Shown here: positions 1 to 64,000 of the stretch, one piece after another
How positions within the stretch are numbered: the first letter of the stretch is position 1
How the letters are laid out: every line of letters starts with the position of its first letter
DNA from: Escherichia phage FL20
Sequence record: PP400781
Reading direction: 5' to 3' (one strand)
DNA length: 64,000 bases
Program-made: the position numbers and the translations under genes
Notes under the pieces: generated by a model
The model's database searches: none
What the model was told of the DNA's origin: nothing
The model's input: only the letters and a program-made list of their open reading frames with translations

Positions 1-411
1 TTCGAGTTCCATCATGATGGTACTTTCTATTCTCCGGGTAATGGTAACTTTAACGATGTTTATATTCGTTCTGATGACCGTCTTAAGATTAATAAAGAAG
101 AGTTAGAAAACGGAGCACTTGAAAAAGTATGCCGTCTGAAAGTTTATACTTACGATAAAGTTAAGTCTATTAAAGATCGTAGTGTGATTAAACGTGAAGC
201 TGGTATTATTGCTCAGGATCTTGAAAAAGAATTGCCGGAAGCTGTATCGAAAGTTGAAGTTGATGGATCTGACGTACTGACAATTTCTAACTCGGCAGTG
301 AATGCTCTTTTAATTAAGGCTATTCAGGAAATGAGTGAAGAAATTAAAGAATTGAAAACTCCTTTCTTTACTAAAATTGCTCGCAAAATTAGTAAATATT
401 TTAAATTCTAA
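1..411 (+). CDS. 37: Long tail fibre distal subunit gp37, C-terminal fragment (5' end outside window)
   Basis: Frame 1 is open from nt 1 to TAA at 409-411. Translation (FEFHHDGTFYSPGNG...SDDRLKINKEELENGALEKV...GIIAQDLEKELPEAV) resembles the C-terminal intramolecular chaperone domain of T-even fibre proteins; lies directly upstream of gp38. Confidence 0.75.
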   Translation, partial: FEFHHDGTFYSPGNGNFNDVYIRSDDRLKINKEELENGALEKVCRLKVYTYDKVKSIKDRSVIKREAGIIAQDLEKELPEAVSKVEVDGSDVLTISNSAVNALLIKAIQEMSEEIKELKTPFFTKIARKISKYFKF

Positions 412-448
412 CAACAAGGGGGCAACGCCCCCCTTTGGAGTATAAATT

Positions 449-1228
449 ATGGCAGTAGTTGGTGTTCCTGGTTGGATTGGAAGTTCAGCCGCAAATGAAA
501 CAGGGCAACGATGGATGAGTCAAGCGGCTGGTCAATTAAGATTGGGTGTTCCTTGCTGGATGAGTCAATTTGCAGGTCGCTCGCGAGAAATTATTCATAC
601 ACTTGGTGCAGACCATAACTTCAATGGTCAGTGGTTCCGTGATAGATGCTTTGAAGCAGGTAGTACACCTATAGTGTTTAATATCACTGGAGATTTAGTA
701 TCATATTCTAAAGATGTTCCTTTATTCTTTATGTACGGAGATACACCGAATGAATATGTTCAGTTGAATATACACGGCGTAACGATGTATGGACGTGGCG
801 GTAATGGCGGTAGCAATGGTCCTGGATCAGCCGGGGGGCATTGTATTCAAAATGATATTGGTGGGAGACTAAGAATTAATAATGGAGGTGCTATCGCTGG
901 CGGCGGTGGCGGTGGCGGTGGCGGTAACAGGGGTCGACTAGTATTTGGTGGTGGCGGTGGTCGCCCATTCGGTGCTGGTGGGTCTTCCTCGAATATGGGT
1001 TCTGGTGCAACCGCTGGCACTATTTACGCTCCGGGTCAAGGATCTGTTGGTTCGGGGTCTCTTAGTGCATATACAGGCGGTGCGGGCGGTAACGTTGGTG
1101 CTGCTGGAGGAAGATGTAATACTCACGGTAACGGTACAGAATATAACGGCGGAGCTGCTGGTTATGCTGTTATAGGGTCTGCTCCAACGTGGCAAAATCG
1201 CGGAGCTATTTACGGACCGGCTGTTTAG
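449..1228 (+). CDS. 38: Tail fibre adhesin gp38, T2/T6 type with glycine-rich motifs
   Basis: 259 aa; conserved N-terminus ([13 protein letters not shown]...[53 protein letters not shown]) then poly-Gly blocks separating short variable segments, as in T2-type gp38; position after gp37. Confidence 0.85.
895..930 (+). repeat. GGC/GGT codon microsatellite encoding a poly-glycine run in gp38
   Basis: Sequence gctggcggcggtggcggtggcggtggcggtaac read directly; encodes GGGGGGGGG. Confidence 0.7.
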
Positions 1229-1291
1229 ACGCAATTATAAAAAGAATTAAGGAAACTCCCACGGAAGGGAACTACTAAGGAGAAAACGGCT

Positions 1292-1531
1292 ATGGTCTAT
1301 AATATCGTCATTGGTGCTTTGTCTAATTTCGGAATGAAACTATTGTCAAAGTTAATTAGTGAAAAGATGCTCACTAAAATTTTCTTCTATTGCGCTCGTC
1401 GTCTTGCGGCTTATACCAACACGCCAATTGATGATCGTTTTGTGGAAGAACTTTATAAGGAGTTTAATAAAGATCAGTCAGAAGATAGCAACGAGCAAAA
1501 TAAAAATAGTGATAGTCAAGTACCTAAATAA
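1292..1531 (+). CDS. Hypothetical small protein between 38 and t
   Basis: 79-aa ORF with AAGGAG RBS 7 nt upstream of ATG; acidic C-terminus; no recognised homolog. Confidence 0.4.
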   Translation: MVYNIVIGALSNFGMKLLSKLISEKMLTKIFFYCARRLAAYTNTPIDDRFVEELYKEFNKDQSEDSNEQNKNSDSQVPK

Positions 1532-1564
1532 GAGTACACTGTCATAGTTATCTTAGGGCATTAT

Positions 1565-2221
1565 ATGCAAGTTTCTGAAAAAGGGAAAGACTTTTCTATC
1601 TCAAATGTCCTGCGCGCTATTTTCACAACTAAAAGCACGGAGTTGCTCGTACTTCGTGTTTTTGCTGCCGTCGTGTTGTCCATATTAGCATTTGTCGTTT
1701 ATAGTAAAAACGAGTTATTTGCCTTGTATAAAGAGACTCGTTATGAGACTTATGCTCACGTTCTCCAGGTAGAGAAAGACCGCAATTTTGATAATGCAGC
1801 ACAGGAGCAGTTACAGATAGTTCATGTGTCGGCTGATGCCGATTTTTCTGCTGTTTTTAGTTTTCGTCCGAAAAACCTAAACTATTTTGTTGATTTGGTG
1901 GCATATGAAGGAAAGCTACCGCATACAATCGATGAAAAAAATTTAGGCGGATTCCCTATCAATAAAACGAGTGAAGAATATCGTAGGCATCTTTTAGGTA
2001 AATCCTATTTTACCGATAAAGATTTCCAGTATATTCCATCAAGAGAAAAGAAATTAGAGAGTATCGATATAGGGTTTATGTATTCTTGTCCTATATTCAA
2101 TCTCGATAATGTCTATTCTGGTAGTATCTCCATTGCATGGAAGAATAAACCGGATATTGACATTGAGAATTTAGATACTCTTTGCAATCAATCTGCCAGA
2201 ATCCTCGGAAGGATTAGATAA
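1565..2221 (+). CDS. t: Holin t (lysis inhibition-sensitive holin)
   Basis: 218 aa, same length as T4 T; conserved blocks (YKETRYETY, LEQLQIVHVSADADFSAVFSFRPKNLNYFVDLVAYEGKLP, MYSCPIFNLDNVYSG, ARILGR); single N-terminal TM segment. Confidence 0.9.
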   Translation: MQVSEKGKDFSISNVLRAIFTTKSTELLVLRVFAAVVLSILAFVVYSKNELFALYKETRYETYAHVLQVEKDRNFDNAAQEQLQIVHVSADADFSAVFSFRPKNLNYFVDLVAYEGKLPHTIDEKNLGGFPINKTSEEYRRHLLGKSYFTDKDFQYIPSREKKLESIDIGFMYSCPIFNLDNVYSGSISIAWKNKPDIDIENLDTLCNQSARILGRIR

Positions 2222-2225
2222 CTTA

Positions 2226-2262
2226 AAGGGGAAGCCTTTCGGCCTCCCCCTTCTTTTTATTG
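2226..2262 (+). terminator. Rho-independent terminator after t
   Basis: GC-rich hairpin ggggaagcc-tttc-ggcctcccc (one mismatch) followed by cttcttttta T-run. Confidence 0.6.
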
Positions 2263-2505
2263 GCGCATAGAAGCCCCTGAATCACATTTTGACGCTGTAT
2301 GATGAAAACATGTAGCGTACCAGTCATCGGCTTGTTTGTCTTCGTCAGAAAACGCGTAATTTCGTTGTATGCCGTTTTCTACTTTGACCAGTGCAATAGC
2401 TGTTTCTGGAAGATCAATCAATCGGACAAAATCACCATCTTCCCACTCTACACGAGCAATATCATAGCCCATCTCAAAGTATACAATCGCTTGTTCTAAT
2501 TTCAT
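2257..2505 (-). CDS. Hypothetical protein (position of asiA in T4 but no recognisable similarity)
   Basis: 82-aa ORF, first minus-strand gene after t; does not resemble the remembered AsiA sequence. Confidence 0.4.
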   Translation of the reverse strand: MKLEQAIVYFEMGYDIARVEWEDGDFVRLIDLPETAIALVKVENGIQRNYAFSDEDKQADDWYATCFHHTASKCDSGASMRQ

Positions 2506-2831
2506 TCTGGAAACTTCCCGTAAACATTCTCTGCCAGCTTACGTGCATCTTTTACAATATCTTTCATGTAATGACTATAATTTTTAGCTAGATCAATGAT
2601 ACAATCAACAAAGAAGTAATAGCGTCGCAGTGCTACCAGCTCAACATCTTCAAGATGACCATTTTCTCCAATCGCTGAAATATGTTTAAATTCCTTTCGG
2701 ATCGCGTCCATCGCTACATTAACTTCTTTTATAATATCTTTCGTATTATATGCACCTCGACTAATCAAAATTTTGGTTAGGTCTTCTGCTTTTTCGTGAA
2801 AGTTGTCAATTTCAAACTCGATCATAATCAC
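2502..2831 (-). CDS. Hypothetical protein, paralog of 2940..3272
   Basis: 109 aa; C-terminal ...KLAENVYGKFPE matches ...RIMTENIFGKF of the neighbouring ORF. Confidence 0.5.
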   Translation of the reverse strand: MIMIEFEIDNFHEKAEDLTKILISRGAYNTKDIIKEVNVAMDAIRKEFKHISAIGENGHLEDVELVALRRYYFFVDCIIDLAKNYSHYMKDIVKDARKLAENVYGKFPE

Positions 2832-2939
2832 CTCTCATAGTTTCACGCTGTTGTTTCAACATTTTTTCGTGGTTTGCTAATTCTATACCTTGTAATAGCA
2901 TAACCAGTGCAATTTTCAATGATTCATCATCTTTCATAA

Positions 2940-3272
2940 TCAAAATTTACCGAAAATATTCTCTGTCATAATTCTTGCTTCGTCGATTATTTTCGTCATG
3001 TTCATGGTGTAGTTATGATCATTTAGTGCCTTAATGACAACGAGCAAGGAATCTAAAAACACTCGATACCGTGTATATTCTACGCTATTTGTGAATACCG
3101 ATGTTTTCTCTACTTTATCGATCAGATAGCCTAAAGCCGATAGCGCCTCGTTTACTTCCCTTGTTACTTTATCGGCGCTAAACAACACCGGATAAAGACG
3201 CGGTGTGATTAACCGCGCTGCCTCTTTCAATTCGGTCGCTTTCCATGATTCATATTTGTCATAATTAAACAT
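2940..3272 (-). CDS. Hypothetical protein, paralog of 2502..2831
   Basis: 110 aa; shared C-terminal motif with the adjacent ORF. Confidence 0.5.
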   Translation of the reverse strand: MFNYDKYESWKATELKEAARLITPRLYPVLFSADKVTREVNEALSALGYLIDKVEKTSVFTNSVEYTRYRVFLDSLLVVIKALNDHNYTMNMTKIIDEARIMTENIFGKF

Positions 3273-3284
3273 TGTATAATGTCC

Positions 3285-3617
3285 TTACAGATGAAAACCT
3301 GTTACAATCACCGCATCGATCATACCGCTAGGAATAAACGGTTCACCCTCTTTTATTTCAACTTTGAATTGATGCCATTTCGCTAATACTTCTTCCGGTA
3401 CACCCAGCGATTCGGCGTCTGCTTTGGTGTCATCTGTCACCCATTCCGGCTTCATGAGAGCATAGTTTACATAGTCCATTTCTGGTGTCATGTCATCAAT
3501 GTTAATATATTTGCAGTTGACGCGTTTCAGAATTTCAAATTCTTTATTATCAACCTGTACCATGTATAATTCAGTAGTTTCTGGAATCAGTTCCCACACA
3601 ATCAGTACATTTTTCAT
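3285..3617 (-). CDS. Hypothetical protein
   Basis: 110-aa ORF tightly packed in the minus-strand array. Confidence 0.45.
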   Translation of the reverse strand: MKNVLIVWELIPETTELYMVQVDNKEFEILKRVNCKYINIDDMTPEMDYVNYALMKPEWVTDDTKADAESLGVPEEVLAKWHQFKVEIKEGEPFIPSGMIDAVIVTGFHL

Positions 3618-3625
3618 AGTTCACC

Positions 3626-3994
3626 TCACTTAACAAAGATTTTCTTTAATGCTTTCAGGATCGTTGCTTCCGGCGCTTCTTCCGGTGGAGGAAGCAATTC
3701 TACCACTTCCTCTTCCAACTCGATATAGTCTACCAGATATTCTACATAGAATGCAAGTGCTTCCATGAAATTAGATGCTACATCCGATTCACCACACGCG
3801 CCTACATGCATTGTATAAACATCACTGCGATCAAGTTTGTGAATACTCCCCAGATAGTTCCGGTTATACCAGACTTCCCACACTTTCAGCTTTCCGGTTT
3901 TGGTTGATGTTTTATAATCGGTTTCGTAATGATGCAATTGACGTTGCAAATCATTGATAATAACACATTTTTCGTAATTGTTTTGAATTTCCAT
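3626..3994 (-). CDS. Hypothetical protein
   Basis: 122-aa ORF; acidic C-terminal tail (EEEVVELLPPPEEAPE). Confidence 0.45.
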   Translation of the reverse strand: MEIQNNYEKCVIINDLQRQLHHYETDYKTSTKTGKLKVWEVWYNRNYLGSIHKLDRSDVYTMHVGACGESDVASNFMEALAFYVEYLVDYIELEEEVVELLPPPEEAPEATILKALKKIFVK

Positions 3995-4004
3995 GATGTA
4001 ATCC

Positions 4005-4196
4005 TCACTTATCGTTAAGAAGTTCTAAAACTTTCTGTCGTACTTTGTCAATATTAGTTGATTCAAAAACTGTACGGTATCCCCAGCTTTGACCGTATGA
4101 TCGCGAGCAATCCCCATATCCCCATTGTTCAACCTGATAGTATTCAAGGAATGGGTGCTGCCGAACTATGATACCATCGCGATTAAAAATTACCAT
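4005..4196 (-). CDS. Hypothetical small protein
   Basis: 63-aa ORF in array. Confidence 0.35.
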   Translation of the reverse strand: MVIFNRDGIIVRQHPFLEYYQVEQWGYGDCSRSYGQSWGYRTVFESTNIDKVRQKVLELLNDK

Positions 4197-4219
4197 AATA
4201 TAATCCTCACGTCAACAAC

Positions 4220-4507
4220 TTATTTTCTGTTGTGGTCACGATATGTTTTAAAATATCCCTCGTACCACGGTAAAACATCTGGATTTTTACCACTATACAG
4301 ACCTTTAACCATCATGTCAATAAGGCCATCTGGTGTTTGATAGTTTCCAGCTTTTATAAGCTCTCTGATTAAAATCTCTCTGTATATGTCTTTAGGATCT
4401 TCGTAATCAACTTGTATTGTGGTTGTGGTCTCATTCAATTTGGTTTCTGGAGTATCTCGCATCGCCTTCCACCAATCTTTTGTAATCTTCATGTTATTGA
4501 ATTGCAT
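4220..4507 (-). CDS. Hypothetical protein
   Basis: 95-aa ORF in array. Confidence 0.4.
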   Translation of the reverse strand: MQFNNMKITKDWWKAMRDTPETKLNETTTTIQVDYEDPKDIYREILIRELIKAGNYQTPDGLIDMMVKGLYSGKNPDVLPWYEGYFKTYRDHNRK

Positions 4508-4518
4508 AATTTAACCTC

Positions 4519-5277
4519 TTACTTGCAAACGTATTGATCTACATCAATTGCGCCACCGAATGTAGGATGACGTTTTTCAAATCGAATAGTTCCGTCGTTT
4601 GGTTCGAAAACGGAGTATTCATATAGATCTTTCTTGCCAACATTCTTATAAAACCCGCCTTTCGTCATAACGGTTTCTTGTACGTTTGCTTTGTGTACGT
4701 TGTATTCGTCAATGTATACAAAATCAACCATCTTCCCATTTTTAATGGTTACTTTAAGATCTCCTGGTTGATTTCCATATTTGGCATACAGTGGCGCTTC
4801 TTTAATTTTTGTGGAAATTCCATCTTTCATACTCCACTCATAACGAACGGTGCATTGATAGGTAAAAGTTTCGACCTTCGGTTCTTCCACCACTTTTTCT
4901 TCCTGTTTCGGTTGTTCTTCTTCAACCTTCACAGAAGTCTCTGAATCGCTTTCTGACGCGGTTTCTTCTTTAGGTAATACATTCATCAAATTTTGGATTT
5001 GAGCGTTGTATACAGCCTCCAGTGGCTGGATCTGCCCGATATTGATCATTGTATCACGAACAGTTTTATTCCAGTTGAGTTGCTCTTGTTTAAGAGACGG
5101 ATCAATCTTAACAGCCTTAACATATACTTCATGAAGTTTCGAATCCAGTGCGGAGATTGACTCATTAGCACAAATAAACTTCTCTGATTTGGTAGTGGCT
5201 TTAGCGCAATCAAAGGACGCAGCATTAGCACCGAAAGCAGTAGCGGAAAGAACGATAGCAGCGATAATGTTTTTCAT
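4519..5277 (-). CDS. Secreted protein with LprI/DUF1311-like N-terminal domain (lysozyme-inhibitor-like)
   Basis: 252 aa; signal peptide MKNIIAAIVLSATAFGANA; then C-x10-C ... LDSKLHEVY ... QLNWNK pattern typical of DUF1311; Glu/Lys-rich linker; own promoter at about 5312-5340. Confidence 0.55.
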   Translation of the reverse strand: MKNIIAAIVLSATAFGANAASFDCAKATTKSEKFICANESISALDSKLHEVYVKAVKIDPSLKQEQLNWNKTVRDTMINIGQIQPLEAVYNAQIQNLMNVLPKEETASESDSETSVKVEEEQPKQEEKVVEEPKVETFTYQCTVRYEWSMKDGISTKIKEAPLYAKYGNQPGDLKVTIKNGKMVDFVYIDEYNVHKANVQETVMTKGGFYKNVGKKDLYEYSVFEPNDGTIRFEKRHPTFGGAIDVDQYVCK

Positions 5278-5311
5278 AATATATTCCTCAATGTTTTGTC
5301 TTGATGGGAGT

Positions 5312-5340
5312 ATCTTACTACTCCCTTAATCCGGTGTCAA
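5312..5340 (-). promoter_or_regulatory. Sigma70-type early promoter with dyad spacer
   Basis: Minus strand reads TTGACA-ccggattaagggagtag-TAAGAT; inverted repeat gggagta/tactccc spans the spacer and -10. Confidence 0.55.
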
Positions 5341-5346
5341 CTATTT

Positions 5347-5502
5347 TTAAATTTCTTCTACAGTAAAGTCTTCAATGTTATTGTGCTCGGAGAACGTTGC
5401 CAGACCAGCATTCCATGCATCATCCTCAGAGAAGAATACACCGTAACGTTCATATCCTTTAGCGCCTTCAAATTTAACCATTAATTTGTGAGTATGTTTC
5501 AT
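5347..5502 (-). CDS. Hypothetical small protein (51 aa)
   Basis: ATG at 5500-5502 preceded by AAGGAGAATCAAA leader; the longer track ORF 5347..5565 would run through its own promoter. Confidence 0.4.
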   Translation of the reverse strand: MKHTHKLMVKFEGAKGYERYGVFFSEDDAWNAGLATFSEHNNIEDFTVEEI

Positions 5503-5533
5503 TTTGATTCTCCTTCGTTGTCTTGATGAGTTC

Positions 5534-5562
5534 ATTGTAGGGGATCGGCGATCCCCTGTCAA
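5534..5562 (-). promoter_or_regulatory. Sigma70-type early promoter with GATC-containing palindromic spacer
   Basis: TTGACA-ggggatcgccgatcccc-TACAAT on minus strand. Confidence 0.55.
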
Positions 5563-5572
5563 CAACTATTTT

Positions 5573-5785
5573 TTAATTTTTACCCGCTCGTGCATTAATA
5601 AGCATTTTCTGAATAGCCATGATCTGGCTTACTGCTTCTTCTTTACGTTCTTGCGTGATAACGTGACCAGATTCCGCAAACTCTCCAGCAACTTCTTCTA
5701 CGATCTCGCGAACTTGAGAACGTCCAAAGATGCGGTTTCCTTCGTAGCTCATAAATTCTGTTACTACTTGCTCGATAGATTTCAT
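5573..5785 (-). CDS. Hypothetical small protein (70 aa)
   Basis: ATG at 5783-5785 with AGGAGAATCAC RBS; track ORF extends upstream through the promoter. Confidence 0.45.
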   Translation of the reverse strand: MKSIEQVVTEFMSYEGNRIFGRSQVREIVEEVAGEFAESGHVITQERKEEAVSQIMAIQKMLINARAGKN

Positions 5786-5814
5786 GTGATTCTCCTTTCG
5801 TTTGGTATGGGAGT

Positions 5815-5843
5815 ATAATACTACTCCCATGCCTTTACGTCAA
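5815..5843 (-). promoter_or_regulatory. Sigma70-type early promoter with dyad spacer
   Basis: TTGACG-17-TATTAT; gggagta/tactccc inverted repeat over the -10. Confidence 0.5.
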
Positions 5844-5846
5844 CAA

Positions 5847-6008
5847 CTATTTTAAATTATTTTCGACCTTCACCCATTCCGCGTATTCTTGCGCGGCTAC
5901 TTTCGGATTTAGTCCGTCTTCGTACATTGCATCAAGTAATTCTTTGTCGGTGGGCTTATACCCTAGATAAGCCTCCACCTGATTTTTCCAAATTTTATAC
6001 CAGTTCAT
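5847..6008 (-). CDS. Hypothetical small protein (53 aa)
   Basis: Internal ATG at 6006-6008 just after the stop of the upstream ORF. Confidence 0.35.
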   Translation of the reverse strand: MNWYKIWKNQVEAYLGYKPTDKELLDAMYEDGLNPKVAAQEYAEWVKVENNLK

Positions 6009-6012
6009 ATTA

Positions 6013-6216
6013 TCACCAGTCAAGAGCGCGTGTCTCTGCGTCTTCCCATGCTTGGTCCATAACAGCCTTGAAAACATATTCTAAAGTATCATCTTTAGAG
6101 AATCCGAAGACCTTAGACGGGATATCTTCAATTGCTACTCCAGCAACTTCTGCATTACGCGCTTGGCAATAATGCAACTCTAAGTTATCGAGATAGCGAC
6201 CGCCTAATTTCTCCAT
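6013..6216 (-). CDS. Hypothetical small protein
   Basis: 67-aa ORF; promoter TTGACT-17-CATAAT at about 6318-6344 upstream. Confidence 0.4.
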   Translation of the reverse strand: MEKLGGRYLDNLELHYCQARNAEVAGVAIEDIPSKVFGFSKDDTLEYVFKAVMDQAWEDAETRALDW

Positions 6217-6356
6217 ATCATCCCAGCATTCCAGTAACCTACTTTATTTGCAATTGCTAACACTTTGCTGTTTTCGTTGCACATCTTTGATTCTCCTTTT
6301 GTTTGGTGTGTGTGTATTATGCAATGTTGGATTCTGTAAGTCAACAACTTTTTAAA

Positions 6357-6384
6357 ATAAAAAAGCCGACCACACGGATCGGCT
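6357..6384 (-). terminator. Rho-independent terminator
   Basis: Minus strand: agccgatccgtgtggtcggct hairpin followed by tttttatttt. Confidence 0.6.
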
Positions 6385-6394
6385 TAATAATCAG

Positions 6395-6790
6395 TTACTT
6401 ACTAAATTTCTTTTTGGCTTCGTCTACCGCATGAGATGCCAGTACCGCAGCCGCATGTGCACTTTTATCTGTGTTGCAGAGAACGCCCAGATAAACATCA
6501 CGCCAAAGTTTAATCATCTCGTAGATCATATCAATATCATTTTCTTGTTTGTTGGCGATGCTATTCGTCGTTATCTGGTAAGGTAACGGCTTGATCTGTA
6601 CTGGTTCCGCCATCGGGCTAATCGGTTTCGGATCAGTCATAATAGGTGCTGTTGTGGGTGGTGTTTTCCATACACCATTATTCCACGGTTTAATCGTTGT
6701 GTCGTAAAGTTTATAAGGATTTTTGTCTGGGTCAACCATCCATGCATGATGAGTACCCAAACCATTTGAAGTGATGCGTCGTTCAGTCAT
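6395..6790 (-). CDS. Hypothetical protein
   Basis: 131-aa ORF; Pro/Thr-rich middle. Confidence 0.45.
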   Translation of the reverse strand: MTERRITSNGLGTHHAWMVDPDKNPYKLYDTTIKPWNNGVWKTPPTTAPIMTDPKPISPMAEPVQIKPLPYQITTNSIANKQENDIDMIYEMIKLWRDVYLGVLCNTDKSAHAAAVLASHAVDEAKKKFSK

Positions 6791-6793
6791 AAT

Positions 6794-6997
6794 TTATTTC
6801 CTCTCTGAAAATTCTTTCATCAAGCTGTCGATCTTTGCTCTGTGTTCTGGTGTGTTTGTCATCTCTGCTAATTTGCTCAGAGATTCACTGGTGATCCGGT
6901 TGGATTCTTCCAGTGTTTCAACGACAATTGGCACAATCTTTTTATTGTTGTACAGAAATGCAATATAACCGCCTTCTGGATATTCTTTCATAATCAA
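6794..6997 (-). CDS. Hypothetical small protein
   Basis: 67-aa ORF; start overlaps the gp52 stop. Confidence 0.4.
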   Translation of the reverse strand: MIMKEYPEGGYIAFLYNNKKIVPIVVETLEESNRITSESLSKLAEMTNTPEHRAKIDSLMKEFSERK

Positions 6998-8340
6998 CCC
7001 TTCTTAAGTTCTTTAAGATCTTTCTTATATTCCTTCATTGCGGTCGTCTTTGTCCAATACTCATATTCACTATGATGTTTATCGGCATCTTTGACCAGTC
7101 GATCATACTCTTCTTGAGTAACGCTATACAATGGCATAGAAACTAGCTTATCGGCGTATGGACGCAGTTTTTCATGTCCATTGATGGATTGCATTACCTC
7201 GGCCTTTTTCTTTCCCTGTAGCTCGATTTCGCCCTTAATTACGCGATCGATAAATTCGGCTTTAGCCATTGCATAATTGTATGCTTCCAGCGTTTCCGCT
7301 TGCATCAATTCAATGCGTTTATCGACATACACTAATCGGATTTCGACGAATCGACGGATCAGATCGCTCGCTTTCTCGAATACTTCTACTAAACCACGTT
7401 CATTAACCACTACGATATTCTGGGCTACTAACTGCGTTAGTTTAAAATCCTTCATGATTTGCTCATGTCGAGCGGATTCATCTTCGCTTTTGAAATAATC
7501 GCGTTTCAGTGTTACTTCAAATCTGAATCCATCCTTAGAGCAACGGTCATTATATGAGACAATCAGATCTTTTTCTTCCAGTGCATCCAGTACCGCTACA
7601 TATTCTTCACGGTCGAACTTATAAGGAACTTCTGATATTGTCAGTTTAGTCTTGCCGTTTAGTTCATATGTACCCTCAAGAATCACACCATCGCGATCAT
7701 CTCGCGGGATAACTTTACCCGTGAATTTCGGGAATTGAACATTAGGTTCTTTATCCAGTTTTCCGGCAAGTGCTAGCTCTGTGCATTCAATGAGGCTTTC
7801 CAGTGAATGCGGTAAAATGTCAGTTTTATACCCTGAAGCAATACCACTAATACCATTAGCCAATACCATTGGCACAACTGGCAAGTAGAACGCTGGCGGG
7901 ATGTGTTCCAGATCTTCGTGCTTAGGTGCGCAATTCATATCTTTATAGATTTTAAAGAAGTTTTCATGCACACGAGCAAAGATATAACGTGCCGCTCCTG
8001 CTTTCTGGACTAAACGAGATCCGAAGTTACCTTGACCGTCAAGCAGTGGAGTATTATTGCTCCATGTATTCGCCATGAGTGATCCGGCTTCTACGGCATT
8101 AGTTTCGCCGTGGTGATACCCCAATTCAGCAACACCAGATCCAATATCTGCCATCTTACGGAATTTCTTACGGTCGCCTTTACTCTTTTGCAAAGCACAT
8201 TCCATAACAAAGCGTTGCACTGGTTTAAGCCCATCCACTAATTGAGGAATCCCGCGTTCCTCGGCAGAATAGATCGCATATTCCTTAGCTTCATTATGTA
8301 CAATGCTTTCAAGGCTGCGGTAAGTAACTGATTTATTCAT
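6994..8340 (-). CDS. 52: DNA topoisomerase II medium subunit gp52 (GyrA-like)
   Basis: GLKPVQRF, DGQGNFGS, ARYIFAR, YLPVVP motifs collinear with T4 gp52; ATG at 8338-8340 with GAGGTGA RBS (track start 8355 is GTG). Confidence 0.9.
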   Translation of the reverse strand: MNKSVTYRSLESIVHNEAKEYAIYSAEERGIPQLVDGLKPVQRFVMECALQKSKGDRKKFRKMADIGSGVAELGYHHGETNAVEAGSLMANTWSNNTPLLDGQGNFGSRLVQKAGAARYIFARVHENFFKIYKDMNCAPKHEDLEHIPPAFYLPVVPMVLANGISGIASGYKTDILPHSLESLIECTELALAGKLDKEPNVQFPKFTGKVIPRDDRDGVILEGTYELNGKTKLTISEVPYKFDREEYVAVLDALEEKDLIVSYNDRCSKDGFRFEVTLKRDYFKSEDESARHEQIMKDFKLTQLVAQNIVVVNERGLVEVFEKASDLIRRFVEIRLVYVDKRIELMQAETLEAYNYAMAKAEFIDRVIKGEIELQGKKKAEVMQSINGHEKLRPYADKLVSMPLYSVTQEEYDRLVKDADKHHSEYEYWTKTTAMKEYKKDLKELKKG

Positions 8341-8347
8341 CTTCACC

Positions 8348-8710
8348 TCATACACGCTTACAAATCACATTCTTTACTTTATCAGATTTATCAGCCCAAT
8401 CCAATAGCCATTTTAACGGAAGGATTGACACAATAAACGGGGCAGCAATCAAAGCAAACATGATACACCTGATAATCAGGAAAACGCAAGTGACAAAACT
8501 AGCGATAGTGATCCCGACAAAACAAAATACCATAGAAAACAGAGTAATGATATAGAAAGGCCAGAATACCCACTCCCGCATCTTAACGCCTTTGTATTCT
8601 CTGAATTGCTTAAAATCTACAAACAACTCTCGGATAGACGCGTACAGGACCGAAAAATCATCTTTCATTGCTCTGAATGAGCAATCTTCTATTTTAGAAT
8701 GACCTAGCAT
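8348..8710 (-). CDS. Hypothetical membrane protein
   Basis: 120-aa ORF with two or three hydrophobic helices (WVFWPFYIITLFSMVFCFVGITIASFV...). Confidence 0.45.
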   Translation of the reverse strand: MLGHSKIEDCSFRAMKDDFSVLYASIRELFVDFKQFREYKGVKMREWVFWPFYIITLFSMVFCFVGITIASFVTCVFLIIRCIMFALIAAPFIVSILPLKWLLDWADKSDKVKNVICKRV

Positions 8711-8712
8711 TA

Positions 8713-9006
8713 TTAACCGCCTTTAACCATTGATACAGGAATTGTTTTCTGATTTGTGTATAAGTGGCCTACTTCAATTTTTTCTTGAATCACCACGACG
8801 TTACAATATCCACTGTCTTTAAGTTTTCTGATAATGACTCGCTTTTGTTCGTCGGTGATAGGATTGACTGTTCTCACCAATTCACCGCAAATAATAGCAC
8901 CATCTTTACAATTACCAGTAACTTTCATGCTACGACCGTGAACAACAACCACGTCACCGTAAATCACATTTTCGTCGTCGTATTTGGTAATAACCGTGAC
9001 CGTCAT
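8713..9006 (-). CDS. Hypothetical protein
   Basis: 97-aa ORF. Confidence 0.4.
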   Translation of the reverse strand: MTVTVITKYDDENVIYGDVVVVHGRSMKVTGNCKDGAIICGELVRTVNPITDEQKRVIIRKLKDSGYCNVVVIQEKIEVGHLYTNQKTIPVSMVKGG

Positions 9007-9051
9007 AATGTATTCCCTCTAAGAAAGGCCGCGCAAAGCGGCCTATGTTGA

Positions 9052-9384
9052 TTATTGTTCTACAGTATAACCGTTGTTTTCAAGCCATGCAATAACAATC
9101 TTTTCGCCAATTTCATCGAGCATTTCATCAGCGCCATATTCTTTAATGAAAGTCGATGGATCATTATTGCTTACTACGTGCTGGATCACAACATGTTCAG
9201 GAATTGCGTCTAGTAGTTCGCTATGATCATACTCATTAACGATATCTTCAACACTAACATTATTAACCAAATCAACATCATCCATAGTCACAGTAACGCG
9301 ACCGGACGGACGCAATGAATATTGGCTACTTTCAACTTCAACATGTGCACTTTCGCAAGTAACTTTCATATCAACCATAATCAA
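9052..9384 (-). CDS. Hypothetical acidic protein
   Basis: 110 aa, strongly Asp/Glu-rich. Confidence 0.45.
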   Translation of the reverse strand: MIMVDMKVTCESAHVEVESSQYSLRPSGRVTVTMDDVDLVNNVSVEDIVNEYDHSELLDAIPEHVVIQHVVSNNDPSTFIKEYGADEMLDEIGEKIVIAWLENNGYTVEQ

Positions 9385-9392
9385 TTCCTCTG

Positions 9393-10385
9393 TTAGTAAT
9401 GGCTAAAACCTTCGGTCACATCTTCAACCACATAGTAACGATGACAGCGCATTTTGGCATTTGCATAATCTTTCGGGATACTTACAACGTGACGCGGATC
9501 AACTTTGCATTTAATGATTCGGCCTCGTCCACCGCCATAGTGCGGAATATAGTGTTTCGCTGCAACGTGGAGGCCATTAGAGCAAGTGCGATCATCATCT
9601 GGGTCCACGTCTTTACGCTTCATTTTAACCGTGCGACCTGGGCTATTATCAAACGTATGCGTAAAGAAATCTTTATAATCAACATCAACACGTTTCCATG
9701 CATAGAAACAACCATCTTCCACGATCTCAATGTCGTTGTGCTCTAAGAAGTCAAATAGACGATCTACGGCCTTACGGCTAGGGTTTTTCTTGCACTTCTC
9801 AAAGAAGTTAAGATAGTGCGTATATGGCTTATTCTCTTTAATCGACTCCACAACTCGACGAGTCAGATTATTATCAAGAACAATATTATGATAATACACA
9901 ATACCATTTTCGATACGGAAAGCGCCGTGATAATATACTTCAACCGCTTTCTTAATGTCAATCAGCGTAATAGCTTTGATGAAATCATTATGTTTAATCG
10001 CTTCCAGTGCTTCCTTAAAGTTAACATGTGATGGATCAGCAGTATAAACAATGTCACCACATGTAATAGTAATAAACTTAGTTGAGGCTATGGCTACGAT
10101 TTTTGAGGAAGTAGTTACGGGCTTTTTTGCGCGTTCACCGCCTTTTCCTTTACTGGTTTTACGGCGTGCTTTACGTTTTTCTAGTGCCTTGCGACCTTCC
10201 GCTACTGCGTCTTTCTGAATCAGTAATACACGGGAGGCAGTGCGACGAGATACACCAAATGCTGCCGCAAGTGCTTCGCGGGTAGTAAACTTACCTTCGC
10301 CCCACTGTTTAGCCAGTTTGATTTGTTTCGCAGAATCCAGACATTGAACGTTACGGTCAGAGACGGTGATTTTTGCTTTAGTCAT
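9393..10385 (-). CDS. rIIB: rIIB membrane-associated lysis-inhibition protein
   Basis: Collinear with T4 rIIB (SRLFDFL, DGYFYAWK, TFDNSPG, CSRGLHV, VKVHPRDVVSIP, YEVVEDVTE equivalents); ATG at 10383-10385 preferred because the first ATG abuts the RBS. Confidence 0.85.
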   Translation of the reverse strand: MTKAKITVSDRNVQCLDSAKQIKLAKQWGEGKFTTREALAAAFGVSRRTASRVLLIQKDAVAEGRKALEKRKARRKTSKGKGGERAKKPVTTSSKIVAIASTKFITITCGDIVYTADPSHVNFKEALEAIKHNDFIKAITLIDIKKAVEVYYHGAFRIENGIVYYHNIVLDNNLTRRVVESIKENKPYTHYLNFFEKCKKNPSRKAVDRLFDFLEHNDIEIVEDGCFYAWKRVDVDYKDFFTHTFDNSPGRTVKMKRKDVDPDDDRTCSNGLHVAAKHYIPHYGGGRGRIIKCKVDPRHVVSIPKDYANAKMRCHRYYVVEDVTEGFSHY

Positions 10386-10447
10386 AGTATTCATTCCTCT
10401 ATTAGTTGGGCGACTATTGCCGCCCGATTCACATCATTATACCAGAA

Positions 10448-10579
10448 TTATTTTGCTTCGACAACCTTGCGGATTGTGCGGTCTGATACATTATAGATTC
10501 GTGCCAGTTCGCCTTTAGTCAAACCGCGAGCGTATTGTTTACGGATGGTTTCTTTCTGGATGGCGGTCAGTTTAGTCAT
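10448..10579 (-). CDS. Small HTH peptide (43 aa) between rIIA and rIIB
   Basis: Not in the ORF track (under 60 aa). GAGGTGA RBS; translation MTKLTAIQKETIRKQYARGLTKGELARIYNVSDRTIRKVVEAK is a helix-turn-helix resembling the N-terminus of rIIB. Confidence 0.5.
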   Translation of the reverse strand: MTKLTAIQKETIRKQYARGLTKGELARIYNVSDRTIRKVVEAK

Positions 10580-10590
10580 AATATCACCTC

Positions 10591-12705
10591 TTAAAATTTA
10601 ACATTCTTAACCAGTTTCATAAAGTCTTGTGCGCGTTTGTCATTATGCAGAATACGATACCAGTTATCGACAATATCATACAGTAACGGGCTATTCTCTT
10701 TAAACTTCGCACAAACTGCTTTAATTCGTTCGTTTGCTACCGTGAATTTTTCATCACTAATCTTTTTAGTTTCTTCGTCCATAATCCAACGAGTACGAAG
10801 GAGTAACTTGGAAACCTCTTTATTATAATGACGACCGTACAGTCTGTCAATAAATTCTGGAACACAGCGTTCTAGTTCATCGTCATGAAACAACATAGTG
10901 ATCACACCCAGATATTCGCCATACCCCAGATGATTGGTCTTAACCTTCTTAGCCAGACCAGCCAGCTTACCGCGAACAAATTCTAGCGCACATTCCAATT
11001 GTTCGTCAACGAGATATTTTTGTGTCTCGTTTCGAGTAATAATATACTTTGTTACCCCGAAGTAGTCAAGCGCCGTGTGTAATGTATTTTCACTATGGAT
11101 CGATTTACGACTACGGCTTTCGAATGCATCACCTACGCGGAACATGTGCAAGCCTGATAACTCGCGAATCTCTGCCGCTTTCATGTGATGGCTGGTTTTA
11201 TGCCAACTGTCACCAATCTTTTCCATGATATACACGTTAGGCAGCTTAGGAGTCGCTTCACGTTGTGTACGTGTACGCTCGGTCTTCTCCGGTTTAACTG
11301 CTTTAGCACGCAGATCATCGGCCTCAGAAACTTTAATCACGGTCATTTCAGAATCATCATAATACTGTTTGATGTACTCGAAAGTTTCCATATGTTTTTC
11401 GTTGCGCTGACGGAACACCAGTACCTTTTTATTGATGCCGTATTCCTGGACCATACCGTTAAGAGTCAGTGCGCGTAGTTTCGGTTTATCGGTATCATCA
11501 ATAAGACACATAATATCTTCTTTATGCATCCATACAAAATGCGTAATGTTGTATTGACTGCTAACGAAAGCAGGGCGCAATTTACTGATTGTGTGACGAG
11601 TACGATACAGAGTATACACCTGACCTTCTACGTCATTAGGCGAATCTTTACCCGCATTCACAAACTTATTATAGATTGCTACCGGATCATCCCACTGCCC
11701 GGTCTTACCCATCTTGCTAATAATATTGCGTTGAGTCGATGAATACTCGCTCATAAATTGCGCAAGTTTACGCTCTGTTTTAATGTTGGCGATCTTCTCT
11801 TTGACCTTTTCCAACATCATTTCATTGATTTCTGCAATGCGTTTTTCGATGTTCGCTTTAGTCTCAATTGACAAGTGAACTTCTTCACGCGATGGCATCA
11901 GGTCCAGATCACCCAACTCAAAATTAATGTAAATGGTCTGGTGCTGGCGGTTTACAGCTTCTAACCATGTTCCGCGAACATATTCATACGGGATCGGATA
12001 CTGGATCTTACCCATGATTGCATATACTACATAGGAATCGTTATCACGCCCATTACAAACATAATAATTATCAAAGCTAGGGAAATAATTAATTTCGATT
12101 GCATTGATATTAGGTTTGTGTTCCCCAAAATGACGCAGTACAAATTGCGCTTCTCGATGCCATGTCTGAATATCTTTTTCTTTCACCGGAATAGTGATTT
12201 TCAGACCATTGTCTTCATAGGTCGGTTCGTCGAAAATCTGCACCATTTTCGGCATAGAGTTTTGCACAAATGCCGTAAAGCCATAAGCGCGACCATTGTA
12301 ATAGTTTACGATTGTAAAGGTGTCAGTGTAGCTATAAGCAGATTTCGCACCTAAACCAAAAGACCCGATATAGTCATTAGTCTGGTCTTTTGTTGATTCA
12401 AAGTAAACCGTAAACAGTTGTTCTAATTCTTTCTTAGACGGAATACCAGTACCATAATCACGCACAGAAAAATACGGTTCGATTGCAGTCGGTAAATGAA
12501 TATCAAACGGACGATCTAAGGTTCCGGCTTCTTTGTGAGTGTCGGTAGCATTGCACGAATACTCACGGACGCAAGCACGCTCACAATATTGATAAGTGTT
12601 CTTAGAAAGCACCATAAAAGCCTTGCTACTTGCTTTCAGTGAAAAATCAACCGCACCGCTCAGGTCACTGCCAAATACTTCTTCATTATCAATATGCATT
12701 TTCAT
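10591..12705 (-). CDS. rIIA: rIIA protein (GHKL-ATPase-like)
   Basis: 704 aa; N-terminal ATPase-like motifs (GSFGLGAKSAYSY); size and position as T4 rIIA; ATG with GAGGA RBS. Confidence 0.9.
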   Translation of the reverse strand: MKMHIDNEEVFGSDLSGAVDFSLKASSKAFMVLSKNTYQYCERACVREYSCNATDTHKEAGTLDRPFDIHLPTAIEPYFSVRDYGTGIPSKKELEQLFTVYFESTKDQTNDYIGSFGLGAKSAYSYTDTFTIVNYYNGRAYGFTAFVQNSMPKMVQIFDEPTYEDNGLKITIPVKEKDIQTWHREAQFVLRHFGEHKPNINAIEINYFPSFDNYYVCNGRDNDSYVVYAIMGKIQYPIPYEYVRGTWLEAVNRQHQTIYINFELGDLDLMPSREEVHLSIETKANIEKRIAEINEMMLEKVKEKIANIKTERKLAQFMSEYSSTQRNIISKMGKTGQWDDPVAIYNKFVNAGKDSPNDVEGQVYTLYRTRHTISKLRPAFVSSQYNITHFVWMHKEDIMCLIDDTDKPKLRALTLNGMVQEYGINKKVLVFRQRNEKHMETFEYIKQYYDDSEMTVIKVSEADDLRAKAVKPEKTERTRTQREATPKLPNVYIMEKIGDSWHKTSHHMKAAEIRELSGLHMFRVGDAFESRSRKSIHSENTLHTALDYFGVTKYIITRNETQKYLVDEQLECALEFVRGKLAGLAKKVKTNHLGYGEYLGVITMLFHDDELERCVPEFIDRLYGRHYNKEVSKLLLRTRWIMDEETKKISDEKFTVANERIKAVCAKFKENSPLLYDIVDNWYRILHNDKRAQDFMKLVKNVKF

Positions 12706-12719
12706 AATATAATCCTCAC

Positions 12720-12977
12720 TTAATTAAAATCTTCTTTGTCCATCTCTGCGTAGATTACATCCCACGCCCATAAATCAATAAACGCATTATATGTCACGGT
12801 GCAATCGTTGTCAATCACTTCTTTCGCATATTTCTTGATGTTTTCGTAGGAAACTTGCGGGTCAATTTTGTGTTTACGAAGGTGCGCATATTCATATCTC
12901 AGACATTTCATAAACAGGTCCATCGATTTCTTTTCTCGATGACACTTGGCGATCATAAAATCAAAACTTCGACTCAT
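12720..12977 (-). CDS. Hypothetical protein (rIIA.1 position)
   Basis: 85-aa ORF immediately upstream of rIIA. Confidence 0.45.
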   Translation of the reverse strand: MSRSFDFMIAKCHREKKSMDLFMKCLRYEYAHLRKHKIDPQVSYENIKKYAKEVIDNDCTVTYNAFIDLWAWDVIYAEMDKEDFN

Positions 12978-12988
12978 TTTTCTACTCC

Positions 12989-13183
12989 TTATACATTTTC
13001 AATTACCCATTGCAGATGGGCTTCTGCGTCAACCAGTTCAGCGCGGCTTTTCTCTAAGCACTTGCTGTATTCTTTACGTTCCCACTCGGCAATTTCGTTT
13101 TTCAGGACTTCTTCATAGTAAGCAATTACGCCTTTCAGGTCTGAAACTTTACGGCTTGCCAATTCGATGTAATGGTTACGCAT
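12989..13183 (-). CDS. Hypothetical small protein
   Basis: 64-aa ORF. Confidence 0.4.
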   Translation of the reverse strand: MRNHYIELASRKVSDLKGVIAYYEEVLKNEIAEWERKEYSKCLEKSRAELVDAEAHLQWVIENV

Positions 13184-13379
13184 TTTGATTCTCCTTTGTT
13201 ACTAGATAACGAATTTGGTCTTGCATTGCGATCAGTTCCCAGCGTGCTACTTTCATCATGGAAACTGACTCTTTGAACATAATATTAGCTTTTTCCTTCT
13301 CCCCTGTCAAGTAGATTTCTGCAATTTTTTCACAAAATTTTTGAGTTTCTTCATTCTTAAACGGTTTCATATAAGTCAA
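13176..13379 (-). CDS. Hypothetical small protein
   Basis: 67-aa ORF with promoter TTGACA-17-CATAAT upstream (about 13401-13429). Confidence 0.4.
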   Translation of the reverse strand: MTYMKPFKNEETQKFCEKIAEIYLTGEKEKANIMFKESVSMMKVARWELIAMQDQIRYLVTKENQNA

Positions 13380-13436
13380 CCTTTTGTTTTCGATGGGGAC
13401 ATTATGATATATCCCCGATCCAGTGTCAACAGATTT

Positions 13437-13736
13437 TTAATCTTTTTTCAATGCATCCATTACTCGCTCTGCGATCAGTTCTCGTAAGCACTGATAACCA
13501 TGATATTTGATGGCAATGTCACGCAGATCATTAACCAGTTCCCGTACTTCATGGTCTTTCAGATCGTCTCTGTATTTCGATTTAACCGTGTCTTTAGGTG
13601 GATTGTGGATAACCTGAAAACCTTGTTCTGCAATCACTGCGGCTTCTCGCTGGCGTTCATGTTGTACTGTATTTTTGATCAGGTCTACTTCCATGAACTT
13701 TGTCATACTCATCATCATGTTATTCTTTTTGCTCAT
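13437..13736 (-). CDS. Hypothetical protein (99 aa)
   Basis: ATG at 13734-13736 with GAGGA RBS; the track N-terminal extension overlaps the promoter at 13771-13798 and the gp39 3' end. Confidence 0.45.
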   Translation of the reverse strand: MSKKNNMMMSMTKFMEVDLIKNTVQHERQREAAVIAEQGFQVIHNPPKDTVKSKYRDDLKDHEVRELVNDLRDIAIKYHGYQCLRELIAERVMDALKKD

Positions 13737-13770
13737 TATTAAATCCTCATAAACGAAAAGGGAGACTCCC

Positions 13771-13798
13771 ATTATAGAGAATCTCCCTTGTATGTCAA
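13771..13798 (-). promoter_or_regulatory. Sigma70-type early promoter
   Basis: TTGACA-16-TATAAT followed by palindrome gggagtctccc. Confidence 0.5.
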
Positions 13799-13801
13799 GT
13801 G

Positions 13802-15625
13802 TTATGATTGCATCCAAATTTTGCGGCGGTCTGAATCTTCGCTATAGAGCAAATCGAATAGCTCTTTATAGTTTTCCGGTAACGTGATGATTTCCATTAC
13901 AGGATCGTTGATCACGCGATGATAATCTGATTCTGTAAGAGATGCTAACCCTTTGATATATCGAATGCTATAACCTTTGATATTATCTCGGTCGTTCTCG
14001 AAATCTTCTAGGTCATAATACCATCGAACATCATCACCTTTCTTTGGTTCCGCAATGATAATAGGTGTTTTGATAAACCGGATTCGTCCATCTTCGAACA
14101 ATTCAGGCCAACGTGCAAAGAAAGAGATCAGACTAGGTTTAATAGACCCGATCCCGTCAGTATCAGCGTCTGTCATAATCGCAATATTTTTGTATTGCAT
14201 AACTTCCAATGCATCAACACCAAATTGCAAACCAGTGATCGCCATGATGTTAAAAATTTCGGCGTTCTTAACGATCTTTGCCTCCGGTTGTTCCCACGTT
14301 GTAAGAGTTTTGCCTCGCAACGGGAAACCTCCATGTAAATCTGGATCACGTACAGAGACCAGATAGTTGATCGCGGAATCACCTTCCGTCAAAAACAGGG
14401 TAGTTTCTGCGTCAGTTCCAATAAGGTTAGCTTTAACGTGTTTTGCTACCTTAGCCCGTTTCGCTGCTTTGGCTGCCTTAGTCGCTGCCGCTTTATCTGC
14501 TGCCTCTTTGCGTGCCAGGACTACAGCAATAATAGGCATGATAATGTTTTCTTTCTTCGCAATGACTTTAGCCAGCTTTTTAAAATCAAGATCAATATGA
14601 CGCTTGATATCACCAGTTGGATTAGTCAATCGTTCTTTTGTCTGTGAATCAAAACGAAGGTTAGGCAATTCACGAACAATAAGAATACAGGTCAATCCAG
14701 ACTTAACCGCAGCTTTAGTAACATCAACCTTATGTTCTTTCTTGATTCGTTTTACAATCTCTTCACAAAGATCATCTGTCACGTAGTCTACGTGTGTTCC
14801 CCCGTTTTTGGTAAACAGACCATTAGCAAAGGATACTGATTTAAAACCTTCTCCCTCGACCGCAGGAACTAGGGCAAGTGAAAAGTTTTTATCTTCAATG
14901 ACAAACGGATCATCATTGTATAGTTTAGCATAATCCTTGAACTTACTAACAATACGTTTACCATTAAACTTAAACGTGATCTTAGGAAAGATTACGCTCA
15001 ATGATTGCAGACGATCATGAACAATATCTAAAACAGAGTTGTCCATCATATAACCTTCGAAGTGGTCGAAGTCTGGACAAAATGTAACCTTCGTTCCCTT
15101 CAATTTTGATGGTTTTGATGACCATGTGATATTTTCAGCCCCGTTTGTGCATTGAACGGTCATTTCTGTTTCACCGTCACAGGTCACACCAGTAAACCAA
15201 TCGCTAAAGAAATTTGACAACGACGACCCCACACCGTTCATCCCTTGCGTTAATCGATTGGTATCATCAAAGTTAGACCCTGCTTTTGTTCGTGTCCATG
15301 CGGCTACAGGTTGCGGAATCTGCGTACCCTCTGGGGTAGTAACCATATGTTGAGGAATACCGCGACCATTGTCTGTTACCGTAACAATATTGTTTTGGAT
15401 ATCGACGCTAATCACATTGGCAAATTCAAAATTAGTGCGAATCGCCTCGTCTACAGAGTTGTCGATGATCTCATCAATGATTTTAACCAGTCCTGGAACA
15501 TATGAAATTTTTGTCCATTTACCGAACAGGAAACGTTGGTGTTCTTCGTAAGTTGTTGATCCTATATACATTCCTGCACGCTTAAGGACATGTTCACGAT
15601 CAGATAAAATGCGAAACTCACTCAT
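13802..15625 (-). CDS. 39: DNA topoisomerase II large subunit gp39 (GyrB-like), uninterrupted 39+60 fusion
   Basis: 607 aa; GHKL ATPase N-terminus (DNGRGIP) and TOPRIM region (EGDSA) in one ORF; T4 splits this into gp39 and gp60. Confidence 0.9.
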   Translation of the reverse strand: MSEFRILSDREHVLKRAGMYIGSTTYEEHQRFLFGKWTKISYVPGLVKIIDEIIDNSVDEAIRTNFEFANVISVDIQNNIVTVTDNGRGIPQHMVTTPEGTQIPQPVAAWTRTKAGSNFDDTNRLTQGMNGVGSSLSNFFSDWFTGVTCDGETEMTVQCTNGAENITWSSKPSKLKGTKVTFCPDFDHFEGYMMDNSVLDIVHDRLQSLSVIFPKITFKFNGKRIVSKFKDYAKLYNDDPFVIEDKNFSLALVPAVEGEGFKSVSFANGLFTKNGGTHVDYVTDDLCEEIVKRIKKEHKVDVTKAAVKSGLTCILIVRELPNLRFDSQTKERLTNPTGDIKRHIDLDFKKLAKVIAKKENIIMPIIAVVLARKEAADKAAATKAAKAAKRAKVAKHVKANLIGTDAETTLFLTEGDSAINYLVSVRDPDLHGGFPLRGKTLTTWEQPEAKIVKNAEIFNIMAITGLQFGVDALEVMQYKNIAIMTDADTDGIGSIKPSLISFFARWPELFEDGRIRFIKTPIIIAEPKKGDDVRWYYDLEDFENDRDNIKGYSIRYIKGLASLTESDYHRVINDPVMEIITLPENYKELFDLLYSEDSDRRKIWMQS

Positions 15626-15724
15626 TATTAAACCTCTTCATAACATAACCATAACTTACTGCAACCGCCACAAAGACGGCTGCAACAATCATATTAAAAA
15701 TTGAGTGATTGTCAAGTATATGAC

Positions 15725-15898
15725 TCATGACACGCGCACATTTTTATCGTAATACCCGCCATTAATACCGCGCGGGGCAGTTAATCCCTGTTTGCATTCT
15801 TTACCACATTCAGGGCATTCTGCCTTTTCACGTTCGGAAATTTTGCGGATTTTCTGAAATTGACCGTGTTCTTCACAAGAATAATCGTATAATGGCAT
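15725..15898 (-). CDS. Zinc-ribbon protein (FmdB-like CxxC...CPxCG)
   Basis: Internal ATG at 15896-15898; MPLYDYSCEEHGQFQ...CPECGKECKQG. Confidence 0.45.
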   Translation of the reverse strand: MPLYDYSCEEHGQFQKIRKISEREKAECPECGKECKQGLTAPRGINGGYYDKNVRVS

Positions 15899-15899
15899 A

Positions 15900-16568
15900 T
15901 TATCCCCTTTGTTTCTTAACTGAATTTGGATCTGGATTTTCTGGTAGGTCTTCCAGACCCATAGCATAACGTTGTGCATAGATTAGCATAAGAATATCGC
16001 GAGCGCAATCATGAATTGCGTCATGCGCGATAAATCCGTCTAGCGTACCCATTGGTAACGGGCATTCACACATCCCGCGATGCATCAATGTACGCTCAAT
16101 GGCGGTGCGAACATCTCGGATATTCCAGAATCGCACAGGTTCAAGGCTGAACGTCTCTCGTGTATAGTGTGCACGGCGGATCATATCAACTAGTAACGGA
16201 ATATCAAACGCATTACCGCGTGACCACATTACGGATTTAACCGGATCTACTCCTACGGCTTCACAGAATGCGTTAAAACGCGCTAAACCTTCTTTAGTTG
16301 ATACTTCCGTACCATTTGTGATTAATTGCTTTCTCATGCCTTCTGAGGCGGTATTCTTCCACCATTCAACCACACCATGATCAAACACCCTTACACCTTT
16401 CTGGGAAGGAATATCAAATTTTACCAGAAAGGAATTGTCAACCAGTTCTTTAAATGTAGGTGGATTGTGCGGATCTTCTTTAAATCCGATTGCCGCCATA
16501 TTGATAACCGCCCCATCAGGCGGATAACCTAAACTTTCAAAGTCAATCATTAAATCCACTGGAAGCAT
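15900..16568 (-). CDS. dexA: Exonuclease A (DexA)
   Basis: 222 aa from ATG 16566-16568 (GGAGG RBS); blocks IDFE, EWWKN, FDIPLL, FWNIRDVRT, CPLPMGTLDGFIAHDAIHDCARDILM, YAMGLED match T4 DexA. Confidence 0.85.
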   Translation of the reverse strand: MLPVDLMIDFESLGYPPDGAVINMAAIGFKEDPHNPPTFKELVDNSFLVKFDIPSQKGVRVFDHGVVEWWKNTASEGMRKQLITNGTEVSTKEGLARFNAFCEAVGVDPVKSVMWSRGNAFDIPLLVDMIRRAHYTRETFSLEPVRFWNIRDVRTAIERTLMHRGMCECPLPMGTLDGFIAHDAIHDCARDILMLIYAQRYAMGLEDLPENPDPNSVKKQRG

Positions 16569-16569
16569 T

Positions 16570-16794
16570 TTAAATATCCTCCGCGATATGCCGGAACAAC
16601 TCCAGATCGTTTTTATCCAGAATGAAACCGCTACAATCAATAATCCCGTTACCGTAATTATCGGTTAACAGTCGTTCCGTTGCCATGTATGCGCGTACTT
16701 TGTTGTTAAAATTCATTACATGTTGTGTATAGTCACAATGAATCTTTTGACGGTTCCACGCGACAATTGATTGTAGATGTATTACATTAGCCAT
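16570..16794 (-). CDS. Hypothetical small protein
   Basis: 74-aa ORF from internal ATG. Confidence 0.35.
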   Translation of the reverse strand: MANVIHLQSIVAWNRQKIHCDYTQHVMNFNNKVRAYMATERLLTDNYGNGIIDCSGFILDKNDLELFRHIAEDI

Positions 16795-16991
16795 ATTATT
16801 AATAACAACCATATCAAAACCCTCGCTTAGTGAAATATTCGATCATTTTATTGATACATTCAGCTTCACTGTCGCCGGATACGTTCCATCCATAATGACC
16901 CCAACTAAAACACATGGTAACAGTTCCATTGTGACGGCGTACCGTCACATCGTCAAATTCTGGGATACTTCGCATAATCATAATAATTTCC

Positions 16992-18383
16992 TCAAATATA
17001 GTCTACTCGATACCGCGCACGGGTAACACCAACATATAATAACTGCATTGCCAATTCAAAGTCAACATTGTCTGTACACATGCAAGGAGTATACAGGAAC
17101 ACGCGGTCTACGCTGATCCCTTGTGACTTATGAATGGTGCAAGCTGGTAATGCTTTTACATTCAAGAACATACGCTTCATCGTCCAGAAGGAATCCCAAT
17201 CTGGTTTAAATTTTGGATTCTCTTTCTTCATTTCGCGATATTGTCCGGCGACCGTATTCAGATAGATAGAGAAAATGTTCTTCTGACGTTGTTCTGTCAG
17301 AATGTTGATTTCTACTAAATCTGGTTTATCTGTAGTGATTCCGACTGCATCTAAACCGACTTTCTGATTTAGGATTTCTTTGTCTTCGTCATCATCGACG
17401 CTTTCCACTTTCAGAGTATAGCCTAAAACTGGTTGCGGATCTACCCCCGTGCAACGTAATGTAAATTCGCGCGGGATGACCTCTTTAACTCGGATCATCT
17501 CACCATTGTTAAAAATAACATTGGGGATCTTCTTCCCGCGTTCATCTCGCAGATATTCGATCAATGGTTCCTGAGTAACCAGAATTTCATCTACAATCAC
17601 TGGTTCATCGGTGTTATAAACGCGCTTACGTACAATTTCATTGAGTTTTTCGACGCTCTTGTTAGTGTAAGCCAGAATACGGTTTTCTAGAAGGTCTTCC
17701 GGCGTTTTAACGGTTTCGAAATAATGCTTCATAAACTCCGGCAGAGTTGAGCTATGGAATACACCCTCGTTACCGCACTGCTTTTCGAATACCCATTTAC
17801 CATTACGGACAGCGGTCGCCACATCAATTATTGGCGCATTAGATCGTTTAATCTCTGTAAGTTCTACATTCTGAAACCTTTCATCGGTGAAGAAAGGAGA
17901 GATCGACGTTGCGCCGCTCGGATCAACTGGTCGTAACTGGTACAGATCACCCACGGCAATAATAACAATTCGACCGTTGATACTCTTCATGAGAATATCA
18001 AATAGTTTCTTATCGACCATACTCGCTTCATCAACAATGATGATCTGAACATCATCTAGCTTAGGAGTATCTTTTTGCTCAAATACTTGAGTATCTTCAT
18101 AGTTGGTCGGGTTTAGTCGCAGTAGTGCATGTAAAGTAAATGCTTGACGACCTACCGCTTTACTCAAAACTTTTTTAGCCTGGTGGGTAGGCGTTGCCAA
18201 AACCACACCAGTTACACCACGGCGGACCATTTCCTGAACAATGAATTTCATCATTGCGGTTTTACCAGTACCCGCCGCACCACGGACAGTTGTATGCTTC
18301 TTTTGTTCAATGCGTTTCATTAGAACATCAAAAGCATGTTTTTGCCCGTCTGTTAACATATCGAAAGTTAATACTCTGCTCAT
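16992..18383 (-). CDS. dda: Dda DNA helicase (SF1B)
   Basis: 463 aa; GAAGTGKT Walker A; SPFFT, ELTEIKRSNAPIIDVATAVRNGKW, ALPACTIHKSQG, LYVGVTRAR collinear with T4 Dda. Confidence 0.9.
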   Translation of the reverse strand: MSRVLTFDMLTDGQKHAFDVLMKRIEQKKHTTVRGAAGTGKTAMMKFIVQEMVRRGVTGVVLATPTHQAKKVLSKAVGRQAFTLHALLRLNPTNYEDTQVFEQKDTPKLDDVQIIIVDEASMVDKKLFDILMKSINGRIVIIAVGDLYQLRPVDPSGATSISPFFTDERFQNVELTEIKRSNAPIIDVATAVRNGKWVFEKQCGNEGVFHSSTLPEFMKHYFETVKTPEDLLENRILAYTNKSVEKLNEIVRKRVYNTDEPVIVDEILVTQEPLIEYLRDERGKKIPNVIFNNGEMIRVKEVIPREFTLRCTGVDPQPVLGYTLKVESVDDDEDKEILNQKVGLDAVGITTDKPDLVEINILTEQRQKNIFSIYLNTVAGQYREMKKENPKFKPDWDSFWTMKRMFLNVKALPACTIHKSQGISVDRVFLYTPCMCTDNVDFELAMQLLYVGVTRARYRVDYI

Positions 18384-18697
18384 TATCCTAAAATCCTCAC
18401 CTTGCGAACACAGATAGTATTGAGTTCTCGCCGTACCCGTTCTTTTTCATATTCAGGAATTTTATATTCGATACCATCCCGAACAATTTCAGAAGACCGG
18501 ATTATGCCAAATTTTCGTTTAGGTACAACCTTGTATTTCGGTTCACCCGCCAATAGACTCTCACAATAATCTATCTGATCACACATTGACGCTAACGCAG
18601 CATCATGTGTTTCGCAAGTTAGGACGCGACCTTTCGCGTCCACTGAGTATTGAAAGAATCCGTCTTTATCACGATAACATACAGCAAATACATGCAT
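18383..18697 (-). CDS. Hypothetical protein
   Basis: 104-aa ORF with start/stop overlaps to both neighbours. Confidence 0.45.
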   Translation of the reverse strand: MHVFAVCYRDKDGFFQYSVDAKGRVLTCETHDAALASMCDQIDYCESLLAGEPKYKVVPKRKFGIIRSSEIVRDGIEYKIPEYEKERVRRELNTICVRKVRILG

Positions 18698-19452
18698 TAT
18701 AAACCTACCTTCGCTTTCATCAATTCAATCCACGACGCATCAATCGGAAGCCCGTATTTCACGCGTTCTTTTTGTGCTGGCGTTAAGTTCTCATACTTAG
18801 AAAGAGATTCAATCAAAACGCTGGTATATTTTAGCACGATTTCGGTATTGTTTGCAATAGCCTTAAGTTTTTCTTCTTTCTTGTTGATTTCGCTAAGGGC
18901 TTGCTTGAGATCTGCAATTTTCTGATAACGTTCTTCCATACGGAAGAGAGTATTTTTAATCGCTCGCTCGGCTGCCTCTGCTTTCTCCGGTTCGTTGTGC
19001 TTTTTGTGGCGCTCGATTGCTAATTTCTTTTCTTCGATTGCCATTTCCTGATTTTTGATGCGATTCTCGTTAAGTTCGATCCACTCGATGTACTTCGCAC
19101 GTAGGGCAATTTCATCATCAGAAAGTTTACCGTTAGTTCCTAGTTCCTGGATCTCTTTAAGAGATTCGATAGTGTGATTGCCACGGAAAGAATTGTATTT
19201 CAGTTTAACCGGAATTACATTGCCATCAACATATCCCAGATTGCAATCAATGCGCTCTAAGGAGAGTCCGTCATCACCTTCACCGAAAGCCTCACCTGAA
19301 TAGGCACAATGAGTCTGGCGGTAAATGTTACGAACAGTGACTAAGCTCATAGAGAAGTCTTTGTTGCGACGTGAAGCACCAGCCATGATAGAGTTCAGCC
19401 GGAAAACAACCAACGCCAATTCTTCGTTAGATTTAAAAGCAAACAGTTTCAT
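18697..19452 (-). CDS. Hypothetical protein with coiled-coil C-terminal half
   Basis: 251 aa; N-terminal region with CAYSGEAFGEGDDGLSLERIDCNLGY; size and position between dda and 56 would fit T4 srd but sequence identity not verified. Confidence 0.4.
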   Translation of the reverse strand: MKLFAFKSNEELALVVFRLNSIMAGASRRNKDFSMSLVTVRNIYRQTHCAYSGEAFGEGDDGLSLERIDCNLGYVDGNVIPVKLKYNSFRGNHTIESLKEIQELGTNGKLSDDEIALRAKYIEWIELNENRIKNQEMAIEEKKLAIERHKKHNEPEKAEAAERAIKNTLFRMEERYQKIADLKQALSEINKKEEKLKAIANNTEIVLKYTSVLIESLSKYENLTPAQKERVKYGLPIDASWIELMKAKVGL

Positions 19453-19481
19453 AATTGATTCTCCTTAGTTGGCATGTGTGT

Positions 19482-19510
19482 ATTATTGTCTATCTGGTTT
19501 GTGCTGTCAA
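19482..19510 (-). promoter_or_regulatory. Sigma70-type early promoter
   Basis: TTGACA followed at about 17-19 nt by TAATAC/AATAAT, upstream of the AGGAGAATCAA leader. Confidence 0.45.
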
Positions 19511-19513
19511 CAC

Positions 19514-20017
19514 TTAAATTAAAGAAAATTTGTAAATCTCTATCAGATCGCCGTTACACGCGTAAACTTCCTCGATCTCATCAAGGATCATGGTCGTCCC
19601 TGTCTTGTATATACACTCGCGCTCATCTGCCAACATAGCATACAAAGACAGTCGAGTAGTCGGATTGTCATACTCTTTAGACACCACTCGGTCAATAGCA
19701 TGTTCGTAATAATTCATGCAAGGTTTGGTAGGTTTTATTGCAATAATCTTTCCTGTTGCATAAACATCGGTTGCAAAGTCCTCTGCTGTTGATTGCAGTG
19801 GCGTAAAGCTCATAGGACGCTCTACAACGAAAGAATCACCTACAATTAAGGTATCCAGCTTACGGCCTTCTCTTTTGCTCACACCGCGATACAAGGCTTC
19901 ATGATGCACTAACCGTTCAGTCTTTTCAATCAATCCATTAAGGATCGACATATCGATATTTTCTTTAGAGTTCATCACTTCATCAATGATGTTAAGTTCT
20001 TCTGGTGTAAATTGCAT
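19514..20017 (-). CDS. Hypothetical protein (167 aa)
   Basis: ATG at 20015-20017 with GGAGG RBS; the track's earlier ATG lies inside a TTGACA-17-TATTAT promoter. Confidence 0.45.
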   Translation of the reverse strand: MQFTPEELNIIDEVMNSKENIDMSILNGLIEKTERLVHHEALYRGVSKREGRKLDTLIVGDSFVVERPMSFTPLQSTAEDFATDVYATGKIIAIKPTKPCMNYYEHAIDRVVSKEYDNPTTRLSLYAMLADERECIYKTGTTMILDEIEEVYACNGDLIEIYKFSLI

Positions 20018-20085
20018 AATAAAAAGCCTCCAATCTTTCGACGGGAGGCATAATAAAACCATGATAGAGTATTGTCAACTAATTT

Positions 20086-20604
20086 TTAGTAGCCGCGTTC
20101 TTGACGGGCGAAGTTTTCAGCATTTTTCAGATAGTACAGAATAAAGAGTTCTTTAGCGTCAATACCCAGCGGGATCATCTTTGACAGAATGAAGTGGATA
20201 GCGTCCACAAATTCAAATTTCACTTCAAGCTGATCTTCCGGTGACAGTTCAGAGAATTTACGCGCTCGCGCTTCCCCGTGGTTCTTTTTCCACATTTTCC
20301 AGATTGCACTTGCATCTTTACCGTTGGACATTCCACCCAGCGATGTGTAAAGCTCTCGTGTTTCGTCTGCGATAGCGTCATCCATCCGTTGCATCCAATC
20401 CAGCATTTCACCGCAAGTCTCTAGCTTCGTTGGATTTGGGACCCAATCAAATTTTTCGGATAGTGCAACCTGCAAACCAGTTTGCATTTCGAGCATCACC
20501 TGAAACGGATCTTTACCTTCTGCAATCGCGTGATGATATGCGGCGATAGCCGCGTTAATATCTTTTTCGTTAACCAGACCAGCACAAGAATTAAATTCTG
20601 ACAT
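20086..20604 (-). CDS. 56: dCTP pyrophosphatase gp56
   Basis: 172 aa; blocks DPFQVMLEMQ, KLETCGE, SPEDQLEVKFEFVDAIHFIL, FILYYLKNAENFARQERGY match T4 gp56; GAGGTGA RBS. Confidence 0.85.
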   Translation of the reverse strand: MSEFNSCAGLVNEKDINAAIAAYHHAIAEGKDPFQVMLEMQTGLQVALSEKFDWVPNPTKLETCGEMLDWMQRMDDAIADETRELYTSLGGMSNGKDASAIWKMWKKNHGEARARKFSELSPEDQLEVKFEFVDAIHFILSKMIPLGIDAKELFILYYLKNAENFARQERGY

Positions 20605-20618
20605 ATTCACCTCATTAA

Positions 20619-21647
20619 TTAAAATTTACAATATTTCATAAACCGCATTTTAGCCATCAGACCTTGTACGGTGTTCTCTTTGATATATTCCATGATCTGG
20701 TCGCGTGTAGCGCCCTCGTCCTGAATCATGGCGTTAACGTCTTTAGAATGCCACGGGCAACGGTCCCACAAAACAATCTTTTCCCCTGCATTGATAAACT
20801 TTTCCAGTCGGTGCATTGTATCGGCAGACCGTGGTTCCGCATCAAGTACAAACACTCGCTGATCAGGGAAAGGAATTTCATCTAATCCCAAAGTACCGCC
20901 AGTAATTGCACACCCGTTATCAATAAACAATGAATCGATCGGACCTTCTAAGAAATACACTGGTTTACTCGGATCGGCGCGTTCAAGACCATAGACCTTA
21001 CTCGCTAACTCATGAGTTTTAATCGTCATATATTTGGTCTTTCCGTAATCCTTTCTCAATGCTCGCCCCTGAATGGATTCTATCTTGTTCTCGCGGTTAA
21101 AGATAGGAATCACTAAACGCGGTTCAGGTTGTGGATTCTTGAAAGTATCAGCCTTAATGTGATTTGCTACCTTTTGCCATTCTCTCGTGAAATACAGAAG
21201 ATCCCATTTATCGTGAGGAATACAGCGATCACTGACATACTTTATTATAGGATGATTAGCCGGAAGAGTATCTAATCTCTCGCAGAAAGGCAATGTTTGC
21301 ACTTTCTTAATCTCCGGCTTTTCTACCTTTTTCAGTGGCTTGAACGTGGTGTTCTTGTGGTCGCCTTGTTCCTTCCGTCGTTCCATAAGCCATTCCCTGA
21401 ATAGGTCCGGCTTATACTGTTTGAGAAATTCACCTAACGGCTGATTGTAGTTACAGTTGAAACACGATGCGCGTAACGAGTCTTTATAAGTGTAGATTCT
21501 GAAACGCGCCATTGTGCTATTCTTTTTGGAATCTCCGCAGATCGGACATGAGCATACCAATGTAAATGATTGAGTGTGTAGGCGTTTAAAGTTTCTCTCA
21601 CCATATATCGCCTTCTCTGCAATCTCACAATCTGCGTAGTATATCAT
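20619..21647 (-). CDS. 61: DNA primase gp61
   Basis: 342 aa (same as T4); zinc ribbon CPICGDSKK...CFNCNY; TOPRIM region EPRLVIPIFN, LEGPIDSLFIDNGCAITGG, SKDVNAMI, IMEYIKENTVQGLMAKMR. Confidence 0.9.
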   Translation of the reverse strand: MIYYADCEIAEKAIYGERNFKRLHTQSFTLVCSCPICGDSKKNSTMARFRIYTYKDSLRASCFNCNYNQPLGEFLKQYKPDLFREWLMERRKEQGDHKNTTFKPLKKVEKPEIKKVQTLPFCERLDTLPANHPIIKYVSDRCIPHDKWDLLYFTREWQKVANHIKADTFKNPQPEPRLVIPIFNRENKIESIQGRALRKDYGKTKYMTIKTHELASKVYGLERADPSKPVYFLEGPIDSLFIDNGCAITGGTLGLDEIPFPDQRVFVLDAEPRSADTMHRLEKFINAGEKIVLWDRCPWHSKDVNAMIQDEGATRDQIMEYIKENTVQGLMAKMRFMKYCKF

Positions 21648-21651
21648 AATA

Positions 21652-22206
21652 TCACCTCTCTTTATATCGTGATGTTCTGGTCTGACTCTTCCATATTCTT
21701 CTTATGGTTATCGTGTGCACTCCGTATATTATAGCAAGTTCTTTTACAGACGCAACACCCTGTTTAGACCTGATCTCTTCTACTTGATGGTCAGTTAACT
21801 TTGCGTTTCCGTGTGTTTCTCCATAGTTTTTGTTCAATCCTTCTTCTTTAGCGTGTATAAGATTTTCTCTTTGTGTTGTCCACTCAAGGCCATACAGATC
21901 AAAATCCTTTTTATCACCAAATTTGTGATTTACTACAGGGTAGTTGTTTGGATTTGGTATAAATGCTTCTGCTAATGCCCTATGAATATAAACGCCGACG
22001 GTCTTTGGCTTGCCCGACTTTGTTCTGTTGGCGTAATCTCTTATATTACAAGAGACATAACCTTTTGTTATTTTAGTTGATCTGACCTTGCCAGTGGCTT
22101 TATTTCTTAGTTTACCATAAGAACTAATTTCATATTCTGGATACGATACGCCCATATAAACAAGGTCTTTCCATTCTTCTGGATGTTCATCACAATACCG
22201 TTTCAT
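21652..22206 (-). mobile_element. HNH homing endonuclease gene (free-standing)
   Basis: 184 aa; EISSYGKLRN (N-terminal homing-endonuclease-type motif), HNH core VNHKFGDKKDFDLYGLEWTTQRENL, C-terminal HTH; inserted between 61 and the 61.x-type small genes. Confidence 0.7.
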
Positions 22207-22221
22207 GATGTTATTAACCTC

Positions 22222-22425
22222 TTATAGCTCAAATTTCATGAAAGTTCCTACACTTTCATTTTCATTCTCTCCGTTTTCATCTAAGCCAAATTTATAGACA
22301 CTACCATCTGGCGATGTGTAAGAGAATACACGAAAACGGCCTACCGGGTCAAGTTCCATGAACTCATATTCTTTTCCTGCTTCAAACAGTGCATATGTGC
22401 TTTTAAGACATTTCATCGTAATCAT
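22222..22425 (-). CDS. Hypothetical small protein
   Basis: 67-aa ORF. Confidence 0.4.
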   Translation of the reverse strand: MITMKCLKSTYALFEAGKEYEFMELDPVGRFRVFSYTSPDGSVYKFGLDENGENENESVGTFMKFEL

Positions 22426-22745
22426 TTAAGCGCCACCGACAACAGAATGAGAACTACACCAACATACATTGTGATCTCGGATAACTTTTCTGTTTTTGTT
22501 TTGTGTCCAGATAATCCGAAAACAACAACACCGATAATAGCGGACAGCAAGCCAACGATAAACATGATGATACTAAGCACCGTCTTTCTCCTTTTTGCGT
22601 TTTTCTTTACCCGCTACACTAGGTCCACGATTGGTAATAGATCCGCTCGTTTCCCCTGCTGCGATCTTCTCAGGATTGCCGCCAGCATCGCCAGCGGTCA
22701 TATCTTCTTTGAGTTTATTTTCTTCAACAAACTGTTTAAATCCAA

Positions 22746-23123
22746 TCATAGAATAATCTCTTTCAGTAAGTCAACAATCTGGTCTTTCGTCAGTTTATCC
22801 TGATTCTCTACAATCTTGATAACACAAGCATTAACATCTTTTCGAGTCACGCGGGAGATCGTTTTAATACGATGAAACGGTTCGTAGAAATATACTGCTT
22901 CATTATAGAGCGCAGCAATTTTTCGACGCATTTGATCTTTATCTGACAAGAAAACAAGTGCTGTTTTATGACCTTCGACACCCGCCACGTTATATAGTTC
23001 AGCAACACCCCAGCGACCTTCCGGTTCAATCATTCCGGCGTGTTTACCGTCGATAAAAATAAGAATATCTCCGTTGAATGCGGTTTTGAATGCTACATCT
23101 TCCGGCGTAATCATATTTTTCAT
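22746..23123 (-). CDS. Hypothetical protein
   Basis: 125-aa ORF. Confidence 0.45.
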   Translation of the reverse strand: MKNMITPEDVAFKTAFNGDILIFIDGKHAGMIEPEGRWGVAELYNVAGVEGHKTALVFLSDKDQMRRKIAALYNEAVYFYEPFHRIKTISRVTRKDVNACVIKIVENQDKLTKDQIVDLLKEIIL

Positions 23124-23153
23124 AATATAGTCTCCTTAGAGTTTCATTATAGA

Positions 23154-23789
23154 TCAAGCGAACGTAGAAAGCAAATGTTTTGTTTCTTTCAGTTGTCGTT
23201 CAAGATCTTTGCGTTTCTCTTTAAGTTGCATTTTAGCATTATTTCGCTCTCTTGTAACCTCTTTATCAATGCTCTTATTCCAATTATCAATATCAGAATA
23301 AGTTGGCATACCCAATTCTAAACCTAATGCGGTTGGATACAGGGTAACAGTCCATAAACCGCCAATCTTCTTAAACAGGTCTGGGTGTAATGTACTACCT
23401 ACATCTTCCGGTGTCAACTCTTTTTCTTCTTTCAGTGGTGGGGTCTCGTCATATGGTTCCAGTGCATTTACTTTAATATCAGATACCTCATCAAAGAATC
23501 CGCGTACATCCGCAGGAAATACGCAAGCAATTTCCCAACCGTGATCACGCAGAGAAGTAATATTTTTCACCCCCCCACCATGTGTGATGATTGATGTGAC
23601 ATTGCCATCAAGGTCCACCGAATTTACGAGAAATGGCTTATCGTCTGTCAGATCATTATAAAACTGTGCTTCGGCTGTAGTCATCTCCAGAAACAGATCT
23701 CGGATCGGACGACCATCAGGTGCGTTACCTTCCTTGAGAGTATAAAAACGACTTACGATCCATTTTGGCGGTAAAGCATTAGCAATCAT
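23154..23789 (-). CDS. Hypothetical protein (61.x region)
   Basis: 211-aa ORF immediately upstream of 41; Lys/Glu-rich C-terminal coiled coil. Confidence 0.45.
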   Translation of the reverse strand: MIANALPPKWIVSRFYTLKEGNAPDGRPIRDLFLEMTTAEAQFYNDLTDDKPFLVNSVDLDGNVTSIITHGGGVKNITSLRDHGWEIACVFPADVRGFFDEVSDIKVNALEPYDETPPLKEEKELTPEDVGSTLHPDLFKKIGGLWTVTLYPTALGLELGMPTYSDIDNWNKSIDKEVTRERNNAKMQLKEKRKDLERQLKETKHLLSTFA

Positions 23790-23839
23790 GTTATATCTCC
23801 TATCAAATCATTCACCAGCGCCCCGCAGGGCGCATTTTA

Positions 23840-25252
23840 TTAGAAAGTCATGTTATTTGCTAGCTCGTCGAGTTTTTCTCGTTTCTCGGCTTGCTGTGCG
23901 CTTTGTGGTTTAACTTGTGCATTCTCCTGATCTGCGATCTGGTTTGGTACTTCATACCAACGCTGATTTCCTTTTTTCACACCAACGTTAAACCGTGAAT
24001 AGTAGTTCTTATCACCGTAACGAGATTTAATCTGCTTCATGAGTTGGACGCCCATTTTAGCCAGGTCTTCGGTTTCGATAACACCCAACATAAAATCTGC
24101 TGTAGCCGGAAGACCTGCTGATTCAGCGGTATCACTCATGTTAAGGTCGGAAGCATCCCAACCCGCGCGGGTAGTCTGTGCTGCAGTCCAACCAACAACA
24201 TCCCACTTAACAAAAAATCCTCGCAGTTCTTCCGCAATCGCCTTAACTAGTGTGTAACTATTTTCAGAGTATACACGCAAGCGAGACGATGCGCAAATCC
24301 CCAGATAGTCAACAATCACAACATCAGGTTTAAACTGTTTCTTGAGTCGCAATTCATTCATTAACGCTTCAAAGTGATTGGAGTTTGCGCCACCAGTCGG
24401 ATACTGCTTGATCATCAATTTTCCAACCGGACGATCTCCGATCTTCTTATTCTTAACACGCTTCATGCGTGCGGAATATTCCGCAAAAGAAACATTACCA
24501 TTATCCAATTCATCTAATGTAATGTCAAGCAAGTTTGCGTCGATACGTTTGGCTACGACATGCTCTGCCATCTCCATTGAGATATACAATACATCATAAC
24601 CACATTCCATATAATCCGCAGCAAGAGAACATAATCCAAGCGATTTACCAACATTTACACCAGCCAACAACACATTTAGCGTTTTTCTTTCCGCACCTCC
24701 TTTCGTGATTTTATTCAACATCGGCAGCTTAAACGGGATCTTATTCGCCTTAGTCTGATATAGCAAGAATCGTTTTTCAAAGTCATTAAACCAGTCATGA
24801 CCTACATCAGAATCAAACGTAATGGATAGTGCTTCCTGCATGATCTCAGGAATAGCACCCTCACTCGGCAATTTCTTATTCTGTTTCTCTTTTGGTAGTT
24901 GTGCGTTCGCCTGAATCTCTAGCGCCCGTGACATTGCATTATACATGGCACGGTCACGAATAAATTTTTCGGTTTCCTTCATTAACCAATCAAGGTCTTC
25001 CGGTGTATTCTCCAGCGAATCGAGAAGAGTTTTAGCCCCTTCATATGTTGTCTGATTGCCTCTCTCCTTGTCTAAAGCAATCTGTAATGCAGTTGGCGTA
25101 GGAATATTGGAATATTCGTCTACGTGCTTTTTAATCAGCTTATAAATCAGTTTTTCTTCGTCTTCGGTGAAGTAGTCCGCTTTAAGGTGAGGCCATACAT
25201 TCGTAAAGAATGCGCCATTGTAAATCAACTGTGAAAAGATGGTTTTAATCAT
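23840..25252 (-). CDS. 41: Replicative DNA helicase gp41 (DnaB-like)
   Basis: 470 aa; Walker A LLAGVNVGKSLGLCSLAADY; blocks YISMEMAE, KQYPTGGA, VIVDYLGIC, ESAGLPATADFMLGVIETE, IKSRYGDKN collinear with T4 gp41. Confidence 0.9.
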   Translation of the reverse strand: MIKTIFSQLIYNGAFFTNVWPHLKADYFTEDEEKLIYKLIKKHVDEYSNIPTPTALQIALDKERGNQTTYEGAKTLLDSLENTPEDLDWLMKETEKFIRDRAMYNAMSRALEIQANAQLPKEKQNKKLPSEGAIPEIMQEALSITFDSDVGHDWFNDFEKRFLLYQTKANKIPFKLPMLNKITKGGAERKTLNVLLAGVNVGKSLGLCSLAADYMECGYDVLYISMEMAEHVVAKRIDANLLDITLDELDNGNVSFAEYSARMKRVKNKKIGDRPVGKLMIKQYPTGGANSNHFEALMNELRLKKQFKPDVVIVDYLGICASSRLRVYSENSYTLVKAIAEELRGFFVKWDVVGWTAAQTTRAGWDASDLNMSDTAESAGLPATADFMLGVIETEDLAKMGVQLMKQIKSRYGDKNYYSRFNVGVKKGNQRWYEVPNQIADQENAQVKPQSAQQAEKREKLDELANNMTF

Positions 25253-25566
25253 ACATAGCCCCCAACTACACGCATAACAAAGGTCTTGAGTTTATACCAG
25301 AAAGTTTCTTTTTTCAACTTTTCTTCTGCTTCTTTGATCTGCGCGGTTAACGCCTTAATGACGTGTGGATATACCACATCACGATCTGACGGCGTGGAGT
25401 AGTCGACCACAATACCTTTAGTGTCTGGATCGTATTCAACATTATGAATATAGACAATATGATGTTCTCCCTCTTCATCAACAATTATCAGTTCCTGGAT
25501 AACTGTCTTCATTGCTTCTTGAATCAAGCTGTGTGCTTCTTCTAAACTTGTTGGTTTCTTATCCAT
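25249..25566 (-). CDS. Hypothetical protein at gene 40 position
   Basis: 105 aa; between 41 and uvsX as T4 gene 40; hydrophobic C-terminus; identity to gp40 not verified. Confidence 0.35.
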   Translation of the reverse strand: MDKKPTSLEEAHSLIQEAMKTVIQELIIVDEEGEHHIVYIHNVEYDPDTKGIVVDYSTPSDRDVVYPHVIKALTAQIKEAEEKLKKETFWYKLKTFVMRVVGGYV

Positions 25567-25621
25567 AATATAATCCTCTCTAGATATGAAAAAGGGGCAC
25601 GTAGCCCCTTTACTACCATTG

Positions 25622-26692
25622 TTATGCTAACATATCTTCGATTTCTTTGTCAACTGCTTCGTCGCTGATCACTTGCCCCAGCTTATAATGATCGTTGATT
25701 GCTTCGTTAAACTTATCGTTTGTCAGAAGCGGTTTCCAGAACTCAATGCTATTGGTTTCTTTAGCACGGAACTTGCGTTCTTCGGTTTCCATCTCTCCGG
25801 TCTCAGTATTCAGGATTGAACGAGAATACCAGCCGTTTGACGGTTTCACTACCCAACCTAACTCTACAGCCAACTCCAGCAAACCGGAATAAGGATCGAT
25901 GCCACCGCTAAATGTTACGCTAATCGGGAACTTAGATTTTTCTTTAACGGTTCGTGATTTTTCCGCATTCAGGATAAAATCATAACCAGTAATTTCGGTT
26001 CCTTCTTTCTGCTGACGACGACCAATAATGAAAACTTCATTGGCTGAATACATCGCGCCCGTACCGCCGGACATAACGGTCTTACTAAACATTTCTTGTG
26101 TTTCGTAAGTGTGGTTAATAGCGATGCACGGGATATCATTCATAGTCAGATATGGCGTCACCATACGGAACAAGCCTTTAAGTGCTTTAGCTCGCGTCAT
26201 ATCCTGTGCAGATTTCTCATTAATCGCGTCTTCAACTTCTTTTTTACTTGCTAAGTTACCGATTGAGTCAATAAAGATGATCACTTTATCTTCACGGGTA
26301 ATTTGCTCAAGCTGGTTCATGATTTCAAATTTAAGTTCTTCGATGTTCTTGATTGGAACATGCACCACGCGATCAGGGTCTACACCCATAGACTCCAGAT
26401 ATGCGGAAGTAATACCAAACTCAGAATCAAAGAACAAGCACGCCGCATCAGGATTCTGTTTCATGTATGCACTAACGCAAGTTAATCCCATGTTTGATTT
26501 AAAGTGCTTAGACGGACCAGCAAAGAAAATCAGACCAGATTGAAAGCCTTTTTTAAGATCACCTGAAAACGCAATATTCAGCATCGGGATCTTAGTGCGA
26601 GTATTTGTTTTTTCGTTAAAGAAGCTGGATTTAGACAGTACCGCAGTAGTTTTCAGGGTAGAGTTCTTTTTCAGTTTTTCCAGTACAGACAT
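25622..26692 (-). CDS. uvsX: UvsX recombinase (RecA-like)
   Basis: 356 aa; Walker A GPSKHFKSN; blocks CLFFDSEFGIT, DSIGNLASKKEVEDAINEK, DMTRAKALKGLFRMVTPY, IPCIAINHTYETQEMFSKTVMSGGTG, GGIDPYSGLLELAVELG match T4 UvsX (C-terminal tail shorter). Confidence 0.9.
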   Translation of the reverse strand: MSVLEKLKKNSTLKTTAVLSKSSFFNEKTNTRTKIPMLNIAFSGDLKKGFQSGLIFFAGPSKHFKSNMGLTCVSAYMKQNPDAACLFFDSEFGITSAYLESMGVDPDRVVHVPIKNIEELKFEIMNQLEQITREDKVIIFIDSIGNLASKKEVEDAINEKSAQDMTRAKALKGLFRMVTPYLTMNDIPCIAINHTYETQEMFSKTVMSGGTGAMYSANEVFIIGRRQQKEGTEITGYDFILNAEKSRTVKEKSKFPISVTFSGGIDPYSGLLELAVELGWVVKPSNGWYSRSILNTETGEMETEERKFRAKETNSIEFWKPLLTNDKFNEAINDHYKLGQVISDEAVDKEIEDMLA

Positions 26693-26703
26693 TATTAATA
26701 CCT

Positions 26704-26931
26704 CTATTCAGTTAATCCGTAATACTTTAATTGCTTCATTGTTATTCGATCTTTGTAGTGCTCTTGAATTAACTTTTTCATCGCATCAACATCGATCGTC
26801 ACAAATACTTCGTTGCTGTGATTTCCGTGAACTTTCTTGAAATGCTCTATGCCTTCCTCACGTCCACGTTTAATCTTTTCAATGTCTCTCATAATATATT
26901 TCTCACATTGGCGGGTATCGTCACCCAACAC
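26704..26931 (-). CDS. Hypothetical small soluble protein (not imm-like)
   Basis: 75 aa, charged, no TM segments; the only ORF between uvsX and 43. Confidence 0.4.
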   Translation of the reverse strand: MLGDDTRQCEKYIMRDIEKIKRGREEGIEHFKKVHGNHSNEVFVTIDVDAMKKLIQEHYKDRITMKQLKYYGLTE

Positions 26932-26953
26932 CCGCCATTATACACACTTTATC

Positions 26954-29632
26954 TTAAATGTCAAACAGGTCAGTCAGAGAAGCAACTTTTTCATATTGCA
27001 GCTTTGCAGCCGTGGTAATGTTCTCCAGTGGTTTGACGAAAGTCTTATTAAACAACAAAGGCCAGTCTAACCACTTTAACACCTCTGATTCAATTTCTGG
27101 AGGAATACGAGTACCGGACAACCAACCAAAACAGATTTCTCCAAACGGATTTCGGTCTTTCAGCGGTACAATCATAACCTTCTCGCCCTCACGAATCGGA
27201 TCTAGTCCGAATTTTCGAGCATTACGATTATAACACAATACACTCTTAACCGCATACGGACAACCCTTAATCGGATACCCGTTTGAATCGCTGTATTTCT
27301 GTAGGTTGTTTGCAGATGATACCGCAGCAACATCAAGATAGTCAAGTTTTCTAAATTCTTGCTCAAAAATACCGTAGTATTCCTGCAATGACTCTTCACC
27401 TTCCTGCAACATACGGCGAATACATTCTTTCAGTGATTTCTGACATGCTTTAGGGGTGGAGCTACGTTGCGTTTCCAAGCCCATGATTTTTAGCTTAGGT
27501 TCAGCAAAGCGCGTTCCTTCCATATCCCAAACATTAAGAGCATAACGCTTTTTACCAGTCCAGAATCCACCGATACCAGCAGATTTCAACGGGGGACCAG
27601 CAATTGCCTCACGGTCCATAAACATCAAGTGCTCATAGTTGTTCATGTACTCGCATAACTCGCGATATCCCTTGTCGATAATAGGTTCCATTCGATGTTT
27701 ACCGAAATTATCAAGGAAGTCAACAAGTTTTTCGGTATCGTCGAAACGATCTTCCCCGCCAACCTTATCAACAACATTGTTAACCAGCACATAAACGGAG
27801 TCAGTATCACAATAACGAACATATGCAAAATCGGTTGTTCCGCAAAGCTCGTTTAAGTATTCGTTAATCTTACGCTCAATCCATTGAATTGCAAGCTGAC
27901 CGAACAGTGTGATCGCACTAGCGTTACGGAGATCATAAAAACGGAATTTAGGATTCCCCAACGCACCATAAAGGGAGTTGATCAAAACTTTTCGAGAAAG
28001 CTGGTTTGTATTGCACAAGATCGACTCGTCTTTACATTCTTCCAGCAATTTCTCTAAGGCATCTTTACTTAATTCAGAAAGCATCGATTTAAACGCTTCA
28101 TCAAAGTCGTGACGCACTTCAACGCTATAGCTAATGGTTCCCCCATAAACATGATTTTCATCGTGTAGAATCGCTTTACAGAGTTCAGCATTGCGATCAC
28201 ATGCCAACATCATATTTTTGTACTGCTTGCGCTGATCAAATACCTTTTTAATCTCAATCGGTACGATACCGTGAATATCTTTTCTATACATCCATCCGTT
28301 AGGCGAGCAAGAATACTCATCACTCGGACGTGGTGCAGTTTTATTGATATACTCGTGCATCGGTGCAGCATCAAAAGACCCAGCGATTGTTTCAGGCGAA
28401 ATATTAACCTGTCGAATAATAGATGGATACAGACTTGTTAAGTCAAAGCTCATCATCCAACGGTAAGCATTTGGCACAGGTTCTTTTACGAATGCGCCCG
28501 GATAAGTCTGCTTAGGCTGTATCTTATTTTCCGGTACTACTTTACCCTCAGCTTTCAGAGATCCGAAGATAATAGCATCCCATACTTTCATCGGGTTATA
28601 AACATGGTTAAATTTAATCTTTGCATAGAAACATAGGCTATACACCAGATCAATAAAGCCACGCTTTTTATCAATCGCCAGCACACGGTCAACGTCGCCG
28701 ATGTTATAATCGATGTAAAGTTGATGATTGTCATCACGCAATTTCTTTAACGGACCATCATAATCAACCTTACCGATTCCTGTCTCATATTCAGCAACAT
28801 AATCTAACGCATATGTTGGTTGAGTCGTAAAGCTAAATTTCTTGTACAGGTCAATATAATCAAGGCTTTCGATCCCCATGATCGTAAATGCTTCACGCTC
28901 GTTGCCAAAATCATCCTGTGAGATTCTGGATTTAATCTTACCGCACGGGCTTAGACGGTTAGCGGTTCTACTTCCGAACTTATTACTGATACGTTTAATG
29001 ATATATGGAATATCGAATGTTTCTGTGTTCCAGCCAGTGAAACCAACGGGTCGGTTTTCCTCAAAGAATCGGATGTATTCTAACAGCAATTCATCTTCTG
29101 TGTCATAGACGTTATAAACAACGCGCTCTACAATATCAGGTCGAAGAATAGACTTGCTTGCTTCCCAGATTTCACCGTTTTTTCCTTTCAAGTCAAATAC
29201 AAAGAAACGATCATGTACGGAATCATAATGCGTAATTGCATCGATAGGATATTTCGCTTCTTCTGGTTTAGGAAATTCCGGTGCAGTGACCTCGATATCA
29301 ACCCATGCTACACGGATTTTATTTCGGTCATATCGAATCTCGCCTTTATACGTATCAGACAGATAGGAGATGATAAAATCATCCATCCCTAGTGCCTCTT
29401 GCCCCATTTCTCCCATCTTTTTACGCCATTTGTTGGCCTCGTTCATAGATGGGAATTTTTTAGCAATGCAAGGCTTGCCGTAGATATCTTTATAATTCGT
29501 AACCATACCAGGCGCGGCATGATGAAATAAAGTTGGTGTATATTCAACGTAACGCTCTTGTTCTTGTCCAGCATCATCAATATAACGCTCGTAGATCTTA
29601 TCACCTACTCGCTCACATGACAGAAAATACAT
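26954..29632 (-). CDS. 43: DNA polymerase gp43 (family B)
   Basis: 892 aa from ATG 29630-29632 (GGAG RBS); exo motifs (DIE, YNIGDVD), pol motifs SFDLTSLYPSIIRQ, KVLINSLYGALG, YCDTDSVY, KKRYALNVWDMEG collinear with T4 gp43. Confidence 0.95.
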   Translation of the reverse strand: MYFLSCERVGDKIYERYIDDAGQEQERYVEYTPTLFHHAAPGMVTNYKDIYGKPCIAKKFPSMNEANKWRKKMGEMGQEALGMDDFIISYLSDTYKGEIRYDRNKIRVAWVDIEVTAPEFPKPEEAKYPIDAITHYDSVHDRFFVFDLKGKNGEIWEASKSILRPDIVERVVYNVYDTEDELLLEYIRFFEENRPVGFTGWNTETFDIPYIIKRISNKFGSRTANRLSPCGKIKSRISQDDFGNEREAFTIMGIESLDYIDLYKKFSFTTQPTYALDYVAEYETGIGKVDYDGPLKKLRDDNHQLYIDYNIGDVDRVLAIDKKRGFIDLVYSLCFYAKIKFNHVYNPMKVWDAIIFGSLKAEGKVVPENKIQPKQTYPGAFVKEPVPNAYRWMMSFDLTSLYPSIIRQVNISPETIAGSFDAAPMHEYINKTAPRPSDEYSCSPNGWMYRKDIHGIVPIEIKKVFDQRKQYKNMMLACDRNAELCKAILHDENHVYGGTISYSVEVRHDFDEAFKSMLSELSKDALEKLLEECKDESILCNTNQLSRKVLINSLYGALGNPKFRFYDLRNASAITLFGQLAIQWIERKINEYLNELCGTTDFAYVRYCDTDSVYVLVNNVVDKVGGEDRFDDTEKLVDFLDNFGKHRMEPIIDKGYRELCEYMNNYEHLMFMDREAIAGPPLKSAGIGGFWTGKKRYALNVWDMEGTRFAEPKLKIMGLETQRSSTPKACQKSLKECIRRMLQEGEESLQEYYGIFEQEFRKLDYLDVAAVSSANNLQKYSDSNGYPIKGCPYAVKSVLCYNRNARKFGLDPIREGEKVMIVPLKDRNPFGEICFGWLSGTRIPPEIESEVLKWLDWPLLFNKTFVKPLENITTAAKLQYEKVASLTDLFDI

Positions 29633-29664
29633 AATATAAACTCCTTCACTTACGAAAGACACTC

Positions 29665-29693
29665 ATTATAGGGGAATCGACTTAGTTTGTCAA
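29665..29693 (-). promoter_or_regulatory. Sigma70-type promoter upstream of gene 43
   Basis: TTGACA-aactaagtcgattcccc-TATAAT about 30 nt upstream of the 43 start. Confidence 0.5.
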
Positions 29694-29714
29694 TACCCCT
29701 ATCCCATCAGTATC

Positions 29715-30077
29715 TTATCGCCCGATCTGATATTTCTCGATCAGCGTCCACTCTTCTTTCTGTTTGAAAGACAGTACACGGAAATTATTAACTTCGGTAG
29801 TTTCAAAATCACTATCAATCAGGGTACACAGATTCCACTGCGCCAGAAGTTTTGCAATGTTATTACGGCGTAATTCATCTTCCCACGTCATTTTAACACT
29901 ACGACCATCTAATTTCAACAACTCCTTGAAATGAACGATGTAATAGCGCCCTTTCTTCTGGAGAATATGACAAGACTGATACAGCGTCTTGTCTCGATTG
30001 TTGGCAATGCCGCAGCGGGTTAAAGTTTCCTTAATTTTAAGGAAGTTTTCAGGACTAATCAAATTAATTTCAATCAT
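29715..30077 (-). CDS. regA: Translational repressor RegA
   Basis: 120 aa; near-identical blocks LTRCGIANNRDKTLYQSCHILQKKGRYYIVHFKE and NFRVLSFKQK as in T4 RegA. Confidence 0.9.
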   Translation of the reverse strand: MIEINLISPENFLKIKETLTRCGIANNRDKTLYQSCHILQKKGRYYIVHFKELLKLDGRSVKMTWEDELRRNNIAKLLAQWNLCTLIDSDFETTEVNNFRVLSFKQKEEWTLIEKYQIGR

Positions 30078-30078
30078 T

Positions 30079-30657
30079 TTACCACCTTTCTATAATCTTT
30101 TTAAGTCGTTTCCTTTCTGTCTGATTCTTAGTAACACCCGCCAAAAGTTCATCGGTCGCATACGGTTTAATGTGCTTCAATAACTTGTCCATATATCCCT
30201 TTTCATTAGCCAAATCGAGATAAAACCGGGCGTCATCCATATTTACACAATATGCTTTCGCCACTGCCATTAAAACCAATTTTTGGTCCAATTCTTCTGT
30301 TAGTTTAGCCCATTTACCGTATCGTTTCCCCTTAGAAATACTCTGTAAGAGATAATCAAAATGCATTTGATCTGGGAGGCCATGACCGATTAAATTCATC
30401 ACATACGCGCTATATAGGCAATCTGCGTGCTGGGAAAGAGCGGTGTTAATCCATCTCTGGTTATATGCAGAATTGTTTCCCACATTAACGCGCTGTTTAT
30501 CTAAGGTGATATGATCCATCAGAGCAAATAATGCATTGTCGGTTTTCTCGGTGAATGTATCCGCTAATTCAGACACCTTTTCCCAATCACGAGATCGCCA
30601 TGCAATTTCATGCTCGTTTAATTGTGTATCATCTTCACCGAAAAATTGACCTAACAT
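30079..30657 (-). CDS. 62: Clamp-loader subunit gp62
   Basis: 192 aa; QLNEHEIAW, YAMNLIGHGL, HFDYLLQ, KRYGKWAKL match T4 gp62; start overlaps gp44 stop. Confidence 0.85.
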   Translation of the reverse strand: MLGQFFGEDDTQLNEHEIAWRSRDWEKVSELADTFTEKTDNALFALMDHITLDKQRVNVGNNSAYNQRWINTALSQHADCLYSAYVMNLIGHGLPDQMHFDYLLQSISKGKRYGKWAKLTEELDQKLVLMAVAKAYCVNMDDARFYLDLANEKGYMDKLLKHIKPYATDELLAGVTKNQTERKRLKKIIERW

Positions 30658-31631
30658 TATACGAACTCCAATTCAACCATTAATTGCATTAACAAAAAGA
30701 CAATGTGAATCTCTTTATCAGCCGCGTGTGCAAACATCTGATTATTTTCACCGATAATCTCGGTCAGACGGATAATCGACGCTGGCTTAACTTGAGTATA
30801 CAACTCATTATAAAGTTTCTTGACAAATTGAGCGTATGTATTGGTATATCGCGGTGCAAGTTTACGCACATTAGCAAACTGTTTAGTTTTAAGTGCTTCC
30901 ACCACATCGGTTACTTCGGTATTGCTACTTTCGATAACCATGCTCAATACGCCAGCATCAATTTTACCATGTTTAGCGTAGCGGTCCAAAAGTTTCATTA
31001 CGCGTCGGAAGTCTGGGAAGTTCTGCTTAACCAGTTCCGCTAATACGCGCATTTCTTCTACTGGCACACCTTCTTTATCAAGAATTGCTTTACACCGGAC
31101 GATCATTTCTTTCATCATGCGAAGCTGATCATCTTTAGTCGGAGATCCAAACGTGATGGGATCAAATCGAGATCGTAACGCTGGTATAATACCTTCTAGA
31201 TCGTTTGCTGTGATAATGAATGTCACATTGTTTGAGTATGCCTCAGAGAAACTACGCAAGTGTCTTTGAGCATCAGCTAACCCCGCTCGGTCATACTCAT
31301 CGATAATAACAACTTTGCCTTTTTCTCGTTTTTCTTCATCGAGTGATACACTCTGCGCAAAGCGTGTAATCTCATCACGAATAAAATCAATCTTACAATC
31401 TGCACCGTTAACAAACAGATAATCAACACCAACATCTTCGCAAAGCGCCTTAGCAACGGTTGTTTTACCAGTACCCGGCGATGGGCTATGCAGAATCATT
31501 GAAGGGATTCGGCCTTGCTTAACAATCTGCGCGAAGATCTTTTTATCTGCTTCCGGCAGAATACATTCAGAAATTGATTTCGGACGGTATTTCTGTTCCC
31601 ACTGAAACTCATTTTCATTAACACTCAGCAT
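30657..31631 (-). CDS. 44: Clamp-loader ATPase gp44 (AAA+)
   Basis: 324 aa from ATG 31629-31631 (GAGGTGA RBS); EQKYRP, HSPSPGTGKTTVAKAL, VIIDEYDR, QRHLRSF, NFPDFRR match T4 gp44. Confidence 0.9.
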   Translation of the reverse strand: MLSVNENEFQWEQKYRPKSISECILPEADKKIFAQIVKQGRIPSMILHSPSPGTGKTTVAKALCEDVGVDYLFVNGADCKIDFIRDEITRFAQSVSLDEEKREKGKVVIIDEYDRAGLADAQRHLRSFSEAYSNNVTFIITANDLEGIIPALRSRFDPITFGSPTKDDQLRMMKEMIVRCKAILDKEGVPVEEMRVLAELVKQNFPDFRRVMKLLDRYAKHGKIDAGVLSMVIESSNTEVTDVVEALKTKQFANVRKLAPRYTNTYAQFVKKLYNELYTQVKPASIIRLTEIIGENNQMFAHAADKEIHIVFLLMQLMVELEFV

Positions 31632-31696
31632 ATAATCACCTCTCACAAATTACATCATTAAAACGGGGAGTATTTACACTCCCCACAAACATTATA

Positions 31697-32383
31697 TTAG
31701 TCGGTGTAGCTGGAGTCAAGGTCACACGCGATCATGTAAGATACGGTTTCACTTGCCAGCCATACAGCCTTACGGCGAGTGAAGCTCAGTTTGTAATCGC
31801 CGAAGTCGGTAGCAACCAGTTTCATGTTATCTTTACGAATAAAGAAATGGAAGTCTGCGGTTCCGGCATATTCGCCCATGTCAAGACAAAACATCTCATT
31901 CGGATTATTTTTGTCAATCTCTTCCCAACCTTTGATCATCAGACGACCATCAATCGGTAGAAATTCAAGGCGATCCACTTTAAGCTGATTGCTCATTTTC
32001 ATAAGCTGTTTCAGATCGTCGTTGCTCAGTTCGTAATCTACATCGCTTGCGGGTGGAGTAACTCGGCCTTTCGGTGATACGATAGCAGCAGCACTAGCAC
32101 CAGGATAATTAATTTTCAGACGATCATTAGACACACGAATGTTTCCGGTGCGGTCATCAACCGTAATATCTGCTTCATCGCCTACCAGATTCAGAATACC
32201 CAGGAAAGAGTTAAGATCATAGATCCCGATTTCGTGTTCCAGTTCTTGATTCAGAGTCGCTTCACCATATACAACGTTTGTCATGTTTTTGGTGATTAGG
32301 ACGTTTCCTTTTTTCAGGATGATACCTGGGTTAATAGCGGAAAAGTTTTTCAGGGTAGCAATGGTTTCTTTAGTCAGTTTCAT
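31697..32383 (-). CDS. 45: Sliding clamp gp45
   Basis: 228 aa from ATG 32381-32383 (same length as T4 gp45); N-terminus MKLTKETIATLKNFSAINPGI matches T4. Confidence 0.9.
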   Translation of the reverse strand: MKLTKETIATLKNFSAINPGIILKKGNVLITKNMTNVVYGEATLNQELEHEIGIYDLNSFLGILNLVGDEADITVDDRTGNIRVSNDRLKINYPGASAAAIVSPKGRVTPPASDVDYELSNDDLKQLMKMSNQLKVDRLEFLPIDGRLMIKGWEEIDKNNPNEMFCLDMGEYAGTADFHFFIRKDNMKLVATDFGDYKLSFTRRKAVWLASETVSYMIACDLDSSYTD

Positions 32384-32413
32384 CAAATCACCTTTATCAT
32401 GTTAATCAATTAA

Positions 32414-32812
32414 TTACGGGTTTACTTCGTGCTCATTTTGAATCTTTAGCATTCTTTCGATAAATTTTTTCTCGGCTTCCTTGTCGGATGAGTGAGTATA
32501 CTTCAATCCAATGTAAGCTGTCAAGTATTGTTGCAGAGCATAGACAGTAACAGGATTCTTTGCGGTCTTTTTGCCGTCGAGATATACCAGATCACCACGA
32601 ACATCAAACGCAAGTTTACGACGAATCACATCATCAACAAATTTATCTAGAACAAAATACCACTCAATACACTCTATCCCGTGACGGTAGTTCATTACAT
32701 CATTATCTTTGATATAGTCAAACGGAATATGACATAATTTACTATTTTGTAGGATGAATAGCATTTGTTCTTTTAAGCTCATACGTTTCATTCTATCACT
32801 TCCCATCAGCAA
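32414..32812 (-). CDS. Hypothetical protein (between 46 and 45)
   Basis: 132-aa ORF; one of two ORFs at the rpbA/45.2 position. Confidence 0.4.
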   Translation of the reverse strand: MLMGSDRMKRMSLKEQMLFILQNSKLCHIPFDYIKDNDVMNYRHGIECIEWYFVLDKFVDDVIRRKLAFDVRGDLVYLDGKKTAKNPVTVYALQQYLTAYIGLKYTHSSDKEAEKKFIERMLKIQNEHEVNP

Positions 32813-33188
32813 TTGCGATTAGACGAGTTACTACTACGCTAGCGGCTTCAATCAGCAGTTCATCAGTATCAATCTGATAACCCTTTTCGAGAATATCTTT
32901 ACCTCGAATAGTTTTAGCGCCTTTAGCAATTGAATCATCGTAATACTTGCGCATTGCCGCGATCCATTCTTTTTGCACCATATCATCAATATGCGCGTAC
33001 AGTTCAAAGCGTGCTTGCTGCGGGATAACCTTCATTTTAGCTTTCTCGCTTTCCGGCATTTGTAGTACCCACGCTTTACGGATCTTGTTCATTGCTCGGT
33101 CAAATTCGAGACTGGTTTTCTTGTTCTGAATGTCTGCTACAGTAATTTTAGCCAGGTTTGCGGAAGTAGTCATAATATTAATCTCCAA
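32796..33188 (-). CDS. Hypothetical protein, possible RpbA by synteny
   Basis: 130 aa, similar in size to T4 RpbA (about 129 aa) and in the expected position; sequence identity not verified. Confidence 0.4.
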   Translation of the reverse strand: MEINIMTTSANLAKITVADIQNKKTSLEFDRAMNKIRKAWVLQMPESEKAKMKVIPQQARFELYAHIDDMVQKEWIAAMRKYYDDSIAKGAKTIRGKDILEKGYQIDTDELLIEAASVVVTRLIAIADGK

Positions 33189-33203
33189 AATAAAATCAGT
33201 ATA

Positions 33204-33434
33204 TCACGTTCTAAAGTTTGTTGCAACCCCAGCATCAGGGTAATCAAGTTTATCAAAGTTTGGGACCAGCATAAACTCATGATGACGACAAGACAACATT
33301 TTTGTTATGTCTTCATCGCTGTATATGCTGTTTTTCATATCCCCCATACTAACTACATATTCTTCACCGGAATATAGATTGATTAAGGTATACAATTCTA
33401 ACTCCGGCTGCGTTACTCTGTCAAATGTTAACAT
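33204..33434 (-). CDS. Hypothetical small protein
   Basis: 76-aa ORF directly downstream of 46. Confidence 0.4.
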   Translation of the reverse strand: MLTFDRVTQPELELYTLINLYSGEEYVVSMGDMKNSIYSDEDITKMLSCRHHEFMLVPNFDKLDYPDAGVATNFRT

Positions 33435-35103
33435 TCATTTCAGTGAATCGCCCACGTTTAACCATCTTGAGATGACGGCTAAAATCATCAGGGTTATGGT
33501 CACGATGGCTGATAATATACACGTTATCATCTAACTTGTCAATGATGGAATCAAGTGCTTTTACGCCTTGAACGTCCGTAGCCCCATCATAAATTTCGTC
33601 GAGTACCAACAAAGAAATGTTAGTACCAGATACTTTACCAGCAACATCACGCCATGTAAAGAGCATCGCAAGGTCAATACGTGCTTTTTCGCCTTGACTG
33701 AACGATGTATACGAAAACGATTCACGCCCCCGTGATTTGATTGTTTCGTTAAACTCTTCATCTAGCGTAAAGATATAATCCGCTTCCATGATATCAAGAT
33801 AATACGCAATCCGATCATTGAAATATGGAATATATTTCTTGACGATAGACGCCTTAACACCGGAATCCTTCAACATTTCTGTTACAAATCCACGGTGATA
33901 TTTTTCAAGAACTAGCTTTGATTTTTCATTAGTAATCTCTACCAGTTCGTGTTCCAGTTTAGCAAGTTCTTCGGAATTGTCAACCCTTTCTTTTTGTAAT
34001 TCCTGAATTGCTTTCTGGATCTGTTTAGCCCGACCTACAGATGCCGTTAAATTCGCTCTCTGTGACTCTATAGCGCGTTTAATTTCCAAGACCTTAGTTT
34101 GTGCTGTCTGGAAAGAATTGGCTTTCTCTGCGTATTCTACGCGTTTCTCGTCAATAAGAGACAGTTTATGTTCGGCTTGTGCTTTTTGTTCGCGTACAGC
34201 CTGATCATTACCCTGAATGATCGGTTGTGTGCACGTAGGACAGATCCCGCCTTTCTCGTGCATATGGATAACACGGTCAAAGTTCTGGATCTGCGCACCA
34301 ATCTGTGCGATAGCAGTATTAATTTTAGCCAATGCTGCGCTAGGATCTTCCGGCATAACAACAGACAATAGCTCATCGGTCAAGCGCGTTTCTTCGGCTT
34401 TAAACGCTTTAGCTGATTCTACTTCTTTCTCGTACATATTCTGCAAACGCTGTAGATTCTCGGCACTCGCCTTGCTAGCGTCTTCTATGTACTTTTTATG
34501 AGTGTTGATTTGTTGCTGAACGTGATTAGCTTTCATTTCCTGCATTTGGATATTCTGGGTAATCTCGCGCACATACGCTTTATTCAGTTTATCCATTTCG
34601 CCTAGCGTAGCAATATCAAGCAAATCCTCGACCAGTTTACGGCGACCCGCTGCCGGAAGACTCATAAACGGAACATAACCAGCAGTTCCTAAAACAACGA
34701 TCTGTTTAAAGCTGGCTAGGTTCATGCCTATGATACCTTCAAAATATTCCTGAAAGTCTTTGGTGCTTGCGCTCTCGTCGATCTTTTGTCCGTCGCGATG
34801 CACTTCGAATACTTCCGGCTTTTGTCCACGTTTAATATAAAATTCTTTCCCGTCCAGTTCAAACCAGACTTCGACTAACAGTTTCTTTTTGTTGACGCTG
34901 TTAATCAATTGGCCTTTCTTGATACTACGAAACGGTTTACCGAACAACACAAAGCAAAGCGCCTCGATCATTGTTGATTTACCAGCACCGTTAACACCAG
35001 TGATTAGTGTCTTTTTGAATCCGTCTAGCTGAATCTCTACAGGTTCAGCACCCACGCTCATTATATTTTGATAGCGCAAGGTTTTAAAATTTAACTTTGC
35101 CAT
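33421..35103 (-). CDS. 46: Recombination endonuclease subunit gp46 (Rad50/SbcC-like)
   Basis: 560 aa from ATG 35101-35103 (same as T4 gp46); Walker A GVNGAGKST, long coiled-coil with CPTC zinc hook, signature FSQGEKARIDLA, Walker B LLVLDEIYDG. Confidence 0.9.
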   Translation of the reverse strand: MAKLNFKTLRYQNIMSVGAEPVEIQLDGFKKTLITGVNGAGKSTMIEALCFVLFGKPFRSIKKGQLINSVNKKKLLVEVWFELDGKEFYIKRGQKPEVFEVHRDGQKIDESASTKDFQEYFEGIIGMNLASFKQIVVLGTAGYVPFMSLPAAGRRKLVEDLLDIATLGEMDKLNKAYVREITQNIQMQEMKANHVQQQINTHKKYIEDASKASAENLQRLQNMYEKEVESAKAFKAEETRLTDELLSVVMPEDPSAALAKINTAIAQIGAQIQNFDRVIHMHEKGGICPTCTQPIIQGNDQAVREQKAQAEHKLSLIDEKRVEYAEKANSFQTAQTKVLEIKRAIESQRANLTASVGRAKQIQKAIQELQKERVDNSEELAKLEHELVEITNEKSKLVLEKYHRGFVTEMLKDSGVKASIVKKYIPYFNDRIAYYLDIMEADYIFTLDEEFNETIKSRGRESFSYTSFSQGEKARIDLAMLFTWRDVAGKVSGTNISLLVLDEIYDGATDVQGVKALDSIIDKLDDNVYIISHRDHNPDDFSRHLKMVKRGRFTEMNVNI

Positions 35104-35347
35104 TAATCCACTCCGCAATCACACATTCCATAATATTAAATGCTAACACATCTTCATCAATGTTGTAAACACTTGCCGCCTTCACTTTAACTAATGTGTC
35201 TCTGCGATCTGGCAACATGATCACATAATCCAGTGTCGCAGGATCATATGTCATAAAGGGATCAACATAAATCCCTTTATTCAATGCCAGATATTCGCGA
35301 AGACCTTCTATAACCCTGTGTCTAAGGTAGGTCATCGATAGAATCAT
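35084..35347 (-). CDS. Hypothetical protein
   Basis: 87-aa ORF. Confidence 0.4.
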   Translation of the reverse strand: MILSMTYLRHRVIEGLREYLALNKGIYVDPFMTYDPATLDYVIMLPDRRDTLVKVKAASVYNIDEDVLAFNIMECVIAEWINGKVKF

Positions 35348-35940
35348 TTTAGTTTATGTTCCTCTAAAAATTCTTCAATTTCACCTTGCAGGTCTTCCGC
35401 TTGCTGTTCCAGAATATCGCGAAATTCACCTACAGTCAAGCGGTAATCACATTTCACCAGTCGATGCGGGAGAATATACCCTTTATACATTGTCTCTGAC
35501 GCTTCCAGGAATACCCCACTATGCATGACAGAGATCCAACCTGTTAACGTCAATGGAGTATTCGGAAAATAATACTTGCTGGATTGTTTCCACTGTACGA
35601 AAGCACCATATACAATCGGATTATATTCACCAACCACACTCTTAATAATGGATTCTACTTTGTCTTTTACAAAGTCGCCAATGTCCATAGTTACCATCAA
35701 ATCCTGTGGATGAATCACTTTAAGGTAACGACGATAACCGTCATCATACCACATCTTAACCACTGGCTGACCCCACATTTTAGCAATACTCGCTTTCAGA
35801 TAGCCATAGATCGGATTCTTGCAATGTGATTGTTTTAGTGTGTATGTGTGCACCAATTTAATAAAATGTTCCATTACCAACAAATCAGAATCAGCCGCGA
35901 CCATAGTCGTATTCATAATATGTTCCTCGTTCAATCTCAT
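35344..35940 (-). CDS. Hypothetical protein
   Basis: 198-aa ORF between 47 and 46. Confidence 0.45.
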   Translation of the reverse strand: MRLNEEHIMNTTMVAADSDLLVMEHFIKLVHTYTLKQSHCKNPIYGYLKASIAKMWGQPVVKMWYDDGYRRYLKVIHPQDLMVTMDIGDFVKDKVESIIKSVVGEYNPIVYGAFVQWKQSSKYYFPNTPLTLTGWISVMHSGVFLEASETMYKGYILPHRLVKCDYRLTVGEFRDILEQQAEDLQGEIEEFLEEHKLK

Positions 35941-36208
35941 ATTGTTTCAGGTCTTCTAAAAGTTCATCCACTGCTTGTTTCAGTACATGACGCAGCGTAA
36001 AGTAATAGCTTTCATCAAATTCTATTTCCGCGCGAGGAATAGAGCGAAACTTACACTTAACGGTAGTATCAGTGAGTCGCTTTTCGACCATCATCCGAAC
36101 TTCTTCATGCTCTTTGGAATACCATACATCAACGGAGATCCCCTTACGTCGAGCAAACATAGGCAATGCCTCATTAAATTCCATTACCTTTTGTGCAAGT
36201 GTTTTCAT
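35891..36208 (-). CDS. Hypothetical protein
   Basis: 105-aa ORF. Confidence 0.4.
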   Translation of the reverse strand: MKTLAQKVMEFNEALPMFARRKGISVDVWYSKEHEEVRMMVEKRLTDTTVKCKFRSIPRAEIEFDESYYFTLRHVLKQAVDELLEDLKQYEIERGTYYEYDYGRG

Positions 36209-36456
36209 CGTACAGACCCCATAGATCCACGCGCAATAACATTCTGGGTAATATCAGCAACCTTACGGGATACGATGTTTGTTAGCCCCTCTTTGGTGAT
36301 ATTTTCACGATCAAATGGGATTTCGTCATGAGTCCACAAACCATAGTTAGATCGAAATGATAGCATATACTGACCATCTCGCACAACCTCAAATACATGG
36401 ATCTTAGTGAATTTCGATAAACCTTCGTTGATTTCTTTCAATGCATTAGTAATCAT
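36205..36456 (-). CDS. Hypothetical small protein (83 aa)
   Basis: ATG at 36454-36456 with GGAGG RBS (track start is TTG). Confidence 0.4.
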   Translation of the reverse strand: MITNALKEINEGLSKFTKIHVFEVVRDGQYMLSFRSNYGLWTHDEIPFDRENITKEGLTNIVSRKVADITQNVIARGSMGSVR

Positions 36457-36482
36457 AACAACCTCCAATCAATTTTTAGAGA

Positions 36483-36510
36483 GTATAACGGGGATTTCTC
36501 CCCGCGTCAA
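36483..36510 (-). promoter_or_regulatory. Sigma70-type early promoter with dyad spacer
   Basis: TTGACG-cggggagaaatccccg-TTATAC. Confidence 0.5.
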
Positions 36511-37536
36511 CTAACTTTTTGCGCTATTTACCTCGGCTAAAAGTTCATCAGAAATACGCTTGACCGCCGCAAGTTCTTCCGGTTCTAGGTTTTGTTCTTC
36601 CAGATATTCATATACCATCTGAATAGTGCTTTTAACTTCAATAACACCTGTTTCCTGTGATGCGCTACTCTCCAGTTTATGGACCACTTTTAGCTTGTGT
36701 ACAACGGCCTCTAACGCGCTTTCTAACTTAGTTAACCCATTATCAGCAACCGTTGCAATAAGACGCACACTAAGCCCCTTAAAGCGTTCTACATCGATTT
36801 TATCATCTGACGGGTAAGTGATACGCACATGATAAGTTTTGTCATTCTGGATAAACTCTTTTTTGTGTGTATCGGTATCGAATACCCAAAACCCACGCGG
36901 ATCGTTTTCGTCACCCGCCGTTAGTGTGTATGGTGTACCGATATACGTTACATTACCGCCATCGCTGATAGTATGAAAATGACCGGAAAACACTTCACGG
37001 TATTTCTTGAGGAAGTCCGCGCTATAACCTTCGGATTTTAGCCCTTTATAGAAATAGTAACCGGACAATTCCCAATGGCCTACACAATATTCGCTGAATG
37101 AGTTTTGAATAAACTCTAAAATCTCTGATTTATTGTCATCACAAAACCACGGGAACAGATCAAATGATACACCATCAAAGGTAACTGTTTCCGGTTTATC
37201 GATAACCTTAATGCAATCATACTGGCTTAACACTTCACGCGGTGCGTTAGGCTGGATCTTGTTTCGTTTAAACATATCATGGTTCCCGACCGTGATATAA
37301 CAAGTAATTCCAGCCTCTTCCAGTAATGGGATGACCTTAGTACGGTTAAATTTCATGGTTTCATGGGTAATTGCTTTTCGGCAATCAAACCAATCCCCTG
37401 TTTGAATCCATGTCTTAATATTATGCTCTTTGGAGTATTCAACCGCCTTCTTGATGGTATCAAGAATATACTCATGCACCCACGGATCATCGCCACCGAT
37501 ACCAGTATGCAGATCACCTAAAAGCAAAATTTTCAT
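36511..37536 (-). CDS. 47: Recombination endonuclease subunit gp47 (Mre11/SbcD-like)
   Basis: 341 aa; phosphoesterase motifs GDLH, GDWFD, GNHD, GHWE, GHFH; collinear with T4 gp47. Confidence 0.9.
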   Translation of the reverse strand: MKILLLGDLHTGIGGDDPWVHEYILDTIKKAVEYSKEHNIKTWIQTGDWFDCRKAITHETMKFNRTKVIPLLEEAGITCYITVGNHDMFKRNKIQPNAPREVLSQYDCIKVIDKPETVTFDGVSFDLFPWFCDDNKSEILEFIQNSFSEYCVGHWELSGYYFYKGLKSEGYSADFLKKYREVFSGHFHTISDGGNVTYIGTPYTLTAGDENDPRGFWVFDTDTHKKEFIQNDKTYHVRITYPSDDKIDVERFKGLSVRLIATVADNGLTKLESALEAVVHKLKVVHKLESSASQETGVIEVKSTIQMVYEYLEEQNLEPEELAAVKRISDELLAEVNSAKS

Positions 37537-37626
37537 AGTCTCTTCCTCTCTTCGTTTTCGATGCTCTCACTATATCACAGAAAAATAAAAAGGGAAACCC
37601 CTTTCAGAGTCTCCCTTATAAAGCCA

Positions 37627-37914
37627 TTACAGCATACTTAATACCGTTTGCCGTGTACTAATCCACATAGCAGAAAGCAGTTCTGGCGTGTGTGGCTGTT
37701 TGTAGATATCACGTAACTTTCCGATAGCGTAGATATACGCATCACGGTTATCATCGATGATAGCTTGTTCAGCCCACCGCTTAAGGCGTGCAATCTCTCG
37801 CGAGTTCTTACGCAAGATCTTTTCCGCTTTCTTAGCGGCTTTAGCCTCTAGTTCTGCTTGTACTTTGTCTACTTCATTCACTGCAATCTGGTCATGCTGT
37901 TCATTGCAAGTCAT
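37627..37914 (-). CDS. Hypothetical protein
   Basis: 95-aa ORF between 55 and 47. Confidence 0.4.
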   Translation of the reverse strand: MTCNEQHDQIAVNEVDKVQAELEAKAAKKAEKILRKNSREIARLKRWAEQAIIDDNRDAYIYAIGKLRDIYKQPHTPELLSAMWISTRQTVLSML

Positions 37915-37915
37915 A

Positions 37916-38149
37916 TTATTTTACCTCTGGGATATAATCAATTATTAAAGAAAATTCATCTTCTGATACATTATAGCTATGTGAGATTGTACCCGTAAAG
38001 ACCTCAAGATCCGGTGATTTGATATTGCACGGATCGATAATCACCGGAACGCCGCAATCTCTCAAAAATAATTTGGCGAAATACGGCACAAGGTCAGTTT
38101 CAAACTCTGCTTCTTCCAGCAAACGGGAAATGTTAATTTTCAATCTCAT
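37916..38149 (-). CDS. Hypothetical small protein
   Basis: 77-aa ORF overlapping the 3' end of 55. Confidence 0.4.
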
Positions 38150-38666
38150 AAAATTGGTCCAAGCTAGGCAATTCCTCGGTCAATACATCTTCAACCTTTG
38201 GCGCTTTCGGTTTATTGACCGATTCCTCGTAGTTGTTGATTTTATCGTAAATGTCCTGTATGAATGCCTCATCAGCAATCTGGCACATATCAGCGTCGCG
38301 TTCGTCATATACATGATGCACAAAATATTTGTATTTTGCGGCTGTCGCTGTTCTCTCTTTTTTAATGCGCTGTACAAAAGCATTAAAGCACGCTTGCGTG
38401 ATGTAAGCATGAGGATTTTTATACTTTGTCTCGTCAAAATTAATCAAACCCTTGACCGCCGCTTCGATTCCGTCGTCGATCATTTCTTCGCGCCATGTTT
38501 GACTATAACCAGAAAAGTTAAAACGACGTGATAGATTTTTAGAGATTTGCATAATTGCTAGGCCGATTTGATCGCTCATTGGAACTTGCCGACCTTCTGC
38601 TGCAATTTGTTGTTTCCAACGGCAAATTTCTTCGTAAAGCTCTTTATTGTTTACATAATCAGACAC
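38133..38666 (-). CDS. 55: Late-transcription sigma factor gp55
   Basis: 177 aa; [23 protein letters not shown], near-identical block [37 protein letters not shown] as in T4 gp55; start appears to be GTG. Confidence 0.85.
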
Positions 38667-38706
38667 TTCGCACCCTCGCTATTATTTAGGAAATAACCCT
38701 TTCGGG

Positions 38707-40176
38707 CTATTCCCCATTGCCATTATACTTTCTTTGCTTAGTTATCCACACTCTAACCATCTCTACAGATTCGCCGTCAGACGGATCAAGAGTTTTTCCT
38801 TTTTTCTTCATGCGGTACTTAAATCCGTTAAATCTTGCATTCTCTTGCTCGTTAAAGTCGAACATCTTTTTAAATGATTTTCGCCCTTTACGCTCACCAC
38901 ATTCTAGCGGAATCATTCGGTCTGTTATTACATTGGCATTAGGTAGAAACGTTTTTAGATAATCCACCAACGCCCAATCAGGAACATATAGATTAACATT
39001 CTCCTTGCTCTCGTTGTCTCTCAGGTTACAACGCAAACATAATTGAAATGCTGGTTCCAGATAATCAGACACATGACGCGCTTTCAAAAACTCGTTTGTC
39101 GGGAGATCACAACTATTAGCAAGACCTTTTAAAATATCAATCTCCCATCGTTGAGGGTTAAAGCTGAACATCACAGCAACATTTTTATGATGAATGTAAG
39201 AGTTAAGACCATAAGATCCGTAAGGTATCCGCTCACCAATACCATTTGTACACGCTTCTCGGTCCCGATTCACGGTATAAATGAAGTCATCGCCACATTC
39301 ATTTTTAACCATATCAACAAGACGTTCAAAGGTATTGTTTGTTTCTGACTGGTGACGCGACCATCGTTCAGAGTCCGTCATAAGGATGATATTAACTCTA
39401 TCTGTATTTTTATACTCTTTGAAATATAGTCTGGATTCTAGCGCACTCGGAACAAAATCGCAATTTGCATAGTATCGTAGATACTTCCCACTATATGTAT
39501 CAAAGAGATTTGCACATGCTATCGTAACCTTTTTAAAGTCTCCCCACGTACCGTGTTTGTTATCGTTCAAGAAAACAATTTTCGACCCATTCTTCCGGTG
39601 TCCTTCGTTATGTTTTACCATAACGTTGATTTTCTTCTCTAATAACGCCTCATAAAGCCCTCTAAGAGAAGAATCGATCATATCAGTACCATCCTTCGCA
39701 CTTTCTATCTTTTCTTTGATAGCGGCCTTCTCAGAGTCTTTTAGAACTAAGTTCTGTAGGCATTCCGATTCGTCGGCGATTGGTTCGCAATGCTTCGTGA
39801 TAAGTTCAAGATTAGACTTAAACGGATACTCATTAAATTCAACCAGTTGAGGAACTTCATCAATGTAAAGAGCATAATCACCAAACATTTTTGAACGTTC
39901 CATATTAGATAACGCTGTATGTGTAATGAATATCACATCAGCACCGTCTTTAACTGATTGCATTATCGACGCTTGCACTGTCTTAAGGCTTCTTAGTCTT
40001 GTGCTATCAATCAAGACAGCACGACCGCCCATTCTTTTAAACTTATTGTAAGATTGTTCACTTAAAACACGAGATGGCGAAGCAATAACCGCTTTTTCTT
40101 TTGTCTCTAGGACGTGGGAAAGTATAGCATCAGTTTTCCCCGCCGCTGGCAATGCGATTAATGTTTCAATCTTCAT
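38707..40176 (-). CDS. SF2-helicase-like P-loop NTPase of unknown function (not in T4 core set)
   Basis: 489 aa; Walker A ALPAAGKT at residues 9-16, motif Ia-like IASPSRVLSEQ, Ib-like VIFITHTAL, Walker B/DExx-like LYIDEVPQL; C-terminal 350 aa without recognised motifs; start overlaps stop of upstream ORF (TAATG). Confidence 0.55.
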   Translation of the reverse strand: MKIETLIALPAAGKTDAILSHVLETKEKAVIASPSRVLSEQSYNKFKRMGGRAVLIDSTRLRSLKTVQASIMQSVKDGADVIFITHTALSNMERSKMFGDYALYIDEVPQLVEFNEYPFKSNLELITKHCEPIADESECLQNLVLKDSEKAAIKEKIESAKDGTDMIDSSLRGLYEALLEKKINVMVKHNEGHRKNGSKIVFLNDNKHGTWGDFKKVTIACANLFDTYSGKYLRYYANCDFVPSALESRLYFKEYKNTDRVNIILMTDSERWSRHQSETNNTFERLVDMVKNECGDDFIYTVNRDREACTNGIGERIPYGSYGLNSYIHHKNVAVMFSFNPQRWEIDILKGLANSCDLPTNEFLKARHVSDYLEPAFQLCLRCNLRDNESKENVNLYVPDWALVDYLKTFLPNANVITDRMIPLECGERKGRKSFKKMFDFNEQENARFNGFKYRMKKKGKTLDPSDGESVEMVRVWITKQRKYNGNGE

Positions 40177-40463
40177 TAGAAACCCTTACGTCGTGCTTTC
40201 TGGCATTTCTTGATCATTTTATCAGAAATTTCGCGCTTAGGTGCAATCTCTTTCACACCGAAAGCACTAATGCCAAATTCAGAGAGAATATATTCAACCA
40301 ACAATTCACGCACACGCGCTTTACCGATATTCACGCCGTTATTTTTCAGATATGTCTGGCCTTCGACTTGCATCAGATCTAAATCCGCGTCGGTAATATT
40401 GATTTCTTCCATGCGCCCAAATCGAGAATAAACCATGTGTGCGATTGCATTGTGTACTAACAT
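40176..40463 (-). CDS. Hypothetical protein coupled to the P-loop gene
   Basis: About 95 aa from ATG at roughly 40461-40463 with GAGGAA RBS; stop overlaps downstream start. Confidence 0.4.
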   Translation of the reverse strand: MLVHNAIAHMVYSRFGRMEEINITDADLDLMQVEGQTYLKNNGVNIGKARVRELLVEYILSEFGISAFGVKEIAPKREISDKMIKKCQKARRKGF

Positions 40464-40486
40464 AATATATTCCTCACTCAAGAATT

Positions 40487-40643
40487 ACTTAATGATACTT
40501 ACTTTACCAGATCCGTGACAATGAGCGCAACACCCATCACCACGCAATCCTGTTCCGTTACAGTGTTTACACTTCTTCAACGGTAAAGCCATTATAGCAA
40601 ATAAAGCAATAATGAACACCGAAACTAAATTCTCAATAATCAT
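40487..40643 (-). CDS. Micro-protein with TM helix and DnaJ-type double CxxCxGxG zinc finger (52 aa)
   Basis: Not in the ORF track. Translation MIIENLVSVFIIALFAIMALPLKKCKHCNGTGLRGDGCCAHCHGSGKVSIIK read from the minus strand. Confidence 0.4.
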
Positions 40644-40902
40644 AAATCGCCCTCAGTTCTTTATAGCCTCCAATGTGCTCGTTGTCAATGAATATCTGGG
40701 GGTATACAAACCGGAGGCTCTTTGAGTTTAGCCTCCCCGCCAGTTCTTCAATCATATCACGGTCGGGAATAATGTCAACCCCGACCTGCTTGAATACTGG
40801 TTTAAGTGTATACGGAATACCCAGATCATCCAGTAGCTTCATTGCACTAATACAACCATAACAATGATAAGCCTCTTTCGGTATACCGTATATCTCGATC
40901 AT
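40633..40902 (-). CDS. nrdH: Glutaredoxin-like protein (NrdH-like)
   Basis: 89 aa; CYGC redox motif near N-terminus and YPQIFIDNEHIGGYKEL glutaredoxin signature; located next to nrdG as T4 nrdH. Confidence 0.55.
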   Translation of the reverse strand: MIEIYGIPKEAYHCYGCISAMKLLDDLGIPYTLKPVFKQVGVDIIPDRDMIEELAGRLNSKSLRFVYPQIFIDNEHIGGYKELRAIYDY

Positions 40903-41399
40903 TTCTCAGCCTTTAATCTTTCTAGTTCTTCTTCCAGTTCCTTGATCCGTTGGTCACGTTCAAAGTCACGCTGTAACTTAGTGGCGAATACTCGTTTAAA
41001 CTGATTGTAATCATCGATTTTAAACACTTCTTCTTCGCCATAGCGACGCACAGAAACTTCGTAGTTATTGAAGAATTGTTGCATCATTGCTTCGGATGAT
41101 AGCTCTGCTGATACCACTTTAAAATATTGATCTTCTGTAGGCGAAAACCAATTACAAGCATAAAGATAAACCTTTTCATTGTCTGGACACTGGTAAGCCT
41201 TACCATCGATTTCAATCACAGAAACATACTCAGGTATACTAGATGAATCAATAGCTAAGACTTTAAACGCACGGTCCCCGATAAACTCGGAGATCACACG
41301 ATTCGCATCACTGGTTGCAAATGCTTTACGCGCTTGTTCGTTTTTCCACTGATAGGTCATACCAACAACAAACATATTACCAACCTCGCTCTTTACCAA
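40899..41399 (-). CDS. WEVGK-module family protein (1 module plus coiled-coil tail)
   Basis: 166 aa; GMTYQWKNEQARKAF ... FKVLAIDS ... IEIDGKAY module and C-terminal RIKELEEELERLKAEK; paralog of seven neighbouring genes. Confidence 0.5.
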   Translation of the reverse strand: MVKSEVGNMFVVGMTYQWKNEQARKAFATSDANRVISEFIGDRAFKVLAIDSSSIPEYVSVIEIDGKAYQCPDNEKVYLYACNWFSPTEDQYFKVVSAELSSEAMMQQFFNNYEVSVRRYGEEEVFKIDDYNQFKRVFATKLQRDFERDQRIKELEEELERLKAEK

Positions 41400-42201
41400 T
41401 CAAAAATTCAACTTCACGACGTTTAATGTCTTCTTGAAGGTCTTTAATCTTCTGGCGATCTTGCATGATTTCATCCATCTTGTCAAGTGCCGCAATGAAA
41501 TCATCGAAACGTTCAAAGGTTTTACCTTCATTTGCTTCGCCAAATTTAACCATTGTCAGGCCGTAACGACTACTAAACAGACGTTTCAACTGTCCAACGA
41601 TCTTAGAATCAGTGGTTATAACTTCCAATTCTTCTACTTCACGAAAGAATTTTCTATCAGAATCAATAAACCAGCTAGTTCCTTTATGGTCTCTATCTTC
41701 GGTTGCGCTCATTAGAGTATGGTCTTTACCATCAATTTCAATTACATCAATTTGCCCACATGGACGAACATTTTTAACAGTAAAAGGTCTATAATTTATT
41801 GCTCGTGCAATAACATAATTAAGGTTAGATACGTTTTCAGCATAATGGCAGAAGTCGGTCATAGCATTCACATCTTTCCAAGTATAAGTTTTACCAACTT
41901 CCCATTTCTGGGGAACTTCTTCAACTTCACGAAAGAATTTTCTATCAAATGGACTAAAGAAATATGTTGCAGTCCAAATGTCTTTTCCTGTAGCAGTTTT
42001 CGCCGTATGATAAACACCGTCTAGCTCTATTGCATTAATCCAACCGTTACCCTCGATCTCGATGATGGTAAATGGCTTGTCACCAATAGCTGCACTAATA
42101 TCGCTGTTAAGTGGAGAAAGAACACCTTCTCCGTTAGTAATAAACTCAGTTTTAGCGTTTTCATCTTTCCAGGTGTAAGTTTTACCAATTTCCCATTTCA
42201 T
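41377..42201 (-). CDS. WEVGK-module family protein (2 tandem modules plus tail)
   Basis: 274 aa; module 1 starts MKWEIGKTYTWKDENAKTEF, module 2 starts QKWEVGKTYTWKDVNAMTDF; each ends with DRKFFREVEE. Confidence 0.55.
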   Translation of the reverse strand: MKWEIGKTYTWKDENAKTEFITNGEGVLSPLNSDISAAIGDKPFTIIEIEGNGWINAIELDGVYHTAKTATGKDIWTATYFFSPFDRKFFREVEEVPQKWEVGKTYTWKDVNAMTDFCHYAENVSNLNYVIARAINYRPFTVKNVRPCGQIDVIEIDGKDHTLMSATEDRDHKGTSWFIDSDRKFFREVEELEVITTDSKIVGQLKRLFSSRYGLTMVKFGEANEGKTFERFDDFIAALDKMDEIMQDRQKIKDLQEDIKRREVEFLIGKERGW

Positions 42202-42213
42202 AATATATTCCCC

Positions 42214-42714
42214 TTAACCGATTTTATCAAGTTCGTTTAATGCTTTCTCTGCTTCCTGTATAGCTTGCACTCTTTCCGGCATTTTGTCAAGAAAATCTTT
42301 CAACTCTTCAAAACTGGAGATATGACGCAAGGCATTAGCACCGATAGCCGCATGTGATTTGCATTCAAAGCGAATTTTATAATTATCCATCGCCAATTTG
42401 AGAAGGTCTATTAGATCATATTCATGACCAGGCAATAAAACTTCTTTGAAGCACGCTCGGTCGCCATCGGAAAACCATATATTATCACCAACATCGATAG
42501 AACTAATATAATCCCCTTCGTGATTATAGATTGAACGTACATTACCCCAACGGTCTACCGTAGCGACAGTAAATGGTTTATCTAGATATGTAAACACACC
42601 ATCAATATTAGGTTTTTGTTCGTAACGCCAACAATCACGCAAAATGCGCTTTTCGTCCTCACCAACCAACTTATATGTCTTCCCTTCTTCCCATTTCATA
42701 ATATCATCTCTCAT
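42214..42714 (-). CDS. WEVGK-module family protein (1 module plus tail)
   Basis: 166 aa; MKWEEGKTYKL ... DGDRACFKEV; helical tail. Confidence 0.5.
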   Translation of the reverse strand: MRDDIMKWEEGKTYKLVGEDEKRILRDCWRYEQKPNIDGVFTYLDKPFTVATVDRWGNVRSIYNHEGDYISSIDVGDNIWFSDGDRACFKEVLLPGHEYDLIDLLKLAMDNYKIRFECKSHAAIGANALRHISSFEELKDFLDKMPERVQAIQEAEKALNELDKIG

Positions 42715-43240
42715 TTTTGATACGTGATTCTAATTGGATCATACGGTCGCGCGTTTGCTTGTATTCGCGGATAGCACCGATCCGGCTAGGCATACCATCC
42801 AGTACGCTCTTAATACCTTCTATGGTAGTAATTTTGGCAATGCTATTATGTAACCCCATCTTATCGATCAACTGAATGTCGTAGGCTTCCATAAGCAGAC
42901 CCAGACGTTCTAAAGTTAGGTCTTCTTCTTTTTCTTCCGATTCTGGAATCTTAGGTTCAATAGTAACTTCGGTAAAGAAACGACGCTCACCCGACCAAAA
43001 CCACACACCGGAACAGCCAATAGGGGATTCTTTTAACGTCATAGAGTCGAAATTACTACCAATAATAGTAATTTCTCTAACATCACCATCATCGTCAAGG
43101 TCTTCTACCCTAAACGGGCGACCAGCCAACAAGTCAACAATACATCTGTTAATAGACGACGAAAATTTAGTCAGTTCGGCTTTCGACGCTTCGCATTCAA
43201 TCTTGTAAGTTTTACCAACTTCCCATTCCATAATAATCAC
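42704..43240 (-). CDS. WEVGK-module family protein (1 module plus tail)
   Basis: 178 aa; MEWEVGKTYKI ... SGERRFFTEV; helical tail. Confidence 0.5.
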   Translation of the reverse strand: MIIMEWEVGKTYKIECEASKAELTKFSSSINRCIVDLLAGRPFRVEDLDDDGDVREITIIGSNFDSMTLKESPIGCSGVWFWSGERRFFTEVTIEPKIPESEEKEEDLTLERLGLLMEAYDIQLIDKMGLHNSIAKITTIEGIKSVLDGMPSRIGAIREYKQTRDRMIQLESRIKNER

Positions 43241-43241
43241 C

Positions 43242-43745
43242 TCAAATAATTTTCACTGGAATACTATTAACAATCTTGTATTGTACTTGATTGTCAGACC
43301 CCCGCCACGGCTTCTTCGTTGGCATATCTTTAATATAACGCCCATCGATGAACATGTCAACTGATTCTACAATTTTTCTTTGCTCATCATTCAATTGGTC
43401 AAGGGTATAACCAGACCATAGCCAAATATCTTTATTTGGCATCCATGATTTTACTTCATCGATGATCCGCTGTACACCCTTTAAATTGCGTTTATACAAT
43501 GGATCGCCACCTAAGAATGTTAGCCCCTGAATAAAATCAGGTCTAAGCAGATCCAGAATCAATCCCATTGTATCATCGGTGAATGGTTCCCCGTTCTTAG
43601 GATTGAGTAGGCTAGCATTAAAGCAACCATCACATGCGTGTGAACATCCGGTAACGTAAAGGGAGACTCTCACTCCCTCACCGTTCACCATATCACAATC
43701 TTTAATATCGGCATAGCGTAGCTTGCCGTATGTATCAGAACTCAT
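43242..43745 (-). CDS. nrdG: Anaerobic ribonucleotide reductase activating protein NrdG (radical SAM)
   Basis: 167 aa from ATG 43743-43745; DCDMVNGEGVRVSLYVTGCSHACDGCFN matches the NrdG CxxxCxxC-type cluster region; GGDP motif. Confidence 0.85.
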   Translation of the reverse strand: MSSDTYGKLRYADIKDCDMVNGEGVRVSLYVTGCSHACDGCFNASLLNPKNGEPFTDDTMGLILDLLRPDFIQGLTFLGGDPLYKRNLKGVQRIIDEVKSWMPNKDIWLWSGYTLDQLNDEQRKIVESVDMFIDGRYIKDMPTKKPWRGSDNQVQYKIVNSIPVKII

Positions 43746-43887
43746 ATTCAATTACCCCGAACTCGTTTACAATCTGCGCTTTATAGTAACCACCGCGAGA
43801 TGCTAATAGATAAGCTGGGCTTAGGTATTCGTATTCACGGATTTCTACTTGTGCGTTTTCAGTTTCCCAAATCAGTAAAGTCCACAT
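43735..43887 (-). CDS. Hypothetical micro-protein (50 aa)
   Basis: ATG at 43885-43887 with AGGAGAATCAAAT leader; the track extension runs through the promoter. Confidence 0.35.
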   Translation of the reverse strand: MWTLLIWETENAQVEIREYEYLSPAYLLASRGGYYKAQIVNEFGVIEYEF

Positions 43888-43930
43888 ATTTGATTCTCCT
43901 GTAAAGTTGTATCTCGTCTTGATGAATATA

Positions 43931-43958
43931 GTATAGGGGATCGCGAGATCCCCGTCAA
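43931..43958 (-). promoter_or_regulatory. Sigma70-type early promoter with GATC palindromic spacer
   Basis: TTGAC(G)-gggatctcgcgatcccc-TATACT. Confidence 0.5.
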
Positions 43959-43962
43959 GCAT

Positions 43963-44511
43963 TTATTTTAAATTTTTTCGAATGTATTCAGACCATTCCT
44001 TCCCTGTCATTTCGGACCCATTCTGGAAACTGAAATATTCATACGGCATCGAGTCAAGATAAAACAGGATCATACATCGCGCCATATAATACCAATCACG
44101 ATTAAAGTAAACTACGTTATCGCCAGTACCATCAGCACCTTTATCATAACCATCGCGGGTACGGGCGACCCATTGAATAGTATCATTTTTCTCACGGATC
44201 GTAACAGGTTCCCAATATCCAGCACATCCAGCATGACCACACGAACAAGTCAGGAAATATTGACCTTTTGCTTTGTTGTCATCCCATTCACGATGGATTG
44301 GTTCGATCTCGTGAAACAGTGCTAAGCAATCATGATTATGCAACACTGGCTTACCATCAATCAATGCATGGAATGTATACAAACGACCAGTAGACAAATA
44401 GATATCCTCACGCTCAACCAGTTCAATAGCAATCTTTTTAGCTCGTTCTTTGTGTCGTTGTGCTTTACGCTTACGGTTTAATGATTTCATATTCACCTCA
44501 CACATTATCAA
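43963..44511 (-). CDS. Hypothetical protein (Cys/His-containing)
   Basis: 182-aa ORF between nrdD and nrdG; contains CSCGHAGCAGYW. Confidence 0.45.
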   Translation of the reverse strand: MIMCEVNMKSLNRKRKAQRHKERAKKIAIELVEREDIYLSTGRLYTFHALIDGKPVLHNHDCLALFHEIEPIHREWDDNKAKGQYFLTCSCGHAGCAGYWEPVTIREKNDTIQWVARTRDGYDKGADGTGDNVVYFNRDWYYMARCMILFYLDSMPYEYFSFQNGSEMTGKEWSEYIRKNLK

Positions 44512-45053
44512 AGGTCGCGATATAGTACATTATGAAAATGAGAACTTGCATTACCAATATTGTAGATAATAAATTCTTCATCCGGCGCTTGCGCTACAAA
44601 TTGAGTATGAGCAACCGCCACAACCTTAAAAATACGATCCGTGATCTTGTGTTTAATTTCGGCTCCTACTTCCATAGGAACATATTCATGTGTTTCTGTT
44701 TCAGTCGCAAAACAGCCATCTTCTTCATAAGCACGAACAAATCGATCGCAATCAGTACGCTTAACAAATTCAAGAGTATACAATTCTCGTGAATTGTCGG
44801 TATAGACTAATACAGAATTATTCTGATAGCGAATCACATACAGGTTATTATCATCGTCAATTACGCAAAAGCTACGGATTTGTGTTCCTTCGCCTTTACT
44901 CCAGCAGATATTAACCACAGTTCCTCTAATAAAAAAACTTTCCTTTAAATTAAAACTAGCCAATGTGCTAGCGTGCATTTTAACAACAACACCATCGCCA
45001 ATTTCCAGTTTACGAAGTTTAACTTCTTTGTTCAGTACACAAAACATCATCAT
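44508..45053 (-). CDS. Hypothetical protein
   Basis: 181-aa ORF; promoter TTGACA-16-TATAAT at about 45084-45110. Confidence 0.45.
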   Translation of the reverse strand: MMMFCVLNKEVKLRKLEIGDGVVVKMHASTLASFNLKESFFIRGTVVNICWSKGEGTQIRSFCVIDDDNNLYVIRYQNNSVLVYTDNSRELYTLEFVKRTDCDRFVRAYEEDGCFATETETHEYVPMEVGAEIKHKITDRIFKVVAVAHTQFVAQAPDEEFIIYNIGNASSHFHNVLYRDL

Positions 45054-45121
45054 GTTGTCCTCTCGTTGTTTTCGATGTGAGCATTATACATTAGCTAATC
45101 ATGTTGTCAACACCCCAAAAC

Positions 45122-45148
45122 GAAAAAGCCGACCCTTTCGGATCGGCT
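45122..45148 (-). terminator. Rho-independent terminator downstream of nrdD
   Basis: Minus strand: agccgatccgaaagggtcggct hairpin then tttttcg; same hairpin module as at 57735-57762. Confidence 0.55.
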
Positions 45149-45153
45149 GAAAT

Positions 45154-47016
45154 TTACATGTGCTTAACGCGGTTTACCATCTCGGAGTGTTTCCCGTGGT
45201 TAAATGGACGCAGATCAACAGATCCAAGATATCCACTAACGCGACGGATAACATTCATCTTTTCCAGATTGTCATTGCCGCAATCAGGACAAACAAAACC
45301 AGACTCGGTTGCTCTCATTTCCTTAGTAGATCCGCATACATGACATACATCAGAAGGAGTATTAACACCGAAGTAGTGCAATTTATCCATTGCATAGTCT
45401 ACTACAGTTTCAAGACCTTTCAGGTTGTTTTTCATGTCTGGGAACTCAACATAAGAGATCATGCCACCGGACGCCAGCCAGTGATAATCTTTCTCAAAGT
45501 CGATTTTCTCAAATGGAGTGACTTTACGGTCTACGTCAAGGTGGAATGAGTTGGTGTACCAGTCTTTATCGGTAGCACCCTTAACAATACCAAATTTCTC
45601 TCTGTCCAGTCGATTAAATCGATAGCAAAGACTCTCGGCTGGCGTACCGTAAAGACTAAACCCAAGTCCGGTTTCGTCCTTCCATTTTTCAGTATAATGA
45701 CGCAAGATCTTAAGAATATGTTTACCGTATCGCTGCGCATCTTCCGAATCAAACGGATGAACACCAAACAGGACGCTCAATACCTCATGTAAACCAATAT
45801 ATCCAAGAGAGATACTAGCGCGACCATCTTTCAACACTTCCAAAATTTCATCGTTTTGATGAATACGGAAAAACGCACCTTCGGTATACAGCACCGGGGC
45901 AACATTGGCTTTAGCCCCTTTTAAAGCGTCTACGCGACTCATGAGCGCATCAAAGCAAATAGGCATACGATTAGCTAGCTCTTGTTCGAATAGCTCAATT
46001 CTGCGCATTACAGACGCTTTACCAGCACGACGAGCGGCAATAAGGGCAATACGCGGAAGATTCAGAGTCACAACACCTAAGTTATTACGTCCGTCTAATA
46101 CTTCTTCGCCTTTCTCATTATGCCACACACCCAGGAAGCTACGACAACCCATCGGGCTAACCGGAACACTAGATCCAGTGATACTACGGTTATTCTTCGC
46201 AGAGATATAATCAGGGTAAAGACGCTTACTAGAACATTCCAATGCAAGTTGCTTAATGTCGTAGTTCGGATCTTCCGGTTTAAGGTTTAATCCTTCTTCT
46301 AAGAACATCACCAGCTTAGGAAACACCGGAGTGATACCATCTTTACCTAAACCTTTAGTTCGAACGTTCAGGATCGCTTTCTGAATCAGTTTTTCTTCCC
46401 AGCTAGTACCCATACCAAAGGTTAAAGTCACAAAAGGAGTTTGACCGTTGGTGGAGAACAAAGTGTTGATTTCATATTCCAACGCTTGATACCCGTCTAA
46501 CGTTTCTTTTTCTGTCTTCTCTTGTGCATAGAGAGTATCAGCTTTGATTCCGTAGGTTTCGGCATCAGCAAGGTGTTTATGATATGTTTTCTTAACATAC
46601 GGTGCTAACACCTGATCGATGTTTGCAATTGTGGTCCCGCCATATTGATGACTTGCCACCTGTGCGATAATTTGAGCGGTTACAGCACAAGCAACGCCGA
46701 TTGATTTCGGACTTTCGATTTGTGCGCTACCCAATTTAAAACCATTCTCTAGCATGTCTTTAAGATTAACAAGACAGCAGTTAGTAAACGGCATAGCGGG
46801 TGCATAATCCATATCATGATAATGAATATCACCGTCTACATGCGCTTTATAGATGTGCTCAGGTAACACGGTTTTAGCAATCTGTTTAGACACAGCACCA
46901 GCAATCAGATCTCGACGTGTCGGGAATGTTCGCGCGTCTTTGTTCGCGTTCTCTTTGCTTACTTCGTTTTCTTTACCCGTTGCGATCTCTGTAATGTCTT
47001 TGATTAGTTTTTCCAT
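45154..47016 (-). CDS. nrdD: Anaerobic ribonucleoside-triphosphate reductase NrdD (class III, glycyl radical), intron-free
   Basis: 620 aa; long identical blocks with T4 NrdD (FTNCCLV, SHQYGGTT, NGQTPFVT, GSSVPVSPMGCRSFL, GVVTLNLPRIAL, TPAE, LCYRF, glycyl radical motif RRVSGYLG); single continuous ORF. Confidence 0.95.
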   Translation of the reverse strand: MEKLIKDITEIATGKENEVSKENANKDARTFPTRRDLIAGAVSKQIAKTVLPEHIYKAHVDGDIHYHDMDYAPAMPFTNCCLVNLKDMLENGFKLGSAQIESPKSIGVACAVTAQIIAQVASHQYGGTTIANIDQVLAPYVKKTYHKHLADAETYGIKADTLYAQEKTEKETLDGYQALEYEINTLFSTNGQTPFVTLTFGMGTSWEEKLIQKAILNVRTKGLGKDGITPVFPKLVMFLEEGLNLKPEDPNYDIKQLALECSSKRLYPDYISAKNNRSITGSSVPVSPMGCRSFLGVWHNEKGEEVLDGRNNLGVVTLNLPRIALIAARRAGKASVMRRIELFEQELANRMPICFDALMSRVDALKGAKANVAPVLYTEGAFFRIHQNDEILEVLKDGRASISLGYIGLHEVLSVLFGVHPFDSEDAQRYGKHILKILRHYTEKWKDETGLGFSLYGTPAESLCYRFNRLDREKFGIVKGATDKDWYTNSFHLDVDRKVTPFEKIDFEKDYHWLASGGMISYVEFPDMKNNLKGLETVVDYAMDKLHYFGVNTPSDVCHVCGSTKEMRATESGFVCPDCGNDNLEKMNVIRRVSGYLGSVDLRPFNHGKHSEMVNRVKHM

Positions 47017-47032
47017 TGTATCACCTATGAAA

Positions 47033-47052
47033 AAGCGGGATTTCTCCCGCTC
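47033..47052 (-). terminator. Hairpin terminator immediately upstream of the nrdD RBS
   Basis: Minus strand: gcgggagaaatcccgc followed by tttttcat, then AGGTGA RBS. Confidence 0.5.
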
Positions 47053-47060
47053 GTTGATAG

Positions 47061-47555
47061 TTATTTTACCAGTTCTGCTAATTCTTTTTCCGCCGCTTCC
47101 AGTTCAGCTTTCAGTTGTTTGATCTCTTGTCGCTTCTTATTAGCGGCTTCCTGCTTACTATTTCGGATAACCTGATCTAGATACAACTCCCAATCCTGAA
47201 TATTTTTGATAATGTAGCCGTCAACGTTCAGAGCTTTAATATTAAGAACTTCTTCCAGCTTACTTAAAGAACGTTGTGTTTCGGGGAAGAAATAGTCATA
47301 TTCACCTCGGTCAAACCAGTATCTTATGCCAGCTTTATCTAAACGACGATGCAATTCATAAAAATCTTTACCATCTTCGACGATGAGTTTGTCTACATCG
47401 CCATTACAGTTAACAGAGACTTTGAATCTAATATTATCAACCCCACCAAAAACATCAATAAGGATAGTTCCGATCGTGTTATCCGCGCTTCCAGTATCCA
47501 TAAAAGATTCTAGTTTTTCTTGATTAGTAACGTACCAAACATCTTGTTTCCACAT
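47061..47555 (-). CDS. WEVGK-module family protein (divergent module plus coiled-coil tail)
   Basis: 164 aa; C-terminal heptad tail KRQEIKQLKAELEAAEKELAELVK. Confidence 0.45.
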   Translation of the reverse strand: MWKQDVWYVTNQEKLESFMDTGSADNTIGTILIDVFGGVDNIRFKVSVNCNGDVDKLIVEDGKDFYELHRRLDKAGIRYWFDRGEYDYFFPETQRSLSKLEEVLNIKALNVDGYIIKNIQDWELYLDQVIRNSKQEAANKKRQEIKQLKAELEAAEKELAELVK

Positions 47556-47584
47556 AATATAATCCTCTCGTTGTTAAGTGGGAG

Positions 47585-47613
47585 TATTATAGCATACTCC
47601 CTTCGCATGTCAA
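47585..47613 (-). promoter_or_regulatory. Sigma70-type early promoter with dyad spacer
   Basis: TTGACA-tgcgaagggagtatgc-TATAAT; arms gggagtat/atactccc. Confidence 0.55.
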
Positions 47614-48788
47614 GCACTAACTTTTTTCTTTACTGCTTTCACCTTCTGGCGAATTGCTCGAATCTCTTCGATCTCTTTTTCAGTCTCTTTAACAATTTCT
47701 TTGCGATTCTGAATATCTGTATCTAGATTCTCATCGAGTTTAGGCAGCATGTCGATCAAGAACTTTTTAAGATCTTTCAGGTTTCGGATAACAGCACCTT
47801 CACCCATTACCGCCACGCCTACACCATCCGGCAGACCACCAAACAGTTTAACCAGTTCAGACAGATGATCATGATCTTCTAGTGCTTCTTCCGGTTCAGA
47901 TGGCAGTTCAACAAAGTAATAACGTTCATCATTGCTGATCAGGTGATACCAGCAAAGCCCGAAAGATTTCGGTGTATATTCTACACCATCAATTTCAACC
48001 GCGTCAACACTTCCATAATCATCTACTTTAGTTACCTTAAATCCTTGTCCCAGCTTTTGAACAATTTCAACAACATGACTTGATACAGTTTCAGCGGTAA
48101 ACCAATATGGCAAATTATGCTGATTTGGCTTGTAGCGTTCACCTACTTTAAATCTCTGACCAGCCGCTTGCATAGCATGAAATTGTTGTTTCGTGATTTC
48201 CGCGAAGTATTCAAATTCGCCACCATCAAACACACAAGCCCATTGATCACAAAAACGATCTGCCTTAACAGTTTCACCTTTCGCGGTGATCATGGTAGCT
48301 GATCCATGCAATTCTTCTTCAACTAAAAAGCCATATTCGACAAAATCAACAAGTTTCATGGCTTCTTTGTGCTCTGGATCATGCTCTCCCCAGAATCGCT
48401 TAAATTCTTGCAAACCTTCTGGGGTAAACGAATAACATTTACCTTTTTCAAAGTAAGTCGGCATTGCATCCTCTTTCTTGTTCATCGCTTCGTATGCCTC
48501 TTTTGAGATACGTTTAAAGAATTTACGCTCATCGTGCATAATCATAGTAGCCCAATAATAAACGATATCCTCAGCGGAATAAACTACATCTCCAGCTTCA
48601 ATAGTAATAACATGACCGTGGTCATCTTTTTCTAATACTTTAAAGCCCTTTTCTACGATTTCAGCAACCCGAATATGACCACGGCGCGAAGCATCGGTCA
48701 GAATAATTGAATAGCGAGAAAAGTCTAGAAACTCATCTTTACCGCCTTCACGGAATGCATAGTAATGACCTTCAAAGAATTTAGCCAT
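47610..48788 (-). CDS. WEVGK-module family protein (3 tandem modules plus tail)
   Basis: 392 aa; three repeats each with a G(E/K)xY core, an IEAGD/VEIDG box and an ERKFF/ERYYF box; Lys/Glu coiled-coil tail. Confidence 0.5.
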   Translation of the reverse strand: MAKFFEGHYYAFREGGKDEFLDFSRYSIILTDASRRGHIRVAEIVEKGFKVLEKDDHGHVITIEAGDVVYSAEDIVYYWATMIMHDERKFFKRISKEAYEAMNKKEDAMPTYFEKGKCYSFTPEGLQEFKRFWGEHDPEHKEAMKLVDFVEYGFLVEEELHGSATMITAKGETVKADRFCDQWACVFDGGEFEYFAEITKQQFHAMQAAGQRFKVGERYKPNQHNLPYWFTAETVSSHVVEIVQKLGQGFKVTKVDDYGSVDAVEIDGVEYTPKSFGLCWYHLISNDERYYFVELPSEPEEALEDHDHLSELVKLFGGLPDGVGVAVMGEGAVIRNLKDLKKFLIDMLPKLDENLDTDIQNRKEIVKETEKEIEEIRAIRQKVKAVKKKVSA

Positions 48789-48819
48789 AATATAATCCTC
48801 TCGTTGTTTAGACGGGAGT

Positions 48820-48848
48820 ATCTTACTACTCCCGTTTCATCATGTCAA
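48820..48848 (-). promoter_or_regulatory. Sigma70-type early promoter with dyad spacer
   Basis: TTGACA-17-TAAGAT; gggagta/tactccc inverted repeat. Confidence 0.55.
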
Positions 48849-49429
48849 GCGTTAAATGACTTTTGGATCTCTTTCAGTTCAGCTACTTTATCGGCGCTGA
48901 ATTTAGCGTAGGCATCATGTCGAATAATTTCACTTTCAAGAAAGGTTTCCAGCCGAGATCTATTTTCAATAAGGAACTCTTTCAGGTCTTCCGCGTTCTT
49001 GATAAAGATTTTATTGTCGGTAATGTCATCTTCAATCGCAAAGGAGATAGAGCGAACTTTACCAAACAAGTTAATCAGATCTTCCAGAGATTCTTCTTTC
49101 TTAACTGGTTTCATTTCTTCAAACTGCTTTTTAGTGATGCGTTTAAAGTATTTGCGCTCGCTTGCATCAATCATGATTGACGCACCCTCATAATCATGAG
49201 TTTCTACCAAATACACTTTACCCATAACATTAACCGTAAGAACTTTAAAGCCCCTGTGAAGCACACCATACAGGAACTTGTTATGTTGTGGGTAGCGTTT
49301 AACAAATTCCTCTGCGGACTCAGCATTACGGAAAGTGTAATAACGACCTCGTTCAAAAACAGCATCATTTGAAGACTTAGACGGATACAATTTATACGTT
49401 TTCTGTACCATAATATAATCCTCTATCAT
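48845..49429 (-). CDS. WEVGK-module family protein (1 module plus tail)
   Basis: 194 aa (true start possibly the internal ATG about 18 nt in); QKTYKL ... SERKYFKRI ... Confidence 0.45.
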   Translation of the reverse strand: MIEDYIMVQKTYKLYPSKSSNDAVFERGRYYTFRNAESAEEFVKRYPQHNKFLYGVLHRGFKVLTVNVMGKVYLVETHDYEGASIMIDASERKYFKRITKKQFEEMKPVKKEESLEDLINLFGKVRSISFAIEDDITDNKIFIKNAEDLKEFLIENRSRLETFLESEIIRHDAYAKFSADKVAELKEIQKSFNA

Positions 49430-49698
49430 TTCACTAATTGAACAGCACGGAACAGAATGCGCTCACACGGAAGCAGCATAAATTCCCAACGCGGATCAAA
49501 GTCTTTAGCGGTGTATGTTTTCCCATCAACCGAGATTTCACTTACATAACCAACAGGTGACACTTTAAGAACAGTAAACCCATTCTTGATGACTTCGTAG
49601 GTATCTTTCACCCCTTCGTATTCATCATCTAAGAAGTCTTTATGTGCTTGCTCAGATTTAAAAACATAGGCCACACCGGATTTAAACATCTTACGCAT
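49426..49698 (-). CDS. WEVGK-module family protein, short (90 aa)
   Basis: ATG at 49696-49698 with AGGAGAATCAACA leader; KSGVAYVFKSEQAHKDF ... ISVDGKTYTAKDFD. Confidence 0.45.
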   Translation of the reverse strand: MRKMFKSGVAYVFKSEQAHKDFLDDEYEGVKDTYEVIKNGFTVLKVSPVGYVSEISVDGKTYTAKDFDPRWEFMLLPCERILFRAVQLVK

Positions 49699-49730
49699 TG
49701 TTGATTCTCCTTCTTGATTAGATGGGAGTA

Positions 49731-49758
49731 TTTTACTACTCCCATTTCTTATTGTCAA
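49731..49758 (-). promoter_or_regulatory. Sigma70-type early promoter with dyad spacer
   Basis: TTGACA-17-TAAAAT; gggagta/tactccc. Confidence 0.5.
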
Positions 49759-49761
49759 CTA

Positions 49762-50235
49762 CTATCTTAATCTTTGTATAAATTGTTTCTTATACTTCTT
49801 CGTGATCTCTTCTCTTGTATCCGCGTCACAGTAATCGAAACCTTCTGCGTCCATAATAGCAACCATCTCCGCGCGTGTCAAGCGTGAAAATCGTTTTACT
49901 TTATCAACAGCATATTGAGGATGTAAATGATTGTTGGTGTAGTCTCCTTTGATGTAATTAACATAGTTTGTAGCCCAAACAACGAAATCAGCACCTAAAG
50001 CACCAACACCAAACCGTTTAAAGTCTCCGGTCAACGATCCTTCTAGGCGGTTGCAACACGAATGAAGCAATCCCCTTACGCGGCCTTGCCCTTTCCCATC
50101 TAGATCGTGATCGTGGTCAAGATGGTTTTTGCTCATATCCTCAAAAAGTGGCAATTGACAAAGGGGGCAAATGCCCCCCTGTTTTTCGAATAGTTCTTGT
50201 TTGTACTCTTTAGCACTCTTAGCAGTCAGTAACAT
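49762..50235 (-). CDS. 49: Endonuclease VII gp49 (Holliday-junction resolvase)
   Basis: 157 aa from ATG 50233-50235 (same length as T4); CPLCQ zinc motif, HLDHDHDL, RGLLHSCCN, FSRL match T4 EndoVII. Confidence 0.9.
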   Translation of the reverse strand: MLLTAKSAKEYKQELFEKQGGICPLCQLPLFEDMSKNHLDHDHDLDGKGQGRVRGLLHSCCNRLEGSLTGDFKRFGVGALGADFVVWATNYVNYIKGDYTNNHLHPQYAVDKVKRFSRLTRAEMVAIMDAEGFDYCDADTREEITKKYKKQFIQRLR

Positions 50236-50259
50236 AAATTCACCCTCCAAAGAAGGTAT

Positions 50260-50541
50260 TTAACCATTAATCTTGTTTTTGACTACAAAGGATCGGAACT
50301 CATCAAAGCCACCGATATAATCACCATTATAGAAAATCTGCGGCAGGGTGGCAATAACTTCTACCCCTGCGCGATCCTGAATATCGGCAATGATAGAATC
50401 AATCTTTACCGGACGACCGTTTTCGTCCACACCATCATTAACCGGAATGTAGATGTAAGGGATCTTACGCGCTTCACAAAGGCGCTTTGCATTCTGGCAA
50501 TACTTACAGTTGTAACCTTCAAAACCAAAAATTTCTACCAT
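50260..50541 (-). CDS. nrdC: Glutaredoxin/thioredoxin NrdC
   Basis: 93 aa from ATG 50539-50541; CKYCQNAKRL active site as in T4 NrdC; GGFDEF glutaredoxin motif. Confidence 0.8.
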   Translation of the reverse strand: MVEIFGFEGYNCKYCQNAKRLCEARKIPYIYIPVNDGVDENGRPVKIDSIIADIQDRAGVEVIATLPQIFYNGDYIGGFDEFRSFVVKNKING

Positions 50542-50549
50542 ATTATACC

Positions 50550-51362
50550 TCAATCTACGTTAGTTACATAAACTTCTTGCGTATCAGAAGACTTACCACC
50601 TGAACGATCTAGGCAATAGGTCTTATTCAACAGGACGCAGTTTAAATCATTCCGCTTGATAAAGTCAAGGAGATGATCATTTACCTTTCCCTTATGATGT
50701 GTGACATTACTGATACCAAACTGAAAACCACGCGCCATAATCGATTCTACCCACTGATAGAATTTAATCTCTTCCTCGTCACTCCAGAACTTATTGTATT
50801 CCGCAGAAGTGATAAGGTACGGCGGGTCCAAATAAACGAAATCACCTGGCAAGATCTCGATCTCGTCATAACGACCAGACGTAAAACTGATTCGACCGTC
50901 TTTGTTTTCTTCCTTAAAATTCAGGACGCGCTCTACCGCGTTTTCGTTAAAAGTCCGTCGGCCAAAATTAGCATTAAATTCTCCCTTCCTGTTATGGCGG
51001 TTAATGTTGCTAAAACTGTGCTGAATCAGAACAAACAGAGATAGCGGATCTGGATTCTCATTATACTTCTTACGGAATGTCATGTAAGCGTCTTTATCAT
51101 CACGAGACAAACCATTTTCGGCAATAATACGCTTGATCGTAGAAACCGGATCAGGACACTCGTCAATCGCTTTGTACGCGTCAATTAAGCGGTGATCATA
51201 GTCATTAGCCAGCACATCCCCTTCGACGTACAGAGACACGCTCAAGCCGCCACAGAAGGCATCAACAAAGCGGTTATAGTGCTTAGGGAAATACTTACTA
51301 ACACCCGGCAATAACTTTTCCTTATTGCCAGTATAGGGAATTAAACCTAATGCTTTCTTCAT
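50550..51362 (-). CDS. dam: DNA adenine methyltransferase Dam (N6-A, GATC)
   Basis: 270 aa; YTGNK, NRFVDAFCGGLSVSL (SAM binding), DPPYLIT catalytic motif, ADYNKFWS-like block; collinear with T4 Dam. Confidence 0.85.
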   Translation of the reverse strand: MKKALGLIPYTGNKEKLLPGVSKYFPKHYNRFVDAFCGGLSVSLYVEGDVLANDYDHRLIDAYKAIDECPDPVSTIKRIIAENGLSRDDKDAYMTFRKKYNENPDPLSLFVLIQHSFSNINRHNRKGEFNANFGRRTFNENAVERVLNFKEENKDGRISFTSGRYDEIEILPGDFVYLDPPYLITSAEYNKFWSDEEEIKFYQWVESIMARGFQFGISNVTHHKGKVNDHLLDFIKRNDLNCVLLNKTYCLDRSGGKSSDTQEVYVTNVD

Positions 51363-51793
51363 TATCCCTTCCTCAAATAAGTTCGCTCAATCTCTACCAG
51401 TTCGAAAAATTCATCCCAATCACACGGAAAGTTGCAGTTTCCAAAATGGTCCTCTTTGTAAAGTTCTTTACCGGATGGCAGCTTAATATCTGTTACGCTG
51501 TAGTATCCGCAACAATCGCAATCACCCTCTGTATATTCTGTTTTAGTAGGAATATCCATCATTGCCAGATACAAAGGTACATCGTCTTGCTCAAAGTTCA
51601 TGTAACCTTCATGGTCGAATGAAACAAAGTTATCATCGCCACCGAAAGGGATATAATGGTCATAATCGGTTACAGGTTGACCGTGTAATTCCCATTCTAC
51701 ATTTTTAACATTACCACTAAACTTTATACCCATAATTTCAACAAGAAAATGAGTATCGTCAATGTAAATCTTACTAGGGGTTGGATAAACCAT
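51362..51793 (-). CDS. Hypothetical protein (Cys-rich)
   Basis: 143-aa ORF; CDCCG...C...C cluster. Confidence 0.4.
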   Translation of the reverse strand: MVYPTPSKIYIDDTHFLVEIMGIKFSGNVKNVEWELHGQPVTDYDHYIPFGGDDNFVSFDHEGYMNFEQDDVPLYLAMMDIPTKTEYTEGDCDCCGYYSVTDIKLPSGKELYKEDHFGNCNFPCDWDEFFELVEIERTYLRKG

Positions 51794-51803
51794 TATATAA
51801 TCC

Positions 51804-52100
51804 TCATATCTCAGAGAATAGAATCTCTGTTAGCTTCACTGACTGCTCTCTGAATGTTAGCGTATACTCGAAAGGAAAGTCAACACCTAATTTCAGAAGA
51901 GAATAGCCTACCGCCTCTTTATGCTTATCGGTTAGGGCGATCCTAACCAATTCCCGTTGAATCTCTTTAGGAGGTGAATGGATAGTAACACGGGTATCAT
52001 GCAATGTCCAGTCACCATTTCGAATTAAGATTAACGGTTTATCATCATTGAAGATCACCGACCCCTTTCCGGTCGGTGAATGTTTTATATTAATCATCAA
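51804..52100 (-). CDS. Hypothetical protein
   Basis: 98-aa ORF. Confidence 0.4.
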   Translation of the reverse strand: MMINIKHSPTGKGSVIFNDDKPLILIRNGDWTLHDTRVTIHSPPKEIQRELVRIALTDKHKEAVGYSLLKLGVDFPFEYTLTFREQSVKLTEILFSEI

Positions 52101-52311
52101 ATTCTAAGAAATATTCTGGAACGATATAACCGTTAAAGTCATTGCACTTATAAAAATGTGGTGCATTTAATGCTGGATGAGCATTAGTAAAGAGTTTACC
52201 CTCTAGAAACAGAATGTAATTAATCGGTCTAATACCGACAGAATCAGGGTCTAAACCTTTTTCTTTCAGTTCAGCCAGCGTTAAAACTCGTCCAGATCTT
52301 AACTTAGCCAT
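52090..52311 (-). CDS. Hypothetical small protein
   Basis: 73-aa ORF. Confidence 0.35.
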   Translation of the reverse strand: MAKLRSGRVLTLAELKEKGLDPDSVGIRPINYILFLEGKLFTNAHPALNAPHFYKCNDFNGYIVPEYFLEFDD

Positions 52312-52597
52312 GATTTACCCCCAATTCATCAAGATTATGTCGCAGCATTTCAGAGTATTTTTCTACTTCCTTAATCTTAGTGTGGATCTCCAAGATCTCA
52401 TCTTCACTATCAGATAGTTTAATGGCAATCGCGAGCGTGCTTTTACCAGCTTTCATAGTCTCTTTCCGTTCAACCAATAGATCCGCGTGTTTCAATAGCA
52501 ATTCTTCACGTCGAACATAAGCGACGGTCAAAGCCTCATCAGCGATTTCTAAAGCATTTTCAGCGACACCAACAACCATTTTACGAGTAGACAGCAT
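52304..52597 (-). CDS. Hypothetical protein
   Basis: 97-aa ORF. Confidence 0.4.
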   Translation of the reverse strand: MLSTRKMVVGVAENALEIADEALTVAYVRREELLLKHADLLVERKETMKAGKSTLAIAIKLSDSEDEILEIHTKIKEVEKYSEMLRHNLDELGVNHG

Positions 52598-52611
52598 AAA
52601 TTCACCTCACA

Positions 52612-52920
52612 TTATTTCACGTTAACGCCGTCATCAATCCAGCCGACGCTATTTGGTTTAACAGTTTTACCATAGGATGCATACTTAATCAAGCATGGTT
52701 TAACATCATTATCAAATCTTCCTAAACGTACTCCCAAATCAGGAATATCCATGTATGCGGCTTTATATCCCCATGTGCCATATTCAGAATCAATCTCAAC
52801 CGGACGGCCTTTAAAAGCATACACTACACCGTGACGGTCAACGATAACATAGCAATAGCAAGCCGGAAGATACACAGTTTCGCCGTAAACTTTAACTGGA
52901 GTAGCAGAAGAGATAAACAT
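52612..52920 (-). CDS. Hypothetical protein (102 aa)
   Basis: ATG at 52918-52920 with GAGGA RBS; promoter TTGACA-17-TATAAT at about 52955-52984. Confidence 0.4.
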   Translation of the reverse strand: MFISSATPVKVYGETVYLPACYCYVIVDRHGVVYAFKGRPVEIDSEYGTWGYKAAYMDIPDLGVRLGRFDNDVKPCLIKYASYGKTVKPNSVGWIDDGVNVK

Positions 52921-52989
52921 AATATAATCCTCACATCGTTCATTTGATGCGGTCATTATATGATAACCGCATTTTCATGTCAACAGTTT

Positions 52990-53412
52990 TTAAAAATCTT
53001 CTTCCGGTTTATATCGACCGTCATCGACTGGTTTTGGACTGAATCCTTTATGCGTGCGCGGCTTCGCTTCCGGTTTACCAGCAATCATCAAACCAAAACA
53101 TTTCATTCCCTTATAACACATAACAATATCAACCACGGTCCACGTTATAGGCCATACGATTGCAGCAATACAAAATGCTCCTGTATCGACCTCTTTGGTG
53201 TCCTTGTCGAATCTGGCGTACAAGCAGAATACTAGATACGAGATCATTGCACCAGTAGTCCAGATATAAAGCACATTAACAATATCTTGTGTTGTCACAT
53301 TATCCTCCTTACATGTCTTGCAGTGCATAAAAGCATTTTTCTTCATAGTCATAGAAAATGTCAAAGTATGCTTTTTCCACATACTCGCCATTAATCCAAG
53401 CGGCAGTAACAA
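52990..53412 (-). CDS. Hypothetical membrane protein
   Basis: 140-aa ORF with three or four predicted TM helices. Confidence 0.45.
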   Translation of the reverse strand: MLLPLGLMASMWKKHTLTFSMTMKKNAFMHCKTCKEDNVTTQDIVNVLYIWTTGAMISYLVFCLYARFDKDTKEVDTGAFCIAAIVWPITWTVVDIVMCYKGMKCFGLMIAGKPEAKPRTHKGFSPKPVDDGRYKPEEDF

Positions 53413-53587
53413 TCAGAGTGGTCCAGTTAGATCCGCTCTCAACGGTAAAGGTTTTAATACCCAGCTTCGCTGCCAAGTCGAACGCAAACCGGACGCAACC
53501 ACGGCAGGAAGTGATATTGGAAGTTTTGATTTTAAAGCCACCGCGAGTTTTAGAAATTTCTACTTTAGCGAAAGACAGGTTGCTCAT
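53309..53587 (-). CDS. Hypothetical protein
   Basis: 92-aa ORF with AGGAGAATCAAAATG leader; partly overlaps the previous ORF in another frame, so one of the two starts is uncertain. Confidence 0.4.
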   Translation of the reverse strand: MSNLSFAKVEISKTRGGFKIKTSNITSCRGCVRFAFDLAAKLGIKTFTVESGSNWTTLIVTAAWINGEYVEKAYFDIFYDYEEKCFYALQDM

Positions 53588-53629
53588 TTTGATTCTCCTT
53601 AAGAAAGTGTGTTTCGTTTTGATGTGTGT

Positions 53630-53658
53630 AGTATAGGGGATACGTGATCCCCTGTCAA
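53630..53658 (-). promoter_or_regulatory. Sigma70-type early promoter with dyad spacer
   Basis: TTGACA-ggggatcacgtatcccc-CTATAC. Confidence 0.5.
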
Positions 53659-53666
53659 CAACTTTT

Positions 53667-53996
53667 TTATGATTTTAGTGAATTAACCACTACATCAAAA
53701 TGATGTACAGAGTACACCTTATTAAACACATATTCATCGTGTTTAGGAATAGCCCCTAATCGCTCTATTTCGCTCGCTGACACGATAAACCGTTTATCAG
53801 GTGCATTTACCTTATATGCTTCAACAACGCACGGAAAACGCGTTTTAGAGAGTTCGGGATAGTTTTCTGACTCCATCAGGACAATGAATACCCTATTACA
53901 TTGATTGTAGAATCCGGTTTTTGATTTCATCAAGTTTTCTTCTCTGTGAAATTCGTGCAATCTTCCTTTCATGATTTCGTTGGTTCTTGTCTTCAC
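53667..53996 (-). CDS. Hypothetical protein
   Basis: ORF of up to 109 aa; true start probably internal. Confidence 0.35.
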   Translation of the reverse strand: MKTRTNEIMKGRLHEFHREENLMKSKTGFYNQCNRVFIVLMESENYPELSKTRFPCVVEAYKVNAPDKRFIVSASEIERLGAIPKHDEYVFNKVYSVHHFDVVVNSLKS

Positions 53997-54237
53997 AGTT
54001 TACCCACTCAACAAGGTCTTTACCTAACTCGAAAGCCCATTCTCGGTCCTGCTTTACGTTTTGTAGGTATGGACTTTCCGACACTCGACGAAGTGATGTT
54101 GTCGCAACAAGAATGATCCCAGGAATGTTCGGATGTTCCTTTCCATATACAATAGGACGCGAGTCACTATCAATACCTTGTAAGAAGGTGTATCCTGAAT
54201 CACTTAGGATCATATACATTTTCATTTCATCCATCAC
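53896..54237 (-). CDS. Hypothetical protein
   Basis: 113-aa ORF. Confidence 0.35.
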   Translation of the reverse strand: MMDEMKMYMILSDSGYTFLQGIDSDSRPIVYGKEHPNIPGIILVATTSLRRVSESPYLQNVKQDREWAFELGKDLVEWVNCEDKNQRNHERKIARISQRRKLDEIKNRILQSM

Positions 54238-54491
54238 AGTTTCCTCAACCAGTTATTAAAGCGAGTAAACAATGATGATTTTCGTGCTTCTTTTACTTTA
54301 TGTGCACGTAAACCACTGAAACACCATTCATAATCATCACTGAAACATGATTCAACAGGAACACCCGCATTTCGTAGTTCTCTGGTCTTTATCATGAATC
54401 CTTGACATAAGGGGCGACCTTCAACAATGATAGGAAGTTTAACTTTTTCCATGAAAGTATACCCAGCACGGTCAATAATTTCAATCTTCAT
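54234..54491 (-). CDS. Small paralog family member A
   Basis: 85 aa; MKIEIIDRAGYTFMEKVKLPIIVEGRP ... resembles 54510..54713 and 56188..56463. Confidence 0.45.
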   Translation of the reverse strand: MKIEIIDRAGYTFMEKVKLPIIVEGRPLCQGFMIKTRELRNAGVPVESCFSDDYEWCFSGLRAHKVKEARKSSLFTRFNNWLRKL

Positions 54492-54509
54492 AATATAATC
54501 CTCAATTGA

Positions 54510-54713
54510 TTACACTTCCCAGGCTTCTTTGCTAAGAAAACACCATTTATACTCAGGAGAATAACCTTTAATCGGTACTCCCGCTTTTTGTAATTCCTGC
54601 GTTTCAACAACATAATCATGCCCATATGGTCGGCCTTCCACGATGATAGGAAGTTTAACACCTTTCATGAAAGAATATCCACCATCGTCAAAAATTTCAA
54701 TTTTAATTTTCAT
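54510..54713 (-). CDS. Small paralog family member B
   Basis: 67 aa; MKIKIEIFDDGGYSFMKGVKLPIIVEGRP ... Confidence 0.45.
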   Translation of the reverse strand: MKIKIEIFDDGGYSFMKGVKLPIIVEGRPYGHDYVVETQELQKAGVPIKGYSPEYKWCFLSKEAWEV

Positions 54714-54736
54714 TTTACATTATCTCCATAGTTCTT

Positions 54737-54958
54737 TCAATCAATATCAATTTCACCAGCACGAACATCTAGGATAAGATGCGGTAGGTGTATGCAATTT
54801 TCCCAACCAATGCGCTTCATTTCTTCTACGGTAACGTAAGCCCACCCGTTCGCTGTAATAAAGTCTACTTCAACCTTGAGAGGAAAGCAAGACTTTTCTA
54901 TGTCTTCGAATCCGATAATGTGTTTTGTCGTTGAATATGGAATATATCCGGTGATCAT
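54737..54958 (-). CDS. Hypothetical small protein
   Basis: 73-aa ORF. Confidence 0.4.
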   Translation of the reverse strand: MITGYIPYSTTKHIIGFEDIEKSCFPLKVEVDFITANGWAYVTVEEMKRIGWENCIHLPHLILDVRAGEIDID

Positions 54959-55389
54959 TTTGTGATCTCCTTATACTCAACACACCATAAGCGGGTAGCC
55001 CATGATAAACGCTCATAACGCTGGCAGAAATCGGACCATAGATATTGTGTACCGTCTTGCATGGTTGAAATATGCGTTTTCTCACCTACTTTCACGAAAG
55101 AAGTATTCGATTTTGTGATCTCGACCGGAGTATATCCGAAAGCTGGTTCCAAGTCAACATCTGAACTAAATGCTAATTTAACAGAATTTGTTTTTCTGAC
55201 CGCTGTCCGGTTTCCTTCTGGGTATAGCACAGCAGGGTTAGCGCCTAAGCGGATAAACTCAGTGTTTTTAATAAACAGAATATCATGATAACCGTCATAT
55301 TCCGACACTTCCATAGTAACAGGAAAATCGACATGTGCTAAACCTGGTAGATCTCGCATATCATGAAAGGTCGCCATCAACTTTTTCAT
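54955..55389 (-). CDS. Hypothetical protein
   Basis: 144-aa ORF; its C-terminal third is duplicated in 55453..55644. Confidence 0.4.
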   Translation of the reverse strand: MKKLMATFHDMRDLPGLAHVDFPVTMEVSEYDGYHDILFIKNTEFIRLGANPAVLYPEGNRTAVRKTNSVKLAFSSDVDLEPAFGYTPVEITKSNTSFVKVGEKTHISTMQDGTQYLWSDFCQRYERLSWATRLWCVEYKEITK

Positions 55390-55452
55390 TCTATATTCCT
55401 CACTCTTCTGTAATTACTTCATATTCAATTTTCCATACATCAATCGCCCAGC

Positions 55453-55644
55453 TTAAAAGCTCATACGATTTACAGAAAGATGACCAAATATACTGTTTCC
55501 GTGCATCGTTGTTATGTGTGTATGCTCACCAACTTCAACGAAAGACATATTTGACTTTGTGATAACTATAGGAATGCGACCGAAAGGTGGCGGTATTACT
55601 GATTCGTTGGTCTTCATTCTATATTCCTCACTCTTCTGTTTCAT
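55453..55644 (-). CDS. Hypothetical small protein, partial duplicate of the 54955..55389 C-terminus
   Basis: 63 aa; VITKSNMSFVEVGEHTHITTM versus VEITKSNTSFVKVGEKTHISTM. Confidence 0.35.
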   Translation of the reverse strand: MKQKSEEYRMKTNESVIPPPFGRIPIVITKSNMSFVEVGEHTHITTMHGNSIFGHLSVNRMSF

Positions 55645-55864
55645 TTCTTTTATATGGTACTATAACAGGATTAATACAGCAAGCACCAATTACGTTATGA
55701 GCACCACAATTTAAGCATTTATAATCATGGAACTTATTAAGGAATCGCCCGAACTCATAACCGACTAACGCCGCGTGTACTTGAGTCTCGATCTCATCCA
55801 TATCAGCCAATGTTTTAACCTTCATAATATAATCCTCAAATACTGGTTTTGCGAAGATGGTCAT
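55628..55864 (-). CDS. Hypothetical small protein (Cys-containing)
   Basis: 78-aa ORF. Confidence 0.35.
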   Translation of the reverse strand: MTIFAKPVFEDYIMKVKTLADMDEIETQVHAALVGYEFGRFLNKFHDYKCLNCGAHNVIGACCINPVIVPYKRNETEE

Positions 55865-56126
55865 TACATGCTTTTAATGCATCAGTCGAGGTGTCATAGC
55901 GAGTATTATCATAGCACCAGTAACCATCTGTCAACTGATAAATTAATCCATCCTTTTTAGCTTCGATGAAAGACAATTCTTTGAAAGTTTCTACTTTCTT
56001 TGCTGATACTCCACGGTCACGGCGTTTATAGAGTTTAGCTAAAACGCGTTCAGCTTGTTCCTCTTTATCGCCAGACAGATCCCAGATGACGTTTCTGATA
56101 TGCTTGATTAATTGTTCAGTGGTCAT
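55836..56126 (-). CDS. Hypothetical protein
   Basis: 96-aa ORF with AGGAGAATCAAAT leader. Confidence 0.4.
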   Translation of the reverse strand: MTTEQLIKHIRNVIWDLSGDKEEQAERVLAKLYKRRDRGVSAKKVETFKELSFIEAKKDGLIYQLTDGYWCYDNTRYDTSTDALKACNDHLRKTSI

Positions 56127-56156
56127 ATTTGATTCTCCTTAGTTGGTATGGTTATC

Positions 56157-56184
56157 ATTATACGGGGATTTCTCCCCGTGTCAA
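56157..56184 (-). promoter_or_regulatory. Sigma70-type early promoter with dyad spacer
   Basis: TTGACA-cggggagaaatccccg-TATAAT. Confidence 0.55.
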
Positions 56185-56187
56185 CAA

Positions 56188-56463
56188 TTAAATGATCTCT
56201 GCTTCACCGTTAAGGAAGAAAGACCATGTTTTGTTAGGATAACGAAGCGCCCATGATTCAGCAGTTTTAACACCAGCTTCGAACAATTGACGGCTGGTTA
56301 CTTTAGCCATACCATCTTCGATGGCAACGTTTTCAATAATCATCGGGTACTTAGCGCCACGCATGAAACCGAAGCCAGCGGAAGATTTGATGATTTTAAC
56401 AGTTGCCATTTTTGATTCTCCTAGAAAGTGTCGTGTTTCGATGGGTGTATTATGCAATAACAC
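56188..56463 (-). CDS. Small paralog family member C
   Basis: Internal start MATVKIIKSSAGFGFMRGAKYPMIIEN...; AGGAGAATCAAAA leader. Confidence 0.4.
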   Translation of the reverse strand: MLLHNTPIETRHFLGESKMATVKIIKSSAGFGFMRGAKYPMIIENVAIEDGMAKVTSRQLFEAGVKTAESWALRYPNKTWSFFLNGEAEII

Positions 56464-56495
56464 CGGATCGCTGTCAACACTTTCTAAGAAAAATT

Positions 56496-56780
56496 TTAAA
56501 TTAATCGAATATAACCAAGAATTTCAGCGCCTTTAGCCAGTCCTAAAACTTCCCATTCAAGGTCGCCGTAGTCATAATTTGCAACCATCAACTGACCATT
56601 TTTCATGCAGCAATCATGAGAGAAAATTTGCCCCGCATAAACTACGATAGTAATAAACTTTCCTGATTCTGGCGGTGTGGAAGACAAAGCGACCATATGA
56701 CCATTCAGCTTAGTAACCAGTGATGGAACAATAAAATTCGGGCTTACCTTAATACCGTTAAATTCGTTTGTGTCTTTCAT
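56496..56780 (-). CDS. Hypothetical protein
   Basis: 94-aa ORF. Confidence 0.4.
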   Translation of the reverse strand: MKDTNEFNGIKVSPNFIVPSLVTKLNGHMVALSSTPPESGKFITIVVYAGQIFSHDCCMKNGQLMVANYDYGDLEWEVLGLAKGAEILGYIRLI

Positions 56781-57127
56781 GCCAGACCTCGCAAAACACT
56801 AATAGCATAATCATGCTGGTTATTCATAATATCAATTGCATTGTGATAACGAGCTAAACCATCAAGGATAAATTCTTGTTTATCCTGTTTCAGTTTGGTA
56901 TCACGCGCAGCCATAAGAGCATCAAGAACAGGTCCAAAGTGATTATCTAATTCATCTTCGGTTGCAATGTTTCCTATTGCCTCGTCGATCCGTGATTCTA
57001 ATGCTTGCTTTTCGTTGATCACTTGCTGGGTATATTCCAACACATCAAGAATATCGCGGGTAACGTCGCCATGATAAGGTATTCCCGCATGAAGATGATC
57101 AATTAATCGCTGAATATCAATGTTCAT
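56777..57127 (-). CDS. Hypothetical protein
   Basis: 116-aa ORF. Confidence 0.4.
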   Translation of the reverse strand: MNIDIQRLIDHLHAGIPYHGDVTRDILDVLEYTQQVINEKQALESRIDEAIGNIATEDELDNHFGPVLDALMAARDTKLKQDKQEFILDGLARYHNAIDIMNNQHDYAISVLRGLA

Positions 57128-57462
57128 TTGTAACCCTCCTCTGAAAGCACATCCCAGATCGTTGAGTCAAGGTGCATTAAATTCCACATAATAGAGTCAT
57201 AACTACCGAAGCCAGAAGTAAAAATTACATCACACTGGCGATAGGTCTTATGAAAATCGGTGGCTGTCTCTGCATCAATCGGCATATCGTCACCTGAAAG
57301 CACCAGACATTTAAGAATCATAACTCTGTTAGCCGTTGGCGCTTGCTTAGTCTTTTCAGCATATTTTTCGATGATCCGTTTTGCCTTTTCTTCTTTGATA
57401 CGTCCAGACCAAATCCGGTTTCGGTATTGATTCATAATAATTTCAATCACATCATTTTGCAT
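57124..57462 (-). CDS. Hypothetical protein
   Basis: 112-aa ORF. Confidence 0.4.
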   Translation of the reverse strand: MQNDVIEIIMNQYRNRIWSGRIKEEKAKRIIEKYAEKTKQAPTANRVMILKCLVLSGDDMPIDAETATDFHKTYRQCDVIFTSGFGSYDSIMWNLMHLDSTIWDVLSEEGYK

Positions 57463-57661
57463 TCTTCACGGTCTCCATAATTGTTTTGTAAGCCAGCTTA
57501 AGATGATCACCGAAAAACTTTGCAGTGTTACCCTTCTGATCGCGGAGCATGGTTTCTACGATCTCATCGGCAGTAACAATTTCTCCTTTCTTTGCTGCAT
57601 GTTCTACCATATACTTCAAAGTTTCTTCGGAAGCAAGTGCTGCGGCTACTGGATTAATCAT
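57452..57661 (-). CDS. Hypothetical small protein
   Basis: 69-aa ORF; promoter TTGACA-17-CATAAT at about 57691-57719 and AGGAGAATCAAA leader. Confidence 0.4.
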   Translation of the reverse strand: MINPVAAALASEETLKYMVEHAAKKGEIVTADEIVETMLRDQKGNTAKFFGDHLKLAYKTIMETVKNAK

Positions 57662-57734
57662 TTTGATTCTCCTTTGTTGTCGATGTGTGCATTATGCTAT
57701 ACCCTATTCCGGTTGTCAACACCTAAAAACGAAA

Positions 57735-57762
57735 AAGCCACCCTTTCGGATGGCTTTTTGAT
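57735..57762. terminator. Bidirectional rho-independent terminator hairpin
   Basis: agccaccctttcggatggct flanked by A-run on the 5' side and T-run on the 3' side, so either strand reads hairpin followed by U-tract. Confidence 0.55.
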
Positions 57763-57989
57763 TATATTTTATTCACGTCCATTTGTATAGTAGTGTTTGA
57801 ATCGACCTTTGCTAAACTAGTTAAACATAGTAACCAATTCACCATCCCTTTCCAATGATAACACTTCCTCGTCTTAGACGGGTCTTCTGATTCGGCAGTA
57901 ATTGAACACGCGAAAGTATGAGGAAGCCAAATAGTTGTGTTGATGCTAGTATTCTTTTACTTCTGGTATGTATCCAAATGTGACTAACA

Positions 57990-58388
57990 TTAAGCCAATC
58001 GAGTGAGTTTATAAATTGTTTTAAAGCATAGAGCTTTGATATCGTCTAAAACGCTCTGTAACGAGCTATCAACATCATTATAAATCTCACTAGCCATTTG
58101 CGTTAACTCTTGCAAATAGGCAATTTCGCTCATCTCCTTGCGGACGACCAACGTTGGCTGATAACGACCAGTGATCCCAATATTGGTTTCAGTGAAATCA
58201 TCAACCAATTCTTGCATTTCAAGATAGAACTCTTCTAGAGCCTTATGTTTTGCATAAGATCCAGGACCAGTTACTCCAAAATGCGCAGAATGCATATAAG
58301 TAACACTCATCAGACATTCACCGATAAAGCGGTCAACTTTATTAGCTTTCCCCTCTTCGGACGTCTTTCGAAAATCACTGAATTTCAT
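57990..58388 (-). CDS. Hypothetical protein (132 aa)
   Basis: ATG at 58386-58388 with GGAGAAT RBS; followed by about 230 nt with no ORF. Confidence 0.4.
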   Translation of the reverse strand: MKFSDFRKTSEEGKANKVDRFIGECLMSVTYMHSAHFGVTGPGSYAKHKALEEFYLEMQELVDDFTETNIGITGRYQPTLVVRKEMSEIAYLQELTQMASEIYNDVDSSLQSVLDDIKALCFKTIYKLTRLA

Positions 58389-58677
58389 GTTCTCTATTCT
58401 CCATATTATGCAACATAACAAACTGTTGTGCGGCATATTCCCCCATAATAAAACACTGCTTAGAATCCATACATTTACTACGAGCATACATCTTCATAAT
58501 ATGGGCATGAAATTTCTGGCTGGTTTCAATGGAAGGAGATATTTTGTTTACATATACTATCATTGCACCGTCGAAATAATCAGTAAAGTCACCAGTTGGA
58601 TCATATTGATCAGCACTGACACTTCCGACCGCAGTCAAGCATATTGCCGCTGTTAGAGTTTTACGAATAAATGACAT
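58375..58677 (-). CDS. Secreted/periplasmic small protein
   Basis: 100 aa; signal peptide MSFIRKTLTAAICLTAVGSVSA. Confidence 0.45.
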   Translation of the reverse strand: MSFIRKTLTAAICLTAVGSVSADQYDPTGDFTDYFDGAMIVYVNKISPSIETSQKFHAHIMKMYARSKCMDSKQCFIMGEYAAQQFVMLHNMENREHEIQ

Positions 58678-58745
58678 AAGTCATTCCCCCAGATTAAAAA
58701 TATTCAGTTATATTTATAATCTGGGGCTTTATTTATGATTAACTC

Positions 58746-59342
58746 TTATTTGGTAGTACCGTCAATAAAATGTTTACGACACACAGAGACATATTTATCC
58801 TCTGCACCAACTTCTATTTGAGCACCATCGCGAATAACATTACCCTCTTTATCTACACGAAGGACCATTGTTGCTTTCTTGCCACAATGACAAATACCCT
58901 TCATTTCGACCAGTTTATCAGCAAATGCCATTAATGCCGCAGATCCTTCAAATAGATTGCCCTGAAAGTCGGTGCGAAGGCCATAGCACAGTACAGGGAT
59001 ATTTGCATCATCAACAAGCGCACACAAGCCTAAAACATGCTCTTTAGTCATAAATTGGGCTTCATCTACAAATACAGCATCAGGACGCCATCGATCCGGT
59101 CTACGCTTACCTAATGATTCACGATAAACCAAGTCGAAAAGGTCATCCGATTTAGTGAAGGTGATCGCTGGAGCACTTAGGCCAATTCGGGAAACAACTT
59201 CACTTTCTGAATCTCGATTATCAATCGCTGGCTTAAGAATTAATGCTCGCATATCACGTTCGGTATAGTTATAAGCACTTTGTAACAGAGAAGTTGATTT
59301 GCCAGCGTTCATAGATGCATAGTAGAAATATAGTTGCGCCAT
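58746..59342 (-). CDS. tk: Thymidine kinase
   Basis: 198 aa; P-loop ASMNAGKST, VFVDEAQF, C-terminal zinc ribbon CHCGKKAT...VCRKHF; collinear with T4 Tk. Confidence 0.9.
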   Translation of the reverse strand: MAQLYFYYASMNAGKSTSLLQSAYNYTERDMRALILKPAIDNRDSESEVVSRIGLSAPAITFTKSDDLFDLVYRESLGKRRPDRWRPDAVFVDEAQFMTKEHVLGLCALVDDANIPVLCYGLRTDFQGNLFEGSAALMAFADKLVEMKGICHCGKKATMVLRVDKEGNVIRDGAQIEVGAEDKYVSVCRKHFIDGTTK

Positions 59343-59635
59343 TAATTAATCTCCAAAAATCCAGCAAGACCTAAACCGATATAAGTCCAGATACAAAGGA
59401 AAAAGAAACAAACACCCATAGCAAAGATAAATCCGCGTAGTGTCTTTGGATAACCTACCCAATATTCCCGACCATCTTCTAACCGGATCAGCTTATTTCC
59501 TTGAGAGTCTATATCAATTACAACATGTTTATTTCTGGATTGTAACAGATATTGCTTGACAATCTCAATACCCGCCATAATAACAATAACGAAATTGAAA
59601 GTCCACATAACAAGGTTAATGGTAGTCTCAAGCAT
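59342..59635 (-). CDS. Hypothetical membrane protein
   Basis: 97 aa with two or three TM helices. Confidence 0.4.
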   Translation of the reverse strand: MLETTINLVMWTFNFVIVIMAGIEIVKQYLLQSRNKHVVIDIDSQGNKLIRLEDGREYWVGYPKTLRGFIFAMGVCFFFLCIWTYIGLGLAGFLEIN

Positions 59636-59870
59636 TTTCTATCACCTCCACCCAATCAGGTGTTTCCTGAAAGACTCCTTCGCCTTCATGATGGTCGCAA
59701 CCTTTATTGCTGCAATACATCCACCAATCCCACATTCCCCACGGTAAACGCTGCATATCGTCGTTACAGCAAGTGAAGATGATAGGCCAACCACATCTAA
59801 AACATCGGCAGTTTTCTTTCATGTGAGCGGTATTAGGCTTCTTCATAGATGACTCCAATATAATCGACAT
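59628..59870 (-). CDS. Cys/His-rich small protein (putative zinc-binding)
   Basis: 80 aa; CRCFRC...CC...C...C...H. Confidence 0.4.
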   Translation of the reverse strand: MSIILESSMKKPNTAHMKENCRCFRCGWPIIFTCCNDDMQRLPWGMWDWWMYCSNKGCDHHEGEGVFQETPDWVEVIENA

Positions 59871-60073
59871 TTACATTTAGGGCAATGCGGTTCTTTAATA
59901 TAATACCCGTCTGTCTTTGGAACACTAACAGGAGCGGTTTTTATATTGTATTCGGTGAAACAACGAAAACAAGTTACGTTTTCTACAGACTGACGTTTCA
60001 CCCAATCACCGGAATATAGATCATTTTTATTTGTCATATTCAACCACCACAATGTTAATGTCTGGAGTAGCAA
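59843..60073 (-). CDS. Cys-rich small protein (putative zinc ribbon)
   Basis: 76 aa; CFRCF...CPKCKC. Confidence 0.4.
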   Translation of the reverse strand: MLLQTLTLWWLNMTNKNDLYSGDWVKRQSVENVTCFRCFTEYNIKTAPVSVPKTDGYYIKEPHCPKCKCRLYWSHL

Positions 60074-60482
60074 TATTAATGATCTCTTCTACACATTCCC
60101 ACTCAAGGCCACCGATACCGCAACCGATTTTAGGAATATAGAAAGGCTGTGTAGCACCTTCAAAAACATCATTGAGAGTCTCAAATCCTTTCAGGATAGC
60201 ACCATATTCAGCATTTGGACCCGGTCGGAATTGGGTATAGAGATTCACCCCGCACCAGTTATAACCATTAACTTGATGCGTCCAGACACTAAACCCACCC
60301 AGCTTTTCGACCTTACCGCGAGAAGTTTGCTTGTCAATCTCTAACGCTTGCGGGAACTCTTTCGCGATCTTTGCAGCAATACCAGCGCCCATAGTATGAA
60401 AACAATTACAACCATGAATTAAATGACCGTTTCCTTGTTTAAACAGGGCGATGAGATCGCCCTTTACAGTATCAATAATCAT
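60027..60482 (-). CDS. Macro-domain-like protein (ADP-ribose binding/processing fold)
   Basis: 151 aa; N-terminal HGCNCFHTMGAGIAAKI (position of the macro-domain NAAN-GGGV loop) and C-terminal IPKIGCGIGG (position of the phosphate-binding glycine loop). Confidence 0.45.
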   Translation of the reverse strand: MIIDTVKGDLIALFKQGNGHLIHGCNCFHTMGAGIAAKIAKEFPQALEIDKQTSRGKVEKLGGFSVWTHQVNGYNWCGVNLYTQFRPGPNAEYGAILKGFETLNDVFEGATQPFYIPKIGCGIGGLEWECVEEIINIATPDINIVVVEYDK

Positions 60483-60497
60483 AATATAAACCTCTCA

Positions 60498-60857
60498 TTA
60501 GTCACGGGAAGACAACCCAGCCATAAAACGGCTTAACAGTGTGTCGCGATAAGCAAAGCATAATTGCTTATCAGGGGCAGTATCACACAGGTTACGTTTT
60601 GTTTTAGCAAAGCTGGCAATACTCAGATCCCACGCTCGATTTTTTCGTTTTTCGTCTCGACCTTGTTTGTATGCTTCATCAAGTTCGAGCGCGATAAAAT
60701 CACTACACATGTTATCATCATCACAGAAAGTTTTAATGATCTTTTTGTTGATCTCAAATCCTTTGTATTCGAACTTTGGATAAGGGCGCTCATTACTAGC
60801 AAGCGCACCAGCAGAGAACATCATAGCAATCATAGCAATTATTGTCAACTTTTTCAT
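60498..60857 (-). CDS. Secreted/periplasmic protein with 4 Cys
   Basis: 119 aa; signal peptide MKKLTIIAMIAMMFSAGALA. Confidence 0.45.
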   Translation of the reverse strand: MKKLTIIAMIAMMFSAGALASNERPYPKFEYKGFEINKKIIKTFCDDDNMCSDFIALELDEAYKQGRDEKRKNRAWDLSIASFAKTKRNLCDTAPDKQLCFAYRDTLLSRFMAGLSSRD

Positions 60858-60864
60858 ATATTCC

Positions 60865-61455
60865 TCAATAGCGTTTAGTCTTAAGAATGCCTTTACTCTT
60901 TAGATGGTTAGCCTTTTTTAGTACGTCATCAGCATAACCTAATCCGGCTTTATAGTTCCATCCAGCATTGTAAGAAGCTAGCGCGAGTCGGATATTACCG
61001 TTTCGAACATCCAGCCAGTATGCTAACTCATCCATCGCGTAGAATGCAGAAACCTCGCGATTCATGATAAAGTTGATAGTCTGGCGATCACTCATTTTAA
61101 CACCGCGCTTTGCATTTTTCGCTTTCACCGTTTTAAGGTAATTTTGAAATAATCCATAAGCATGATGATTTTTCTTTGGTGCTAAGTTTGCACCCGCGCT
61201 TGATTCTTGCCATGCGATACCCGCCAGGATGTGACCTAAACCCTTTCCGTTATAGCGAATATTCGGATGGTACTTTTTCAACTTACCGCTTTTCTCGAAT
61301 TGCTCGCCGTATTGATAGGCGAAATGTAAATTATCTAGTTGGTGTGCTGTAAAGTTGTCTATCGGCGCTTTTTTGATCGGTGCGCTAGTCGATGCGTGTG
61401 TAGCACCAACGGCTAGTGACAGACTCAATACTATCGCTTTTAGAACTTTTAACAT
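60865..61455 (-). CDS. Secreted lytic-transglycosylase-like (SLT domain) protein
   Basis: ATG at 61453-61455 with AGGAG RBS; signal peptide; catalytic-type E-S motif (WQESSAG), GLFQ and AYNAG signature motifs. Confidence 0.5.
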   Translation of the reverse strand: MLKVLKAIVLSLSLAVGATHASTSAPIKKAPIDNFTAHQLDNLHFAYQYGEQFEKSGKLKKYHPNIRYNGKGLGHILAGIAWQESSAGANLAPKKNHHAYGLFQNYLKTVKAKNAKRGVKMSDRQTINFIMNREVSAFYAMDELAYWLDVRNGNIRLALASYNAGWNYKAGLGYADDVLKKANHLKSKGILKTKRY

Positions 61456-61540
61456 TAATTTCTCCTGTTTGGCTTGACTTTCTGATTCCATAATATAGCC
61501 CTATCACCAGAAAGTCAAGCATTAATTTAACCAATTTCCA

Positions 61541-61963
61541 TTATTGGTCTACCTTCAAAACAACCGCCGACATTTTACCCGCCAGTCGTTTTGGATTCTC
61601 TATAATCATTCGGCAGCATAGACCGTGATATGGCTTACCCTCTTCGATTAGATCTACTGTCATCCCGATCCACATGTTACCGTCAGTAATTTCTAATCGA
61701 TTAGGTCGGTCTTCCATTTTCAGGAAGTCGAAGATCTCCGGCAAACGAGTTTCTATCTTATTGAATAGTTCCATTGTCTTATGTTCATCGATATGACGAT
61801 CGGTTAGACGGTCGATCATATGCGGACTAAAGCGAATGAAAATATACTCACCGTAACCATCATTCAAGCACTTTTCTTTGATCTGCGCATTGGTTTTGCG
61901 CATTTCGGTTTCGAAGAATCTACGCAGCTTACTACGGCGAACATGTACGTTAATTGTTTCCAT
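61541..61963 (-). CDS. regB: Endoribonuclease RegB
   Basis: 140 aa from ATG 61961-61963; RRSKLRRFFETE, RLEITDGNMW, CRMIIENPKRLAGK match T4 RegB. Confidence 0.85.
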   Translation of the reverse strand: METINVHVRRSKLRRFFETEMRKTNAQIKEKCLNDGYGEYIFIRFSPHMIDRLTDRHIDEHKTMELFNKIETRLPEIFDFLKMEDRPNRLEITDGNMWIGMTVDLIEEGKPYHGLCCRMIIENPKRLAGKMSAVVLKVDQ

Positions 61964-61967
61964 TTTA

Positions 61968-62303
61968 TTATCCTTTCTTAAACAAATTGCGAAGCCAGTA
62001 TACAAACGGGATTTCTTTAAACTTGAACTTGTCAATAGTTAATTCTTTAGTAGCAAGATGAATACCATAAGCATCATGTGTAACTATATGCCATTTTCTA
62101 TAGTCCAAATGTGAACAACCGTCTGGATCTAGGTTAATAAGAGTTTCTCGCTCACTAGGATTATTTTTCCACAATTTTGTAATAGGATCGCACATAATTC
62201 GACCTAGCGTACCATGAATAATCTCACAACGGTAAAGTTTTCCAGCAGTGAGATAGGCGCACCCGTCATAGTCGGTATAAACAAACACTTCTTTAACACT
62301 CAT
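61968..62303 (-). CDS. Hypothetical protein (111 aa)
   Basis: ATG at 62301-62303 with AAAGGAG RBS. Confidence 0.4.
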   Translation of the reverse strand: MSVKEVFVYTDYDGCAYLTAGKLYRCEIIHGTLGRIMCDPITKLWKNNPSERETLINLDPDGCSHLDYRKWHIVTHDAYGIHLATKELTIDKFKFKEIPFVYWLRNLFKKG

Positions 62304-62334
62304 TTTAATACTCCTTTGTTGTTTCGATGGGGGT

Positions 62335-62363
62335 ATATTACTACCCCCGATCATGTGTGTCAA
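62335..62363 (-). promoter_or_regulatory. Sigma70-type early promoter with dyad spacer
   Basis: TTGACA-cacatgatcgggggtag-TAATAT; arms gggggta/taccccc. Confidence 0.5.
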
Positions 62364-62624
62364 CTACTTTTTCAAGATTTTTTTGATTGCATTCCAAAGA
62401 CCTTTATTTCCAGGTTGTTTTGGTTCTTCGATCAGTGTCCATGTTCGACCGTCTAAGTGTGCACAATTTTTAAGGCAAATAAAAATCTGATGTCCATTAT
62501 CAGCACGGATATAACCACTATTCGCAAATCTTTCATGTGGTGTATATTCATACAGTGTATTAGGTGTAATATACTTGCGGTTACTATAAGGTGTCATCAC
62601 ATACATCATGGTACTAACTCCCAA
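62364..62624 (-). CDS. Hypothetical small protein, paralog of 62606..62800
   Basis: 86 aa; shared core GYI..D.G..I.I.L..CAHLDGRTW.LIEEP. Confidence 0.4.
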   Translation of the reverse strand: MGVSTMMYVMTPYSNRKYITPNTLYEYTPHERFANSGYIRADNGHQIFICLKNCAHLDGRTWTLIEEPKQPGNKGLWNAIKKILKK

Positions 62625-62800
62625 CGGTCACCGCGAAGATGAGCACATCCACCATCAAGAAGGATCGTAATACGAACACCCGCATCATCTTCAATATACC
62701 CGATAGTCGGTGGATGTTCGTCGTCTCGTGTCGGGTTAAAATCATACATCTTTCCAGGCGTAATATCTTGTCCTTTATTGCTATTGGTATAAACTTGCAT
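62606..62800 (-). CDS. Hypothetical small protein, paralog of 62364..62624
   Basis: 64 aa; GYIEDDAGVRITILLDGGCAHLRGDRWELV. Confidence 0.4.
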   Translation of the reverse strand: MQVYTNSNKGQDITPGKMYDFNPTRDDEHPPTIGYIEDDAGVRITILLDGGCAHLRGDRWELVP

Positions 62801-62821
62801 TTTCTTAATCTCCTATATTAA

Positions 62822-63520
62822 CTAACCACGGGTATAGTGTTCCAGAACAACTGTCAGATGAATATATTCTAATAGATCTTTCCAAAAGTCAACATCTGGT
62901 TCTTCCGGCATACCGTTTTTCTTTGCCTCTTCACGCGCGAGTTTAACACGCTCGTAGAGATCTTTCAATTCTTCCCGCACATTATCAAAGGTTCTTTCTC
63001 CTAACTTACACGCTAAAATAGAAGAACGTCGCGCGAGCGGGAATTGTAGATCACCTGTCTGATAGATTTCAAGTAGCTGATAACCAACACGCAGAGCATG
63101 AGAAAGATCTTTCCAGTTACTGAAATACTTTTCAGATTTGGCTACCTGCTTTTTGAGATAGCCAGACAAACCCCACATACCAACATGATAGAATTTATCT
63201 CGATGTGTTCGGATGTATTCCCATTCTCTGGAGGATTCAATCAACATGTTACTAGGAGCGTGCACCATGTCAATAGCGCCGATATCGCCTTTACATGCCA
63301 GATTGATAAACCGTTTTAGACTGAACATATTAACGTCAATATCGTCTTTGGTGTTCTTGATACCTTGACCGCTAGTGCTTTGGTCATAGTGTTCTTTCAT
63401 CGATCCTAAGATAATTTCTTTCGCAGTCGGAACAAAGATACCACGATAATCTTTATCTGAATTTTCAGTATCAAGGCCGTACAAGTGAGATCCGAAGACC
63501 ATTTTAACCATTGTATGCAT
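62822..63520 (-). CDS. Predicted nucleotidyltransferase-fold protein
   Basis: 232 aa; N-terminal MVFGSHLYGLDTENSDKDYRGIFVP fits the minimal NTase signature hG[GS]...[DE]h[DE]h. Confidence 0.45.
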   Translation of the reverse strand: MHTMVKMVFGSHLYGLDTENSDKDYRGIFVPTAKEIILGSMKEHYDQSTSGQGIKNTKDDIDVNMFSLKRFINLACKGDIGAIDMVHAPSNMLIESSREWEYIRTHRDKFYHVGMWGLSGYLKKQVAKSEKYFSNWKDLSHALRVGYQLLEIYQTGDLQFPLARRSSILACKLGERTFDNVREELKDLYERVKLAREEAKKNGMPEEPDVDFWKDLLEYIHLTVVLEHYTRG

Positions 63521-63538
63521 AATTAAACCCTCAGTTGA

Positions 63539-64000
63539 TTAAACGTATTCAGCAACAACATTATGTTTAAAATTACCGCTCCTTTTTGGATTTGGATTTT
63601 TCAATCGACTATGTATTAAATTTTTGTTGTATCCGGTTGCTTTAGACGCTTCGCCAATACTTTGATAAACAACACCATTAACACGAATCGGACGAGACTT
63701 ATTAAACAGTTGATTCAATCCGGCATCATATGCATGGTTTTGGTTTTCTTGCCTCGTTGCGATCTCAAGATTCCAAACACAATTACAAGATTTTACCCCA
63801 CTTTTATGATTAATTTCAAGACCTTCACAATCACCTATAAAGTGTTCAGCAACTAGTCTATGAATATAGCGATATTTCTTACTTTCCCCATCATGCAAGC
63901 ATACATTATAATAACCATCACCAGCGCGTTTAGGTCGGAGTAGTTTACCTTTAACACGTTTTATAGTAGGGAACTCACCAAATTGATTTCTCTGGATAAA
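63539..64000 (-). mobile_element. HNH homing endonuclease gene, 5' end beyond window
   Basis: The frame stays open upstream of the track ATG to the window edge (...RPKRAGDGYYNVCLHDGESKKYRYIHRLVAEHFIG...EINHKSGVKSCNCVWNLEIATRQENQNH); HNH core plus C-terminal NUMOD-like HTH. Confidence 0.65.

Follow-up and report, generated by a model that had tools for sequence, protein, structure and literature searches.

Cassettes termed PeSLs (promoter-early stem-loops), to which both promoter and terminator functions are assigned, were published for the RB49-like coliphages RB49 and phi1 in 2010 (Arbiol et al. 2010, Genome Biol Evol 2:140; Comeau et al. 2014, Genome Biol Evol 6:1611; PMC2839356, PMC4122927). 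The two commonest placements of the hairpin are between the -35 and -10 elements or over the -10 (Arbiol et al. 2010), and the RB49/phi1 stem-loop has been given as Gn-loop-Cn (Comeau et al. 2014). PeSL206/205, which bears a GGGGATC dyad, showed promoter activity of ~13,000 Miller units, and the PeSL211/210 stem-loop reduced lacZ read-through as strongly as rrnB T1 (Arbiol et al. 2010).

The window analyzed here, a stretch of 64,000 nucleotides, derives from an RB49-like coliphage (Krischvirus) with 94-98% identity to RB49, Phi1 and Brandy. The dyads in its minus-strand promoters are PeSL cassettes. The window phage belongs to the same genus as RB49 and phi1, its promoters share their layout, which runs from a stop codon and an AT-rich region through TTGACA-N17-TATAAT and a Gn-loop-Cn stem-loop to a Shine-Dalgarno sequence and the ATG, and we find no essential difference. 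Moreover, the window PeSL at 53658 equals RB49 PeSL211/210 across ~85 nt, and its dyad, at 53635-53653, has the same sequence as the sole stem-loop whose terminator function Arbiol et al. (2010) assayed. The dyad element, pointed out in a preliminary description of this DNA, is thus confirmed rather than discovered; what we add to PeSL knowledge are statistics, the conservation of the element in orthologues, its mutual exclusion with terminators, the weakness of its U-tracts, inverted loops and examples beyond T4-like phages.

All 11 dyad sites of the preliminary description, each listed by the low end of its dyad, read as described on the minus strand. The accompanying motif, TTGAC(A/G)-N16/17-TA(T/A)AAT, is indeed in excess, with 10 minus-strand matches versus 0.22 expected, but only 3 of the 11 dyad promoters carry the strict -10; the others have TAAGAT, TATTAT, TACAAT, TATACT or TAATAT. 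With a relaxed -10, motif scans yielded a curated list of 26 intergenic minus-strand early promoters in the window, 14 of which contain a GC-rich internal dyad.

In the spacer type, the dyad takes up the spacer, starting at the final base of the -35 and reaching the first T of the -10. This type is found, all on the minus strand, at 5534..5562 (-35 5557-5562, -10 TACAAT 5534-5539, dyad AGGGGATC-gcc-GATCCCCT 5539-5557 with two GATC), 36482..36510 (-35 TTGACG 36505-36510, -10 TATACT 36482-36487, dyad CGGGGA-gaaa-TCCCCG 36489-36504), 43930..43958 (-35 TTGACG 43953-43958, -10 TATACT 43930-43935, dyad GGGGATC-tcgc-GATCCCC 43936-43953), 53630..53658 (-10 TATACT 53630-53635, dyad AGGGGAT-cacgt-ATCCCCT 53635-53653) and 56157..56184 (-10 TATAAT 56157-56162, dyad ACGGGGA-gaaa-TCCCCGT 56162-56179).

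In the straddle type, the loop encloses the -10, and the 3' arm extends to 5-8 nt past the -10. Members, likewise on the minus strand, are 5306..5340 (-35 TTGACA 5335-5340, -10 TAAGAT 5312-5317, dyad GGGAGTA-gtaaga-TACTCCC 5306-5325), 5807..5843 (-35 TTGACG 5838-5843, -10 TATTAT 5815-5820, dyad ATGGGAGTA-gtatta-TACTCCCAT 5807-5830), 47580..47613 (-35 47608-47613, which includes the TGA stop codon of the upstream gene, -10 TATAAT 47586-47591, dyad GGGAGTAT-gctata-ATACTCCC 47580-47601), 48812..48848 (-10 TAAGAT 48820-48825, dyad ACGGGAGTA-gtaaga-TACTCCCGT 48812-48835), 49722..49758 (-10 TAAAAT 49730-49735, dyad ATGGGAGTA-gtaaaa-TACTCCCAT 49722-49745) and 62329..62363 (-10 TAATAT 62335-62340, dyad GGGGGTA-gtaata-TACCCCC 62329-62348). 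The counterpart of the PeSL at 49722..49758 in phage G2248 is annotated 'putative transcriptional terminator'. Three further straddling dyads were absent from the preliminary description: 13395..13429 (-10 CATAAT 13401-13406, dyad GGGGA-tatatcataatg-TCCCC 13395-13416), 52947..52983 (-10 TATAAT 52955-52960 in a 12-nt loop, dyad ATGCGGT...ACCGCAT 52947-52972) and a weak one at 56444..56477 (-10 CATAAT 56449-56454, dyad GGTGT-tattgcataat-ACACC 56444-56464, 5 bp, -4.1 kcal/mol).

These inverted repeats are far more frequent than expected by chance. For 26 intergenic sites, classed as such by an automatic filter, RNAfold energies of the cores summed to -211 kcal/mol, compared to -91 +/- 10.8 kcal/mol (minimum -122) in 500 shuffles with the -10 held fixed. 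The corresponding values for 23 intragenic look-alike sites, 2 of which are really intergenic promoters, were -111 and -83.5 kcal/mol.

The proposal that arm sequences differ while symmetry is kept is borne out by comparison with related phages. In 13 related sequence sets, stems showed 0.04 events per column, the same as the -35/-10 hexamers, while loops and the rest of the spacer, at 0.38-0.46, varied ~10-fold more (9 events in 236 stem columns versus 52 in 121; Fisher 7.5e-20). Stems also varied less than the spacers of dyad-less promoters (52 events in 392 columns; P = 7e-5). Compared to the 30 nt that follow the promoter, however, stems were not significantly more conserved (0.038 against 0.056 events per column), a point against the read-through reading favored below. 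At individual loci, the stem at 36482..36510 did not vary in 11 sequences, variation at 52947..52983 was confined to loop positions in 12 orthologues, and the loop at 5534..5562 read GCC, GGC or GGT. Some loops are exact reverse complements between orthologues (tcgc/gcga, cacCG/CGgtg); at 43930..43958, tcgc occurred in 3 sequences and gcga in 10.

Compensatory variation, also claimed previously, is present among paralogues, orthologues and IMG/VR sequences. The dyad at 62329-62348 is a compensated variant of GGGAGTA/TACTCCC (A-T to G-C). In the set of 29 unique straddle-type dyads, paired cells amounted to 89%, three pairs showed changes on both sides, and the covariation score was 0.083 versus 0.047 for shuffled dyads, with none of 500 shuffles attaining 0.083. 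Replacements in orthologous stems included G-C to T-A and C-G to T-A. The PeSL at 5306..5340 shows G-C to T-A in JK32 and G.T in Phi1, and the second pair from the outer end at 48812..48848, which directly flanks the GGGAGTA/TACTCCC core on its outer side, reads C-G or C.A and, in Brandy, T-A. At 49722..49758, T-A became T.G in 4 relatives; the outer pair of the weak PeSL at 56444..56477 is missing in GEC-3S and Brandy. In an IMG/VR scan, GGGGA/TCCCC was found in 29 stretches, the two single-arm mutants in 0 and 0, and the compensated double mutant in 4. One-sided changes that kept pairing in the 7-bp core comprised three G.U and no A.C cases, a pattern in favor of pairing in RNA but with too few cases for the asymmetry to be significant; C.A was seen at two outer pairs. 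Together, these observations show that the GC-rich inverted repeats in the early promoters are real and under selection.

The dyads and canonical terminators are distributed in a complementary manner. A canonical terminator shares the intergenic region with none of the 14 embedded-dyad promoters of the window but with 5 of the 12 dyad-less ones (P = 0.012); over all loci, the counts were 1 of 25 and 12 of 28 (P = 0.001). In this other PeSL subclass on the minus strand, a terminator hairpin followed by a T-run lies directly upstream of the dyad-less promoter at 57691..57759 (hairpin 57732-57759, -35 57714-57719); the dyad-less promoters at 45083..45148 (terminator 45127-45148, -35 45105-45110) and 6316..6385 (terminator 6363-6385, -35 6339-6344) likewise have a terminator with a T-run upstream. 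At 31665..31719 (-35 31714-31719), the promoter is followed by the hairpin GGGGAGT-gtaaat-ACTCCCC (31665-31684) and a T-run; this hairpin starts 6 nt past the -10, so that the expected start site falls at the 5' edge of its 5' arm. Likewise, at 20026..20078 (-35 20073-20078), a GCCTCC...GGAGGC hairpin (20026-20049) with a T-run comes right after the -10. The mutual exclusivity fits a hairpin acting on read-through transcripts, although it could also have arisen because subtypes of the cassette were inherited, and not because the two elements are functionally equivalent.

We favor, as probable if far from certain, the reading that the dyads act as RNA hairpins on upstream read-through only. A PeSL is a dispersed regulatory cassette of ~85 nt, fitted into the 54-75-nt gap between co-directional early genes. 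In it, an A-rich UP region and a consensus sigma-70 promoter are combined with the GC-rich hairpin, and a conserved start region (CCC-A-TCGAAAC or TCAAGAC) leads on to a Shine-Dalgarno sequence and the ATG. The hairpin would fold only in read-through RNA, beginning 0-25 nt past the stop codon of the upstream gene, and these transcripts would be terminated, attenuated or capped by it. At 13 of the 14 sites (53658 left out), the stop codon of the preceding gene is located within the -35 or at most 18 nt upstream of it. The predicted RNA hairpins have energies of -9 to -14.5 kcal/mol at 13 of the 14 sites (-4.1 at 56477), about twice the stability of the DNA forms. The 3' arm ends 5-7 nt before or 5-8 nt after the end of the -10, placing it at or before the expected start site. 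RNA polymerase starting from the cassette's own promoter would thus begin at or past the 3' arm, with the CCC of the arm as -3 to -1; in agreement with mapped 5' ends, the RB49 early-promoter logo has C at -3 to -1 (Nolan 2006). With such a start, the cassette's own mRNA would lack the hairpin and escape termination, and nesting the hairpin in the promoter would save space by providing a terminator that the promoter around it does not see.

Our analysis demonstrates the make-up of the cassettes, the dyad excess, selection for pairing and the complementary distribution of canonical terminators. The literature supplies promoter activity as well as terminator activity for the one dyad identical to 53635-53653; that all 14 dyads act as read-through hairpins, despite weak U-tracts, we infer. 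In the 8 nt after embedded dyads, we counted 0-4 U (median 1), compared to 4-7 after other intergenic hairpins (3 for one hairpin, in the 23839 gap). Most embedded dyads are therefore not intrinsic terminators by the textbook definition, which counts against classical termination, as does the fact that the published test covered one dyad in a lacZ reporter, in which termination is inseparable from RNA decay (Arbiol et al. 2010). The missing U-tract would better suit a putative 3' cap or processing end that stabilizes the upstream gene's mRNA segment against 3'-to-5' exonucleases. Such a role would equally account for stable RNA hairpins just past a stop codon, and the phage, which has a RegB gene, depends on the processing of mRNA; still, the reporter result was interpreted as termination, exclusivity with true terminators is compatible with either reading, and we consider a cap unlikely. 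The strict orientation of the arms, G-run then C-run in nine of nine families (P = 0.004 if families are independent), is left unexplained by termination and is more in line with control of the promoter on the DNA, through a factor of phage or host origin that turns early promoters off or through a GC block that sets open-complex kinetics or supercoiling sensitivity. The dyads also lie exactly within the RNA polymerase footprint, GGGGA...TCCCC is common to the spacer-type dyads, unrelated phages, jumbo phages included, have spacers of the same design, and RB49-like phages lack MotA, with no MotA or middle promoters known in RB49; a protein binding GGGG...CCCC has been speculated upon (Arbiol et al. 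2010). Yet the arms covary instead of staying fixed, their spacing ranges from 3 to 12 nt, they occupy two registers relative to the -10, no candidate binding protein is known, and 12 of the 26 early promoters function without a dyad and tend to have a nearby terminator, rendering this explanation quite improbable. Of the two options raised initially, selection on structure or symmetry is supported, whereas a dimeric sequence-specific site is not supported, given the differing arms, spacing and position relative to the -10.

A DNA-level role in recombination, by which a hairpin or cruciform or the shared repeat would make PeSLs hot spots for shuffling small genes, maintained by gene conversion and mobility rather than by transcription, could explain near-identical PeSLs at non-orthologous loci, the hypervariable, mosaic loops and spacer portions 5' of the dyad, and the reverse-complement loops. 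In addition, the hyperplastic region aligns between relatives in 2-4 pieces, and mini-circles with crossovers inside PeSLs, one in a loop, have been reported (Arbiol et al. 2010). However, recombination requires homology and needs no dyad, and the DNA hairpins, with arms of 7-9 bp and -5.6 to -7.5 kcal/mol, are weak. At physiological supercoiling, extrusion of such short arms is inefficient. As exclusivity with canonical terminators and pairing kept with different arms in unrelated phages would both be left unexplained, we regard this role as doubtful at best. Methylation-dependent control through GATC in the arms, suggested because the phage encodes Dam (ORF 51362-50550), is least credible of all. 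Although six promoters contain GATC, it is not enriched (8 in 956 nt of promoter cores versus 5.4 expected; P = 0.18) and most dyads lack it; one arm family, GGGGATC, accounts for five of the eight, and the other three lie in spacers (62363, 56477, 13429). The non-stem GATC at 62363 is replaced in 6 of 7 relatives compared, with only JK32 retaining it, and that at 56477 is gone in 4 of 10. Host Dam would methylate such sites anyway.

Beyond PeSLs of RB49 and phi1, the dyads resemble several known elements in part. Like dimeric repressor operators (lambda OR/OL, lacO), they are dyad-symmetric elements within the -35/-10 region, but their half-site sequence and spacing are not conserved, their arms covary, and they represent dozens of sites with different arms and no known cognate repressor. 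Hairpin-form promoters, such as the early promoters of the phage N4 virion RNA polymerase and the F-plasmid single-strand promoter Frpo, also include a short DNA hairpin; there, N4 vRNAP, or RNA polymerase acting on single-stranded DNA, recognizes the hairpin itself, whereas PeSLs have a full consensus sigma-70 duplex promoter and half of the promoters lack the hairpin. In chloroplast non-coding DNA, hairpin loops enclosed by inverted repeats are classically reported to undergo small inversions; PeSL loops of close relatives can likewise be exact reverse complements on unchanged stems, albeit in a phage promoter spacer, where conversion from paralogous PeSLs is an alternative route. Finally, unlike intrinsic (Rho-independent) terminators, embedded dyads lie inside a promoter and lack a U-tract, but they share with them a GC-rich stem of 6-9 bp and a position shortly after a gene; elsewhere in the window, canonical terminators take up the corresponding position between genes.

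The GC-rich inverted repeats (dyads) that the preliminary description had located in minus-strand early promoters were confirmed as described at all 11 named sites, the coordinates used there being the low end of each dyad. The motif TTGAC(A/G)-N16/17-TA(T/A)AAT yielded 10 minus-strand matches versus 0.22 expected, and the -10 element of most dyad promoters departs slightly from this literal form (TAAGAT, TATTAT, TACAAT, TATACT, TAATAT). A curated list, drawn up with a relaxed -10 element and the requirement that a Shine-Dalgarno sequence and a start codon follow, comprises 26 intergenic early promoters in the window, 14 of which carry a GC-rich dyad inside the promoter; these include additional minus-strand dyads at 52947-52972 and 13395-13416 and a weak one at 56444-56464. 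The promoters match the σ70 consensus of early promoters and are preceded by A/T-rich upstream regions (60-84% A+T). Most early promoters, with or without a dyad, share a conserved motif in the start region 1-10 nt past the -10 element, C(C)ATCGAAAC or CATCAAGAC (e.g. 62320-62328, 57675-57685 and 45068-45078); it is also seen at promoters of the jumbo-phage contigs L027, L030, L031 and L039.

Two arrangements of the dyad were found. Spacer-type dyads (consensus GGGGA...TCCCC) span the region from the last base of the -35 element to the first T of the -10 element, while straddle-type dyads (GGGAGTA-gtaaga-TACTCCC and variants) enclose the -10 element in their loop, with the 3' arm ending 5-8 nt past it. 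There are at least nine arm families, with loops of 3-12 nt, and in all nine a G-run precedes a C-run (sign test, P = 0.004 if the families are independent). A Gn-loop-Cn stem-loop in or next to the promoter is present as one of the 14 embedded dyads or, at five further promoters, as a flanking canonical terminator; the hairpin of promoter 13798 has a 1-nt loop and therefore lay outside the hairpin scan. The pairing exceeds chance by far in a shuffle control in which the -10 element was held fixed: at the 26 sites that an automatic filter assigned to intergenic DNA, the fold energies of the promoter cores add up to -211 kcal/mol versus -91 ± 10.8 kcal/mol in shuffles, none of 500 falling below -122 kcal/mol. 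Intragenic look-alike sites had essentially zero energy excess after removal of two misclassified true promoters. No Rfam family was detected in a scan of the window.

About 60 genomes of Krischvirus (RB49-like, "pseudo-T-even") coliphages, among them RB49, Phi1, GEC-3S, Brandy and JK32, match 7-kb and 5-kb pieces of the window with 92-98% identity. Nearly all window genes lie on the minus strand and comprise early and replication genes and many small ORFs of unknown function; Dam and RegB are both encoded by the phage. As is typical of promoter-early stem-loop (PeSL) cassettes, the dyad promoters are dispersed repeats in hyperplastic regions, where indels occur and genes are shuffled: region 3000-8000 is split into two to four alignment pieces against many relatives, gene content beside the PeSLs varies between relatives, and the same cassette is present at non-orthologous loci. 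Elsewhere in the window, DNA polymerase gene 43 (26954-29632) is intact (892 aa), as in RB49, Phi1, Brandy and GEC-3S; in JK32 (L006 2265-6057) and kvi (L011 2841-6633) it is interrupted by an inserted ORF of ~825 nt, annotated as a NUMOD3 motif family protein in JK32 and as a hypothetical protein in kvi.

Substitutions in orthologous promoters were used to gauge selection on the stems. Anchoring by a flanking 27-mer yielded only two IMG/VR contigs, and GenBank relatives were taken instead; the final set was drawn from ten named GenBank relatives and two IMG/VR contigs, of which the homologous regions were used. Orthologous promoters were clustered and minimum substitution events counted per alignment column. 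Dyad stems showed 9 events in 236 columns (0.038 per column), not significantly fewer than the 0.056 per column in the 30 nt that follow the promoter, as compared with 1 event in 91 columns for the -35 hexamer (0.011), 16 in 42 for dyad loops (0.38), 36 in 79 for other spacer positions of dyad promoters (0.46) and 52 in 392 for spacers of dyad-less promoters (0.13). Stems differ from loops plus other spacer positions, taken together (Fisher P = 7.5e-20), and from dyad-less spacers (P = 7e-5). The spacer 5' of the dyad and dyad-less spacers (e.g. 62341-62357 and 57697-57713) vary at 0.13-0.46 events per column and UTRs at 0.06-0.08; spacer differences between relatives resemble block replacements more than point mutations.

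The compensatory variation claimed in the preliminary description is seen both among orthologues and among paralogues. At 5340 (sites are named by the high-coordinate end of the PeSL), a G-C pair is replaced by T-A in JK32, and one pair of the 48848 orthologues occurs as C-G, C.A and T-A. In a set of 29 unique straddle-type paralogues, pair four of the seven-pair core is A-U 25 times, G-C three times and G.U once, and the covariation score was 0.083 versus 0.047 in shuffles, none of 500 shuffles scoring as high. In an independent test, a scan of IMG/VR with TTGACA-GGGGA-N4-8-TCCCC-TA matched 29 stretches, while the single-arm mutants GGGGA/TCGCC and GGCGA/TCCCC gave no match each and the compensated double mutant GGCGA/TCGCC was found in four stretches (five matches, three of them promoter-like with the dyad in the spacer). 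Stem conservation, compensation and the arm-mutant scans together indicate selection on symmetry rather than on one fixed sequence, as had been proposed. One-sided changes were compared as a gauge of RNA-level against DNA-level selection; the counts, too small for significance, are three G.U and no A.C pairs in the core and three and two, respectively, once outer pairs are included, with a split between T.G and C.A in the 31719 terminator hairpin. In an ECD7-like IMG/VR contig (L007), the orthologue of 48812-48835 has a decayed 3' arm, with TACTACA in place of TACTCCC; single dyads can therefore be lost.

The position of the dyads relative to neighboring signals suggests in which RNA they could fold. 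At 13 of the 14 dyad sites, the preceding gene has its stop codon anywhere from 18 nt ahead of the -35 element to within that element (at 53658 the ORF map is unreliable and the stop codon could not be read); at 47608-47613 and 48843-48848, the TGA is contained in the -35 hexamer (T-TGA-CA). The hairpin starts 0-25 nt past this stop codon, the ATG follows 54-71 nt from the start of the -35 element, and the 3' arm reaches no farther than the expected start site, as placed from the work of Nolan et al. (2006) and standard spacing from the -10 element. In the RB49 early-promoter logo, C occupies -3 to -1, in agreement with mapped 5' ends (Nolan et al. 2006), and the CCC at these positions forms the last bases of the 3' arm in straddle-type dyads. 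Given these positions of stop codon, hairpin and start site, the hairpin can arise only in read-through transcripts from upstream. It would be absent from the promoter's own transcript and would act in place of a terminator or attenuator for upstream transcription, and nesting it in the promoter would save space in gaps of 54-75 nt. We consider this geometry, with a hairpin in read-through RNA, the most likely account of PeSL action. The same reasoning applies to the window's other PeSL subclasses, in which a hairpin followed by a T-run starts 0-6 nt past the -10 element, so that the start site is at or within the 5' arm.

Embedded dyads and canonical terminators exclude each other. A hairpin with a T-run was found in the same intergenic region at 0 of 14 dyad promoters versus 5 of 12 dyad-less promoters of the window (P = 0.012), and at 1 of 25 versus 12 of 28 across all fetched loci (P = 0.001), which fits the published view of the stem-loop as a terminator or attenuator substitute. 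A literature search found no transcriptome or Term-seq data for RB49-like phages. The hairpin at 31665-31684 (GGGGAGT-gtaaat-ACTCCCC plus T-run) is clearly related in sequence to straddle-type GGGAGTA-gtaaga-TACTCCC, and the RB49 GenBank record places a hypothetical late-promoter -10 element in the loop of a hairpin of this type (L002 8134-8140).

The embedded dyads are GC-rich hairpins with energies like those of other intergenic hairpins, but the 8 nt past the stem hold few U residues (0-4, median 1), versus 4-7 in nine of ten other intergenic hairpins of the window and three in the remaining one. Lacking a U-tract, most embedded dyads are not textbook intrinsic terminators. In addition, the strict order of G-run and C-run in all nine arm families is not accounted for by a terminator reading, and the experimental support concerns one dyad (Arbiol et al. 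2010, PMC2839356), in a reporter assay that cannot tell termination from decay. A variant to be taken seriously would have the hairpin cap RNA 3' ends or act as a processing barrier. Read antisense, the 49758 dyad (49720-49747, + strand) has a T-rich tail and was flagged as terminator-like by a consensus scan; the idea of antisense terminators was set aside, as moderately T-rich antisense tails occur at a few other straddle-type dyads and are lacking at most dyads.

Other readings place the function in the DNA. A role in recombination is suggested by identical cassettes at different loci, by hypervariable mosaic spacers and by the mini-circles published by Arbiol et al. 2010 (PMC2839356). It would also be in line with loops that differ between orthologues by exact reverse complementation, the stems staying the same: the loop of the 43958 PeSL (43940-43943) is tcgc in three sequences and gcga in ten, the loop region of 53658 (53641-53647) reads cacCG in JK32 versus CGgtg in RB49 and kvi, and the loop of 5562 (5547-5549) is gcc or ggc. 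Such loops suggest that the arms may have delimited small inversions, or that flipped paralogues may have been donors for conversion. However, recombination would need no more than homology, the hairpins are weak as DNA (-5.6 to -7.5 kcal/mol), and the mutual exclusivity of dyads and terminators would be left unaccounted for. The dimeric binding site envisaged in the preliminary description does not hold up either. Compensatory changes and at least nine arm families, an arm spacing of 3-12 nt and a differing register relative to the -10 element make a sequence-specific regulator site unlikely; a repressor operator's conserved half-site and fixed spacing were not found. A structure-dependent effect on the promoter is conceivable.

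Similarly, Dam-dependent control, proposed since Dam is encoded by the phage, found no support. Promoter cores contain 8 GATC in 956 nt versus 5.4 expected (P = 0.18), five of the eight in a single arm family. Outside the stems, six of seven relatives compared have a different sequence at the GATC of 62363, and the GATC of 56477 is not conserved either. We therefore rejected a Dam-controlled promoter, as GATC is neither enriched nor conserved at critical promoter positions. Window-wide, GATC is over-represented (360 versus 226 expected from base composition); the phage does not shun the Dam site of its own or the host's enzyme.

The spacer-type design is wider than RB49-like and T4-like phages. 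Among the IMG/VR matches are Serratia phage BF and related Erwinia jumbo phages of ~357 kb (e.g. L031 632-656, from BF), a 174-kb contig that in patches resembles 350-kb Salmonella phages such as Munch, and contigs with genes for a family-A DNA polymerase, RecT or RNA ligase. Small environmental contigs form a further family; those bearing TTGACAGGGGAGATTATCTCCCCTAATAT had no match among annotated phages. Further spacer-filling dyads occur at L027 3983-4007, L023 3102-3126 and L050 1624-1648. In most matches, the -10 element directly follows the 3' arm and is succeeded by a UTR with Shine-Dalgarno sequence and ATG, and complementarity often extends beyond the bases fixed in the search pattern. 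This recurrence elsewhere of a spacer-filling design with different yet paired arms, together with the location of the dyad inside the polymerase footprint, the strict G-then-C polarity and the missing U-tract, would also suit a cross-lineage phage device acting on promoter DNA, be it a structure-dependent switch or a site for a factor not yet recognized. Such a device, which would control strong σ70 early promoters in phages without MotA-type middle control, appears improbable to us.

Taken together, the interpretation in the preliminary description was partly right: structure selection holds, while Dam control and a dimeric site do not. A real, selected regulatory element could thus be rediscovered by a reader blind to databases, and quantitative support is added to a PeSL model that had relied for the most part on inspection and on one reporter construct. 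The ~85-nt cassettes represent self-insulating expression units, combining a strong promoter with a stop signal against upstream transcription; they are useful for annotation and engineering and mark points of gene gain and loss in RB49-like therapeutic phages.

The novelty of the element was not upheld, as it is a PeSL, a known kind named in RB49 and phi1 by Arbiol et al. 2010 (PMC2839356). The published PeSL consists of an AT-rich region with an upstream stop codon, a σ70 consensus promoter, a stem-loop with a poly-G-rich and then a poly-C stretch, a Shine-Dalgarno sequence and a start codon (PMC2839356), and the window cassettes are homologous to published members. The published stem-loops most often occupy the spacer between the -35 and -10 elements or overlap the -10 element, as do the dyads of the window. 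RB49 PeSL211/210 (TTGACAGGGGATCACGTATCCCCTATACT) is identical over ~85 nt to the window 53658 cassette, with unrelated flanking genes; PeSL206/205 carries a GGGGATC-ggt-GATCCCC dyad, matching the GGGGATC family of the window. Published activity is limited to these two, PeSL206/205 as a promoter (~13,000 Miller units) and PeSL211/210 as a terminator, the one stem-loop assayed in that role (Arbiol et al. 2010, PMC2839356). Comeau et al. 2014 (PMC4122927) summarized the RB49/phi1 stem-loop as Gn-loop-Cn; unlike in RB49 and phi1, the stem-loops of T4 and PST sit just upstream of the promoter (PMC4122927).

Follow-up and report, generated by a model that had tools for sequence, protein, structure and literature searches.

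A repeated early-gene leader in an RB49-like coliphage is very probably the transcribed half of PeSL cassettes

The leader repeated before many small early genes is, with a probability of about 0.9, the downstream, transcribed 3' half of PeSL ('promoter-early stem-loop') cassettes, a known multi-copy regulatory family of Krischvirus of about 100 bp. The DNA analysed here, a 64-kb stretch referred to as the window, comes from such a phage, an RB49/phi1-like T4-type coliphage (95–98% identity to Krischvirus genomes), and its minus strand carries almost all of its genes. The repeat is genuine, yet already known: the PeSL family has been published for RB49-type coliphages, with descriptions in RB49 and phi1 (Arbiol 2010, PMC2839356; Comeau 2014, PMC4122927). 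Two observations go beyond the published description, namely a second stereotyped start region, GAGGATTATATTATG, and the resemblance of the 11-mer of the first (class A) start region to the RegB/S1 site.

Conservation of the leader

A sequence-only reading had proposed that many small genes share a stereotyped leader, and our analysis confirms it. We found 11 copies of GGAGAATCA on the minus strand of the window and none on the plus strand, with conservation extending over ~95 nt, far beyond the length of a Shine-Dalgarno (SD) sequence. The motif quoted in that reading is correct as a sequence but was given in gene sense; its actual location is the minus strand. AGGAGAATCAA, with at most one mismatch, has 11 matches, all on the minus strand, versus 1.61 ± 1.24 expected (100 shuffles, maximum 4), and CATCRARAC has 9 matches versus 2.87 expected, a count reached in 0 of 100 shuffles. 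Alignment of the regions upstream of start codons revealed extended conservation and not merely a generic SD: two stereotyped start classes carry 12 to 19 bits over positions –20 to –1, versus 3.6 bits for the 94 other start regions of the window, which have a weak generic SD. The second of these classes (class B, GAGGATTATATTATG) is also strongly overrepresented in the window. Aligning the starts on GGAG shows that AA-GGAGAATCAAA hardly varies across 12 genes.

Most copies of AGGAGAATCAA are preceded by gTTGACA-N16–18-TAnAAT, then 5 nt, CAT(C) and an A/C-rich leader. CAT lies exactly 5 nt past the –10 hexamer in 14 of 26 strong promoters (~0.4 expected from base composition). A MAFFT alignment of 18 cassettes gave the consensus AAnAAAnTnTnAAAAAGTTGTTGACA-N17-TATAATACnCC-CATCnAAAC...GGAGAATCAA..ATG over ~95 columns. 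Among orthologs, leaders are 98.2% and start regions 98.6% conserved, compared with 93.1% for third codon positions. One and the same 5' part of the leader is combined with differing stem-loop types and with both classes of start region.

Anatomy of the cassettes

PeSLs of the window begin with a UP-like, AT-rich stretch that has AAAAGTTG at its end, followed by a sigma70 promoter, N5-CAT as the start-site context, the 5' UTR and a strong SD with the ATG of the downstream gene, which forms the 3' end of the cassette as in other PeSLs. Directly 5' of TTGACA the alignment consensus reads AAnAAAnTnTnAAAAAGTTG, matching the upstream region of PeSLs. The promoters are close to the sigma70 consensus (TTGACA-N16–18-TAnAAT), as PeSL promoters are; upstream of minus-strand genes 26 score at least 10/12, four of them 12/12. 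PeSLs are characterized by a stable GC-rich stem-loop of the Gn-loop-Cn type, which may occupy the spacer, span the –10 or –35 box, or sit upstream or just past the –10 box; in the window it is found within the spacer, over the –10 box or, as a terminator, ahead of the promoter. GGGGATCnnnGATCCCC forms a spacer stem-loop at 5562, 43958 and 53658, with a similar one at 56184, GGGAGTAG-TAnnAT-ACTCCC spans the –10 box at 5340, 5843, 48848, 49758 and 62363, and terminator hairpins precede cassettes at 45148–45127 and 57759–57732. The largest direct-repeat families of the window (D1, D2, D4, D10, D13, D15, D18, D20) are these cassettes.

The 5' UTR is short (~23–36 nt), A/C-rich and, by folding prediction, weakly structured. 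That the leader contains a structured cis-regulatory RNA (a riboswitch, a thermometer or a protein operator hairpin) is extremely unlikely: sequence conservation is what speaks for it, but no Rfam family reaches gathering score anywhere in the window, and the predicted class A transcripts from +1 to ATG+33 are calculated to fold weakly (–2 to –8 kcal/mol per ~60 nt). The GC stem-loops fall outside the cassette's own transcript because they precede or span the –10 box, which also argues against a structured leader. Class A has a predicted SD accessibility of 0.57, compared with 0.49 in other PeSL-proximal transcripts (P = 0.04); in a fixed –30 to +36 window class A does not differ significantly from non-PeSL genes (0.54 versus 0.49, P = 0.15).

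Individual cassettes and their genes

All cassettes listed here are on the minus strand. Class A members are found at 5500–5562 (TTGACA, spacer stem-loop GGGGATCgccGATCCCC, TACAAT, N5, CATCAAGACAACGAAGGAGAATCAAA) before a 51-aa ORFan starting at 5502, and at 5783–5843 (TTGACG, GGGAGTAG/ACTCCC stem-loop spanning TATTAT, the –10 box, CATACCAAACGAAAGGAGAATCAC; repeats D1 and D15) before a 70-aa gene with its ATG at 5785. The class A cassette at 6282–6344, chimeric relative to phage SSG23, has a terminator hairpin upstream, TTGACT-N17-CATAAT and CACACCAAACAAAAGGAGAATCAAAG; a 1-nt deletion truncates the gene that starts at 6284, leaving 26 aa. At 19450–19510 TTGACA-N17-AATAAT and CATGCCAACTAAGGAGAATCAATT precede srd (anti-sigma factor, 251 aa). 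Long leaders are found at 43885–43958 (spacer stem-loop GGGATCtcgcGATCCC, CATCAAGACGAGATACAACTTTACAGGAGAATCAAAT; ATG 43887, 50 aa; repeat D4) and at 53585–53658 (GGGGATCacgtATCCCC in the spacer, CATCAAAACGAAACACACTTTCTTAAGGAGAATCAAA; ATG 53587, 92 aa). The remaining class A cassettes are at 49696–49758 (GGGAGTAG-TAAAAT-ACTCCC stem-loop, CATCTAATCAAGAAGGAGAATCAACA; ATG 49698, 90 aa; repeat D1), 56124–56184 (promoter agreeing with the sigma70 consensus at 12/12 positions, spacer with CGGGGAGAAATCCCCG, CCATACCAACTAAGGAGAATCAAAT; ATG 56126), 56407–56485 (TTGACA-N17-CATAAT, CATCGAAACACGACACTTTCTAGGAGAATCAAAA; ATG 56409, 73 aa), 57659–57759 (the hairpin at 57759–57732 upstream, TTGACA-N17-CATAAT, CATCGACAACAAAGGAGAATCAAA; ATG 57661, 69 aa) and, as a variant, 62301–62363 (GGGGGTAG-TAATAT-ACCCCC stem-loop, CATCGAAACAACAAAGGAGTATTAAA; ATG 62303, 111 aa; repeat D1). 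In the cassette at 56407–56485 the leader segment CACTTTCT has its complement, AGAAAGTG, just 5' of the –35 box. A class A start region at 13181–13200 (AACAAAGGAGAATCAAAATG, ATG 13183) overlaps the ORF upstream, being contained in its 3' end; because it has no promoter, a start region can outlast its cassette, a point against the cassette explanation.

The same promoter and CATC leader occur with a GAGG-type SD in six cassettes, with starts at 5277, 37536, 45053, 47555, 48788 and 52920. A class B start region is found at 5275–5340 (CATCAAGACAA leader, start region GAGGAATATATTATG), 47553–47613 (CACTTAACAACGAGAGGATTATATT), 48786–48848 (CGTCTAAACAACGAGAGGATTATATT; repeat D10) and 52918–52983 (12/12 promoter, CATCAAATGAACGATGTGAGGATTATATT). 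The PeSL at 45051–45148 has a terminator hairpin upstream (45148–45127), a 12/12 promoter and CATCGAAAACAACGAGAGGACAAC, and an extended –10 promoter (TGaTATAGT) with a CATCGAAAACGAAGAGAGG leader lies upstream of gene 47 at 37534–37577. At 13368–13429 a PeSL with an CATCGAAAAC leader and an SD outside class A (AAAAGGTTGACTTAT) precedes the ATG at 13370.

Eight of the starts given in the sequence-only reading are right (5502, 5785, 19452, 43887, 49698, 53587, 56126 and 57661) and four needed amendment. The true ATG of '56463' is at 56409; that of '13379' is at 13370, where the CATCGAAAAC leader is present but the GGAGAATCA core is absent; 58388 has GGAGAATAGAG only, without the CATC leader; and 62303 carries the variant GGAGTATTAAA. 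Two true members, 6284 and the promoter-less 13183, had been omitted.

Altogether the window holds ~18–26 PeSL copies, and RB49 has five more outside it (55–61 kb). Matches to a 91-nt PeSL query are confined to the 58 Krischvirus records among 50,697 phage records, with 3–7 places in each. As is typical of multi-copy PeSLs, the cassettes stand in variable regions, mostly before small ORFs of unknown function: among ten class A genes scanned, nine belong to PHROGs families of unknown function and the tenth is Srd.

Recombination between cassettes

That promoter-leader-ORF units were acquired or shuffled in the manner of cassettes, as had been suggested from the sequence, is the published explanation for PeSLs in RB49 and phi1 (PMC2839356), and our comparative data agree with it. 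Against five relatives we found 17 indel events, seven of which touch a PeSL, while PeSLs make up 4.3% of the sequence. Breakpoints are enriched at PeSLs relative to uniform random placement (P = 2.6e–4), and the enrichment is not significant when the null places breakpoints at gene junctions only (P = 0.05–0.5). Also against the cassette explanation, four to five of the 17 indels are homing-endonuclease insertions unrelated to PeSLs.

Indel or replacement junctions fall inside cassettes, as described for PeSLs, at 5354–5563, 5571–5583, 5851–5865, 6282–6317 and 56150–56188. The 51-aa ORF between two PeSLs at 5354–5563 is absent from MIZ4, and a g38-like gene is inserted at the PeSL at 56150–56188 in RB49 and SSG23. 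Where the window has a single PeSL at 6282–6344, SSG23 has an additional PeSL and a 68-aa ORF; compared with SSG23 the window copy is a chimera, with the crossover inside the leader in 36 nt of shared homology (leader and SD, 6282–6317). The breakpoints sought at leader boundaries are located anywhere within the ~100-bp cassette rather than at those boundaries specifically. Published PeSL crossovers lie between the –10 box and the SD/ATG, and mini-circles have been shown (Arbiol et al., PMC2839356).

One could also expect such likeness from function without ancestry or recombination, each gene having independently evolved its near-consensus promoter, best-suited start context, unstructured leader and strong SD. 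Every conserved block does fall on a functional signal (–35, –10, CAT start, SD), and the 16-mer AAGGAGAATCAAAATG alone occurs singly in many unrelated viral contigs. However, positions to which no signal function is known to belong are shared too (the spacer stem-loops GGGGATC...GATCCCC, GGGAGTAG...ACTCCC and the AATCAAA spacer), BLAST-detectable paralogy is limited to one genus, and both chimeric cassettes and PeSL-flanked indels are seen. Convergent optimization alone is very unlikely, being contradicted by the chimeric junction at 6282–6317 and the published PeSL mini-circles (PMC2839356).

Resemblance of the start region to RegB/S1 sites

T4 RegB acting with S1 cuts a single-stranded site of 11 nt, GG*AGRAYARAA, which occurs chiefly in the SDs of early mRNAs (PMC1702504; PMC3014915) and has A at positions 6, 8 and 11 as its most conserved feature (PMC1702504). 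Of the 11 positions of the consensus GGAGRAYARAA, the class A 11-mer GGAGAAUCAAA agrees with 10. GGAG, which fits the invariant GGA with G or U at position 4, is present in 12 of 12 class A start regions, and AAUCAAA matches RAYARAA at 6 of 7, the mismatch being C at position 8, where T4 strongly prefers A. GGAG-type SDs are overrepresented at PeSL-proximal genes (15 of 26 versus 22 of 93 others, P = 0.0016), as are RegB-consensus scores of at least 10 (7 of 26 versus 3 of 93, P = 9e–4), and RegB-like matches favour the coding strand (13 versus 2). The class A sites are promoter-proximal and intergenic, with predicted weak structure and an SD region predicted to be ~57% unpaired. The window encodes RegB itself (61541–61963, minus strand; Pfam REGB_T4, E = 1.1e–48), an ortholog of RB49p094. 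The start region of regB, GGAUAAUAAAA, matches the T4 consensus at 11 of 11 positions if the rarely cleaved GGAU (U at position 4) is accepted, and a GGAU-type site has been reported cut in RB49, whose RegB belongs to a set of three divergent sequences (PMC3014915).

With this resemblance and regB present, the other option raised from the sequence, a shared translational control element, is plausible. In its strong form the uniformity would mainly reflect a post-transcriptional element selected in each early message, with GGAGAAUCAAA either cut by RegB/S1 or enhancing translation through S1; the regulon would be strongly translated and then inactivated, and GAGG-type (class B) starts would escape. 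We consider this tentatively, at somewhat below even odds. The matches and enrichments above point to it, as do the weakly structured predicted leaders, the promoter-less copy at 13183 and the non-SD AAUCAAA, almost invariant among paralogs and strongly conserved among orthologs. On the other hand, the C at position 8 speaks against it, paralogs could be nearly identical just as well because they share a recent ancestor or because cassettes undergo gene conversion with one another, and the available portions of the PeSL papers (PMC2839356, PMC4122927) do not invoke RegB. The cassette model leaves room for such an element, which may overlie it.

Comparison with known systems

There is no essential difference between the cassettes of the window and published PeSLs. 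Those of RB49 and phi1, from the same genus, have the same AT-rich region, TTGACA-N17-TATAAT, variably placed Gn-loop-Cn stem, SD and ATG; they likewise sit before ORFans in hyperplastic regions and show the same link to indels between close relatives, with crossovers in the stretch that runs from the –10 box to the SD/ATG. Alignments in the portions of the PeSL papers available to us (PMC2839356, PMC4122927) are anchored on promoter and SD, and those portions are silent on the CAT context of the start, the A/C-rich nature of the leader, the existence of two discrete start-region classes and any role at the RNA level. T4-type early promoters and the PeSL/PmSL variants of T4/PST and KVP40/nt-1 are also composite promoter-terminator motifs beside variable genes, but have TTTACW or TTGYVH –35 boxes and other stems (PMC4122927), whereas the window has a near-perfect sigma70 consensus. 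T4 RegB/S1 sites (Durand et al. 2006, PMC1702504) share with class A a GGAG SD in front of early promoter-proximal genes, a 7-mer rich in A directly 3' of GGAG, a single-stranded context (predicted here) and a phage-encoded RegB. The candidate sites of class A have C where T4 has A at position 8, and RB49 RegB is divergent. Integron gene cassettes, by analogy only, are small promoter-proximal ORFs likewise swapped as units at short conserved sites; integrons use an integrase and attC, whereas PeSLs have neither, and their exchange is attributed to general homologous recombination over ~20–100 bp of repeated regulatory sequence.

Early expression and gene shuffling

Early promoter and terminator activity of PeSLs has been shown experimentally in RB49 and phi1 (PMC2839356). 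As published for those phages, host RNA polymerase would fire PeSL promoters immediately after infection while the stem-loop would block read-through from the upstream unit; the unstructured leader and AAGGAG SD would then allow efficient translation. As a second layer, RegB with ribosomal protein S1 may cut the SD at GGAGAAUCAAA and shut early messages off; judged from its sequence, the strictly conserved 11-mer probably also serves as a RegB/S1 target. Because ~95 nt are common to dozens of copies, the homologous recombination machinery of the phage very probably crosses over from one cassette to another, and such crossovers delete, insert or swap the intervening ORFs and generate chimeric cassettes. 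Overall, PeSLs in RB49-type coliphages both turn on small early genes and provide the homology for shuffling them.

Identity and conservation of the repeated leader

Window pieces of 6 and 25 kb match 58 and more than 60 GenBank phage records, respectively, at 95–98% identity, and every matched record is a Krischvirus (RB49/phi1/JSE-like T4-type coliphages); position 1 of RB49, at the end of rIIA, corresponds to window position 10591. The minus strand carries all genes from about 2250 onward. Hence, the leader motif noted in the sequence-only reading is a gene-sense reading of the minus strand. We called 121 minus-strand genes, spot-checked them against the RB49 annotation, and searched for promoters within 75 nt of each start. 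Sigma70-like matches of at least 9/12 were found at 36 of the 121 genes. The strong-promoter set (n = 26) comprises 24 promoters scoring at least 10/12 and two added by hand (6284, 37536).

The stereotyped leader is real. We found 11 copies of GGAGAATCA on the minus strand of the window and none on the plus strand. AGGAGAATCAA with at most one mismatch occurs at 11 sites (1.61 ± 1.24 in shuffles, shuffle maximum 4), and CATCRARAC at 9 sites versus 2.87 expected in the window. CAT lies exactly 5 nt past the –10 hexamer in 14 of the 26 strong promoters (∼0.4 expected by composition), and CA is found at the same offset in 18. Alignment of start regions at GGAG shows AA-GGAGAATCAAA to be near-invariant across 12 genes. 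The consensus of 18 cassettes aligned with MAFFT is ∼95 columns long and contains, in order, an AT-rich tract (AAAAAGTTG), TTGACA, TATAAT, ACnCC-CATCnAAAC, GGAGAATCAA, and ATG. The alternative that only a generic Shine–Dalgarno (SD) sequence is shared fails, since conservation is extended and the weak generic SD alone at 94 other start regions holds 3.6 bits over –20..–1 versus 12–19 bits for the stereotyped classes. The list of sites in the sequence-only reading needs correction: the true ATG for 56463 is 56409, and for 13379 it is 13370, where the leader is present with a different SD; 58388 carries GGAGAATAGAG alone, 62303 is a variant (GGAGTATTAAA), and 6284 and 13183 had been omitted.

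The leader belongs to promoter-early stem-loop (PeSL) cassettes, already published for the same phage genus. RB49 and phi1 have about 51–52 PeSL motifs each (Arbiol et al. 2010, PMC2839356), conserved over ∼100 bp and with a preference for sites upstream of ORFans in hyperplastic regions. Their parts are an AT-rich region, a near-perfect sigma70 promoter, a Gn-loop-Cn stem-loop with five possible positions, and a 3′-terminal SD with start codon; by experiment, promoter activity is strong (∼13,000 Miller units) and the stem-loop acts as a terminator (PMC2839356). The concept was widened to other T4-like phages (Comeau et al. 2014, PMC4122927). All sequence-level defining features of PeSLs are found in the window, and Krischvirus early promoters follow the host sigma70 consensus rather than having the T4-type –35 box. 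Among 50,697 phage records, a 91-nt PeSL query (57655–57745) matches 58 Krischvirus records only, at 3–7 places per record. The short patterns AAGGAGAATCAAAATG and CATCRARAC-N2-30-GGAGAATCA are by themselves too generic for tracing the family. Among the matches listed in IMG/VR scans, nearly all are single and lie in unrelated contigs, and several matches per contig occur only in Krischvirus-sized contigs (164,706 and 150,344 bp). In RB49, five further PeSLs lie outside the window at record positions 57732–60680 (55–61 kb), with the same leader as in the window (CATCGAAAC) and start-region variants GGAGAATCAAA, GGAGTATCAAA, and GGAGGACCAAA.

In a comparison with five Krischvirus relatives (RB49, kvi, MIZ4, Skers, and SSG23), identity between orthologs is 98.2% in PeSL leaders and 98.6% in the 16 nt preceding PeSL ATGs, the corresponding values being 98.3% for codon positions 1+2, 93.1% for third positions, and 96.9% for start regions of other genes. 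Such high identity between orthologs implies that leaders are held constant, via selection or homogenisation between copies.

Cassette anatomy and start-region classes

Each PeSL begins with an AT-rich upstream region, gTTGACA, a 16–18-nt spacer, and TAnAAT or CATAAT, and continues with five nt, CAT(C), an A/C-rich, G/U-poor leader (for example AUCGAAACAACAAA), the SD, 3–8 nt, and ATG. The predicted transcription start is the A of CAT(C). A CAT start context followed by an A-rich initial transcribed sequence would suit near-consensus promoters, where it is compatible with efficient initiation and escape, and CA-rich unstructured leaders are known translation enhancers. A GC-rich inverted repeat occupies one of three places per cassette: the spacer (GGGGATCnnnGATCCCC at 5562, 43958, and 53658; CGGGGAGAAATCCCCG at 56184), across the –10 box (GGGAGTAG-TAnnAT-ACTCCC at 5340, 5843, 48848, 49758, and 62363), or upstream as a terminator-like hairpin (45148–45127, 57759–57732, and upstream of 6344). 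Independently, a repeat finder returned PeSL cassettes as the largest direct-repeat families of the window.

Stereotyped start regions, named here by ATG coordinate, form two discrete classes. Class A, with a GGAG-type SD, reads AAGGAGAATCAAA(N0-3)ATG and is found at 12 genes; of ten class A cargo genes scanned, nine belong to unknown-function PHROGs families and the tenth encodes the Srd anti-sigma factor. Class B, with a GAGG-type SD, reads GAGGATTATATTATG and has 17 minus-strand sites at ≤2 mismatches versus 0.33 expected, for example 4194–4208, 12703–12717, 25564–25578, 47553–47567, 48786–48800, 49409–49423, 52918–52932, 54489–54503, and 55823–55837. It is used both by genes behind PeSL promoters and by operon-internal genes, rIIA among them. 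The AU-rich surroundings of the class B AUG resemble T4 RegA operators (AAAUUAUG), and regA itself lies at 29715–30077 on the minus strand. One and the same leader 5′ part is combined with different stem-loop types and with either class: for example, CATCAAGACAA occurs at 5277 (class B), 5502, and 43887 (both class A). The cassette itself is therefore mosaic.

Some minus-strand sites depart from this layout. In three long-leader cassettes (43900–43925, 53599–53625, and 56422–56445), the SD is preceded by an additional block, ACACTTTCT(T)A or ACAACTTTACA. The block of the 56409 cassette is complementary to AGAAAGTG (56478–56485, minus strand) just upstream of the –35 box, so that pairing within a read-through transcript could span the entire promoter. 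At 13181–13200, a perfect class A start region (AACAAAGGAGAATCAAAATG) lacks a promoter and sits inside the 3′ end of ORF 13176–13370; it is either a cassette relic or a start region selected on its own.

Recombination at cassettes and other variable loci

Homologous stretches of 66–67 kb were stitched from the five relatives, with BLAST alignments chained to the window. The early region holds 17 distinct indel or replacement events. In seven of them a breakpoint falls within one of the 26 PeSL intervals, whose combined length is 4.3% of the sequence (binomial test against uniform placement, P-value = 2.6e–4). Under a stricter null, with breakpoints at gene junctions only (a PeSL is present at 26 of 121), this excess loses significance (P-value = 0.05–0.5, 17 events in five relatives). 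Hence, a preference for PeSLs over intergenic regions in general is to be argued from junction sequences and the literature, not from this statistic. Two of the seven events (15572–15639 and 37533–37537) are probably homing-endonuclease insertions beside gene starts, and an eighth event (13798–13829) adjoins a promoter absent from the list of 26. Automatic junction extraction gave segments inflated by paralogous PeSL matches and was kept only as a catalogue of the relatives' cassettes.

The junction sequences are more telling than the breakpoint statistics. At 6282–6317, two cassettes lie in tandem in SSG23: the first (TTGACT...CATAAT-acacc-CATACCAAACAAAAGGAGATTCAAAAATG) precedes a 68-aa ORF and the second (TTGACA...GGGAGTAG-TAACAT-ACTCC-CATACCAAACAAAAGGAGAATCAAAGATG) the orthologous gene. 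In the window there is only one cassette, which joins the promoter of the first to the start region of the second, with a 36-nt overlap that corresponds to the common leader and SD. At 5354–5563, a 51-aa ORF between two PeSLs is missing in MIZ4, and on the MIZ4 sequence the alignments to either side have 17 nt in common. At 5851–5865, MIZ4, Skers, and SSG23 carry ∼500 bp of extra DNA, which holds two annotated ORFs in MIZ4 and additional PeSLs in MIZ4 and Skers. At 56150–56188, RB49 and SSG23 have a g38-like adhesin gene with one junction at the leader 5′ end. These junctions support cassette-like shuffling of promoter-leader-ORF units, which the sequence-only reading had proposed correctly and which is already published. 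Crossovers lie anywhere in the repeat and not specifically at leader boundaries, where that reading had proposed to look for breakpoints.

PeSLs are one among several sources of plasticity. Events unrelated to them involve HNH or NUMOD4 endonuclease genes (28430, 37533, 15572, 21659–22212, and 63542) and class B start-region repeats (54491; tandem duplication 55411/55613). A 184-aa minus-strand ORF at 21652–22206, found in the window and missing in all five relatives, has a NUMOD4 motif suggestive of a homing endonuclease; on the relatives' sequence, the alignments to either side of it have 11 nt in common. The set of mobile endonuclease genes varies among the relatives. The HNH_3 gene at the right end of the window (63539–64000, minus strand) is shared, among the relatives, with MIZ4 only. 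In kvi and MIZ4, DNA polymerase gp43 is split at 28430–28442 by an inserted gene annotated as HNH endonuclease (MIZ4) or hypothetical (kvi), an HNH gene follows gene 47 in RB49 and MIZ4 (37533–37537), and in MIZ4 and Skers a gene inserted upstream of gene 39 (15572–15639) is annotated as putative endonuclease (Skers) or hypothetical (MIZ4). Indel breakpoints at class B-type repeats were seen at 54491 and 55411–55613. The ∼200-bp tandem duplication at 55411/55613, with ACAGAAGAGTGAGGAATATAGAATG at its boundaries, occurs in the window but not in RB49, MIZ4, or Skers; in kvi and SSG23 the entire 54491–55613 stretch is replaced. A replacement also begins exactly at ATG 54491. The class A gene at 6013–6284 (minus strand), ortholog of RB49p266, is cut to 26 aa by a 1-nt deletion (90 aa in RB49, MIZ4, and SSG23; 291 nt in all five relatives versus 290 in the window) and is either a pseudogene or a sequencing error. 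Adjacent minus-strand genes of ∼160–270 aa at 41377–43235 have 5′ segments that are repeated from one gene to another (direct-repeat families D8 and D17), as would be expected of a small family of tandem paralogs.

Putative RNA-level control

Shared translational control was also proposed in the sequence-only reading. A structured RNA element in the leader was rejected as unlikely, because predicted class A transcripts fold weakly (–2 to –8 kcal/mol for ∼60 nt), predicted SD accessibility differs marginally from that of other PeSL-proximal transcripts (0.57 versus 0.49, P-value = 0.04), and a gathering-score search of the whole window found no Rfam family. Control via the endoribonuclease RegB and ribosomal protein S1 is plausible from sequence comparison. 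T4 RegB, activated by S1, cleaves GG/AG in the SD of early mRNAs and requires the 11-nt consensus GGAGRAYARAA, in T4 GGAGAAUAAAA (PMC1702504; PMC3014915). The class A 11-mer GGAGAAUCAAA matches this consensus at 10 of 11 positions, the sole mismatch being a C at position 8, among the best-conserved A positions in T4 RegB/S1 sites. GGAG-type SDs are commoner at PeSL-proximal genes (15/26 versus 22/93, P-value = 0.0016), as are consensus matches of at least 10/11 (7/26 versus 3/93 other genes, P-value = 9e–4); such sites number 13 on the coding strand versus 2 on the other. A regB gene is present at 61541–61963 (Pfam REGB_T4, 1.1e–48) with its own start region GGAUAAUAAAA, and the GGAU SD of RB49 regB is cleaved in vivo (review, PMC3014915). 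In text searches, neither PeSL paper (PMC2839356, PMC4122927) mentions RegB; the former also lacks 'mRNA' and 'translational', and the latter 'translation'.

A second function of GGAGAAUCAAA as a putative RegB/S1 target is thus a reasonable but tentative reading, to which we assign a probability of about 0.35–0.4. The Krischvirus-specific 11-mer would then be the RegB/S1 recognition element, and class A messages (GGAG AAUCAAA) would be cut by RegB in the SD, between GG and AG. Class B messages (GAGG AUUAUAUU AUG; GAGGAUUAUAUU) would resist RegB, and their start region GAGGAUUAUAUUAUG might fall under RegA control instead. With the recognition element inside the cassette, shuffling would pass a complete transcription-translation-decay programme to any captured ORF. 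The joint reading, in which PeSLs carry a RegB/S1 off-switch, the two classes split early genes, and shuffling transfers the whole programme, is possible at slightly lower confidence.

Overall, PeSLs are a published case of a regulatory sequence doubling as a recombination substrate, allowing a large lytic phage to swap accessory genes with expression kept intact, and the window is a further, nearly identical instance. An addition to the literature is possible only at the RNA level: the start context, the A/C-rich leader, the two start classes, and the candidate RegB/S1 site. If true, the RegB/S1 reading would explain the near-invariant SD-ATG spacer and would link gene shuffling to post-transcriptional shut-off in Krischvirus.

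Follow-up and report, generated by a model that had tools for sequence, protein, structure and literature searches.

The rIIA and rIIB genes rank among the most celebrated in genetics. In the window analyzed here, a stretch of 64,000 nucleotides from Escherichia phage FL20 (sequence record PP400781), they are separated by a 43-codon open reading frame, ORF43, whose presence raises three questions: whether such a small frame is a gene at all, how it is related to its neighbors, and what its product could do in the locus.

ORF43 is found on the minus strand at positions 10448..10579. It starts with ATG and, according to the ORF listing, is translated into MTKLTAIQKETIRKQYARGLTKGELARIYNVSDRTIRKVVEAK, a protein of 4.98 kDa with a computed pI of 10.4 and a net charge of +7 (11 K/R versus 4 D/E). 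Upstream of it lies rIIA (10591..12705, minus strand), which codes for a 704-aa protein of the GHKL-type ATPase family matching phrog_612 (RIIA) with an E-value of 1.5e-186, and whose start is annotated in Escherichia phage kvi two codons downstream of 12705. Downstream lies rIIB (9393..10385, minus strand), with 330 aa counted from the annotated ATG at 10385 and a match to the PHROG RIIB family (E 2.5e-106). The longest ORF for rIIB (9393-10394) would comprise 333 aa, but its ATG at 10394 is left without spacing from the Shine-Dalgarno sequence, whereas the ATG at 10385 is properly spaced. The placement of a 43-aa frame between the two rII genes, described earlier in a sequence-only reading of this DNA, is thus correct, and so is the strong GAGGTGA ribosome-binding site that was assigned to it. 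Along the minus strand, the rIIA stop codon TAA is followed by GAGGTGA (10584..10590, within TAAGAGGTGATATTATG), by TATT, and by the ATG of ORF43, which leaves 4 nt between the Shine-Dalgarno sequence and the start, and 11 nt between the rIIA stop codon and that same start. Since this Shine-Dalgarno sequence abuts the rIIA stop codon, translational coupling between both genes is possible. On the other side, a 62-nt spacer holding a promoter separates ORF43 from rIIB, and the reading frames of the two differ. A fusion of ORF43 with rIIA or rIIB by read-through or frameshifting was also considered and discarded, given that the frames differ and are inconsistent among relatives.

The same reading had presented the frame as unannotated, which does not hold. 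The 401 bases around ORF43 are 100% identical to phage kvi and 97-99.8% identical to 57 other Krischvirus/RB49-like records, which places the window among the krischviruses, and phage kvi shows the order rIIA, a 132-nt "hypothetical protein" and rIIB, all on a single strand. A "hypothetical protein" feature underlies the match to ORF43 in nearly all listed Krischvirus records and, in the two records that were inspected directly, the corresponding CDS are kvi_140 and GEC-3S BN201_0276. Phage W115 labels its counterpart "DNA binding HTH domain protein". Moreover, PHROG 15481, a family of 43 positions and unknown function, matches residues 1-43 of ORF43 over the full length (E 3e-34). The protein behind this family and the Krischvirus GenBank entries is identical or near-identical to ORF43, and the entries carry neither a function nor a link to rIIB.

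Whether ORF43 is a gene can be judged from its conservation, which had been named as one of the checks for this frame. The protein database contains five clusters of ORF43 (98, 86, 86, 77, and 69% identity), each exactly 43 aa long. The contigs of these clusters, together with the contigs of the closest rIIB homologues, provide six independent relatives, all of which have a 43-45 aa ORF between an rIIA of 692-715 aa and an rIIB of 338-459 aa. In all six a strong Shine-Dalgarno sequence (GAGGTGA, GAGGTAA, or GGTGAT) precedes the ATG of the micro-ORF by 4-6 nt. A codon-level comparison with the window gives an amino acid identity of 73-86%, a pS of 0.48-0.79 (largely saturated), a pN of 0.07-0.22, and, where computable, a dN/dS of 0.05-0.33. 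For the same genome pairs, amino acid identity to the window is 37-44% for rIIA and 55-65% for rIIB. At shorter distance, ORF43 and its counterpart in GEC-3S show two differences, both of them synonymous third-position changes. Invariant positions in the family amount to 27 of 43, and the segment T21-R37, which covers helix 2, the turn, and the recognition helix, is fully invariant except for position 28. Residues 21-41 are almost invariant, with the variation confined to helix 1. Judged by these codon comparisons, ORF43 is a real, constrained gene under strong purifying selection, and the best conserved one in the rII locus. The frame is indeed very short and below the usual ORF cut-offs, as would be expected from a non-functional leftover of a partial rIIB duplication or from an untranslated chance ORF. 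Against this, its length, frame, Shine-Dalgarno sequence, and position are kept among relatives whose synonymous sites are saturated, and the dN/dS values are those of the most conserved gene of the locus, so that an explanation of this kind appears extremely improbable and is effectively refuted by the codon comparison.

The product was earlier said to be a helix-turn-helix (HTH), and this assignment is borne out. The Pfam family CENP-B_N (PF04218) matches ORF43 with an E-value of 7e-6 and 26.0 bits, above its gathering cut-off of 21.2, and the AlphaFold2 model, built on a 38-sequence alignment, has three helices (residues 6-18, 22-28, and 33-41) and a pLDDT of 86. Around 15 further Pfam HTH families, among them Sigma70_r4, HTH_28, HTH_7, HTH_23, and Mor, match just below their thresholds, and the CENP-B_N match therefore says only that the protein is a simple tri-helical HTH. 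The closest structural neighbors retrieved with Foldseek are the DNA-bound HTHs of the IstA transposase, gamma-delta resolvase, NarL/LuxR, and CENP-B, with TM-scores of 0.7-0.8 that are statistically not significant (E > 0.1) because the domain is tiny (43 residues). PADLOC and NCBIfam searches returned nothing beyond weak, generic HTH matches, and sequence searches of the PDB with ORF43 and with rIIB gave no informative match. ORF43 is basic and has a three-helix HTH, like the Cro, Xis, and Aca-type regulators and the domains of IstA, gamma-delta resolvase, and CENP-B. In contrast to the well-studied autonomous HTH regulators, it is shorter than any of them and lacks a dimerization element. 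Without an obvious dimerization surface, a 43-residue HTH would bind DNA specifically only in a weak manner when acting alone. Given the modeled fold class and the charge, the target of ORF43 is most probably a nucleic acid.

The resemblance to the N-terminus of rIIB, also claimed from the sequence alone, holds for rIIB modules in general, while a direct likeness to the neighboring rIIB does not. BLASTP of ORF43 against that rIIB yields nothing (E 27), so that the relation is visible through profiles only, and even the ORF43 profile gives 2-4 bits to the window's own rIIB and 2-12 bits to the rIIB modules of its clade. When 50,697 phage genomes were searched with tblastn, the top matches beyond Krischvirus fell on the first ~40 codons of T4-type rIIB genes, including those of Klebsiella, Serratia, and Enterobacter phages, and reached 52.5% identity at most (E 0.02). 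The ORF43 family profile matches residues ~5-45 in 111 of 120 rIIB homologues (best E 1.7e-10), and residues 7-44 in the case of T4 rIIB (E 1e-5). Alignment to the rIIB N-termini of related phages, which had been suggested as a check of the claim, supports it: in MAFFT, ORF43 aligns at full length over the rIIB N-terminal HTH, with 33-44% identity to the rIIBs of other phages and 21-28% to those of its own clade.

Since HTH similarity is promiscuous, the ORF43 profile was also run, as a control, against 1.84 billion representatives, which resulted in 304 matches at E < 1e-3. Tandem-repeat HTH proteins, HNH endonuclease C-termini, and a few further proteins of 49-60 aa account for many of these, and some of the library proteins exceed every rIIB in single-domain score. 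Since the first two of these groups share the sequence pattern of ORF43, the boundary of its family is soft. Among library entries P0126-P0143, many are proteins of 220-720 aa built of 4-7 tandem ORF43-like HTH repeats (KLTxxQ..I..Y..G.s..ELA..YgVS..TI.R). Another stand-alone match, P0253, lies in a context unrelated to rII, and a scan of IMG/VR with the ORF43 alignment gave two contigs of Krischvirus and, beyond these, a single HTH from a high-GC phage, which is unrelated.

These matches bear on a different origin for ORF43, as a remnant or domesticated piece of another HTH gene unrelated to rIIB, for instance the C-terminus of an HNH/NUMOD homing endonuclease that formerly occupied the site between the two rII genes. 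The top single-domain scores of the ORF43 profile belong to HNH C-termini (48.8 bits for P0144 and 46.8 bits for P0162, the best rIIB reaching 33.5), and the window carries such an endonuclease on the minus strand (21652-22206), a 184-aa protein of the NUMOD4/HNH type whose C-terminal HTH is weakly ORF43-like (E ~1e-4). However, the scores of P0144 and P0162 represent the extreme tail of a vastly larger sample, and a control profile made of 105 rIIB modules, from which both the ORF43 sequences and the clade rIIBs were excluded, gives 44.7 bits to ORF43 and 14 bits to the HTH of the window's endonuclease. With this rIIB-only profile the training set itself ranges from 39.6 to 74.1 bits and the clade's own rIIB modules reach about 25 bits, while only three of 149 generic HTH library proteins, pre-selected out of the 1.84 billion for their similarity to ORF43, score above ORF43, the other 146 being below. 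A score inside the rIIB training range and above most generic HTHs makes ORF43 specifically rIIB-like, and not just any HTH. Besides, the start of ORF43 coincides with the canonical start position of rIIB, right behind rIIA, and no HNH, GIY-YIG, or NUMOD nuclease motifs were found adjoining it in Pfam, PHROG, and NCBIfam searches, all of which renders a descent from an endonuclease very unlikely. The window's endonuclease gene is located immediately upstream of a gene of 342 aa (20619-21647), which we take to be a putative primase-like gene.

ORF43 shares with the N-terminal module of T4-type rIIBs (residues ~5-46 in T4) the sequence family, the predicted three-helix fold, and the position directly after rIIA. 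Unlike that module, it forms a separate 43-aa cistron with its own start, stop, and Shine-Dalgarno sequence, has no linker joining it to the rIIB core (PF26926), and co-exists with an rIIB that still bears a more diverged module of its own. The gene is already catalogued and its fold is very common, and within the family of rIIB N-terminal HTHs it is best regarded as a free-standing member.

The rIIB of the window retains its HTH at residues 15-54 (10224..10343, minus strand), where the broad module profile matches with an E-value of 7.8e-10. In the AlphaFold model of this rIIB (pLDDT 89) a long helix comes after the HTH, and then a disordered linker (residues 81-92, pLDDT < 50), and in the alignment the linker between HTH and core is of very variable length across rIIBs. 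The core itself, residues ~95-330, is modeled with a pLDDT of ~90. A Foldseek search of the rIIB model against the PDB found no significant match for the core, which likewise has no sequence relative with a solved structure, and its fold therefore appears to be uncharacterized. The most distant relative (L003; ENA ERZ27260015 k141_60519) encodes an rIIB of 459 aa (4685-6064) in which three tandem HTH modules precede the core, and it also has a free-standing 43-aa gene upstream. The number of HTH copies at rII is evolutionarily fluid. The analysis identifies the N-terminal piece of rIIB as an autonomous HTH module, present in zero to three attached copies.

The separable nature of this module might have a precedent in T4. 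The B1 segment of Crick et al. (1961), which covers the first ~10% of T4 rIIB and is removed by deletion r1589, is reportedly dispensable for growth on K-12(lambda). It would presumably correspond to the N-terminal HTH module of rIIB, and its dispensability would fit a separable accessory module. A literature search on the function of the rIIB HTH, on r1589, and on the dispensable B1 segment gave a single usable result, the listing of rIIB as a probable specific transcription factor by Iyer et al. (2021; PMC7824862).

As for its origin, ORF43 had been proposed to be a duplicated module, and its distribution agrees with this: an extra, free-standing HTH of the rIIB type is found in the Krischvirus clade only, and the rIIB of this clade keeps its own HTH. 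In three outgroup loci, with rIIBs 42-55% identical to that of the window, rIIB comes directly after rIIA, which points to the micro-gene as an addition in the Krischvirus lineage. Their junctions consist either of a stop/start overlap or of an 83-87 nt spacer with a UUCG-loop terminator and an early promoter. In two outgroup contigs of the T4 type (L013 3411-3500 and L014 3415-3500), the intrinsic terminator with its UUCG tetraloop comes first and is followed by a T4-style early promoter with a GTTTAC/GTTTAA -35 and an extended -10. This order of elements is opposite to that of the Krischvirus clade, where promoter and stem-loop are merged into a single cassette of the type known as PeSL.

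ORF43 begins no more than about 3 residues away from where rIIB canonically starts and, like rIIB in T4-like arrangements, it is placed directly after rIIA. The rIIB of the clade has an extra leader of ~10 residues before the motif R-N-V-Q-C-L, which corresponds to the x-V-K-C/I-L of canonical N-termini and, in the three-module rIIB, also to the linker-plus-start of its internal modules. The 5' HTH part of rIIB would have been duplicated or captured in an ancestor shared by Krischvirus and its metagenomic relatives, and would have become a separate cistron by a PeSL cassette landing between it and the rest of rIIB. ORF43 would then have retained the ancestral position behind the rIIA stop, the strong Shine-Dalgarno sequence, and a near-canonical sequence, while the copy attached to rIIB would have acquired the ~10-aa leader and diverged. 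The event may have been the split of a two-module rIIB, or the duplication or capture of a 5' rIIB fragment. Given that ORF43 is not especially similar to the clade's rIIB modules, a duplication in situ demands a strong divergence of the attached copy, and it is equally possible that the 5' part of a foreign rIIB was captured horizontally.

The transcription signals around ORF43 suggest how it would be expressed. According to a promoter scan, rIIA contains near its 3' end (10822..10850, minus strand) a consensus sigma-70 promoter, TTGACA-17-TATAAT (12/12), 243 nt upstream of ORF43 and about 240 nt ahead of the rIIA stop codon. Despite an rIIA identity of only ~40%, each of the six clade loci has a promoter scoring 10-12/12 at a distance of 194-374 nt upstream of the micro-ORF, and the final 500 nt of rIIA showed none in two outgroups. 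Such a clade-conserved promoter within rIIA suggests that ORF43 has its own early promoter besides read-through from rIIA. A second promoter, TTGTCG-17-TGgTATAAT with an extended -10, is located at 10436..10464 (minus strand), its -35 falling within the last codons of ORF43, and the same -35 and -10 are annotated in the GenBank record of GEC-3S. At this site the relatives have TTGACA-17/18-TA(T/C)(A/T)AT, mostly with a perfect TTGACA. In the window this promoter is followed by a predicted stem-loop, GGGCGGC-AAUA-GUCGCCC (10408..10425, minus strand), of 7 bp including one G-U pair, and the RNA between ORF43 and rIIB folds at -17.1 kcal/mol (z -2.5). All six relatives carry at the site a GC-rich hairpin of 7-9 bp (z -1.6 to -4.6), which differs in sequence, contains G-U pairs in two of them, and is placed downstream of or around the -10. 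A search of Rfam with positions 10250-10900 found no RNA family.

This arrangement corresponds to the promoter-early stem-loop (PeSL) cassettes of phages phi1 and RB49, of which there are about 50 per genome (Arbiol et al. 2010; PMC2839356). These cassettes fall into five subclasses according to the position of the stem-loop, whose stem may include G-T pairs, and have been shown experimentally to be strong promoters and terminators in phi1/RB49. They have also been proposed to mediate modular shuffling, and PeSL-like sequences were noted in between the two parts of DNA polymerase genes that are split (PMC2839356). What lies between ORF43 and rIIB shows the components by which PeSLs were defined, namely an upstream stop codon, a sigma-70-like promoter, a stable GC-rich stem-loop, here with a G-T pair, and a downstream Shine-Dalgarno sequence and ATG, and the stem-loops of the relatives take other published PeSL positions, such as overlapping the -10. 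While the PeSLs of phi1/RB49 are mainly found in hyperplastic regions beside ORFans, this one is within the conserved rII locus. The PeSL promoter would drive rIIB, and the stem-loop in the 5' leader of rIIB is predicted to act as a terminator or attenuator of the rIIA-ORF43 transcripts.

Small HTH autoregulators encoded beside phage counter-defense genes are an established pattern. In an Aca/Cro-like fashion, ORF43 could repress the PeSL promoter of rIIB or the rIIA promoters, and in this way tune the anti-exclusion genes of the rII locus, an autoregulatory role that the sequence-only reading had considered. In its favor, the protein is small and basic, its HTH has an invariant recognition helix, it is encoded in the locus immediately upstream of a promoter, and an inverted repeat overlaps or adjoins the -10 of that promoter. 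However, this repeat varies among relatives (GGGCGGC, GCGCCUC, CGUCCUGA, and others), moves relative to the -10, and has G-U pairs, while similar elements occur ~25 times in the window and ~50 times per RB49/phi1 genome. A variable repeat with G-U pairs, facing an invariant recognition helix, fits an RNA or terminator hairpin rather than an operator. The inverted repeat was therefore judged unlikely to be an operator, being a generic PeSL hairpin whose sequence is not conserved among relatives, and no conserved operator-like motif was seen beside the rII promoters of the window and the six relatives. An autoregulatory role is accordingly considered unlikely.

Another function that has to be weighed is that of an adaptor or split subunit which binds protein instead of nucleic acid, the free HTH docking on rIIA, on rIIB, or on a conserved host protein. 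This could re-create a two-HTH rIIB in a non-covalent manner, or involve competition with the tethered HTH. The module normally works within rIIB, and some three-helix HTH-like domains do bind proteins, as is the case of sigma region 4, to which ORF43 has a Pfam match (E 2e-4). The far higher conservation of ORF43 compared to rIIA and rIIB would also fit a partner that evolves slowly, for instance a host protein. On the other hand, a partnership with rIIA or rIIB would predict co-variation and not near-invariance, and the high positive charge together with the conserved helix S-x-R-T-I-R-K is typical of DNA contact, which leaves the adaptor as an improbable function. The near-invariance of ORF43 beside fast-evolving rIIA and rIIB speaks for a slowly evolving partner, which could be DNA, RNA, or a host component, rather than for either of those two proteins.

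The best explanation, to which we assign a probability of roughly 60%, is that ORF43 is a real, early-expressed, free-standing paralogue of the tri-helical rIIB HTH that acts in trans, probably by binding nucleic acid. Nearly every T4-type phage has this HTH joined to the rIIB N-terminus. Following the signals in the sequence, ORF43 would be transcribed both together with rIIA and from the conserved promoter inside the rIIA 3' end, the transcripts would be attenuated at the PeSL stem-loop, and rIIB would be re-initiated from the PeSL promoter. Through its invariant helix 2-turn-helix 3 face, the resulting strongly basic 5-kDa protein would recognize the kind of target that the rIIB HTH also binds, most likely a nucleic acid, and would thereby work in trans as a modulator, or third component, of the rII locus. 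It would be neither a catalytic protein nor a dead remnant. A bolder version, in which rII becomes a three-gene system with ORF43 as "rIIC" and the free HTH occupies the target of the rIIB HTH in trans, is regarded as distinctly unlikely, and its extreme form is the recognition of the PeSL stem-loops themselves. A "specific DNA-binding protein" acting on PeSLs was already the subject of speculation by Arbiol et al. (2010; PMC2839356). If ORF43 did recognize them, its role would be genome-wide, in the control of early promoters or in the shuffling of cassettes.

In one phage clade, then, the HTH module of rIIB also exists as a separate gene that is more conserved than rIIA or rIIB. It offers a tractable handle, as a peptide of 5 kDa can be synthesized to ask what the rIIB HTH binds. 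The locus also illustrates clearly how a PeSL promoter/terminator cassette can be placed at the boundary of a gene fission or duplication. In the window as a whole, a simple scan finds ~25 PeSL-like elements, all of them on the minus strand, with examples at 5340, 5562, 5843, 13429, 13798, 26964, 47613, 48848, 49758, 52983, 56184, and 62363. [quoted passage not shown]
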